This document shows, piece after piece, positions 1 through 64,000 of a stretch of DNA of 64,000 nt. Source of the stretch: Bilabrum cf. latius. Taxonomy: Eukaryota. The notes beneath the pieces were generated by a model. That model was not told the origin of the DNA. It worked only from the letters and a program-made list of their open reading frames with translations, and made no database searches. The DNA lies in NCBI GenBank assembly GCA_965178125.1, contig OZ237769.1, positions 62,001-126,000 of the forward strand. Direction: 5' to 3'. Position numbers and translations under genes: made by a program. Position 1 is the stretch's first letter. Each line of letters opens with the position of its first letter.

Positions 1-732
1 GCCGCGGCCAAACGCAAGGCTGTGCAGAAGATGAAGAAGGAGAAGCTGGCCCTCAAGAAGGAGATCGAGAGGGCGAGGGAGGAGGACAGGAAGAGGGCCG
101 CGGCGGCCAAGGCCAAGATCAGGGCCGAGCAGGAGGCGGCCCGTCGCCGCCGCGAGGAGAAGGCCCGCGAGGAGGCGCGGAGGAGGAAGGAGGCATACGA
201 GGCAAAGGTCAAGGAGGAGGAGAAGGCCAGGCAGGCCACAGAGGGGAAGGTGGGCGAGCTGGAGAGGCTCGAGATGGAGCTCATAGAGAGGCTCAGATCC
301 ACTCAGATGCTGCAGCAGCGCGCATATTCGGAGCTAGAAACAGCCCTGGGGGGCACTGCAGCCATGGCTGCCGGGATCACCCCGGGGCAGGGGCATGGAC
401 AGGGGCAGGGGGCAGGGGCTGGCAGCCCAGCAGGCGAAAGGGGGCCGGGCAGCGCCCGCAGTTCCCCGGGGCGTGGTGCGCCCGTGGATGGGTCTGTGGA
501 GGGGGGCTCCCGGGCCCCGGCGCACGAGGGCCCTAGCTCGGGGGCGGCGGGGTTTGCGCCTGCCGCAGGTGGGTCCAGCGCTAGGTCCGGCGGCGGGGGA
601 AGGGGCAGGGGCAGGGGCAGTGGCAGTGGCAGGGGCAGGGGCAGGGCTGGTGGGTCTGCTACGAGGAGGGGTGCCAGTGGTCGAGGGAGGGTTCGATCGA
701 CTGGGTCAGCGGGGAGGAGGAGGGTCGGGTGA
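1..732 (+). CDS. 3' part of a coiled-coil protein with a Gly/Arg-rich tail (5' end outside window)
   Basis: Frame open from base 1; E/K/R-rich helical sequence ending LERLEMELIERLRSTQMLQQRAYSELETAL, then low complexity; ends TGA 730-732. Confidence 0.75.
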   Translation, partial: AAAKRKAVQKMKKEKLALKKEIERAREEDRKRAAAAKAKIRAEQEAARRRREEKAREEARRRKEAYEAKVKEEEKARQATEGKVGELERLEMELIERLRSTQMLQQRAYSELETALGGTAAMAAGITPGQGHGQGQGAGAGSPAGERGPGSARSSPGRGAPVDGSVEGGSRAPAHEGPSSGAAGFAPAAGGSSARSGGGGRGRGRGSGSGRGRGRAGGSATRRGASGRGRVRSTGSAGRRRVG

Positions 733-831
733 TGATTGAAACTTGCGCATCGCACCTTGTCGAAATGCAGATCGGATTCTAGCTCGCATTGCACTGCCAG
801 CGTGGGTCGATCGAGCAAAAAAGTCTAGGCC

Positions 832-2608
832 TCAGTCCATGGCATCGATCTCCGCCTGCTGCACCACAGTGCCCTGCACCTGGGCCGGTGCAGCCGCGCT
901 CTGTGGCTCGGGTACCTGTGCGCTAGAGGCTGCCGCGCTGGCGTGCATCAGCTCTACCAGCGATGGGCCTGTGCTGCCGTGCGATGCACCCTCATCCTCC
1001 TTGCTCTCCAGGTGGGCTCTATCTGGGCCTCCCTCGACCTCCTCGCCCTCCCCCATTTCCCCACGCACGGCCGCGCTAGCCCCCTCTGCTTCCCCACGCC
1101 CCGTGTGCCCAGCCGGAGCAGCTACGCCTTTCGCCCCAGCACCGCTCCCGGCGATCTACTCGCCGTTGAAGGGGTTCACGCGCCGCCCCTCGGCATCCAC
1201 AGCCCTGCCTGACAGTGCCCTGTAGGCCGCAGCTTCGGCATGCGCGTCACGGGAGACACCCGCAGCACCGCCTGCAGCAGCGGTAGAATGCTCCGAATCC
1301 CCCGCCCCGCTGCTGGCACCCGAGCCAGGTGCCGCATCTCCCGCTCTCTTACTTCCCTGCTCCCGCACCCTCCTGCCAGCCTCCTCCGCGGCCTGCAGCG
1401 CCTGCGCCACAGTCACTTTGCCCACCGGTTCCTTGCTCCCGTCATCAAAGGCCACCCCCTCCTCCCTCGCCCGCTCCCTTGCCCGGTCAGCGTCCCCCTC
1501 CAACGAGGCCAGGAAAGCCTCCTGCCTCGCCCGCTCCTCCTCCGCGTCCCTGCCCCTTGCCATCATCTGGGAGAAGGCCTGGAAGCGGCGCTCCTCGGCG
1601 GCCCGCTTCTCCTCTCCCTACCTCAGCCGCTCCAGCCGCTCCGCCTCCAGCGCGGCCTTCGCCCCCCCTTGTTCCATGCCCCTGGCCCAGGCCTCGCACC
1701 GGAGCCGCTCATCATCGAACACCGGCCTGTCGTCCAGAAACTTGAGCCCGGGAAGGCGCGCGATGACCGTTTTGCGATAATTTTTGATGCGCCTGACCAC
1801 TGGGTTGCCCTGCAGGTAGAGCACCCTGAGGGCTGGCAGCTTCTCTAGCACCTCGGGGAGGACGGCGGGGTCGTCGATGTCGTTGTCTTGGATGTCCAGC
1901 ACCGAGATGGTCCTGCACTCAACGACACCAGCCAGGTCCTCAGCCGACTACAGCCCGTTTCTCGCCAGGTTCAGCGTCTCAAGCGATGAGAGACCCTCGA
2001 GATCGCCTTCCTCAACGCTCTCGATGCAGTTCTGGCGAAGGTTCAGAGAGGACAGCTTTGACTGCGCGTGAGGAGCAGCGAGAGAGACGATCCGCTAGTG
2101 GTGTGGACTGAGCAAAAAATGACCTTACTGCAGGCGAAAATTCGCTTGCTGTCCTCACCATGTGGGACAGTCCCGAGATTTCCTCGATGCAGTTTTCCTG
2201 CAAATACAGTGATCGCATATCAGTCTGCTTGTCCAGCCCCTCAATCGCGGTGAGACCATTGCCTTCTAGCCACAATACCTACGGACGGGTGACGAAGCCG
2301 GGAACGCGATCGTTGCAAATAGTGAGTGTTGCGACAGCCTTTTCGAACGGGCCAAGACTGGCTGCGGTGTTCTTACCTTGAGTCCCGTGTACGCTTCGAG
2401 ATTCTGGATAGAACGAAACCCCTGCGAGAAATGGAGTACAACCTTCGCATGCAGTCGGTATTCTTGAATGACGACATATCAATGGTCGCTGCGAGGCAGC
2501 GTGACTGACCTTGTAGTGAAGGTACATCACATCGTTCAGCCCAGGTGTTCTGTACCCCTTGTTAGCCTCTGCAATGCTTCTTAATACATCTGCGGTCATT
2601 TCTGGCAT
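832..2608 (-). CDS. DNAAF1: Dynein axonemal assembly factor 1 (LRRC50/ODA7-like LRR protein), about 497 aa, 4 exons
   Basis: Exons 2608-2510, 2421-2377, 2278-2159, 2061-832 with GT-AG introns give YRTPGLNDVMYLHYK|GFRSIQNLEAYTGLK|VLWLEGNGL...LRVLYLQGNPVVRRIKNYRKTVI...LKFLDDRPVF, matching the DNAAF1 LRR/LRR-cap pattern. In-frame TAGs at 1948, 1618, 1156; ends TGA. Confidence 0.85.
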
Positions 2609-3252
2609 GGTTTTCGTTTCTTGATGTAACGTGAATTTGGCTAGAACGGCCCCGGCAGTTCAACGACAAGTTGGACGAACCTTCTTGAACCTGGGTGAAG
2701 GTTCGTTCGATCAAAGGAACCTTGCCGCGCGAAGCAGCTGATCGATTTCGGAGCAGCTGCTTCTTCACAACAAACCAACGGCAACAGAGTATACAGCCTA
2801 GCATTAGCACATACACTTACATGCACGGACGAAAGTTCGATTGGCGTGCTGCAGGATACATGGCACCACTGGGTGAGCTGGGGATGTGGCGAATCCAGAC
2901 TACCATCACACGTCTTTCACCACGGCATGACTTCATATTTCGAAGTGCAGACAAACGTTTCGAAATGCTATTCAATTTTGCATTGCAGCCATCCATCCAA
3001 CTCTACTGCTGGTCCGATATGCGGCCAAGACAGCGCCAGGCCGATTGAAGGCGATGACAGTGGGACTGGCCTTGTCAGCTGCCCATGGATATTACCTGAT
3101 GCAGGCAGCTGCATCGGAGCAAGTTACCGAGGGCCATAATCCATCCTGGTAATATTTAAACGGGCAACTGGAGACAGAATCGTACCTGTGGCGGGCGAAG
3201 CCATTGCCTCATCAGGTGTGCTGGTGCACCGTCAGGGCTTGATGGGCCAACG

Positions 3253-4106
3253 TCATCTGCGGCCACTGGCATCCTCGGAGTCCTGCCGTGCCGTTCCAGT
3301 GGCAGGGTCATTGATGTTCCGATCTTCCTATCTAGAGCTGCTGCCAGAGGAAGTTTCGCTAGACCCTGATGATGATGGGTCTGCAGCAGGGGCTCCAATC
3401 AAGTGGGGGATAGAGGGCAGCAGCAGAACGGTGGCCGGCAGCCTGACGATCTCGAACACCTCCGTGAAGACGTATGCACCGGCAAGAGAAGTGCACCAAG
3501 GAGCCATGCTTCCGTCTTCATTCTGCGGCATTGAGCTGAGTATGCCTTGCAGGGCTGGCTGCAGCGCCTCGGGCAGGGCACCCACCAGCTGCTCTGGCTG
3601 GAGGCCAAAGTTCCCGTTCTGCGAGCCATAGAATCGAACAAAGAGAACTATGAGCACACAAATCTAGACAATTTATCTGCACCATCCCCAAGACAATAGG
3701 GGGAGACACCAGTAGCGACTAAACTATAGTGGCTCACCGCGTCGAGGAAGGCATAGCTTGCGGCCATCGGCCCAAGCCAAAACGGGCCGAAGTATATAAG
3801 CGGAAACCATAAGCCGAACCTCCGAAATAAGTGCTTGAACTTCGGCAGTACCCCATCAAGCGCCTAAACACTCTGCCATTCTTTCCTAAAGTTTCCCATG
3901 ATGTCCAAGCCGTGCCTATCTTGCTCGTTGGAGGAACTCATGTGGCGCATCTGGATAGAATTACAGGTAATACCTACTTGATTCAGAGCAAATGTCCCGG
4001 GAATCCTGAGATTGGAGACCATTGGCTGCGCTATACAGCCACCGGGCAGTTGCCTCTGCAACATGCAGCGCCCCGCGCTCCAACCAGCCCTCCCGCGACC
4101 TAGCAT
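3253..4106 (-). CDS. DUF1279/FAM210-like membrane protein with a probable mitochondrial presequence, about 244 aa, 2 exons
   Basis: Exons 4106-3738 and 3618-3253 (intron GTGAGC...CTCGCAG). FKHLFRRFGLWFPLIYF...YAFLDA|...AGAYVFTEVFEIVRLPATVLLLP resembles the DUF1279 pattern. TAGs at 3864 and 3328; ends TGA. Confidence 0.55.
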
Positions 4107-4270
4107 GCGGTTTTGTGGCACTACAATACTAGTACGGAACCTAGCGCGGGAGTTGACGAACTAGGTATCCTCAAAGTGCCCGCCAACACCCAGCCCCGAT
4201 GCTGCGATGACGAACGCGCGGCAAGAAACCGTGCTCAGTGCGCCCGGTGAGGGTACTTCTATTGCCAGTG

Positions 4271-7200
4271 ATGAGCTCACCAGGGTTATAGGAGCTACTG
4301 AATGATGTGGAGAGCGAAAACAATAGACATAAAACCGCCATGGAATGTGTGAATGCGGCAGATCCACCAACGCAGCTCGATTGTGACAACAGTCACAGCG
4401 ACGCTCACGAGAAGAGCCGCACACCAGACATAAATGGACATCGTAACCCCAACGCAATTGATGTCTCCATTGAGCGAGTTGAGATGCGTGGATAGCGTTA
4501 CTTGTGTGATTTAGACTAGCAAGCCCGTGGATTAATGGCAGTCGTCCAACTTGCCGGGCAGCGCGTAGCGCCAGGCAGGCGTCAATCGACTGATTTTGAT
4601 ACATATGAGAGCGATTTACGACAGGGTCTGCTATTTTCTGCGCATGCGACTTTTGCCCATCGACGAGAGCACCTCGGGCATGCGGCGCTTTTCCCGCCTA
4701 GGCAGCCGTCTGCGTGGCACGCCCAGGATTCTTCCCGGCAGGCATTTCTGGAAGAATTGTTCTCACTGCACTCCGATATACATGAGAGCGTCGGACGGGC
4801 CGCGAGCAGTCGTTCTGCTCCGACTGGCCTCTCGCCCGGCCGCCTGGGCACCTCAGCCGGCCGGCACGGTGCGGATCGAGCACCCGGCAGCAGCAGCAGC
4901 AGCAGCCTGCGATCCCACGGCAGCTGCGCGTGGCTCGCCAGGCTCCTTGCTGGTGGTGAAGATCGCCACGGAGCCAGCGGGGGCAACAGTCCGCTGGCTC
5001 CGTCCGGCCGGGGGCAGGCAGCCACAGCCCGGCGGGCGCGTGGTGCCAACGCAGCTGCTGCGGCTGGCTCGGCCGACTCATCGCCCGGCGGCGGAGTCAG
5101 CCAGCGGGCCATCGCTGCTCTGCAAGGCTCCCTTCTTGTCCCCGCCAGTCACCTTGTGGCCGTGGATGTGCGTGCAGCCCACGATGCAATGGCGCGGGCA
5201 GCGCAGGCCCTGGCTGGGTCGGCCTTGGGGGGCGCACAGGAGTCGGGCTTGGGACCTGGCGGGGGAGTGGAAGGGGTCGGGCTGGGGGAGGGACTTGGGG
5301 ACGACTGGCTGGAGGTGCGCGGGACCAGCTGGGGCCACTCACGGGGTGGGCATGGGGCAGGGAACAAGGTGGGGTCGTCGTCGCTTCTGGGCATGCTGGG
5401 ATTCGGTGGTGCAGAGGTGGGGGGTGCGGGAGGCAAGGGGGCTGCAGGTGTAGTTGGTGCGTCGCATGCGACTGGGGCTCTGCATGGTATCGCACATGCA
5501 TTGAGAGTGCACCTGGCGAGCGCATAGGCGGCAGATGCAGCCAGATCGATAGGTCTGCTGGCTTAGACGACGTGCCTTCCGGTCCTGGCGCTGTGTGCCA
5601 CTCGCGGTGCGCTGCAAGGCCATGGTGCCATCGGGGGGCTGGCTGCTGCTGACGGGGCGGTCATGGCGCTGGCGCAGGCTTTAGCTGCTGTGCCCAGCAC
5701 TCTAGATGCTGGATAGCTCGTGAGCGGGCAATCTCGGACCGAAATCGTCAGCTCCAATGGGAAGTAGAATCCAAGCCCGCCGGTGGACATCCATGCAATG
5801 GGCCTCGGTGCAGTGTCCATGCAGCTATGTGCCACTGCGGCGAAGCGTGCGGCCCACGTGTTTGGCAGCGCGCGGGGCGGTGTCTTGCTGTACGCGGGCT
5901 GGGTGGATAAGGGTAACAGCCACGACCCCAGGCAGCGCAGGTACAAGCGGAAATTTGTGCTGGTGGGCGTGTCGGTGCTGGGCACGAGCGACCGGATGGC
6001 GTGGCGGGGGGGTGCTGCCAGGCGGGCATCGGGCGAGCAGGGGATTGGTGCCAAGTAGGCGACAAGCGGGCCCGATCCGGGTGCACTGGAGCAAGGCGTG
6101 TCCCATGGCGCGCTGGGCTCGAGGGCTGGGTTTATCCTGTACGGGCCCAGCCCAGCTGCTGTGCTGCGGGCCAGCTAGCAGGACACGACTCGCATGTGGT
6201 TCGGACCCGGACAGCTGCGTGCCGTGCTGGAGGGCACCACATCCGGCAGGGACCCGACAACTGTGTCGATCCGAAGGGACGTGCTGCTGCAGGCGGCCGG
6301 GGGGAACAGCCAGCGTGAAGGCACTGTTGGGGGGCCGTTCGTGTTCCGCGTGTCTGAGGGCAGTCGGCCCGAGAGCACGAGATACCTGAGGCTGCAGACA
6401 AGTGTGGATGCCCTGGCGCTGGCTGCCGCGCTGGAGCACTGCTGCTGGCTCCTGGGCGTGTTCCCTGCAAGCCTGGCACCCCCAGGGCGGCGCCGCTCCT
6501 CCAGCCAGCACCCCTGCATGCTGGTGCCCGAGTCCCTCATGCAGTCGTGCGAGCCGGTAGCAGGCGCTCAAGTGGCGGGCCAGCAACGGATGGCGCGAGG
6601 GCGGAGCAGGGTTTCGGTGGCGTCGCCCCGGTCCTCTCAGGCATCGATGGGGGCTCTTGTCCGTGGTGGGCCGGGAGCTCGCCCGCTGCCCCCAGTGGTA
6701 GAGGGGGACAGGCGCGCGCGCTTTTCGTCCAACCAGTTTTCGCAGGTTGGGCGGCTGGCTGGCAACTCACGATCATCAGAGTTCGGACGCAGTCCTGCAG
6801 CCGCGTTTGGATCTGCTGCCGGCAGTACCACAGGCTCAGAGCCCAGTTTGGACACAGGAGCTACCGGCAGGTCGCTGGGGATGCTGGGCGACTGGCTCTC
6901 GAGGCAGTCGTCGTCCAGCACCGTCTCGACGCAGAGTGAAGGTGGAAGGGCACAGGCCTCCGCTTGGGCCCAAACGCATGGACCAGAGCTGTACGGGCAC
7001 CAGGCAGGGCTGCTGCAGGCCCTGTCTCGCCGCCCCAACGCAGTCGCTTGGGCGGCCCGGGCCCACAGGTTGGTGCAAGCGCCGAGGGATGCAGACAGTC
7101 CTTAGGAGTACGGAGCCGCCGTGATGAAGCTGCTGCAAGGGGGTCGGTGCCTGCCGCTTGCATGGGCCGTGGATGCAGCGAGTGCAGCGGCAGGGGGCCT

Positions 7201-10200
7201 GGAGGGGGCCTCCGACAAACACCTGGATGCTGGCGAATGCAGCGTGCAGCAGCTGCTGCGCGATCTAGCCCGGGATTCCGCGTGCATTGCATGGTCATGC
7301 GCCGCCCCAGCTGCTACCAGCGATGCTAGCGCGTCGACGGACGCAGATCCTCGGGTTGTGCGCCTGTCAGCGCCTCCCTCGGCGTGCGCCACCGCTAGCA
7401 CAGGCTCTGTGGTGTTAGAAGGCACCGCGGGGTCGAACGGTGTATCGTGCCCGTGCAAGGTGCTGTGGATGGGGGGCGCCGACCCACCTGGGTGCAGTGA
7501 GAGTAAAGAAGCGACCGAGACCGCCGGCACAGCTGACCCGAACAGTGCACCCCCATCCGTAGCGTTAGTAGATGCCTGGAAAAGGGGACGATCGCGTGAG
7601 GATACCGCGGGGTAGTCAGGGCCAGAGGATGACGGCGTAGGGAAGGAAGCTCCACCTGTTGCAAGGCAAGACAGCTCCGAGTCGGTTGGCAGGCTTTCCG
7701 AAGGGATCATTAGCATTGATTCGTCGGAGGGCGGGCAGGCGAACGGTGGGCCCGGCGCCTCGGTGGATGGCAGTGACAGCAGCAGCGACGGGCCTCGTGC
7801 AAACGGTCGTGGGCTGGTTGGCTCTGGGGACAGCTCGTCGATCCTGTCAGACGGATCCGGCAGCATTGATATCATGGACGTTCTACAGGACAGGCAGAGC
7901 AAGCTCGCGGACCTTCTCGAGCGCATGAGCTACCCGCGCATCATTGACAAGGCAGCGCCTGAAGAGCTTCATGCCGCTGCCTTGGCAGCCTTTCACTGCA
8001 GCCCAGAGCACTTCCGCGTGCCTCAGCACGCACATGGCGCGGCTGGGATCGTGGAGGGGCTGGCCGAGGCCATTGCAGAAACGAGCGCCGTCGTTGATTT
8101 CAGGCAGAAGCAATCGATCGCTCTGGAGGAAGGTGGACAAAGAGGGCAATCCATCAAGGGTCGCACCCCCCTCTCGCCCCATGACTGCCTCGATCTGTCG
8201 CTCGAGCTGCTGGCGCGCTGTGGGCGCACATCGCTGGGTGGAGACGTGTATGAAGTGCTTCGCTGGAGCCTCGGGCACCCGGATCACACGCTCGTGTGTC
8301 CACTGAGCCAGGATGGAGAGCCGCTGTGCTTCCAAGTGACGGACACGTACATGGGCCCCGCGGGCGGCGAGCTCGCCAACAGCAACGATGGTGTCTCACA
8401 AACTGCCGGTGGGCCAGCCGGCGCTGCTTCTGCTGCAGCAGCAATATCCCTGTCGATCCGACCCCATGAAACAGCTGCCACACATCCCACCGGCGTGTTT
8501 GTGCGGTTTTCCTGCTGCTTTACGTACAAGCTCGTCAACCTCGCTGCGCCGTCTGGGTTTGTAGGCGGTGTGGAATCGCCCACTGGCAAGCGGCACTCTA
8601 ACTAGCGCACGGGCCCGGCTGACTCCCCCGCTGGAGCATCTGGCGCAGGGTCTCCTTCGTACCAGCAGTCGATGGGCAATTTCGGCCCTCGATCTCGGCG
8701 AAGGCGCTCTTCGGTGCCTGATGCCGTGGCCATGGGCACTGTGGCGAGGGCACGCCTGCGGGGCGGGGGGCAGCCAGTCAGGCGGTAGGTAGGTGCTGGA
8801 CCTAGGAGGCTGGATCCCGCGCGCACGAAGCAGCGAGGAACCTGGCGCGCCCTCCCGCCTGGCCCGGCTCCGGGTCTAGAGTAGCGAGCCGCCGGGGAGC
8901 GACATGTCGAGACATCGAACAACGCCACGGGTCCCCAGCCCAGGCAGGCAGCTGGCGCCAGAGCTGGCATGTGGATCCAATCCCCCAGCCAGGTGGACTC
9001 TGGTCCAGGGCTTCGATTCGATAGATCTGCCGTGGCCGGGCGTCGTCCCCTGTGGGGCTGCGTGGCCGCGCACGTCTCTCGCACGTACCTCGTCTCTGAC
9101 GGGCTGCTGGTGCCCATCTAGGACGGTGTGGTGCGACTTGCCGGATGCATGCAGGGGCAGGAGCTCTCTCCGAGTGAGCTGCTGCGGTAGGCGTACGTGT
9201 TGTGGGATTTGTAGCCTCCTCCTGGCAGCGCTGCACTGCATGGGGGTGCACCTGAAGACCAGAGCCAGTAGATGCCGCCCGCCTGGGAGATCCCCACCGC
9301 GGTACAGGTGGAAACTGTGCTCCGACAGGGCACCTTGCTCCAAGGAATACCGATGGAAGGCATGCGCGCCGCCGCCAATGTTATCCATCGGGCGTGCGAG
9401 GAAGCTTAGAGGGGCGCCCTGCAGAGAGACTTCGACGAGCAGCAGGCTGCATACGTTGAGACATGCCGGCGGGCCATCGGCCGAAGCATGAACGGAGTGC
9501 AGCTGCAGATCGCCAAGGCGGCGAGACTTGGGATCGAGAAGGCCGGCCGAGCACAGCTATAGCAGGCGCCGTTAGGCGCACAGGTACAGGCTGGTGTGCA
9601 GGCGCATGATAGCGGGCAAGGGCAGCCAGTCGCTCAAGAGGATGCGCGCGAAATCCGAATGCGCCAGTGCTCGACATGCAACGGTCCATCCGCCAGCATG
9701 TCGCCGCCTGCCTAGTCCGACGCGTTGCAGCACGCCTCGGTATTGTGTGAGCACCGTGGACTCGCGACTTGTGACGTGGTACCTCGTGCTGGCACGCATG
9801 CGTATTCGGCCGGCAAGGGCGATGAGGGGGCTGGAGCCCAGGCGAAGGCACCATCTCCTAGCCCTGACCGTAGCCGCAGCCGCAGTCCCAGCCCAAGCAG
9901 GGATGCGGGCGAGGTGCCCACTATGTCTGCCCCGGTGTCCAGACCAGAGTCCCCAGCGATCGGCGAGGGGCAGGCCGCTGCCGCCGACGACGGCGAAGGA
10001 CACGGCGGCGCTGGACCGTCGATGCCGTCAGGAGCAGACAGGCACAAGCATAGCCGCGCATCGGCTTCGATTAGCAGCACGGTGAGCGGAGCGGTGGCGG
10101 CCGGGTGGAAGCCAATCGCGGCGAGAGGTGATGCAGGCGGGCACAGGGGAGCCTCGGGCCCTGCAGGGGCGAATGGCCACACCTCGACGGGCCCTGCAGG

Positions 10201-11512
10201 GGCGAATGGCCACACCTCGAGCCACTCATCCCCGGCCAACAGCATCAGGTCCTGGACCTCGTGGCAGCGGCTCGTCGACACTCGTCACATGGTGAAGGAG
10301 ACCCTGGGGCGCATGCGCGAGGAGGAAGTGCGCGCATCGAGCGCCCAACTCGCTTAGGCTACAGGGGTGCAATCGGCACAGGACGGTGCGACGGCACTCA
10401 AGCCAACGAGCTAGCCCCAAGAAGGTGTCCGTGACCCGGATGAGAAAGAGCAAGCGTCGTCCATTTCCCCCAGGAGCAGGCAGTCTCCCTCCCCTTCCCC
10501 TGGATCTGCAGCCTCGCCCCTGCTCGTGGGCTCCCTCCGGCGCATGACCGGGGTGGGGGCACAGCACCCAGGGCGCATGACCGGGGCGAGGCCCCTCCCG
10601 CCCGCTGGTCCCAGGACCAGACGCACGCTCGATAGGGGCGAAAACATGGCGCATGGTGGCACTCATAGACATGCAATAAGCATGCCCTCGTCCCTTGTCA
10701 GCCACGCGCAGCAAAGCCTGGACAGGCGCGCGGCTGGCAGTATCCGAAGGCACCACGCCGGGTCGCCTGGTGTGGGCACACACGCACCATCGCAAGCAGG
10801 CATGCTTGGGAAACACAAGCCAGATGATGGTGAAGCAGCCCCACGGAGTCGAGGCGGGCGAGGCCTTGCCCACCTGCAGCAGCCCACACTGTCTACCATC
10901 CGTCGCACCGAGGCGCTGGAAGAGGAGCGGAGGGCGCGGGATGCGGGGCTGCTGCCGGAGGCGGCAGACGGGGAGGCTGCAAGCCTATTCGTGCAGACGC
11001 TCCGGTCCTCAAAACCGTTGCAGGGGAAGGACCACGCGCCGCTTGTACCATAGAGCAGGTCGGGGGTGGAACCAGTGCACCCCGGTGGCGGCAATAAGTC
11101 AGGGCCTGGCTCATCCTCTCGGGGCATGAATGGTACCTCAGGGCCTGGCTCATCCTCTCGGGGCATGAATGGGACATAGCCGTCACGAGCGCCGGAGGAG
11201 GGGCCGCTGAGTGACGGCGCGCGGAGCAAGGGCGCGCCCACTCGATTCGCCTCCCTATAGAGGAGAACTGCCGGCAGGGGTGGGAGCAGCGCCGCAGGGC
11301 AGCATGGCGGGCAGGGTGCGTGGGCCTTTGAGACTGTGCACGCGTGGGCTGCAGCGGGCGATGCCGCCAATGGTCGGGCTAAGCGTGATGCAGCTGTCAC
11401 GAATCCGGGTGTGGTAGCCAAAGAGGTGTCTCGTGTGGCGCCTCGCAAGGTCAGGGGCGCGAATCGGCAGTCTGGCGGGAGGGCACGACGCCTGCGGTAC
11501 GACTTCGAGTGA
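4271..11512 (+). CDS. Large single-frame hypothetical protein (about 2413 aa) with a PH-domain-like segment
   Basis: Track ORFs 4307, 4535, 5783, 6194, 7121, 7763, 9725 and 10526 share one frame and are separated only by TAG (about 26; no TAA or TGA until 11510-11512). LLYAGWVDKG...RRYKRKFVLV near 5885-5965 resembles PH-domain strands 1-2. Confidence 0.7.
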
Positions 11513-12336
11513 GGGATGTTCACATTACCGCCCACTTGAAAAATGAACCTACACTGCAAGCAGGTAGCAAAAACTCGATAGTGGTCGTGCTGTGCATGTA
11601 TACGTTTTGGGGTTGCGTGTCAGTGTTTGCAGATACACATGCTGCCTTTTAGGTTTCTTTAGCGAAGCGAGTTACAGATCAGCCATCCCACCAGGTAGTC
11701 GAGCCAGTGAGCTGACACGAAAATGGCAGATGCTGGAGCCCCGGATGGACGAGTCACAGGGGAGACAGATATTTGCTTCTCCTCGAGCACGCGTCCGCGC
11801 CCCACACTTCCCGTCGACTCTCCGTCCTGGACCGCGCCATGGCCCGGGCGCTGCGCCGACCCCTGTGCTGCTAACTTCGAGCACCGCCACGCCCAAGGAC
11901 CCCGGGTGCACTAACCCGAGGCGTCATCGTCCTGCTGCTGACTGTAGTCACCGTCGTCGTAATCATCATCATATCGGCCGCTCTTGTCGTTCAGAAGCAC
12001 ACTAGCCCGCCGGTCGAAGAGCACCCGGTGATCCAGCGGGGCCCCCACCAGCACGTGGGTAAGAGTCCGCACTGGAGCTACCGCAAACTTGTAGAGAGTG
12101 CATTAGATGTACGACACGCTTCGCGCAGCACTATGGTGGTATATCCCTTGCTGCGTTCGCGAGAGATGCGTCTCGCAAAGGAACTTCGCTGAACGTTCGA
12201 AAGTGCCGGAATCGGCGAAACTTTGTCGGGCGCGCCATTCCTTGCTTCTCCGGAAGCACTCGCGGGAAAACTCGCTCTAGGTAGCAGCCCGAATCCAGTT
12301 TTCAATCAGTACAAGTCAAGAAACTCCCTGCGAACC

Positions 12337-25182: not shown

Positions 25183-28100
25183 TCACTTGCTGTCAAGAAG
25201 ACTCTCCGCATACGCCGCCACTCGATCACACAGGTCTGGCGAGCGGTGCCTGGCCCTGTGCTCGGCACACACCTTCCGCACGTACTCCGGATCTGCCCGC
25301 GCGGCTGTCCTAAGCCCAAGCTCGCACGCGGCCTGCACCTCCCGGTCAGGATCATCCGCATGCAGCGCCAGCGTGTCCGCCGTGAGCTCCACCGGCTGCC
25401 CCCGGATCGCCGATGGCCGCGCAAGCCGCAGCAGCAGGGCCGCGGCACAGGCCCCGTCCACTCTCAGCTCGTCGTGCGCATCGTCCAGCCGCTGCAGCAG
25501 GGGGTGGCACACAGAGCGCACCCCCTCGTCCGTCAGACGCACGCCCGCGGCCGCCGCCGCCCGCAGCACAGCCGCCATCAGCCTCACCGCCGCTTTTCGC
25601 GTGCGGCCGTCTTCGTCATCGAGGGCTGATCCCGCCGCTTTCAGCAGCACGCCAGCACACGCCGCCCCTGCCTGGTGCCCCTGCAGCCCCACCCCGCCTT
25701 CGCTCCCAGGGAACAAACGGCCCGCATCGTCCTCCTTGACCTCCATCTTCTCCTCCTCCTCGCGGTTCACCTTACCGCTCCGCTGGTCCCGTGGGGTCCA
25801 GCCGGGCCAGACTCTATTCAAGCCAAGCCCCAGGGCCGCCCGCAGCGGCTCCCTCCCCGCCGGCCCCAGGATCCCGGCCTCCACCAGCCGCAGGGCAGCT
25901 GTGAGTGCCAGCCGCCGCAGGGTGGCTGCCTCGGCCCCTGGCCTCCACGCTGCGGCGGGGGCCAGCCCGTCCCGAAGCAGCGCCAGCGCACCGGGGACCA
26001 GGGCCACGGCGGCCCTGTCGGCGGTGACCAACGTTGGCGGCAGCAGCAGGGGCTGTCCCCCGAGCCATCGACCGAACGATGCACCAGCGCCGGCATGCAC
26101 ATCGCCCCGACTGACATCCGCCGCGCCTGCACCGCCCCCAGCCCCAGCCGGGCCTTCTCCTGCCTTCCCCTTCCCCGAGTCGCCTGCACCTGCCCCTGCC
26201 GCCGCCCCCGCAGCATCCGCAGCCGCGTCCCTGCCCCTAAGGTGTGCCAAGGCAGCGATGGCAGCCAGCCGGGCGTCTTCGTGGGCGGAAGCGGCAGGGG
26301 ACGCAGATGATCCCGCGGTGTCTGCCGGCGGAGCCTTGCCCGCGGCAGGATCGGCCATCACTGGGTGCCCCGCCTGGCTCCGGGTCACCACCTTTGCCCG
26401 CTGCTGCTGGGCCTGGGCCAGCGCGTCGCCAACGTCGAACAGGAGCGCCAGCATCGCGCCGCGGAGCGCGCTCGGTCGCGTGGGTCGCAGCGCGTGCAGC
26501 GCAATGCGCACGATGGCAGTGGGGCGCGCGGACCCCGCCCCAGGTCGAGCTACAGCCTCTGGGGCAGTCCGCAGCAGCGCCGCCAAGCCCCTGAACGTGG
26601 ACGAGCGCGGCGACCAGCCATCTGTGGCTGCATCCCGCTCGGCGGCTTTAACCACCCCCTCGGCGCTATCGTGGATCAGGCTCGCGCAAGCCTCCCGCCC
26701 ATCCGGGATCGCAGACCCGCCGGTGGCACCCCCGCCTGCACCCGCCCCTGCGTGTGCCAGCCTGCAGATGCAGACAGCCGCTCCCCGCGCCACTGCAAGG
26801 GGACCCTCCGCCTCGCCACCCCTTGCCCCGGGGTGAGGCAAAGAGGGCCGCAGGAGAGGCAGCAGCGCCCTGCAGAGCGGAAGCCGCACAGCCGCTGCCG
26901 CGAGCGGGCTGCCTTTGGCCAGGTGATCCAGATCGGTGCCAGTGTCACTCCCCCCCGCGTAGGCTGCAGCAAAGGTCTCTGCGCTGGCCCAGGCTTTCTC
27001 CACTGGAGCCTGCTTCCCAGCAGCGCTGCTTTTTCCCTAAGACACCGCTCCCTCCGCAGAGGGTTCTGCATCTGCACCAGTCCCGCTCTCGGCGGCCCTG
27101 GACTCGCCCGCTGCTGCCGGCCGCTCTACGGGATCCTCGCGGCCTCCCGCCTCGCCGGCTCGGATGACAGCCAGCGCACCTCCCACCACAGCGGCGCCCA
27201 TGCCCACCACGGGCCCACCGTCCCCCGCCCCTCTCTCCTCCCCCCCTTCGAGCAATCCCGCGCTGCCAAGAGCCCCGGCCAGCGCAGGCAGCACCGGCGC
27301 TGCCTGTCGCCCGCCCATCCCGTCCAGCACCCACCCGGCTGCTCGAATGGCCCTGCCCCGCTGGGCGATCGGGACCACCCTCCCATCTCCAGACACCCCT
27401 GCTGCTGCCCCCTTGGACTCCGAGGCCTCCTCCTTGCGCCCTCCCCTGGCTTGCCCCTCAATCAGGGGACAGGCCCTCTCCAGCAACACCCACTCCCCAC
27501 ACCTGGCGCCCAGCAGAGCGCCGGCATCCCGCAGCAGGGGACCCACCTCGACCTCCCCCGCGCGATCCGCAACGCCCTCCAGCACGTCCCACACCACCCC
27601 CGCACACCCGGCCAGGGCAGTCTACCCGCTGACTGCCACCAGCACCCGCAGCAGCCGCGCCCCGCTGGCGCGCTGGTCTGCCTGCCAGGAGGTCGCCCCG
27701 CTGGCCGCCTGCCGGACCAGCTGTCTGCATGCGGCTCCCACGAGAGCCCCCAAAGCAGCGGAGGGGGGCCCGCAGCGCGCCTGCTGCTGCTGCTGCTGCT
27801 GCTGCTGGGCACTATCAACGGCTTCCTTGCCTTCCACCGTGCTTGCGCTCGTTCCAGATGCGCTTGGATTCGGTCCAGCCACGCCGCAGAACGGAAACGG
27901 CAGCTCGATGGCAGCAGGCCCGCTGGAACATGCACCCCCTTCGGACACGCAAGCCCCCGTCTCTGCGGCCCACGCAGATGCGACCCCTTCTGCTCTGCTG
28001 CGGCCCAGTGCTGCCACCTCGGGCGAAGGGTCCTGGGTCAGGCAGAGCAGCAGCGCCAGCAATCGCAGCGGGACAGACCTCTCTGCGGCCCTGGAAGCGC

Positions 28101-29221
28101 CTCCGTCCACCGCTCCGGCTGCGCCTGCACCTGCACCACCGGTCACTCTATCGGAGGCCCCACCAGCGGCAGGTGCCACTGCCCCGGCGAGTCCCAGCGG
28201 ACCGGGCCCCAGCCCCAGCAGCAGCTCTGCCGCTGTCCTCGCCAGCTCCAATCGCGCCCCCACTGACCTGTCGCCCTCCATCTTCACCAGCGCGGGCAGC
28301 ACCACCTCCACGGCGATCTTGCTCCTTGCCTCCCCGCACAGGGGCAGGCACGAGCCCAGGGCCCGGGCCCCTGCCGCCCGCACGGCAGCCCGCTGGTGCC
28401 CGCAGCACGCTGCCAGGGCCCCGCACACGCGGCCCATCACAGCGTGCAGGTGCAGTCGCAGCCCCATGCCCGGTCTGCAGGCCAGCAGCGCCGCGTCCGT
28501 CGCAAGCATCTTGGCCTCTGGAAAAGCGTCCAGTGCTGCGTGCTCCAGCACCTTGCCTAGCTCCCCCACACGAGAGGCCAGCACAGAGGCCAGCGCGGGG
28601 GGTGCAGAGGGCAGCGCCAGCAAGCAGCGGACGGCCCGCAGCAGGGCGCGCCTGACCTCCTCGGTGCCCTCCAGGGGGGGAGTGCTGCCCAGGCGATCCG
28701 ATGCAGCGACCAGGAGCGGGCCGGCGAGGATGGCAGTGCGGCTAGGGCCACCGGGCTGGGGAGCAGCGGCGCTCTGCCCACCTGCTAGCTTCACGTCGTG
28801 AGCCACTGCCGCCTGCGACACGAGAGCCAAAAGTTGAGCCGCGCCTTCCCGCACACCCTCGGCCGAATCAGACAATGCCGATGTCAATGCTGGAATACAA
28901 GCTTCGGCACGAACCCAGGCTTCCTAGTGCTGCGGCATGAAAATGGCAGTGCATGGCAGGCGAGGCGGCAGCGTCTAGCTAGCGAGGTATAGAAGCAACG
29001 GCAACTTGGGATGCCATAACTCTTACCTCAGCAGCATCGTGCGAGAGATGCAGCGCCTATAATTGTTCCTTAAGGATCCGCAGTCCAGTCATTCTTGTCG
29101 ACCTGTCTGCATCTCCAAGGGAGTTCAAAGCCCTGCGCAAGTTCGAGGACTGCACGGGTCCCGCAGCTGCATTGATAGAGCCACTATCATGCCCCGAGGA
29201 GAGAGGTACATCATCAGACAT
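25183..29221 (-). CDS. DNAAF5: Dynein axonemal assembly factor 5 (HEATR2-like HEAT-repeat protein), about 1313 aa, 2 exons
   Basis: Exons 29221-29027 and 28929-25183 (intron GTAAGA...CCGCAG). LRRALNSLGDADRSTR, ALSDSAEGVRE, PPLEGTEEVRRALL, LLQRLDDAHDELR, LHADDPDREVQ and C-terminal HRSPDLC resemble HEATR2 as I recall the family. TAGs at about 29057, 28924, 27622 and 27037; ends TGA. Confidence 0.72.
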
Positions 29222-29331
29222 AACAAAATTGATCTGTGATGCTTGCTATAACCAACACAATTTTCGTGGTGCGGATACGGTCCGTTGCGGGCCACGGCCG
29301 CAAACACGATACCAAACCGGAATCCTACTAG

Positions 29332-31017
29332 TCATCGCAGCCCGCCGGCGAACAGCCACGACGCTTGCGACAGAGCGCCCCCTGATGCCATGTGCTCGTG
29401 GCGCTTGATGCACCCGCTGGATTCCCTCCCGCTAGCCCCCTCTTTTTCCTCGCTGCCAGCCGCCTCCGCTCCCGGCTTGGCGGGCCACTCCTGCCCGATC
29501 CGAGGCCCCAGCCCCCGATGGACCGCCCCCGGGGCCCCCGCCCCCGCTGCCACGAGAAACGGCAAGAAGTGTTCTGGGCTCGGGTGCATTGTCCCCGCAT
29601 GCGGGCCCAGCGACTGCCACTGCGCCAGCTCACGGGCCGCGACCGCCGCTCCATCCACTCCCCCCTTGGCCCCTGCCTCTCCCTCTGCATCTGCATCCCT
29701 GGCCATTGGCTCGACCAGCCGGCTGAACCTCGTGTCCAGCCATGTCTCAAACTCTCGGGCCCAAGAAAACACGCTCCCATGTCTCATTGGGGTTGGATCC
29801 GGGGGATCCTCTCGCTTCAACCGGTCAAACCCGCTGCCTAGCCGATGCCCCGCGGACCCACTGCCCACGATGAGCACTCCTTGTTCCCTGAGGGGGGCCA
29901 GGGCCGCCCCCATCCTCAAGTGGTCGTCCCCTCTGAGCCCAGGGTGCAGGGAGAGCACTGCCACGGGAATAGGGTGGGATTTGCTCTCCTCCTCTTTGTC
30001 AGTCCTGCCCTCCTTGTCCTCTTTGTCAGTCCTGCCCTCCTTGTCCTCTTTGTCAGTCCTGCCCTCCTTGTCCTCTTTGTCAGTCCTGCCCTCCTTGTCC
30101 TCTTTGTCAGTCCTGCCCTCCTTGTCCTCTTTGCCAGTCCTGCCCTCCTTGTCCTCTTTGTCAGTCCTGCCCTCCTTGTCCTCTTTGTCAGTCCTGCCCT
30201 CCTTGTCCTCTTTGTCAGTCCTGCCCTCCTTCTGCTTCTTGTAGTACCCCTGGCTCATGGCTAGCAAGGGCACGAACACCCCGTGGTCCCATCCACGGGC
30301 ATCGTCCTCCCATGTGCTGGCCCCCGCCTCCTGCCGCAGCAGCCGCAGCGCCTCGCGTGCCACGCCCAGTGCCACCGGGTGTCTCTTGGGGTCAACCGAT
30401 ACCCTGAAGGAGTCGGGGGGAAAGCCGTAGTAGTCGAACAGCAGACGGGGACTTGAGAGCGTGCTCGCCGCGATGCTAGATGCAGCCATGCTCGCCTCAG
30501 GCCGCTCCCGAGCACTTGCTCTGCTCCCATCATGATCAGCCTCGCTGGTGCCAGCACCGGCTTTTGGCGCGGCCAACACTTCGGAGCTGTTTGATTCTAT
30601 TGGATGCGCCACGGCTCCTTTTGATTATGCTGTTTTATCAAGTCCATCCCTCGCTCCACCCGCCGAGGCGCCGTCCTTTTCGTCGTCCGACGACGGTACG
30701 GTGATGGGCTGCCCGCGATGGCCACCCTGCACTGCAGCGCTCCAGCCCGAGGAACGAAGCTCTCGAGGAGTGCCGTCTCTGACTGGCTTGTGAGGTGCAT
30801 CCCAGTGCGCAGAAACGAAGAGAATAGCCTTCACATCGCCGTGCTTCTTCTGCACGTCCCGAATCAATCCACCCAGCGAGCGCGCGGTGGACTGGCCAGG
30901 GCCGAGGTAGCCGAATCCAAGATCCAAGCCATTCGCGATTCCAAATGAAGGACCGCCACCGTGTGAAAGTCCTACGGCTGGAAGACTGTCAGGTTCACTC
31001 GTTGAAATGGCTGCCAT
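29332..31017 (-). CDS. Extradiol ring-cleavage dioxygenase, LigB/DODA (4,5-DOPA dioxygenase-like), with an in-frame TAA at 30625-30627
   Basis: LSHGGGP, ILFVSAHW, LFDYYGFP, RGWDHGVFVPL, IPVAVLSL, GAALAPLREQGVLIVGSG and HPSPEHFLP all lie in one frame; ends TGA 29332. Confidence 0.82.
29992..30231 (-). repeat. 27-bp coding minisatellite, about 9 copies, encoding KEGRTDKED
   Basis: Unit ctctttgtcagtcctgccctccttgtc with period 27; one variant copy at 30127. Confidence 0.95.
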
Positions 31018-31284
31018 CGAAATTGCGGGAATACTCTAGATCGATCTACTGCAACTGATACAAATACTTGCTATCACGGCATTCACAGCAGCAACACACG
31101 TACCCACAATATTACTAGAACTTGTTTATGCTAGATAATGCAAAAAGTAGTACCAACTAAACTCTACTTCCGAGCCGAAATGTGCCACATCCCGAACCCA
31201 AAGGTCGCCAGTATTGTACAGTGCGTTTTCACAAAATGATACCGGCGGAAGGATCTGGTTAAGTTCAAATACTTCTGAACGACA

Positions 31285-33383
31285 ATGGCCGGTGCAGCAG
31301 GAAGTGGTGCCGCAAGTGCAAAAGCTCCGGTGGAGCCGGAGGGACTTGGCGAAAGCCATGCAGGTCACGACCAAATTGCTATCCTTGACTTCGGGTCGCA
31401 ATACTCGCACCTCATCGCACGAAGAATTAGGGGTTAGGACCACACTAAGCGGACTGCCTGCTTCTTGGCTTGCTTAATTATACATTTATGCAATCATTAC
31501 ATAGTTGCTGCCATTCGCAGAGCTCGGAGTGTACTGTGAAATGCACTCTTGCCTGATCAGCGCTGAGGACCTGTTTGCCGAGCCGAAGGGATCCAGCATC
31601 AAGGGCGTTATCTTTAGCGGCGGGCCATTCTCTGTATACGAAGATGGCGCACCTCATGTGGATGAAGGTATGTGTTCCCCATCGCATTCCAAGTCGATCG
31701 TTTCAATCGGGTCGCGGAGCACAGTTGCACTTGTATCGGCCAAGGTGCGATCGGCCCGTCCACTCAAATCTCGTGTTGACTCGCAGGAATCTTGAAAGTC
31801 ATCGAGGAAAAGAAGTTGCCACTTCTAGGAATTTGCTACGGCTTCTAGGAACTCGTGAGAAAAGCCAGCGTGCTGTTTTGCATGCTCCGTGCCCACTGCA
31901 GTGCCTCTCGCGCTACCGTGCACACGCGGCAAACGGGATTAGCAAGCAGTGCCATGCGGGCTTTCAATTAGTATTACGCGCGTATTATTCGCAGATGCAC
32001 CGCGGCGGAGGCAAGGTGGAGGCAGCATCGGAGAGGGAGTATGGGCACGCCGTGCTGGACCTGGCGGACGGAGCCGAGAAGACGCAGCTGCTCGGGGCAG
32101 TGCTGGAGGGACAGGCCAAGGCTGCAGAGGCGGCCAAGGAGCAGGGCGCGGCCGCCCCCGCCCCCGGCGTGCAGGTGTGGATGTCCCACGGTGACAAGGT
32201 GACGGCACTGGCGGAGGGATGGGAGACTCTGGCCAAGACGAGGGACTGCGCCCAGGCTGTGGCGTGGTGCCCCAGCAAGCGGAGGTACGGGATCTAGTTC
32301 CACCCGGAGGTCTCCCATACCCCCTGCGGCTTGGACATCCTCCGTGGGTTTGTGCTGGGCGAGTGCACGTGCGGGGCGGACTGGAGCATGAGCGCCTTTC
32401 TGGACGAGGCCGTCAAGGAGATCAGGGCCAAGGTGGGCGAGGAGGCCCACGTGATTGGGGCTGTGTCAGGGGGCGTGGACAGCACGGTGGCGGCCGTGCT
32501 GATGAACCGTGCCATCGGCAAGCGGTTCCACGCCGTCATGGTAGACAACGGGCTGCTGCGGCTGGACGAGGCCGCCCAGTGCAAGCAGAGGCTGGGTGAC
32601 GAGTGCGGGGTGGACATCACCGTGGTGGACGCGTCGGAGCGATTCCTGGGGGAGCTGGCCGGGGTGGACGACCCGGAGCGGAAAAGGAAGATCATCGGCA
32701 ACACGTTCATCCACATCTTCGAGGCCGAGGCGGAGTCCATCGACAAGAGGGTCAAGGAGGAGGCGGGCAAGAAAGAGGGGGGCGAGTCTCTTGTGCAATT
32801 CCTGCTGCAAGGGACGCTGTACCCCGACGTGATCGAGAGCGTGTCCTTCAAGGGGCCCAGCGCGACCATCAAGTCGCACCACAACGTGGGGGGGCTGCTG
32901 GACCACATGAAGCTGGGGCTCATCGAGCCGCTGAGGGAGCTCTTCAAGGATGAGGTGCGGGCCTTGGGCATGGAGATGGGGCTGCCCAGGAGCAGCGTGT
33001 TCAGGCACCCTTTCCCCGGGCCCGGGCTGGCCATCCGCGTGCTGGGTGCGGTGTCCAAGGAGTCGTGCGACATCTTGCGTCAGGCCGACAAGATCTATCT
33101 CGACGAGCTGCACGCATCGGGGGAGTACGACAAGATCGGGCAGGCATTCGCGGTGCTGCTGCCCTGCAAGAGCGTGGGCGTGATGGGAGACGGGCGCACG
33201 TACGAGCAGGTCGTGGCTCTGCGCGCAGCTGCCACGACTGACTTTATGACGGCGGACTGGCACCGCATGCCTTATGAGGTGCTGGCCAAGTCGAGCACGA
33301 GGATCATCAACGAGGTTAAGGGGGTCAACAGGGTGTGCTACGATGTGAGCTCCAAGCCGCCGGCCACCATCGAATGGGAGTGA
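31285..33383 (+). CDS. GMPS: GMP synthase (glutamine-hydrolysing), about 583 aa, 4 exons
   Basis: Exons 31285-31432, 31521-31667, 31787-31854, 31995-33383. [91 protein letters not shown]; ends TGA. Confidence 0.97.
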
Positions 33384-33631
33384 TCGCCGATCCTGGATCG
33401 GAGTGCATAGATGCCGCGGAGTGTACGAGCGGGCCTTGCTATACCTTTTGGGGCTTGCCGTGCCGTTATTAATACTAGTACGATCACAAACGTAACCAAT
33501 GTAGTACCCTGTATACCCTGATCCTCGATTGGCGATAGCACACGCAGCTACAAACTCCCGGATTCCCCGCGGGCCGAATGATCCCGTGCTCCAGTGAATC
33601 CAGCAGCCTGACACTACAGTGCAGTGCAACT

Positions 33632-36600
33632 TCACTGCGGGGTCAGGCGCACAGCGGCGCAGTCGTGCCCCGGCACTGCCTTGGCCACGAACTGTCCCTT
33701 GGCTGTGCCCTGGTCCCTGCCCGCCCACAGGTCTCTCACACTGGCGACTGTTCCCTCGGGCAGGCCCAGGTCGGTCCAGGAGCACGTCACGTCTCCAGGC
33801 ACGGTGGCTCGGTTGATGAGCACAGCCCCGATGCTGCCGTCGGTCATGTTCTTGGCCCAGCACTCGGGCCCCTCCGGACTGGCTGTCGACACCCTGCCTC
33901 CCTGCAGGCCGCCCTTGTATCGGGATAGGTCCAGCACCTCCCCTGCCTTGAGGATGGCCAGAGCCCCAGGGTCCATGGACCGCAGAGAGGCCCCGATGAG
34001 CATGTTGGACGAGGTGATGATCCAGCTGGCAAACTGCACGCGGGACTCGCCGAGGGTAAGGCCCCCAGGGTCGCCCACCTCGAGCATCTGCGAGCAATCA
34101 AAGAGTGAAGAAAAGGAGCGGTGGAGAGTGGAAAGGCGCAGCACTATCGGCTGCATGGGAGGAGAAACAGCACAGCATTGCAACGCGGAAGGAACACGAT
34201 GAGCAAGCAGGCGAATAGCGGCGCCTTGTGAATCGATCCATGCATCCATCCATCCAACTGCGAATCAATTCGCTCTCACGTCTGCGTCGTTGAAGTGCCC
34301 CGGCCGCATCACGGGCTTCATCAGGTTGTTGGTCTCGAGGTTGGCCATGATTGAGTTCCAGTTGGCCTGCACGTCCCCGTGCGTCCTCCAGCTGTTGGCC
34401 ACGTCAGGGATCCACTCTCCGCATCCGGACGGTGACCCGCAGCTCTCGACCGACTGGAAGATGGCGTGCTGCCTCTGCGAGTAGCACTCGTCGAAGGCCT
34501 GCTTGAACAGGATCCACGACTGGTTGAGCGCGGGCCAGCCCGCACCCCCGCAGTGGTCGATCTTGAGATAGTCGATGTCCCAGCCGCAGTACGTGGCCCC
34601 GTCGATCAGCTCGTGCTTGTACGATCCAGGCCTCTTCTGGCAGGTGAACTCGCGCTGGGCCGTGTACAGCCCGAACTTTAGTCCCTTCGAGTGGCAGTAG
34701 TCGGCCAGCGCGCGCATGCCCGTCGGGAACCGCACCGGGTCCGGGACGATGGTCCCATTCGGGAACCTGTCCGCCTGCCAGGCGTCGTCCAGATTCACGT
34801 ATTCGTACCCCAGGTCCTTGAGCCCCATCGACACGAACTCGTCGGCGATCTGCCGGATGAGTCTCTCCGACAGAGAGGCGTGGAAGGAGTTCCAGGTGTT
34901 GAGGCCCAGGGGGGGCGAGGGCCACAGCGCGCTGGCGTTCGGGGCCGAGTGCACCGCACTGCCGCGCAGCAGACCAAGCCGCACGCCGCGCTCCGCCGCT
35001 TGGCGTCGCTGCTGCATGCTCGGGCGGGCAGCCTGCCTGCCGATTTTCTCGTGGGCCCGCTGCCCCCTCCGCTGGTGGTCCTGCTGCCTCACGGCCAGCA
35101 GCATCGAATCGCGCCGCGCCTCCGCCTCTGCCTCGGCGGCCGTCCGCAGGTCCCAGCTTCCTTGGATGGAAAGGTGTGACGAGTGAGCCAGGCTCACGTT
35201 GGCGGACTGCCCGATGGCCGGGATCCCGTTCCCGTTCAAGATCACGCACTGAGGGTAGTCCGCGCTGTGCACGCGCACATCGACAGAGGCAGGCGCACCC
35301 CCCTGCGACAGGACGCGGAGCGCGCCCGCGGGGAGGTGGTCAAACCGGAACTAGGCGGTAGACCGGGCAGGCAGCCCGGGCGCCGTGGGATCGGTGGGCT
35401 GGTTGACCTGCACGAGGGAGCCGTTCACGCAAGCGGTCTCCCCAGGCATGACGGTGCCCACTGGGCTGCACAGCTGCACCATGGCCGTGGGGTCGCCCTT
35501 CCTGGCGGGCGCACAGCACGCTGTGCATTCAGCGGTGTCGTTGATGGCCAGCCCGTCGCTGTACTGGAACTCAACGGACAGATCCACGGGGCCCTGCGCC
35601 TGTCCCTGCAGCTGCATGGACACGATCGATGGACCGGACCAGTTGGCGGCCCCGGGGGCCTGCTGCGCGTAGGCCGTGTGGAGAGTGGCGAGGGCGAGTC
35701 TGCGGGCGACCTCTGCCTTGCGCCTCGAATGAATGGCGCCCATCGGTGCAGTGGGGTCGCCCTTGTCTAGCGCAGGGGCCACCCCGGTGGTGTCCACTGG
35801 CCCGAACGGCTTAGGCAGCGTCATGGCCTGGGCCTCGCGGATGTGAGTGATGTTGCCGCTGTCAAAGTAGGCCGCCAGCTGAACGTAGTTGAAACCGAAG
35901 TCGCCCAGGTCCCATGCATCCCTCCACCCGTTGATCATGCTGGCGAACCGGCAGGCGTACGTGTGACGAGTGTCCGAGACCACGTCGGCCTCTCCCTGGA
36001 ACCAGAGCACGGACCGGAAGGCCTTGCCGATGAGGGGGTGGATCATCGCGTTGTACAGCACCGAATCGTTGTGCGGGCCGCCCAAACTAGTTCCGGTTTC
36101 GAGATCCAGGCCCAGGCGGGTCGCCAGCTCCTCCGGCTGCAGGCCGGCCTTGAGCGCCTCGGCTGCCAGAGCGGCTGGCTCGACGGGGGTGCCGGCTGGA
36201 CGAGAGGAATAGGAAGAGGAAGAGGAAGACGCGTCCCGATTTGCACCCCTTCCAAATGCTTTATCCTCATCGACCTGCTGTCCATCGAAGGGGCACGGCT
36301 CGCTGAGCATCTGCTCGCTCATCCACGCCTCCACGGGTGTCCCGCCCCACGCCGACTGGATGAGGCCCAGCGGGCGGGTGCCGGAGTGCAGGTCAGCGAT
36401 CTCGGTCGCTGTCAAGTAGCAAACGGCAGAGAAGTGAGGGATGGTCTTAGGCGAGACGATCTCCCACGATCCGCTGGCGGTGGTGATGGGCGTGTCGGAT
36501 GCGTTGAGACCGACCTGGAAGATGCGCATGTAGGACGAGCGGTGGACCGAGGCGTTGATTGCTTCCTGCCCACCGAACACGTAGCTGAGTGGCAGTGCCA

Positions 36601-37119
36601 TATTTGACTACCCCGAGCACAAGATGACGTCACCGCTGAGCACCCCATTCGCCTATGCGGTCTCGCCACCCTGGGTGATTATCTTGAAGGTGCCTTCGTG
36701 ATTGGCTGCCTCCGGGTTGACCTGGATGCTAAAGTATCCGTCCGAGGAACTTGCCGTCGTATTGTATGTCGTAGATGCCCCCGAGACGCACGGTGATTCT
36801 CCCGAATAGTCCGCCTCATGGCAGTCTTTATTCTTCCATGCGACGGAGAGCTCTACCCATTCGCTCGGCTCAGCCCAGCCCCAGACAAAGTCTCGGGACC
36901 CAAATTCTGCATTTGTTTGCCTGCGATGATGTGATGGTGCATCGCGGGGTATATTTCGCGTTGCAGTCCGCATGGCTCCAGTAATCGGAACCGTACACAC
37001 GAGCATTCCGTATAACGGCACGCTCACCAGACCATATTGTCTCCAAACAGGGGTGACATCCTAAGAGAGAATGCGCCATAGATTGAAATCGATGCCAATA
37101 CGGTTCTTAGGGGGTGCAT
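33632..37119 (-). CDS. Probably secreted fusion of sialate O-acetylesterase (SASA/SGNH) and GH27 alpha-galactosidase, about 1062 aa, 3 exons
   Basis: Exons 37119-37028, 36920-34280, 34087-33632. Esterase: LFGDNMVWQ, VWGWA, GDVILCSG*SNM, FSAVCY, AWGGTPVEAW, LYNAMIHPL, WFQGE, VQLA, IHSRRK. GH27: PPLGLNTWN, YVNLDDAW, DYLKIDHC, SWRT, NDAD|MLEVG, VRDLW. The two halves are joined across TAG 35351; ends TGA. Confidence 0.85.
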
Positions 37120-37202
37120 GGCGAACAGGGAATCGATTGTATCCAGCCAATAATCCAGCGGCCCGTGGCTTCAACTTGAAGGAACCTTCGTGAACACCAC
37201 GG

Positions 37203-38119
37203 TCACTTCCCATCTGCTTTCACCAGCCCCTTTTCGACCGCGATGATCCTCAGCCGCTTTGCCTCCCGCTCGGCCGCAGCTACCTCCAGCTCCAGTCGTC
37301 CGCTCGCACCCATGCCCTCCCCCCACTGCCTCGCCAGCCGCTTCAGCGACCCAGCCACCCCCTCCGCCCTCCTCTTCCGGTTTAGATTCACCCGCGCCAC
37401 CTGCACCTGCGCCGCCTCCACCGAGGCCTCCACCGAGGCTCGCATAGAAGCCGCCTGCTCCGCCGCCCGCTCCCAGGCGGCCCCCCCCAGCGCCCCCTGC
37501 AGAGCCCCGTGCCGCTCCGCCAGCCGGGCCTCCTCCAGGAGACCTCTCAGGTGCTGCACTGAGCCGTGCCAGGCCGCGATGCGGTCATGGGTCATGGCAC
37601 CGCTAGAGGAGCTGGCTGCTGGAGTGGGTGCCGCCAGGTCGGCGGCATCGTCGGATGCCAAGGCAGAGGCCATCGCGCTCCCTGCTGCGGCCGGGGCTTG
37701 GGACGATACTCCAGACGGCAGGGACGGCATCACGATCCCCCGAACAGTGGTGGGCTATCCAGATCCTTGAGAATCAACTGTTCGCTTCAGTTCGGTCCTA
37801 GCGAAGTCACTACTAAGCTCCGTCGAGCCGCTAGGGAGATCAGCCAGATAATCGCGCTGCTCCATAGAAAGCATCTCAGCCCGAATGAGGTCCTATGCAG
37901 CCTTAGAGGCATCTGAGGCAGCCTGCAGCCCATAGCAAGGGATAATTACATGCTGTTCACGGTTGATAATTTATTTAGCAAATATAGCAACGGGGGTAAG
38001 GAGTACATTAAGCACGACACCCTCACTGCATCATCTGCGTATCCAATAGCATCAATCACAGCATCGCCTCGAATGTCTGCGAGTAAAGCATCAAAAGCCT
38101 GGTGTGCGCTGCCAGACAT
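37203..38119 (-). CDS. SPF27: Pre-mRNA splicing factor SPF27/BCAS2-like, about 270 aa, 2 exons
   Basis: Exons 38119-38027 and 37922-37203. IDAIGYAD (cf. DALPYID), AA*DLIRAEM...DYLADLP, and C-terminal VNLNRKRR...LKRLARQW...LELEV. Two in-frame TAGs; ends TGA. Confidence 0.65.
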
Positions 38120-39048
38120 GCCGCGCAAATACCTTGTTGGCGCTCGCCCTGACCGAAGCAGCCCTCAAGAAGTTCCGTATTGCGCGGCGCCGCTTTCAAC
38201 AGATCCCTATCGATCGCTGTCGTGGGCACTGATCCGTCCGAAATATTATCAAATACAACACCGACTAGTACATGCCACAAGACGGCATGCAGGCCTTGTC
38301 AGGGGGCAGAGGCAAGCCGGGGATCATGGAGCTGTGCATCGTCCAGCGGCGCAGCAAGGTCCTGCCCCACTGGCGGTACCTTCAGGAACAGGTGTGGAGC
38401 GATGGGGAGGAGGGTGGATTGCGGCTGTGCACCGGGGAGGGGGCTGCCACGACCACGTGGTGTAGCGGTTTGATGAGCAAGCTAGGCAAGCGTGTCAAAT
38501 GCTGGGCCAGGGGGCAAGACACCAGCTTGAAGGAGCGCAAGGTGGAGATCACAGGGGGCGGCCGTGTGGCCGGACCGGCACATCATCGACCCCACCACGC
38601 CCATGAGCGCGATGTCGTGCACAATGACCTTTGATATCGGGAACTCTGTACGACCTCGTGGACACCGTCAACGGGGGGCCAGGCGGTCATCCAAGAGGCG
38701 GGGCCACCCAAGAGCAGACCTGGCCAAGAGGCTGCGCCGTCCAAGGAAGCGGGCCTGCGGCAAGAAGCTCACGAGTGCGAAAAGTCGGGGGCTCTCGCAA
38801 AATTGCAGGCTGGTTATACGAAAGCTGTGCAAGATTGGCTTGATCGAATGAACTTATCATTCCGGCAATGACACAGACGGCCATTGAGGGCTCGGCTCAA
38901 TTAAATCACACTTCGTCACGATTGCCACGTTACTAGCAAACCGAAACTACTTGACACGTTGACCTGCTTTTGCCGTAGATTGGCGCACTAGGACCATAGT
39001 TTCCATTATCCTCTCCAGTTGCACCGGTATTTATCCTTAGATTCTGCC

Positions 39049-41915
39049 ATGCCGTCAACTGACGCGGTAGACATGCCACTAGCAAAGAAATTGGAGGATT
39101 TGCAGCAGGAAATCGAAACTGTCCAGGCTGCTATGTCGAAGAACGCTGAGAAGTGAGTCAGATATTCAGGCGCCGTGCATTGTTTGCGTATCGTGACATC
39201 AAGTTTCGCACACTGGGGAGTATTGTGAGGTTGTGTTGCCTACATGCTGCTTGAGATGCGGCGAAGCAGCAGGGGACGGAGCATGATCTGGGACGACGCA
39301 TCGCCCATTGTACTTGTTTTGATTTACAGAAGGTCTGTTTATCTTTAAGTTGTTCCCACGAATTACACTAGTTACCATGTTGCCATTGCAGGGCAGCGGA
39401 GTACCAAGCCCTGATTGACAAGGCCAGCAGCGTGCAGAAGCAGGCTCTCGAGGGGTTTCAGTCCCACTCCAAGAAGCTATCCAGGGCAGAAAAGCGACTG
39501 CAATCCCTCGAGCAAGAGGCTGGCTCGAATACGGACGTCGAGGAGGCACTCAAGCGCTGCCAGGCCTCGATGGAGGTGGCGAGCGCGCAGGCCAAGGTCG
39601 TGCACGAGGTGCAGCCCGAGAACGGCAGCTACTTCCTGCGACTGTTCCTTGGCAGAATCAACGTGAAGAGCTACATGAAGTAGGACAGGGACAAGATCAA
39701 GTCCGAGGTGCACCAATTCCGCCGCGGTACCAACATCGTGTTCCTGCTGATCCCCATCCTGTGGGCGCTGTCCAACTACTTCCTGAGGCACCTGTTCGAG
39801 TACACGGACTGGCTGTCCACGGTGACCCACGTGTGGCTTCTCTACTACTACGTTTCTCTTTCTCTGCGGGAGAACATACTGAAGGCCGTGAGTAGTTCTG
39901 CCTGGTGGGGATGTTGTTGAGCAAGGCGTGCCAGCTCAAGGGCATGCACCGCTGTTGTTGAGCAAGGCGTGCCAGCTCAAGGACATGCACCGCTGTTGTT
40001 GAGCAAGGCGTGCCAGCTCAAGGGCATGCACCGCTGTTGTTGAGCAAGGCGTGCCAGCTCAAGGGCATGCACCGCTGTTGTTGAGCAAGGCGTGCCAGCT
40101 CAAGGGCATGCACCGCTGTTGTTGAGCAAGGCGTGCCAGCTCAAGGGCATGCACCGCTGTTGTTGAGCAAGGCGTGCCAGCTCAAGGGCATGCACCGCTG
40201 TTGTTGAGCAAGGCGTGCCAGCTCAAGGGCATGCACCGCTGTTGTTGAGCAAGGCGTGCCAGCTCAAGGGCATGCACCGCTGTTGTTGAGCAAGGCGTGC
40301 CAGCTCAAGGGCATGCACCGCTGTTGTTGAGCAAGGCGTGCCAGCTCAAGGGCATGCACCGCTGTTGTTGAGCAAGGCGTGCCAGCTCAAGGGCATGCAC
40401 CGCTGTTGTTGAGCAAGGCGTGCCAGCTCAAGGGCATGCACCGCTGTTGTTGAGCAAGGCGTGCCAGCTCAAGGGCATGCACCGCTGTTGTTGAGCAAGG
40501 CGTGCCAGCTCAAGGGCATGCACCGCTGTTGTTGAGCAAGGCGTGCCAGCTCAAGGGCATGCACCGCTGTTGTTGAGCAAGGCGTGCCAGCTCAAGGGCA
40601 TGCACCGCTGTTGTTGAGCAAGGCGTGCCAGCTCAAGGGCATGCACCGCTGTTGTTGAGCAAGGCGTGCCAGCTCAAGGGCATGCACCGCTGTTGTTGAG
40701 CAAGGCGTGCCAGCTCAAGGGCATGCACCGCTGTTGTTGAGCAAGGCGTGCCAGCTCAAGGGCATGCACCGCTGTTGTTGAGCAAGGCGTGCCAGCTCAA
40801 GGGCATGCACCGCTGTTGTTGAGCAAGGCGTGCCAGCTCAAGGGCATGCACCGCTGTTGTTGAGCAAGGCGTGCCAGCTCAAGGGCATGCACCGCTGTTG
40901 TTGAGCAAGGCGTGCCAGCTCAAGGGCATGCACCGCTGTTGTTGAGCAAGGCGTGCCAGCTCAAGGGCATGCACCGCTGTTGTTGAGCAAGGCGTGCCAG
41001 CTCAAGGGCATGCACCGCTGTTGTTGAGCAAGGCGTGCCAGCTCAAGGGCATGCACCGCTGCACACAAGACGCCGCTAGGGTGTCAGCCTCTCTCCATCC
41101 CCCCTTTGCGCCCGTGGACCGGTCGCCGTCCATGCCTCGCAATCGCTGCACTGCTCGCTTTATGCCCACAATCGCTGCCTGTCCACGATCCATCAATCCA
41201 TCAATCGCAGAACGGTTCACGATTGGACCGCTGGTGGATCCAGCACCACTACGTCAGCGCCTTTATGTCGATTGTCGTGCTCACGTGGCCGCGCACACAG
41301 CTTTACCTCGAGTTCACACCATACTTCACCGGGTATTTCCTATACCAGGCCGTCGTGCAGATGCTCTCGGCGGCCTACCAAGAGTCGAGGTTCAGGGCGA
41401 GGCGGGCCCTGGGCAAGGACAAGGACATGGACGGGGTGCCCACGGACCAGATCCAGGAGTTCCACTCGGGCACGTACGCCATCGTCGCACTCGTAACAGT
41501 GGCGTACACCATCCAAGTGGCGGTGGGCGGGCTGCTCCTGTACAAGGCCTGCACTGCCACCAAGCTGCTGACAGAGCCCTGGTACCGCTGGACGGAGGAG
41601 ATCCAGGTGGTGCTGCTGGGGCTGTGCTTCTGCACGCTGGCCTGCTGCAATGCGGGTGCGCTCTACAGGCAGCTCAAGGTCAAGGTGGTGAAGGCGTTCA
41701 GGGCGGCTGCCGCTGGCATGGTGGGGCTGGCCCGGTCTGGGTCTGGCAGCCTGGTGATGATGGGTGGCGGCAGCATGTTGGGTGGTGGCAAGGGCCAGCG
41801 GGAGGATCAAGGGGGTGACGCCAATGGCGATCCTGGCAAGGGGAAAGTCCAGACCAGTGATGAATCTGGTGCCCGCAAGCGCAAGGTAGCCGCCTCCTCA
41901 TCATCAGCGACCTGA
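39049..41915 (+). CDS. TMEM120: TMEM120/TMPIT family membrane protein, about 434 aa, 3 exons
   Basis: Exons 39049-39152, 39392-39887, 41211-41915. FLRLFLGRINV, WLLYYYVSLSLRENILKA|NGSRLDRWWIQHHYVS, LTWP, RRALG. TAG at 39681; ends TGA. Confidence 0.9.
39912..41059. repeat. Intronic 41-bp minisatellite, 28 copies, each with an internal inverted repeat
   Basis: Unit TGTTGTTGAGCAAGGCGTGCCAGCTCAAGGGCATGCACCGC with period 41; only copy 2 differs (G>A). It lies in TMEM120 intron 39888-41210. Confidence 0.97.
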
Positions 41916-42799
41916 TGGAGATGCACTGGGCAAGACGATCTCAGCACTGTGTTCATTGCCAATTGCACCTCGGGCACTGGATACGTGCCATTCGTGGGCG
42001 CCTGCCAGCAGACTGGTTTCCACAGGATGCAGCTTCGATGGCCCTCTTGGTCGGATATGGTCGCAGACCGCGTCATGGTGCGGGTACTGGCAAGATTATC
42101 CATCCGCATGATGGTGCATTGGAAACATTGGCCGAGTGCTGCTCCTGACGCGCGCGAAATAGAAAGCTCGAGACAAGACTCGAGGTGCTCTCCCGAGAGT
42201 TGCGCCCAACTCTCGAGACCGATGTGGCGTGCAACCGGACGCAGCCCTCGGGTGAGACTAGGTCCTACACGTATCCGGAGTGGTAGGACAAGGGGGCGCG
42301 GGGCTTGGGTCCGATCGCTTGAGCTTACAGACCCCATGCCCTGGTCTAGACTAGTCTAGACATGACTCTGAGTCCGGGGACAGATCGAGGGCCACAAGCA
42401 ATGGTGGCGCTGTTGGCAGGCGGCTGTCACAAGCTCAAATACTGCATGCAATTCAGGTGTAGACTCTTGGAATTGTTTAGTTATCATTTCGGCCTTCGTA
42501 CCTTAATCTGTACAACAGCACTGTCGTTATCCCCGGATCCGCATTCCGGATAGAAGGCTGGCTTAGATCCGGATTCCGGATTCCGGATCAATCATTTCCG
42601 TGCTGCGCAATCCTGGATGCGCACCATCTACAAGAGAGGAGTATACCCGTACAACTCGGGCATTGAGTAGTTTCCTACAGCATCTGCGACCCAGACTTAG
42701 CGGAGCAGACGGCTGGCATGATCTAGATCCGGATGATTCCAAGCAACTTGAAGGCGACTCGGGCTGGTGCACAGCCCACGGCCAACTCCGGTCAGCAGC

Positions 42800-45094
42800 T
42801 TAGCCGAGCGGCACGCCTGCACCCCGCAGTCGCTCCACCTTGTCCGCCTCAGTACCGTGTGCCCCCAGGTCCACCCCGACCAGCTGGCGCAGCCCGGCCC
42901 TCGAGACCCCGCCTAGCCCTGGCTCCTCCTCCGGCGCCCCGTACACGGCCGGTCGGCCCGACCCCCCGTACATCCTGATGTACTCTGCAACTGCGGCTGC
43001 ACCAAAGCCCGTGCCACCCTTGCGGAAGTACATGTCTGGCTTCTTCCTCATGCCGGGGCCGGCGATGTCGATGTGCGCCCATGCCACCCGGCTGTGCCCC
43101 GCTGCCCCCCCCTCTCCCGCCCCGCTGGCCGCGCCCTCGCTGCTGCCCTCCCCATCGCCCTCGCCCTCGTCATTCTCCTCCCCATCCCGAATGAACTTCC
43201 GCAGGAACGCCGCAGCCGTGCACGCCCCAGCATCCCCAGTAGACAAGAGGTCCGCATGGTCCCTCCCCGACTTGCCCACCAGCTGGTCAGAGTGCTCTGG
43301 CAGCACGGGCATGCGCCACATGCGCTCGTGGGTCCGCACACCCACCTCGCGCAACCGCGCAGCCAGAGGCTCCGAGTTGGTAAACAGCCCGGCGGCGTAC
43401 TCTCCGAGAGCCACCACACATGCCCCTGTGAGCGTTGCCAGGTCTAGCACAGTGTGCGGCCGGGCCCACTCCTGCAGGAAATCCAAGGAGTCCGCCAGCA
43501 CCAACCTGCCTTCCGCATCGCAGTTGTTATTGTGCACCGACAGTCCCCGCCTCGACTGCATGATGGCGTGCGGCTTATAGGCGCCGGGCCCGATGGCGTT
43601 CTCTGCACAAGCAACGGCGAATATGGCCCGCACTGGTGCTCTTGTTCTTGCCACGGACAGTGCTGCCCCCAGCACAGCAGCCCCGCCGCCCATGTCGAGG
43701 TGCATGTCCCCGATGGCGGCGGTGGGCTTCAGATTTAAGCCTCCCGTGTCGAACGTGATGGCCTTGCCCAGGCACAGGACCGGCCTGTCAGCCTCATCCA
43801 CGGACCCATCCGCGGCGAAGGCAGACGCGCCCCTCTCCAGACTGGCCGCCCTCTCCCCCTCCTGCCGGTCCATCCACGAAAATGAAGATGAAGAGCTGTC
43901 CTCGGGCCCGTCCACCTCGATCCAGGCAAGTCGGGGCGCCTTGTCCTCCACCTCCTCCTCGACCCCCTGCCCCACGGCCGCGAACATGTGCATCCCATTG
44001 CGGCGCAGCTCCTCCACCCCGCGGATGCAGCGCACTGTGGCGCGCATGCCCGCCCCTCGCATCTCTTTGGCCACCTCCTCTAGCACCTCCTGCATGCGGC
44101 CGGGCGTCACCACGTCAGAGCGCGCGTTGCCCAGGTCCCGCGCCAGCACGGTCCCGTCCGCCTGCGCCTGCGCCACCCGCACGGCCTCGCGAGCGACGTC
44201 CAGGTCTGCCCCCGCGAGTCCCGGGGAGGAAGGGGAGTCTTGCAGAGAGGCCATGAAAGCGTCTGTGCCCTGGTCTGCGGTGCCCTCGGGCAGGGCGGGG
44301 CGGAAGCTGAGGCGCACCTCGGCGGTGGCCCGGTGCTGCTTGCTGGCCTGCAGGTGAGCGTCGAAGCGGTAGCCGGACAGGGCGGCTGCCTGGGTGGCGG
44401 CACCTGCTACGACGTCCAGTGCCATGTGAAGGCCACGGCTGGGTGGCTGGGATGCTGAACTGCTTGATGCTGCCGCTCCAGTGGCAGACCCAGTCGGTGC
44501 TGCTTTGGGCCCCACGACAGCTGGCAGCTGGAGGAGCACGCGCTCGGCGAGCTCCGTACCCTTCTTTCGCTCTCGCGCCAAGATGCCATCCATCCGATCC
44601 ATACACGATACGACAACACTTCGAAGAGATACGGGGTTCAGGCCACTGGCAGGCCCTACACATGCGACAACCTCGCGAGTTGAGCTGCCGGGTCGGTACA
44701 CAGTGACCATCGCTCCACGCCCACCATGCTACAGATCTCTTGCTGCCTGCTGACTCTGCAGGCCTATTTGTTGCCAGGCCCCCGGTGCTGACAATTCCTC
44801 CTTCGTCAAAAGGCGCAGCACTGTGCCGCTTGCAGCCTCCTCTTGTAATGTCACTGACGTGTCAGCCTTCATGCGAGGTTTCCAGTGCGTCATTGCCGTC
44901 ACGCTCAGCTTTGGGGTAGTATGTGCTTGTCGAATCGGTGCGCTTGATCGTACCTGGATCGACTTTGCTGCGCATTGCGAATGCTGCGACAGTTGCAGCA
45001 TAGTCTGGGCAGAAATCGCCGTTGCGTGACGCCACCGAAACCTTGCAGATACCCCTCGACTAGTTCCAATTGACCGACGAAGCCTGGCTATCAT
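42800..45094 (-). CDS. M17 leucyl aminopeptidase with an Arg-rich presequence, about 764 aa
   Basis: LARDLGN, GKAITFDTGGLNLKP, DMGG, ENAIG, NCDAEGRLVLAD, DLATLTGA, WRMP, AAAFL, WAHIDIAG, TGFG. In-frame TAG 44729 joins the upstream ORF. Ends TAA 42800-42802. Confidence 0.93.
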
Positions 45095-45422
45095 ACCTGC
45101 AAGCAAATTGATCAGAATGTCTCTCTTCTGTAGCCAGTGGTACCGTGCGGTGTGATGATGAAACGTGCACCGAGTTTGATCCGATCCCTGCGACTACACT
45201 ACTAGTAGTACTAGTAGAGCAGTCGTGTGCGAATTTTCGCGAGCTTCATCATATGGTTTGCCCCTTAGCGGCAGCGCATGCTGAGGTTGCACGGCTGTTT
45301 CTGCGTTTGCGGGTTTGAATGGCGCCTAACGCTGGCGCACAACCCTGCAGTGCGGCACAGCCAACACACAATATCTGTATCATCGTTCGCAACATAACCA
45401 CATCCCCTCCGCGCTAGGACCC

Positions 45423-48400
45423 TCACCGGTACACCTGCTGCAGCTGCCTCCAGGTCTCCTTCTCCTGCTCACTCATGATGGCCTCCACATCCGCGAGAGG
45501 GTCCGCCACGGGCAGCGGCTGCGGAGACTGGACGACTCCAGCGCGGGCAACAGCAGCATGATCATCAACAACAGCAGCATGATCGCCTTGACTGCTGCCG
45601 ATATTTCTTCCAAGCTCATCCGCCCCACCGGCTCCCATGGCCGCCAGAATTCCCGCTCTGGCGCCCTGCATGGCCTGTCGCACAGCCGCTTGCTTGCTGC
45701 CGGGCGATGGAGATGACTCGACACCGCCGCTGCTCATATCCCCACTCGCCTTACGATTCGCCTTACGATTCGCCTTACGATTCGCCTTACGATCGCCGGC
45801 TCCCCCCTCTTCTCCTTGACCCTGCACTGCATCTGATGCCTACTCGTGCTCCTTCTGGCCCTGTCCCTGGCCCTGTCCCTGGCTTGCAACCCCGGGCCGA
45901 CTCGAGTCCCGGATCGCAACCCCGCTCCCGTTCCCGTTCCCGCTCCCGTTCCCGCTCCCGTTCCCTTCCTCGTTCCCACCCGCCTTCCCTAAAAGACGCA
46001 GCAGGCTCGCTGGGATTGGAACTTGCGCCCCTGCTGATCCACCCACCGTTTTAGCCTCGCTTTCTTCGCCATTTCCGCCACTCTTGCTGGTCTCACTCCT
46101 GCTGCCGCCATCGGCAGCAGACGAGGCAGCGGATTTGGACTCGTCCTCGTTCCGTGCACCACCACGCGATGCACCTGCATCTGACTCCTTCCCCCTCCGC
46201 GCACCTGGACTTGCCATGGCAAGCGCGGCCAGAGACACCCGCGACTGCCTCCCACCTGCACCTGCCCCTGTCTCTGCCCCTGTCTCTGCCTCTCCATCCC
46301 CGTCCCCTCCTCCACCCGTGCCATCGCCCATGCCGCTGTTCTCTCCCCCACGGTCTCCACCATGACCACCACTCCCACGGGCGGACCGGAGGGCCCTTCC
46401 CCCCTCCCCCCTCCCCCCTCCCTCACCCGTCCCACTCCCCCCCTCTGCCCCGGGGCTCTGCAGTGCCCTTACTGCCAGGGCGAGCTCCTCAGGGGACACT
46501 GACCCGCCCAGCGAGGAGGAGATTCCTCGTCTGTTCCCTCCTTCATCCACAGGGTCCTCTCCGCCCGAAGCATCTGCGCCCTCCCCCGCCTGTGTCCGGG
46601 CAGGCGACCGCTAAGGGCTCCACGACATGCCCCCTGCCGACTGCGTGGACGTGTCTCCGCCCCCCACGCTCGAGGGCAGCAGAGGGCCCATCTCGCCTGC
46701 ACTCATCACAGACCCGGGGCCCGTGGGCATCCTGGGCGTGGCAGCACCGGAGTCTCCCCACCCCATCGCCAGGGCGCCAATCCCACCCCCGTCCCCCTAT
46801 CCGTCCAGCCCGCCGCTGGCACCGTGCAGCCCAACCCCTGAATCGCTGCCGCTGCCGCCGCTGCCCAAGGCCACCGCTGATCCCCTGCTCCTGCGTCCCG
46901 CCGAAGACATGGCCAGTGCCCGCTGCGCCGCCCTCTCCGCAATCCTTAGTGCCTGCAGCGGACTCTGGGCAGCCGCTGCCTCCGCCTCCGCTCGTTGTCT
47001 GACGGCTTCGATGGACCGACTGACCTTGTGCCGCATGCGCCGCTCGAAGGACCTGCAGTGCCGCTCGAACTGACGGCGCATCTCCGCCTCCAGCGCAGCG
47101 AACCTTCGCCTCTCTTTCTCTAGCTGTTCCCTGGCAACCACTGCCTCCTTCTTGGCCTCGTTCACCAGCGCCTGCGCCCGCTCCCTGCACCCCGCTTCGA
47201 ACTCCCTCCTCTGCACGTCCTCCTGCTGCATGCGCCGCAACCCCTCCAGCTGCGCCTGTTCCCTGGACTCCGCCGCCCGAGCGATCGCCTCCTCCGCCAG
47301 CTGCCTGTACCTCTTGACCATGCCCTCGGCCCTGTTCCCCACCTCTTTCTCGAACACGCGCCTCCTCTCCTCCGCCCTGCTGGCTGCGTCCATTGCCTGC
47401 AGCTGGGAGCTCTGCTCCGTCTCAGCCGCCCGCGTCATGGCCTCCCGCACCTCCTCCTGCATCTTGGACGCCATCGCCCTTGCCCGCCGGGTCACATCCT
47501 CGAGCGTGCTGGCCCGCTCCTCCTCGTGCCTCCTCTCCGCAGCAGCCCGCTCCTCCCTGTGCCCCTGCCTCTCCCTCGCACGCTCCTCCTCCACCCGGTC
47601 CAGCCGCTCCTGCAGCCGCGCCGCCTGGCTTTCTGCGGCCTCCGCCCGCTTCCGCAGGGCCTGCACCTCCGACTCGCGCGACTCGGTGACCCTCCGCACC
47701 TCCGCCTTGATCCGATCCTCCGCCGCCTCCCTCGCCTTCGCCTCGGCCTCCTCCGTCCTCCTCGCCAGCTCGGCTTCCAGGCTGATCCTGGGACGATCGT
47801 CTCGGGGCCTGGGCCAGGGCCGGGACGGCGATGATGCTCCTGCTGCTGCTTCTGGTGCTCCTGGTGTCGGTCTCTAGACTTCGTTCGGCAGGGTGACTCC
47901 TTTGCCAGCAGTAGAAGGAGGAGGAGAAGAAGAGGCACCGAACGACCCATCCAGGCGGGCACTTGCACGACCCACACGGTCCCTATGCTCGTGGCTCGAC
48001 GCTGTCATCCCGACGTGGTCCCCAATGCCGTGAGGCTGGATAGAGTCACCCGCACCTGCACCTGCACCTGCAGCGGCCTGCGGCGAGCTCACCACGCTGC
48101 CCACTCTGGACCCCACCCTGGATGCAACACGAGAGGCCACGCTCGGTGGACTGTCCGACCCACGGGCCTTCACTGACCCCTTCAGCACTCCATGGGCAGT
48201 TTCCAATGCCTATTCATCATCACCGCCTCCCCCCCTGCCCCTAACAGACTGCATGACCTCCCGAAATCTCGCCCTCTCCGCCTCAAGAAGAGCGTCCACC
48301 TCACTCGCAGGGTCTGTTGCTTGGCCCGCGATGCCACCAGGCAGCACGCCGGTATCGCTCCTGCCAGCAGTGCTACTGCCAGCATCGCTGGTGCTAACCC

Positions 48401-49976
48401 CGCCACCGCCCCCCAGCAGCTGGCCAGCATGATCTCTCGCGGGTGCTTCACCGCGAGTCAACTCCTCCTTCTCCTCCTCCTCTGCCCCGCCACCACCCTC
48501 ATTCTAACTGCCAGAACCACCGCGGCCGATGCCCTCAACACCCCCGTTTCGGAATGCCCTGGCCATGGCTGCTTTGGCTGCAGTCCGCAACCGGTCGAGG
48601 TCCAGGCCCGGCACCTTGGCGCCTTGCCCTGCGCCTTGCCCTGCGCCTGCACCACCATCACCACTGGCACCGCGAGACGGTCCTGAAGAATTTCCCTGTG
48701 CCATCCTATCTACCGCTGCCCCTCTCTCTCTCCTGCCACCGCCAGAGGTGCCTTCATCGATCCCACTAGGCTGCCCCTGCCCCTGCCCCTGCCCCTGCCC
48801 CTGCCCCTGCCCCTGCCCCTGCCCCTGCCCCTGCCCCTGCCCCTGCCCCTGCCCCTGCCCCTGCCCCTGCCCCTGCCCCTGCCCCTGCCCCTGCCCCTGC
48901 CCCTGCCCCTGCCCCTGCCCCTGCCCCTGCCCCTGCCCCTGCCCCTGCCCCTGCCCCTGCCCCTGCCCCTGCCCCTGCCCCTGCCCCTGCCCCTGCCCCT
49001 GCCCCTGCCCCTGCCCCTGCCCCTGCCCCTGCCCCTGCCCCTGCCCCTGCCCCTGCCCCTGCCCCTGCCCCTGCCCCTGCCCCTGCCCCTGCCCCTGCCC
49101 CTGCCCCTGCCCCTGCCCCTGCCCCTGCCCCTGCCCCTGCCCCTGCCCCTGCCCCTGCCCCTGCCCCTGCCCCTGCCCCTGCCCCTGCCCCTGCCCCTGC
49201 CCCTGCCCCTGCCCCTGCCCCTGCCCCTGCCCCTGCCCCTGCCCCCGGCCGTGGGGTGCACTAACTGACGGGGTCACGGGGAGTAGCTTCCCTTGCACCG
49301 CTGAGCTGGGCGGGCCCCCAAGTCCCTCCAGTAGCCCAGCGAACGCACCCCCGCCGCCGCTTCGCTCAGCAGCTGCGACTGCCAGTGCAGAGGAGTCGCT
49401 CCTGGCACCAGGTTCGGGTTTACTGCTGGCTGTCGATCCTCCTTGAATGGTTCCATAAATCTAGGAGTCAGACGGTGTGTAGTCTTTGTTGCGGTCGCCT
49501 GGCGGCGGTCCGTCCGGCAATGGTATGTCGTCGTCATCAGGAACTTGAACTGGTACCATGTCTGCGGGATTTTTCTGTGCTTCATACATTGGCGACTCTT
49601 GCACCCGTGATCTGTTGCTGTTGCTGACAACACGAAGTCTGTGCGCGTCAAAAGTAGCGAGATCTCGCTCAATTGCCTCTTCCTACTTGCGTAGGTCGCG
49701 CGTTCGGATAACCCCTTCGGCTTCTGCTGGCTTAGATGCAATTGCTGATCCCGCTTCTGTTAATGCATGCGCAGTGTTAAAAACCCCTACTTGAGCTGCA
49801 GGCTGCACACTATGCGCAGCCAAGCGAGCGCTGCTCTAGTCTGTGTCGGGCATCTGCAAGCCTAACCTAGATCCTCCTGGTTTGCTCTGCGACACAGCAT
49901 CCTATCTACGCTATGATACAGCACCAACAGGTTGCAAACTTCTCAAAAATCCAGATACTCTCGGTGATGCTGACAT
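45423..49976 (-). CDS. Hypothetical coiled-coil, low-complexity protein (about 1517 aa) containing (Gly-Gln)79
   Basis: Track ORFs 48504, 48210, 47874, 46797, 45840 and 45423 share one frame, joined by about 11 TAGs. ATG at 49976 follows an A-rich context; E/R/A coiled coil at about 46900-47780; ends TGA. Confidence 0.65.
45746..45793 (-). repeat. 12-bp tandem repeat x4 (RKAN)
   Basis: tcgccttacgat repeated four times. Confidence 0.9.
48771..49244 (-). repeat. Perfect hexamer microsatellite (GGGCAG)79 encoding poly(GQ)
   Basis: 474 bp of uninterrupted CTGCCC on the plus strand. Confidence 0.97.
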
Positions 49977-50292
49977 TTTGTGTTTTTGGATTGGTTGCGG
50001 CAACCTGCGGAACCAACGGCCTCAGATCAGCGCGGCGCCACAGCTTGCGACCACCGGTGCGACGTAGAGCGCCGACCGTTTCATACTGCAGTTTGAGGCG
50101 CTTGTTGTGTCAACGCAGTACCTGGTGTGCCCACATTGTGCTTTCATGATGTTGGCTTCCTGAGGGCGCTCTCTTTCCGATCGGATTATCATTCGTAGCA
50201 TCGAAAGGCAAGCTTGCACGCGAAGCAGTCGATTAATTATAGAATGACAGCTCCATACGATGCGGACCGTGGGCTTCAAAAGTTCGTGAGAA

Positions 50293-53200
50293 ATGCAACA
50301 TATGGCAGTATTACTATTTCCATGCAATGCTGAGTCGTGCTGCCTACGTTGTAGCATCTGCGTGGTATCGTGTCATGCCGCTGTGTGCACGCCGCCCCTA
50401 TTCAGGCACTTGCAGGAGGTTACGTGGTTCGAGAAAGGTCTGAGGTTAAGTGATGGATGTATATGTTGTAAATCGGGCATGGTCGACTGCAGTGCAACTA
50501 GCTGCTCGCGGAAGTCTGCTGTGTGCTCGCCGTGGCAGATAACGTGCTTCAGTATTATCTCGAGCATGATTGGAGTAGCAGCGTTTGTCGCTACTGCCCG
50601 GTTTGTTGTGCGTACAGACCCTATTGACAAAGATCTCCTGTATGAGCCTGTTGGTGGTGATATTAGCCTGACATTCGCCGATGTGTCAACGCCACTGTTC
50701 TGGTCCCTGCGGAGCGAGAGACTTTACGACACATTACACTCGTCCTTGCGATCTAGTGGAGTGTCCAATATCGTTGTTGCAGTCGAGATTACGGCGGCTG
50801 TCCTGTCTAGCGTGGCATTGCTCGTGCTCCTTCCAATGGTGTCTGATACATCGATGCTTTCGGTTAGGGTGGCTGCTGTATGGATCGCCGCTGTGATCGC
50901 GGTGTTCTTCGTGCATTTTATTAGCATATTCAACCAGGACTTTGTCACGGGGATGCCGCTCTTTCCTACAGGCCAGCTGTACAGCCCGCCTGGCAGCAGG
51001 CCATGGAGCGCGGCGGAAGACGTCGCATCGGTCCCCATTGGAGATATGATTGGGAGGGTATTTTTCATCATTGTGGCAGCCATGATCATTTGGGCTCTCA
51101 GCGGAGTCACGCGCAGTCGCTGGTTTCACCTGCAGACGGGCTTCGGCTGCTTCATGCTGCTGGCTCTGCACGCGCTCGCCTTTTAGTCACTGCACTTTCT
51201 GCTCGTTCTATCTCGCCAGACAGGGTTGGAAGGGATCCTTGCAGCACGGTCTCTTCCATCATACACGTGCGCACCAAAGGCAGCGGGGGCCCTGTTCAGG
51301 GCGCCCGAGCAAGGGCACGGGCTTGGAGGCTACGACGCGGAGGCAGACGGATGGGTTACGCTGCCCGCACTTGCCATGGGCCCCGCTGTGGGACTGGCAT
51401 CAGCGATCGCGGCTATGTAGGGATCGCTTGCAGGAAATAGTACAGCAAGCCCAGAAAACCCGAGTCAGGTCCTTTCGGAAGGCCATGGGGCAGGGGCAGG
51501 GGCAGCAGGGGCAGGGGCAGGGGCAGCAGGGGCAGGGGCAGGGGCAGCAGGGGCAGAACAGATTCCCACGTGGATGACGAACTCGTCACAGTTCAATGCA
51601 TCTGTAGTCCTTGAAGGGGTGCGCCTGCCCGGTGAGCAAGAGCTGACCGAGGCCCGCGAGTTCTGGAGCAGTTCTCTGCCTGGGCTGCAAGTGGGTCCAG
51701 AGGTGCCGTTCGTGAGCGTGCAGGTGATCGAGGACACGACAGCATCGAAAGAGGCCATAGAGTCGGTGCAGTTAGGCCAAATCGTTCTGCGAATTATATT
51801 CAACTTGAGTTTCATGGGTTTGCTGCTGTTCCTCGCCGCTCCCCGGCCCAGGCCCAGGGGCACGAGGGCCTCCACTGGCTGGTGGCTGCAGGACTGGTGG
51901 ATCGACACCTGCGGGAGGTGCGTGCTGTGCGACAGGCGGGGGCTGGTGGAGAAGGGCGGGGCAAGCGGTGGAGACGAAGCAGAAGAGGGGCAAGTCGGGG
52001 ATGGCATGACCGATGGTGGCAATGCAGGGGCCGGTGCATCGGGGCTGGGGATGAAAGGCGGAGGCGATGGCGGCGATCGAGACGAACGCCGCAGTTCCAG
52101 CACACGTACGGATGGTGCATTGCGTAGCAGTGCCTTAACGGCCTGTTGTGATTCATTAATATGCGCCTGGTGCGATGCCTCTCGCATTCCCGGTGGCGTC
52201 AACCGCCTGGATCCACCGTGCGTGGTGTGCACCAGTTGTGGTGACGGGATCGCCGATGGGATTGGCGATGCGTTCTGCGACGGAAGCTGGGACTGCACCG
52301 CAGATGAGGTGGATGATGAAAGCCTCAGACTGGCCAGAGGGGCTGACGGGGACAGTGTGACTGAGACTGGAGGTATGCTGGCTCCACAGCAAGCTGGCCA
52401 TCCCAGGCAAAGCATAGCGCTAGAGCGTCTGCCTGGTTCTAGTGCCAGCGCAGAGTCGAATGCGAATGCGGCCTCTCTGCTTGGGGACGACTAGGGCGGA
52501 TCCATGATCCTACTCGGGGGCCACACCCGCGAGAAACACAGATATCGTAAGCCCAGATCCAGTCGCGTGGTACCGGTCGACCCGTCTGCGTAGCAGGGCG
52601 GCTCGATGACTTTTTCGAACAAGAGGCCTCTCCCACCTAGGGCTCCCCGCCGCAGCTCCAGCCGCAGCATCCTGAAGAACAGCAAAGGTAGGGGTATGGG
52701 TGCCCGCACAGAAAGCTGGAGACGAGCCAGAGGGATCAACAATGGATCGAGAGTGAACAACAATGCCAACGCGGGGCAGGGAGCGACGAAGCTGTTCGCT
52801 GACCTTGACTCTATGGCAGACGGGCAGGTATCGTCCCCTAGAATGACCTGGCAGAACTCAGAGGGCTGTGAGGCGTGCCTTGACTGCTGCTGTTGCTGTT
52901 GTTGGCGCTGCCTCGCGTTTGAGAATGGTGGACTCAGATGCCCGTGCAGCCTGTGCAGCACCTCCACAAGACGCACTACGTCAAGACGCAACTCCCTGCG
53001 AGGCGGCTTGCTGCAGCGAGATTCTATGGCCCAGTAGGTGTAGGCGATGGCTAAAAAGAACAGGAAGGTATGGAAATCAGTTGCTCTGCGCTGCGACCGG
53101 CTAATGCAGCACCAGGAACGGCTGGCAACGGCAGGTGCACGTCGACTGCCTGTCGTAGCTGCAGTTCCTTCCGCTGTGAGGACAGAGGGCGCATTCTCGG

Positions 53201-56200
53201 GCCAAGCACACGTGTCAGGTGGGGATGGTAGGACACCTGTTCGGCTCAATATGGACAACGCTGTTCCTACGCCTGGTGCTGCTGCCATGGCTGGGATTGC
53301 AAGCAACAGTCGTGTCAAAGAGGTCGTGTACAAGCCTGCCGGTGCTGTAAATCTAGATTCAGCGAGCGAAATTGTCGCGCGCCCAGCTACCTCTGGTAGC
53401 CCCAACACAACTGGTAGCGCTGAAGCTATGAAATAGGGCGGGGGTTCGCCGGGAAATGACGCGCGGCAAATGTCGCCCACTACAGGTCTTGCAGGCGCGG
53501 AAGAGCCGGAGAATGATCGGGCCCTGGTAGTCGAGAACGATGCGGGGTATGGTTACCAGCTGGTGGCAGGGGGCGAGGACGATGGGGAGGGCGGGGAGGA
53601 CTCTCGAGCCTTCACCTATGCCAGCCTGCTCCTGTCCCAGCAGAGGCTGCTGATCTGGCTAAAATTATTGTTGCTTGGATTGGTGCTGGTGGAGGTGTTC
53701 AGCATCGATATCTCAGCCTATTAGGTGGTGTGCGGACCGAAGCAGCTGGGCGTCACACTTGCAGCCGCAGCTGCAGGGGCAGTGGTCCGCCGCAACCCCT
53801 CTGTGTTCCCCAGGAGCAGGGCTCGGTTCGAGAGGTCGCTGGAGCTGCTGGACCTGGACACGGACATGCAGGACCTGGGACATGACGCGGTGGCGATGGT
53901 GGCAGGGCAGGAATGCCACGTGGTACAGGAGTTTCATGCCAGCGATGGCCGTCAATCCGATCCAGAGCACAATTACGACGATGATCATGGTCCTATTGAC
54001 AGCCACAGCTCATGGCAAGACCACAACCACGAGCACGCGCACGCGCCAGACAGTCTGCGGCTCCTTGCACCCACGTTTACCAATGGGGGGCACAGCCCTT
54101 TCTTGCGGCATACGGACTGCGCAGCTGTGGAGCAGGACCACATTGAGCACGCTGCTGAAGAAGAGCCCGAACTGGTCGCATCTGCCAGTGCCCTGGGGCT
54201 AACCGCAGTTGCACTACCGCCGTCCCCACTCCTCGCACAGGCGGTGGCAATGCGCGTGACCTGGTCGATGGCGCCGGACTAGTCGAGCCAATTCACGGTC
54301 TATGACCCGTACTCGTCTGACGATCGGATCATGTCCTATGCCACGAGCAGAGCTCTATCTCCAATAATAGTCGTGATTATGGCTGTCTTACTGGCAAGGC
54401 ACGTGGCCCGGGTGGTCGAGGTGCGGCAGTCGACGGCGGGGGCTGAGGGCAAGCGGAGGGCGCTGGGTGCCATGCTGCGGCTGATGCTGCACGACACGCT
54501 GTCTCCGCTCAACGCGCTGACTCTCTCGCTGGAGGACGTGGAGGACGAGCTGCTGGCCTACCGCAAGTTCGAGGTGGACCTGTTCAAGACTAAGGGAGAG
54601 CTCAAGAAGAGAAAGGATAAGCTCCGCGATCTGCTGGCCAAGGCAGCCAGGAGGACAGCCAGGAACCAGTCCGCCTTGAGGTCTTACCCCACGCCGCGAC
54701 CCTAGCAGAATAGCGATGTCCCAGATCTGACCGAAGAGCAGTCAAGAGAGTCTGATGCTGCTGGCAGCAACAACCAAGACATACCTGCTGACGGAGTACC
54801 GCCCATGTCCAGGCAGGTATCCGTGGCGAGCACTAGCAGCAACAGTGGTGGCGGTAGACTCACATCTCACGGAGGCCCTGCCTACATCTCAGCCGAGTAG
54901 TCTAAGCAAAATAACCATGTGCAGGTGGCAAGTGGGCCACAAGACGGCAGCGTATCAGACCGTCCAGGCAGAAATTAGGCGGTCAGTGAAGGCAAGAGCT
55001 CCTATGACACAAGACAAGGCCGCAGCAGCGGCAGAGACACCACGAGATCCAGTGCCCCGTCGGAGCTTGCCCATCCATCGGATACAACGGATTCCACCGC
55101 GTATCAGCACGGATCTAGCTCAAGTAGCAGGATGCAGGTGGCCTCAGCTCGTCCAGATGAGGGCAGCCTCGGCTCTTTGCAAGGAGAGGTTGTGGCGGAG
55201 AGCAGCATGCAAGCGGTGCCGCAGCCAAGTATAGCAGCTGTCCTCGGAACGAAGATTGGTCGCCGCAGGAGCACGAGCGAGGTGACGACCACGACCACTA
55301 GCTCAATCAAGCCAGGGGCAGGGACAGGGACCAGGCCCCCAAGCAACAAGAGCACTAGTAGGAGCCGTTCGAGATCTCCAAGCAGGTCTAGTAGACGCAA
55401 GACAGTCAACCTACGACAGGCTGCCCAATCCGCCGACCCTGCCCTGTGCCAGGAGGCAGTTGCCATCCTGGTGAAGAGCAGCGGGCTGTCTCCACTGCCG
55501 CCCAGAGAAGTGCGGGCCGGTCTGCGGCAGCTGCGCAAGGACACGGCTCCCAGCATGTCGGCCAGCGCGGACAGCATCTAGACCGTGCTGCGGGACATGG
55601 TATCGCTCGAGGCCGCGCAGTCGGGTCGGCTGAAGATGGAGTTCAAGCCGGTCGAGCTGTCCACGCAGCTGCGGCGGGCCGTGAGTCGGGCGTTCCGGGC
55701 GTTCGCGATGGTGCGCGACGTGTCGATCAGCGAGTGGGGGGATGGGCTGGCGGACTCGCGGAGTGATCGGTCCCGTGAGCTTCAGTCGCTGAAGGGAGTG
55801 CTGCTGAATCCGTCGTTGGCCGCGTTCCTGTTCCAGGCGGTGGCGGGTGCTCTGAACCAGCCGTCCAGCCTGCATGGGATCGAGCTTGGCGGTATCGATG
55901 AGGGCGGGGACGACTCGATGCTGGAGAGCGAGGACGATGGAGAGGGCGAACGTGCCGTGCAATCGAGAGGCGGTGATGGTGAGGCTGACAGCGACAGCGA
56001 CGGGTCTGAGCTGGCAGTGGAGAGCGGTCACTTTGAAAGCAGCCGCAAGTCGAGGGGTGTCGGTGTCAAGGCCGGATCGGCAGGAAGTCCCGCAGAGGAG
56101 GGTGAGCCTCAGAACCTGACAGATAACTCTAGCGTGGTTCCCCGTAGCAACGGCGACGGCAAGCGCTCTTATGATGCCCGTAGTGTGATGCGAGCTGGTG

Positions 56201-59200
56201 TGGGCACCACGCCCGTCGAGGCAGTCGCTGGCGCGTCGACATCTGAATCCGGCGATTATTTTAACTACCCCCGTGGCACCAGCACTGACGTGTTTAGCTC
56301 GACAGCAGAAGCGGGTATCAGCGAGGCTGTGCCAGGGATCGCGGGGAGGAACAGGACCACCAGTGCCGTTGGGGGGTTCCCAGTGCAAGGACGTGGCCAG
56401 GCGCAAAGACAGGTCGTGGGTGGAGCCGGCAGGTCTGCCACATTTCGAACGCAGGTGCGGCATGCCATTCGAGGAACGAGGGGACTGGAGGTGGTACTAT
56501 TCAAGGCTCTGAAGCGGATCGACGAGATCAACCTGCCGCAGGAGGTGTGCGACTTCCCTCGGCTGCAGCAGTGCCAGGCCAACTTCGCCTCCAACGGGGT
56601 CAAGTTCACGGCCGCAAGGCTTTAGGCAGACGCAGCCAAGAGTCCAAGTCCTAAGTCCACCGGCAGCAGACGCTCTCTCAGCAACCCGCCAGGAGGCTCA
56701 AACATTGGATCTGGACCCAGCTCCCGTCAGATCATAGGGTCTGGGTCCCGATCCACAGGTAGCCCAGGCTCCCAGCAGCGGTAGATGAGCGGGGGGATGA
56801 GGACAGCTCATTCTGGCTCCATGGCCGAGGCTGGGGCAGGTTCGGTTGGCCCTACCTCCTTGGAGCCCATCAAGAATGAGAGCACGTCACTTGCTGCAGC
56901 TAGCAGCTCCCGCGCCTCGATGGAGCTATTGGTGGGGGCGAACAGTCGATCGTCTGGCAGTCACCTTCCTCAGACGCGGTCCAAGCTGGGTCGAGGGACG
57001 TCATATGACCAGCACCAGCTGCCAGGTCCCAGCATAGTTGGTTGTACGCCATCTGTAGTCGGCTTACTATCTGCAGGACAGTCGGGCAAGGTGCCTCGGC
57101 AGAGGAGCGAGAGGCTGCCAGCGAGTCGCCTCCAGGGTGTGGGGGGTGGATCGCAGGCCGGCGCTGTTGGAAGGCAGCAAAACCGGATGCCTGCTAGCAA
57201 ATCGCTGGAGCCTGGGTCTAGCGGACAGTCAACTGCAGGACACGATGGTGCAGCGCACGGCAATGCGTCCAGCGCTGTGGCTGTGTGGACGAGAGGGCGC
57301 CCCAGTGACCCACCATCCGTTGCCTCAATAGGCAGCAAGGGCAGCGATGCCATCTTCGTGGAGGCTACTAGTGCAGCGCCTGCTAGAGATGTTGAGGTCG
57401 AGAGCGAGCAGTCTCTCTCCGCCGTTGCAGCTGGAAGCACGGGGTCCAGGCCTCGAGTACCCATTGGCCAGCATCCGGCTGCTAGACGAAGGAAGGTCAG
57501 CAAAGACACCGAAGGCTCGACCACTGGTGATGCCTCACCTGCTGCGCCCAGAAGCAGCAATGCCTCTTTGTCCAGCGCTGCAAGTGGCGGTGATAGTGTG
57601 GGGGCTAATCGGCTGGGAACCACAGCGCCACCTCCTCGCCCCGCTGCAGCTGCATCCCGACAGCAGCTGCCCCCTGGACTAGTGGCGAGTGGCAGCTCGA
57701 AGGGAGAGGCCGGCATCGTTGTTGTTGCGGCTGAGCAGGTGGCTGACAGCCATGGCAGCGATTCCTATCGTGAAATCATGGACTAGTCCCCTGTCGATGG
57801 ACAGGGCGCGCCTATACACTCGCTGCCAAAAGTGCGAGACGCGTCATCATCCTCGTCCACTGGCGGGGGATCCAAACCGTGGCTCAGCTCGGCAGAGGAG
57901 TCCAAAGTCGGCGACAATTCGATGTCGTTGCAAATTGAGCCCAGGTTTGTAGGTGCCGGGTCTAAGTAGCGCACTGCATTGCAGGGTCGCCTCGACTCGA
58001 TGGACGCAAGTGTGGGTGGCATGTCGTTCGGGCATAGGCAGTCCATCGACAGCTCTACCCTTGGTACTGAGTTCACTCCGTCAGGTTTAGTCACAGGCAA
58101 CCAGCGAATGTTCCCGGAACTAAATTCAACCTCGAATCGAAGACAAGGTAGTGGTGGAGGGCCGGGCACCCGCAAGAGCGCCACCTCAGTGGCAACCTCT
58201 GTCGAGAGCGATGCAGGCCCCCTCTCCGATAAAGCGTCAAAGCTACTTGTCTCAACGGCAAAGTAGGGAAAGTCTCGGCGCGGATTCAAGCTTGGGCCAG
58301 CTGCGTATGACAACTCTGGTGTGTCCTCTCGCAGCAGCAGACCCACGTACAGCCAGCACACGGGCTCCTTCGAGATGCTCCACCAAGCAAGTCTGGCTGC
58401 ATCAAGCAGTCGGCAAGGCGCGCCCCCCAGAAACCGGATGCAAGTGCCCCCAGCCAAAAGCTTGCAACCAGCATCCGTGTCCCGCTCTCTGGTTTCCAAG
58501 GGAGACATGGGCGATGCCTTGGTTGTGGTGGGCACCAGCGAGCTGCCTCCCCCTCTGTGGGACCACGTGGCCATGCACAAGCAGGGCATACTGGGGTCGA
58601 GCAGGAGGCAAGGGCTGCATGCCATGTTTGAGCAACTAAGACAGGTGCTGCGCGTGCAGATGCGGCGGCAGCTGGGGGGTCATGCGACGGATGGTGGCGT
58701 ACTGCAGGAGCTGTATGGCACGATCGAGCCCGACCCTCTGCTGCAGCAAGGCTGGTACGCAGTGCCGAGGGGGGATGAAGATGGCACTGGGGGCCGGTCT
58801 CGGACCACGACAAGCACTGGTGGATTGTAGGCACTGAGCGGTATTGTTACAGAAGTGGTGACCTTGCCCAATGACCAGATGGCGAACACAAATGGCGAGC
58901 ACTTTGGGCGGCTTGGGTTCGGTTAGCCCAGCTCCGCTGCTCATGTTGGTGCTCTCACGGGAGGATCAGGGGGATCCACGGGCTCGGAAGGAGAAACTAG
59001 CGCAGGCGAGGCGTCTGCAGCGCATCGCAACTCTCGGTAGGGCAAGAGGAGGAGCCAAAGCCTCAGGCCAAGGGCAGGGCATCAAAGCAGGCCGGGCTTG
59101 CTTGCCACGGGCAATGAGGACCCTGAGCTAGAACCCAGCGTCAGCCTGCCCTTACGTGCCATGCAGCAGCGCGGGCTGATTGTAGCCCACAGCAAGCCTC

Positions 59201-62200
59201 GGATGAGGGAGCTGCAGTGCAAGTTGGGGGAGGCCCTCCGGTCCAAGCTGCAGCCGTTGGTACTGAGTGCCTCAAAGGGCAGCAAGGGTCAGGTGGCGGT
59301 GCTGCTGGGCAGCTGGCTGGCACAGCAAGCGGGAAGGGCAGCTGCAGCTGTGCTAAGGAAGATGCACAAACGCGTCCTCGAGACCTAGAGAGACCTGTTG
59401 TCCATGCGGGCGCAAGGAAGGCGACAAGGTCATGCCAGATCCAGCTCTGGCTTAGAGGATTCTTTACACGCATCTGTTGCAACTGGTGGGACAGACGCAA
59501 GCCTTGCTCGGCTCGGGCGACTAGCAAGCAGCGGAACAGCCACTGGTGTTGGCGCTGCCATCGGGGACCAGGTCATGGGAGTGCAGTCATAGGCAGGTAT
59601 CTCCAACCCATAGGCTGGGCAATCGGGCTCTCTTCGAGTGAGCACTGAAGTAGGCAGCAGCAGCAGCGGCGGGGCAGGGCACGCACGACGGGAACTCGAC
59701 TCATCGTATCGACCCCCTTCTGTGCTGATGGAAAGCAGCTCGGACCAACGGGACGGGGCCCAGGGTACGTCGTCCAAAAAGTACACCACCATTGGCTCAG
59801 AGTAGGGTACCATGGGTTCCTTCATCCTGCCCTCGAGAGGTGCAACTGCCGACGCACCGGAGGGCACCACAGCAACACAAGGACCGGGTGTCACACACCG
59901 TAGTGCAGTGCAACAGGTAGGTCCAGTTGCAGGCAATGCTTAGGGAATTGATTCTGCTTCCAGTGAGAACAGCTCGGACGTGGATGATCGAGCATCCAGG
60001 ATGATCCCCACACCGTACGGTGGTGGCCCGGCGCATGGAGCACGCCTATCCGGGTCGGTCAAGTCAGGAAACAAGACGGGAAGGACACGGTTCACCAGTG
60101 CCGCTTTAAAGAAATCGTTAAATTCCAATCTGGAGGCTGTTTCCGGTCGTGATGGTGAGAGCACAGGCACAAGGTAGAGCCAAGGACGGCACGCAGGCGG
60201 CAGCCGGAGACGCGGTGCACCGACGAAAGATCAAAACACGGATCGAATGGTGAAACTCGTCGAGTAGATGGCCAAGCTGGCGGCCGAGGCCCGCAAGTTC
60301 CGCATGGTCAGTTTCTGGGTCTGGGACCGGGGCGTGGGTGTGCAGGCCTCGGCGAGGCACAAGCTGTTCAAGCCCTTCTCGCAGATCGACGCGAATCTGC
60401 AACAGGGAGGCAAGGGCAGTGGGCTGGGACTGGCCATCACGGAGAGCATCGTGAAGCTGCACGGGGGCGTGTGCGGCTTCTTGTCGGCGCCTGGTCACGG
60501 CAGCATATTCTGGGCGTGGGTGCGATGCCAGTCGGCAGCTGCCCCTCCCAGCGGTCTGGAGGAGTCAGCGGCAGAGGCAAGCCCGAACCAAAGCAAGACT
60601 GCTCGCGATATCAGATCCATGGCTTCCTCCGGCCCTGGTACCAGCGTTGAGCTGCTAGGATCCTCCCAAGCTACAAGGCCTAGCGGTGGTAAATCCAGCG
60701 GTGGCACAAGCGGAACGGAGACCAGGACAACCAGGACCCACGAATCTTCTGCTGCAGGCGATGCCAACGCTAGCGTGGTGCGATCGATGCAGCAAGACCT
60801 GGACCAGCGTAGTAGCAGCAACACCAGTGCGCTCGGTGCAAATGGCTCAATGCTCGACAGGCTCAGTGGAGGTCCGGCCAAGAGTGTGTTCCTCGCGCCT
60901 AGGGTGGCCCAGCAGAGGTCCATGGCCGTGTCTGCGGTAGGACCCGGCCCTCCAGCCCCTCTGGCATTGCCGGCACCTTTAGAGCCAGACGGTAGAATTA
61001 TCGAAAGTGAACCGGTAAATGGAATACTGAAGGGGGGAGCTGCCTCTATCCGCCGCGCTCTGCAGCAGATCGGCCCTGGTGGCTCCAGCTGGATGAAAGC
61101 ACTCGTGCAGCGAGCACTGCAGTACAATCAGACGGACCAGCCGTCCAGCCGCGATGCAGTCCGCGGTGTGACCGACCTAGATGCTGGTACCAGTGAGTCC
61201 CTGCAGATGGGGCAAGACGGCGTTGTGATGAAGCAAACCAGCACCAAGCGACACAAAGGGCAGTCCGGCAGGGGCAGCAGCGGGCATCAGGATCTGACTG
61301 CATCCCGGGAGGGGCGGTCCGTGCGGGAGGAGCCCTCGCACGTGCTGCGAGCGGCGGCTGTACCGTCCCGCATACTTCCGGGGCAAATTGTCGCTCCGCG
61401 TGGGGGTGCGGGCATTGTGCCTCGAGGCGTGTCGGGATACGGGTAGCCACCTGCTGGCCTCCCCATGCGCGTGCTGTGCGTGGACGACGAGCGGTCGAAC
61501 CGTAGATACATCTCCTCGGCGGTGTGCAAGCTGGGTGTGCCAGTGGTGCTGGAGGCCACGGATGGGCTGGATGCACTTCGGGTGCTGGGCGTGCCTGCCA
61601 GTCTGTTGCGGGCCGTGGCTAGCAGTGGGGGTATGCCAAGGCACCGGCAGATGCGCCGTGTGCTTGAGCGGGAGATGCGCGTGGGGATCTATGCGCGGGG
61701 AAGGCACTGGCAAGCGGGAGGGTGGGTGGAAGTGAAGGGCTCTACCACAACGTCTTCTCATGCGGGGGGCAAGCGGTCGGCTGCTGCTCTGCTTGCCGGG
61801 GACAGCCACGAGTCTATCGTTGGCAAAGAAGGGCAGTCCCATGACCGTCGTTGGCGGCGTGCGGGGTCGGACGGCACGGACAGCGAAGGTCCCGGTGCGC
61901 CGCTGACGCCGGCACTGCAGGGCATCGACGAGGAGACCAACACCCCCACGGAGACCGGCGGATTTGGGCAAGGTGCGACTGCTGGGCTATCGGACGACTC
62001 GGTCGGGGAGCTTGCGGAGAGGAGGCAGAGGGCACTGGGGCCTGGTGACGTTGTGCTGATGGACTTTAGCATGCCTCGGATGGGGGGTGACAGGTGCACG
62101 AGGTGCATCAGGATGGATCCGATGCTGGACGGTGTGCGCGTGATCGGAGTGACTGGGAACGTGCTGATCGAGGACCAGAACAAGCTGCGGAGGGCGGGGG

Positions 62201-62397
62201 CAGAGAAGGTGCTGCCCAAGCCGGTGCGGCGCGCGATCCTTCGGGAGGCCCTGAAGCCGCCCGAGGTTGAGAAGCGCAGCACAAACGAGCGATCAAGTTT
62301 ATCTGACCAGGCAGACGCCTCACCGAGTAGTCGGTTGGCGTACTCCGGACAGAAGGCTGGAGGAGGCGTGGGGTAGCTTGGACAGCCATTGTCATGA
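50293..62397 (+). CDS. Giant membrane-bound hybrid histidine kinase (TM region, HisKA, HATPase, receiver), up to about 4034 aa
   Basis: One frame over 12.1 kb with about 30 TAGs and no TAA or TGA until 62395-62397. H box LRLMLHDTLSPLNAL (~54480), LRDMVSLEAAQSGRL, N box DFPRLQQCQANFASNGVKFT (~56551), G1/F/G2 VWDRGVG..LFKPFSQ..GSGLGLAI (~60320), receiver VLCVDD..DVVLMDFSMPRMGG..IGVTG..LPKP. True start uncertain (alternative ATG 50479, or an upstream exon). Confidence 0.85.
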
Positions 62398-63970
62398 CTC
62401 ATGACTCATGTAAATTGTGGCATGCGCTAGGATCTGTGATCAAACAATCTCGTAGGCTGGTAGTTTATACGAGAGCGTTCAGTAACAAATATCCATAAAT
62501 GTTGACCCACCAGTACAGTTGCCCGTCAATCCAAAAAATAAAAATTAGGATCAGGAATCCATGATTCAGGATGGTGCTAAGAACAAAGGCAAAAAGAAGC
62601 ACAATTCAAAGTTGAACATCCGTGGACGTTGCAGATCCACGCCAGGATCAGCTTCCGACACGGTACCCAATGAGCTGCCTCTTGTCGGGCGAGCGTTCCT
62701 GATCGGCATCGGAAGAGCTGGCATGGCTGGCGCTTGATTCCTCCCTTTCTCCCAACTCTGGCGGCTTCAGGGCCTCCCGAAGGATCGCGCGCCGCACCGG
62801 CTTGGGCAGCACCTTCTCTGCCCCCGCCCTCCGCAGCTTGTTCTGGTCCTCGATCAGCACGTTCCCAGTCACTCCGATCACGCGCACGCCGTCCAGCATC
62901 GGATCCATCCTGATGCATCTCGTGCACCTGTCACCCCCCATCCGAGGCATGCTAAAGTCCATCAGCACAACGTCACCAGGCCCCAGTGCCCTCTGCCTCC
63001 TCTCCGCTAGCTCCCCGACCGAGTCGTCCGATGGACCAGCAGTCACACCTTGCCCGAGTCCGCCCGCCTCCGTGGGAGTGTTGGTCTCCTCGTCGATGCC
63101 CTGCAGTGCCGGCGTCAGCGGCGCACCGGGACCTTCGCTGTCCGTGCCGTCCGACCCCGCACGCCGCCAACGACGATCATGGGACTGCCCTTCTTTGCCC
63201 ACGAAAGACTCGTGGCTGTCCCCGGCAAGCAGAGCAGCAGCCGACCGCTTGCCCCCCGCATGAGAAGACGTTGTGGTAGAGCCCTTCACTTCCACCCAAC
63301 CTCCCGCTTGCCAGTACCTTCCCCGCGCATAGATCCCCACGCGCATCTCCCGCTCAAGCACACGGCGCATCTGCCGGTGCCTTGGCATACCCCCACTGCT
63401 AGCCACGGCCCGCAACAGACTGGCAGGCACGCCCAGCACCCGCAGTGCATCCAGCCCATCCGTGGCCTCCAGCACCACTGGCACACCCAGCTTGCGCACC
63501 GCCGAGGAGATGTATCTACGGTTCGACCGCTCGTCGTCCACGCACAGCACGCGCATGGGGAGGCCAGCAGGTGGCTACCCGTATCCCGACACGCCTCGAG
63601 GCACAATGCCCGCACCCCCACGCGGAGTGGCAATTTGCCCCGGTAGTATGTGGGACGGTACAGCCGCTCGCAGCACGTGCGAGGGCTCCTCCCGCATGGA
63701 CCGCCCCTCCCGTGATGCAGTCAGATCCTGATGCCCGCTGCTGCCCCTGCTGGACTGCCCTTCGTGTCCAGCAGTACTCCCTACCTGCCCGACCACGCCG
63801 TCTTGCCCCATCTGGATGGGAGTACCAGGATCAGAGCGGGGGTCACTTATTGCTGTAGCGTCAGTGGGCAGCATGTGGGTCGCGTTGAGCTGCGTCGCTC
63901 GCTGCATGAGTGCTTTCATCCAGCTGGAGCCACCAGGGCCGATCTGCTGCAGTGCGCGGCGGATGGAGGC
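61042..63970. repeat. Inverted duplication with arms at about 61042-62262 and 62760-63970
   Basis: Reverse-complement near-identity over about 1.05 kb (61204-62262 vs 62760-63814), plus a further similar block of about 70 bp; spacer about 500 bp. Confidence 0.92.
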
Positions 63971-64000
63971 AGTGGTCTCTGAGTCGAACCCCCCACTATA
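62648..64000 (-). CDS. 3' end (receiver domain) of a paralogous hybrid histidine kinase, convergent with the previous gene; partial
   Basis: Frame open to the window edge except for TAG 63575. Receiver sequence nearly identical to 61465-62262; ends TGA 62648. Confidence 0.85.

Follow-up and report, generated by a model that had tools for sequence, protein, structure and literature searches.

The question raised by this locus is what the codon UAG means to the organism that carries it. In 64 kb of nuclear DNA from Bilabrum cf. latius (OZ237769.1, positions 62,001 to 126,000; hereafter the window), TAG occurs about 100 times inside genes, several times at positions that are always glutamine, and UAG is therefore very probably read as glutamine. 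The decoding that we favour on the strength of the sequence, with a probability of about 0.87, would make UAG an ordinary glutamine sense codon and UGA the usual terminator, while UAA would not be sense. Reassignment of UAG to glutamine in a nuclear genome is a rare genetic-code change.

Under the standard code, the longest stop-to-stop frame in the window measures 2127 nt. When TAG was treated as sense, the longest frames became 12105, 7299, 7176, 4596 and 3837 nt, and the scan thus reproduced the frames of 12.1, 7.2, 7.2 and 4.6 kb with only TAG 'stops' that a first-pass annotation had reported. Treating TAA as sense gave a longest frame of merely 2370 nt, nearly no change from the standard code, and when TAA was made sense in addition to TAG, the four longest frames kept the lengths that they had with TAG alone. 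The genes, frames and individual TAG codons are listed in Table 1.

Table 1. Gene models, TAG-as-sense frames and individual TAG codons in the window (homologue counts refer to the aligned column).
Feature	Position	Strand	Codons	TAG	End	Details
Axonemal-type leucine-rich-repeat gene	832..2659	-			TGA	several exons
ORF without Pfam family	4271..11512	+	2413	26	TGA	
Alpha/beta hydrolase ORF	12570..14345	+		3	TGA	
SUV3 mitochondrial RNA helicase	14561..17608	+		3	TGA	
ORF with SIR2_2 domain	17803..24963	-	2386	15	TGA	
DNAAF5-like TPR/HEAT ORF	25183..28938	-		3	TGA	
GMP synthase (GMPS)	31285..33383	+			TGA	at least 4 exons, GT..AG introns
Fused sialate-O-acetylesterase (SASA) and GH27 alpha-galactosidase	33632..37213	-		4 in first exon	TGA (33632-33634, -)	at least 2 exons
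M17 leucyl aminopeptidase ORF	42800..45094	-		1	TAA	
ORF with long Gly-Gln repeat	45423..49976	-	1517	11	TGA	
Hybrid histidine kinase / response regulator	50293..62397	+	4034	30	TGA	HATPase_c, Response_reg C-terminal
Paralogue of kinase C-terminus (response regulator)	62648..63919	-		1	TGA	
TAG-as-sense frame, stop-to-stop	50290-62397	+				
TAG-as-sense frame, stop-to-stop	4211-11512	+				
TAG-as-sense frame, stop-to-stop	17803-24981	-				
TAG-as-sense frame, stop-to-stop	45423-50021	-				
SUV3 TAG	15047..15049	+				Q of helicase motif II DEIQ (DEIX); Q in 120/120 homologues
GMPS TAG	31846..31848	+				Q of amidotransferase motif GICYGxQ (GICYGFXE); Q in 100/100 motif-bearing homologues
GMPS TAG	32295..32297	+				Q of YGxQFHPE (YGIXFHPEV); Q in 120/120 homologues
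Acetylesterase TAG	36608..36610	-				Q of GQSNM (CSGXSNM); Q in 20/21 homologues, D in 1
TMEM120 exon TAG	39681..39683	+				aligned to Q; fifth conserved-Gln site
Kinase-gene TAG	57967..57969	+				Q in relative P0325
Kinase-gene TAG	59386..59388	+				relative's predicted protein stops here
Kinase TAG shared with inverted paralogue copy	61444..61446; 63575-63577	+; -				same codon in both copies

The 13 ORF models (16,548 codons) contain 101 in-frame TAG beside 584 CAG and 149 CAA, with TAG making up about 12% of the glutamine codons. A separate count over 12 long ORFs (16,380 codons) gave 103 TAG and no internal TAA or TGA. The earlier figure of about 100 in-frame TAGs therefore stands, while the 15 of 17 gene models that were said to carry them become 14 of 16 with at least one TAG here; the two models without TAG are a LigB-like gene and a 5'-cut coiled-coil ORF. 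The axonemal-type gene, whose product we take to be DNAAF1-like, has its TAGs in the last exon and in one exon upstream. Per 1000 codons, TAG occurs 5.95 times in frame and 6.0 and 7.5 times in the two off-frames, and off-frame TGA occurs 14.5 and 17.0 times. Meanwhile, TAA is absent in frame and found at 1.9 and 2.6 off frame. At such rates a frame of 4035 codons, like the longest one here with neither codon, would be expected to hold about 66-79 TAA and TGA together. Three in-frame TGA were met in the wider segment set of this frame comparison, and because the long ORFs have no internal TGA they must lie in the short, loosely bounded segments that had been added.

The in-frame TAGs lie in normal coding sequence and at invariant glutamine columns of five unrelated protein families. 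Four such sites (15047, 32295, 31846 and 36608 minus) had been named by the first-pass annotation; their coordinates are right, and large homologue sets uphold them as glutamine columns. At the SUV3 site, human SUPV3L1 also has Q. The GMPS codon at 31846 sits in a short exon of its own, read in a different frame; the motif is borne by 100 of the 120 homologues, and Q is found in 4/4 tblastn alignments. The acetylesterase TAG adjoins the catalytic Ser, and solved SIAE chains have Q there. The TMEM120 site at 39681, which is new relative to the earlier annotation, has Q in both of the alignments listed (solved TMEM120B and TACAN/TMEM120A chains). A crude profile over six columns gave a log-odds of +6.28 for Q and -6.25 for the runner-up, E, and together with the five conserved columns it supports the earlier reading of UAG as glutamine. 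Among the columns examined, no TAG fell on a conserved residue other than glutamine, S and L included. In variable columns, distant homologues have E oftener than Q, as at 14846, where E is the commonest residue (25/120, against 4/120 for Q); such sites by themselves would not tell Gln from Glu.

At five TAG sites of the window, a close relative, about 90% identical and independently assembled, carries Q twice, E twice and K once. Its P0253 (825/924 identical) gives E, Q and E at three of them, the Q being at the acetylesterase TAG, and its P0325 (173/213 identical) gives Q and K at two TAGs of the kinase gene. The last residue of its P0326 (96 aa, 89/96 identical) lies one before the TAG at 59386. 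Within the window, the kinase C-terminus and its inverted copy are identical at 1138/1230 (92.5%), and the TAG is kept in both. These observations, with the frame lengths and codon counts, therefore point to the known table-15 pattern, in which UAG is glutamine and neither UAA nor UGA is sense.

As for termination, 15 of the 16 models end in TGA, one in TAA and none in TAG, in line with the earlier remark that TAG is not required to end any gene model. In GMPS, SUV3 and alpha-galactosidase, whose ends can be judged, TGA or TAA lies 3' of the last homologous residues. The sole TAA-ending model is the M17 aminopeptidase, whose end is in doubt, since M17 homologues finish about 55 residues sooner. 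The earlier statement that UAA is retained as a stop is thus supported mainly by exclusion, with no in-frame TAA against the roughly 26 expected if the codon were used like CAA (149 of 733 CAR codons).

Several other readings of the TAGs were weighed. In a variant of the main reading, UAG would be glutamine inside genes and a context-dependent terminator at some 3' ends. Context-dependent stop codes exist, in Condylostoma and for UAA in Blastocrithidia, as mentioned in the part of PMC5304391 on such codes. There are just 16 gene ends to judge from, the kinase ORF has one TAG six codons 5' of its TGA, and several genes have a TAG 3-23 codons past TGA. However, no model needs TAG to end, homology in the three judgeable genes stops ahead of TGA or TAA, and with TAG occurring 6 times per 1000 codons, chance would be expected to place one near a 3' end in a set of 16 genes; we consider this variant unlikely. 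Sense use of both UAA and UAG as glutamine (the table 6 pattern), with TAA rare merely through GC-richness, would suit the near-exclusive use of TGA as terminator and the uncertain status of the lone TAA end, and TGA is the working stop of ulvophytes with TAR = Gln (in the portion of PMC8271138 that treats them). It is very unlikely all the same: CAA is 20% of CAR, so the expected TAA should have stood beside the 101 TAG, yet none was found. Across the four longest ORFs there are 82 TAG but not one TAA (probability about 1e-8), and these ORFs gain no length when TAA is also sense, although TAA does occur off frame.

A glutamate meaning, or that of another non-glutamine residue, would fit the E that the relative shows at two of the five TAG sites where it can be compared and the prevalence of E at column 14846, and UAR is read as Glu in Blastocrithidia and in peritrich ciliates. 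But the conserved TAG columns are Q in 120/120, 120/120, 100/100, 20/21 and 2/2, the log-odds separate Q widely from E, and the E, K and Q of the relative are encoded by NAG codons neighbouring TAG and are residues that commonly exchange with Gln, which makes such a meaning highly improbable. U-to-C editing that removes stop codons occurs in some plant organelles, and the genomic TAGs might be mended in RNA in this way under a standard code. Such editing would need to act on over 100 sites within 64 kb, at UAG alone, with in-frame TAA and TGA absent rather than present and repaired; the relative moreover has E and K, not Q alone, at comparable sites. We know of no nuclear U-to-C editing on such a scale, and this explanation too has very little probability. 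Nor is there a general C-to-T process, for 101 TAG stand beside CAG, yet neither TAA (against CAA) nor TGA (against CGA) occurs in frame. That the TAGs are artefacts of assembly or base calling, pseudogenes or in-frame introns is the hardest to credit and is extremely improbable. Of the three stop codons, TAG alone is concerned; real introns here contain TAA or TGA; and coding periodicity is intact near the TAGs, with GC by codon position of 0.68/0.54/0.65 up to 10 codons from them and 0.68/0.56/0.71 overall. In addition, the independent assembly of the relative ends an ORF at the same site (59386), one TAG is common to two paralogues, and TAGs lie within catalytic motifs with conserved residues on either side.

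Returning to UAG as an ordinary glutamine codon, analogy with other UAG-only reassignments suggests that it would be decoded by a cognate tRNA-Gln(CUA), one base from tRNA-Gln(CUG). The CUA anticodon would pair with UAG and not with UAA, as stated in the passages of PMC5304391 and PMC11687900 on decoding, and UAA would be kept out of coding sequence because CUA would pair with UAG alone. By the same analogy, eRF1 would have lost efficient recognition of UAG and would still read UGA and UAA. No tRNA genes were found in the 64-kb window, and it does not contain the eRF1 gene.

The genome is GC-rich (about 63%), gene-dense and compact, and intron-poor, with UGA as the main terminator. The DNA is probably from a flagellate, as suggested by a weak match to TPR_DNAAF5 (29.5 bits against a cut-off of 27) and by the axonemal-type leucine-rich-repeat protein; single-gene trees did not place the organism. 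No account of such an organism came up in a literature search. The genome looks neither ciliate-like nor fornicate-like, and we infer that UAG may have been reassigned independently here. A SUV3 mitochondrial RNA helicase would be unexpected in a fornicate that has no mitochondrial genome, and both the SUV3 gene and the GC content set the window apart from the fornicate Iotanema.

In decoding, one close likeness is to Iotanema spirale (Fornicata). According to the passages of PMC5304391 on its code, UAG is the one stop codon that became glutamine there, neither UAA nor UGA has a sense meaning, and UAG closes no gene, just as it closes none of our models. The same passages give UAA as the main terminator of Iotanema, whereas TGA takes that place here; they concern transcripts, as of 2017, with genome sequencing described as difficult, in contrast to the contiguous 64 kb of genome analysed here. 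The ciliates Hartmannula sinica, Trochilia petrani and Protocruzia tuzeti share UAG = Gln only, and their code was inferred likewise from in-frame UAG at conserved glutamine positions (as set out in the section of PMC11687900 devoted to them). That section gives UAA as the preferred stop of such ciliates, against TGA here. The long (up to 12 kb), GC-rich genes likewise differ from theirs, and the window looks unlike a ciliate macronuclear genome.

Stop-to-glutamine change is also known as UAR = Gln (table 6) from many ciliates, hexamitin diplomonads, Streblomastix and Amoeboaphelidium, and from the ulvophyte orders Dasycladales, Trentepohliales and Cladophorales, which have kept TGA as a working stop (PMC8271138, in its treatment of these algae). 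In table 6 systems, however, TAA is glutamine as well, whereas the 16,548 codons counted here contain none. UAG alone was reassigned in Scotinosphaera, as here, but to Ser, and in the rhizarian exLh and the TARA phyllopharyngean MAGs to Leu; the conserved columns here are Q and never S or L. In all three, a tRNA with a CUA anticodon is presumed, as it is here. Finally, crAss-like phages with genetic code 15 read TAG as glutamine, as described in the part of PMC9523058 on their code; those phages have bacterial hosts and RF1/RF2 termination, whereas the TAGs of the window lie in eukaryotic nuclear genes with spliceosomal introns.

The longest stop-to-stop frame in the window measured only 2127 nt under the standard code. 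When TAG was read as a sense codon, frames of 12105, 7299, 7176 and 4596 nt were obtained, in agreement with the frames of 12.1, 7.2, 7.2 and 4.6 kb for which the first-pass annotation had named TAG as the only kind of 'stop'. Reading TAA as sense gave a frame maximum of 2370 nt, and adding TAA to TAG left the four longest frames at the same length. Twelve long ORFs contained 103 TAGs in 16,380 codons, with neither an internal TAA nor an internal TGA. In 13 ORFs that differed slightly from this set, 101 TAG, 584 CAG and 149 CAA were counted in 16,548 codons, TAG making up 12% of the putative glutamine codons (0-20% per gene). The TAG share tended to be highest in long, poorly conserved genes of low GC3 (15% in the hybrid histidine kinase, 20% in a 2413-residue ORF) and was lower in several conserved genes (6% in SUV3, 3% in the aminopeptidase), but small genes break this trend. 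The earlier statement that 15 of 17 gene models carry TAG held for most genes, the count being 14 of 16 in the present models.

Genes and tandem repeats of the window
Feature	Position	Strand	Remark
SUV3 mitochondrial RNA helicase			
GMP synthase (GMPS)			
Fused sialate-O-acetylesterase / GH27 alpha-galactosidase	33632-37213	-	two domains, one gene
M17 aminopeptidase	end at 42800		
TMEM120			
BCAS2			
LigB-type dioxygenase			0 TAG
Alpha/beta hydrolase			
Hybrid histidine kinase / response regulator ("kinase")	50293-62397	+	4034 residues
Paralogue of kinase C-terminus	62648-63919	-	separate ORF
SIR2_2-domain protein			
DNAAF5-like protein			
Axonemal-type LRR protein			
Two long ORFs			without Pfam family
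Repeat, 41-nt unit x 28	39912-41061		99% identity; within intron separating two TMEM120 exons
Repeat, CTGCCC x 79	48771-49245	-	100% identity; encodes about 79 successive Gly-Gln units of a 1517-residue ORF
Repeat, 27-nt unit x 9	29990-30231	-	99% identity; nine nine-residue units (KEDKEGRTD-like) inserted in the LigB-type gene
Repeat, 27-nt unit	17881-17983	-	near 3' end of SIR2_2 gene; four EGGQP(L/A)xK units

The window has a GC content of 58-69% and carries eukaryotic nuclear genes on both strands. Short GT..AG introns were found in GMPS, the galactosidase, TMEM120 and the LRR gene, while other genes of up to 12 kb are intron-free. The genome is very compact, with spacers of about 200-320 nt between ORFs (14345-14561, 17608-17803, 24963-25183 and 49976-50293); 17608 and 17803 are convergent stops 195 nt apart. 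Within the repeats, glutamine is encoded by TAG in all four units of the SIR2_2 protein and by CAG throughout the Gly-Gln run. Scans of the 64 kb for tRNA genes and for Rfam families were both negative.

The window genes were translated with TAG as X, and the residue at each X was read from the homologue columns. The TAG at 15047 in SUV3 occupies the Q position of motif II (DEIQ), a residue shared by 120 of 120 homologues and by human SUPV3L1. Similarly, the GMPS TAG at 32295 (YGxQFHPE) was matched by Q in all 120 homologues, and that at 31846 (GICYGxQ) by Q in four of four tblastn alignments and in 100 of the 100 motif-bearing homologues, the other 20 of the 120 having no motif match. At 36608-36610 of the acetylesterase (GQSNM), 20 of 21 homologues had Q and one had D, and the solved SIAE chains have Q. 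These four sites had been singled out by the first-pass annotation as conserved glutamines, and all were found where it had placed them. A fifth one was added by TMEM120, in which the TAG at 39681 is matched by Q in the two printed alignments (TMEM120B and TACAN/TMEM120A). The further alignable TAGs at 14846, 16244, 36655 and 35353 fall in variable columns; for instance, the 120 residues at 14846 include E 25, S 17, G 16, K 14 and Q 4. No TAG was found at a conserved residue other than Q among the alignable columns. In the search of solved structures, the LRR protein gave matches with no informative column and the alpha/beta hydrolase gave none. A crude Codetta-like log-odds calculation over six columns, each with at least 10 homologues, scored Q at +6.28 and the next best residue, E, at -6.25. 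As far as the DNA can tell, UAG behaves as a glutamine codon, as had been proposed.

Within 10 codons of the TAGs, the GC content at the three codon positions was 0.68/0.54/0.65, which matches that of the genes overall (0.68/0.56/0.71), and each of the four delimited introns contained TAA or TGA. TAG occurred at 5.95 per 1000 codons in the coding frame versus 6.0 and 7.5 in the other frames, and TAA at 0 versus 1.9 and 2.6; TGA reached 14.5 and 17.0 per 1000 codons off frame. The three in-frame TGAs of this comparison are attributed to short, loosely bounded segments included in the set, because no TGA occurs within the long ORFs. Deamination, a sequencing artefact, broad editing or any other general C-to-T process would turn CAA into TAA and CGA into TGA as well, and neither was seen in frame. 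The two copies of the kinase C-terminus (61040-62265 on the forward strand and 63972-62756 on the reverse) are identical at 1138 of 1230 nt and have TAG at the same codon. They form an inverted, tail-to-tail duplication of the response-regulator part, with the differences mostly in one short stretch. This shared TAG was the only one found when the window was compared with itself, and no TAG-to-CAG exchange between repeats was detected. By all indications in the sequence, the TAGs are part of coding sequence, neither introns nor errors.

If TAA were a glutamine codon as well, as in codes that reassign both UAA and UAG, and were used like CAA (20% of CAR), about 26 TAAs would be expected in frame beside the 101 TAGs, and none was seen. 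In the four longest ORFs, whose limits are independent of TAA, 82 TAGs stood against no TAA, with a probability of about 1e-8 by our own arithmetic. On these counts TAA is evidently not a sense codon. Its retention as a stop, which had also been claimed, stood as far as TAA lies outside coding sequence; as a terminator, TAA ends only the aminopeptidase model, at a point about 55 residues beyond the ends of M17 homologues, which makes this end uncertain. TGA ends 15 of the 16 predicted models. None ends in TAG, in line with the previous view that no gene model needs it as terminator. Occasional termination at UAG in some genes is nevertheless conceivable, since this count comprises 16 genes and the ends of models rather than of transcripts.

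Predicted proteins of relatives in a public collection were then compared with the window genes. A word-index search with the esterase-galactosidase protein retrieved P0253, a 949-residue protein of a Logan assembly that is identical to the window protein at 825 of 924 positions. It derives from genomic DNA, because its reading continues into the intron after DADVR. P0253 has E, Q (at the GQSNM site) and E at three window TAGs and no in-frame stop in 949 codons, versus three TAGs in the aligned window part (34286-37213, reverse strand). This difference points either to a fast turnover of TAG sites or to a lower use of TAG in the relative. An exhaustive search with kinase residues 2400-3599 (13 TAGs) yielded two more close pieces. 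Two window TAGs are matched by Q and K in P0325 (173 of 213 identical), and P0326 (89 of 96 identical) ends one residue before the window TAG at 59386. This end is most simply read as a stop-like codon of the relative at that place, presumably TAG, at which a standard-code gene caller cut the protein. The more distant kinase pieces P0327 and P0328 have R at the TAGs at 60175 and 60265.

At six window TAGs, the relative thus has Q, Q, E, E, K and one apparent stop. CAG (Q), GAG (E) and AAG (K) are single-base neighbours of TAG, and Q, E and K are the usual exchange partners of glutamine. These residues fit glutamine and by themselves would also allow glutamate, which is excluded by the invariant Q columns. 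Taken together, the comparison suggests a quick turnover of TAG sites and a code common to at least two related taxa. Searching the JGI metagenomes with the esterase-galactosidase returned five loci of 23-33% identity and no close relative.

Hints on the placement of the organism conflict, and it is therefore left unplaced. The identities to named sequences were modest, the best for SUV3 being 55% (Micractinium sp.) and 54% (Cafeteria roenbergensis); for GMPS, Symbiodinium sp. KB8 was the best named at 68%, and unnamed proteins reached 71-72%. Two single-gene FastTree trees did not place the query. That of SUV3 (51 rows, namely the query and, out of 120 hits, 21 labelled by organism or distinctive source and 29 unnamed) left it in an unresolved polytomy. 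In that of GMPS (120 rows, without the chimeric, duplicated transcript P0009), it joined unnamed MMETSP and Logan sequences (support 56) and next a clade that includes Symbiodinium sp. KB8. The esterase-GH27 fusion is found in about 15 database proteins, including Oscarella lobularis and EukProt entries, which we take from their labels to be sponges and choanoflagellates. The poly(A) signal TGTAA, typical of chlorophycean algae, occurred within 400 nt after the stop in only two of 16 genes. A weak match to TPR_DNAAF5 (29.5 bits against a cut-off of 27) and the resemblance of the LRR protein to axonemal LRR proteins hint at a flagellate stage.

We regard the window as a new case of an already known kind of code change, well supported in the DNA. 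It may represent an independent UAG-only glutamine code in a GC-rich, compact and probably flagellate lineage, neither ciliate nor fornicate, with termination almost only at UGA; at least one relative with about 90% protein identity would share the code, with fast TAG turnover and only one of six comparable sites looking conserved. We put the probability of this reading at roughly 0.55. If true, the existence of a real genome sequence would make this the first non-ciliate case of its kind whose basis in tRNA-Gln(CUA) and eRF1, and whose age, are open to direct reading. Meanwhile, any annotation made under the standard code will break at about one codon in 165 in this genome and its relatives, and truncation at a TAG is already apparent in the relative's publicly available predictions. 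Under the right code, the gene catalogues of the lineage, its orthology and its phylogenomic placement need to be redone.

As for the mechanism, we infer a tRNA-Gln with anticodon CUA, one mutation from tRNA-Gln(CUG), which would read UAG and not UAA; an eRF1 with weakened UAG recognition would also be expected. Decoding by tRNA-Gln(CUA) is the mechanism predicted for Iotanema (PMC5304391), and CUA-anticodon suppressor tRNAs are described in two MAGs with UAG as leucine (PMC11687900). Each new case in which UAG and UAA differ in meaning tests why the two usually change together. The present GC-rich genome with UGA gene ends offers the opposite setting to UAA-terminating cases, and therefore bears on whether low stop usage, a CUA-anticodon tRNA or a change in eRF1 came first.

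UAG read as glutamine with TAA excluded from coding is the pattern of genetic code table 15. Full-text searches of the main text of articles, mostly from outside the subscription journals, brought up no GC-rich non-ciliate that reads UAG as glutamine, so that a published description may exist. Separate meanings of UAG and UAA in nuclear genomes are rare, being reported for Iotanema, a rhizarian, Scotinosphaera, Protocruzia and a few phyllopharyngean and other ciliates (PMC11687900, PMC5304391). Among them, Iotanema spirale, Protocruzia tuzeti and two phyllopharyngean ciliate lineages have the table-15 pattern (PMC5304391, PMC11687900), while UAG is serine in Scotinosphaera and leucine in a rhizarian and TARA ciliates (PMC11687900, PMC8271138). 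Both UAA and UAG are glutamine in many ciliates, hexamitids, an oxymonad, an aphelid and ulvophytes, and TGA is the working stop in the ulvophytes (PMC8271138). The present genome differs from the ulvophytes in that TAA is excluded from coding, and both from Iotanema and from the ciliates with UAG as glutamine in its GC content and its use of UGA as the main terminator.
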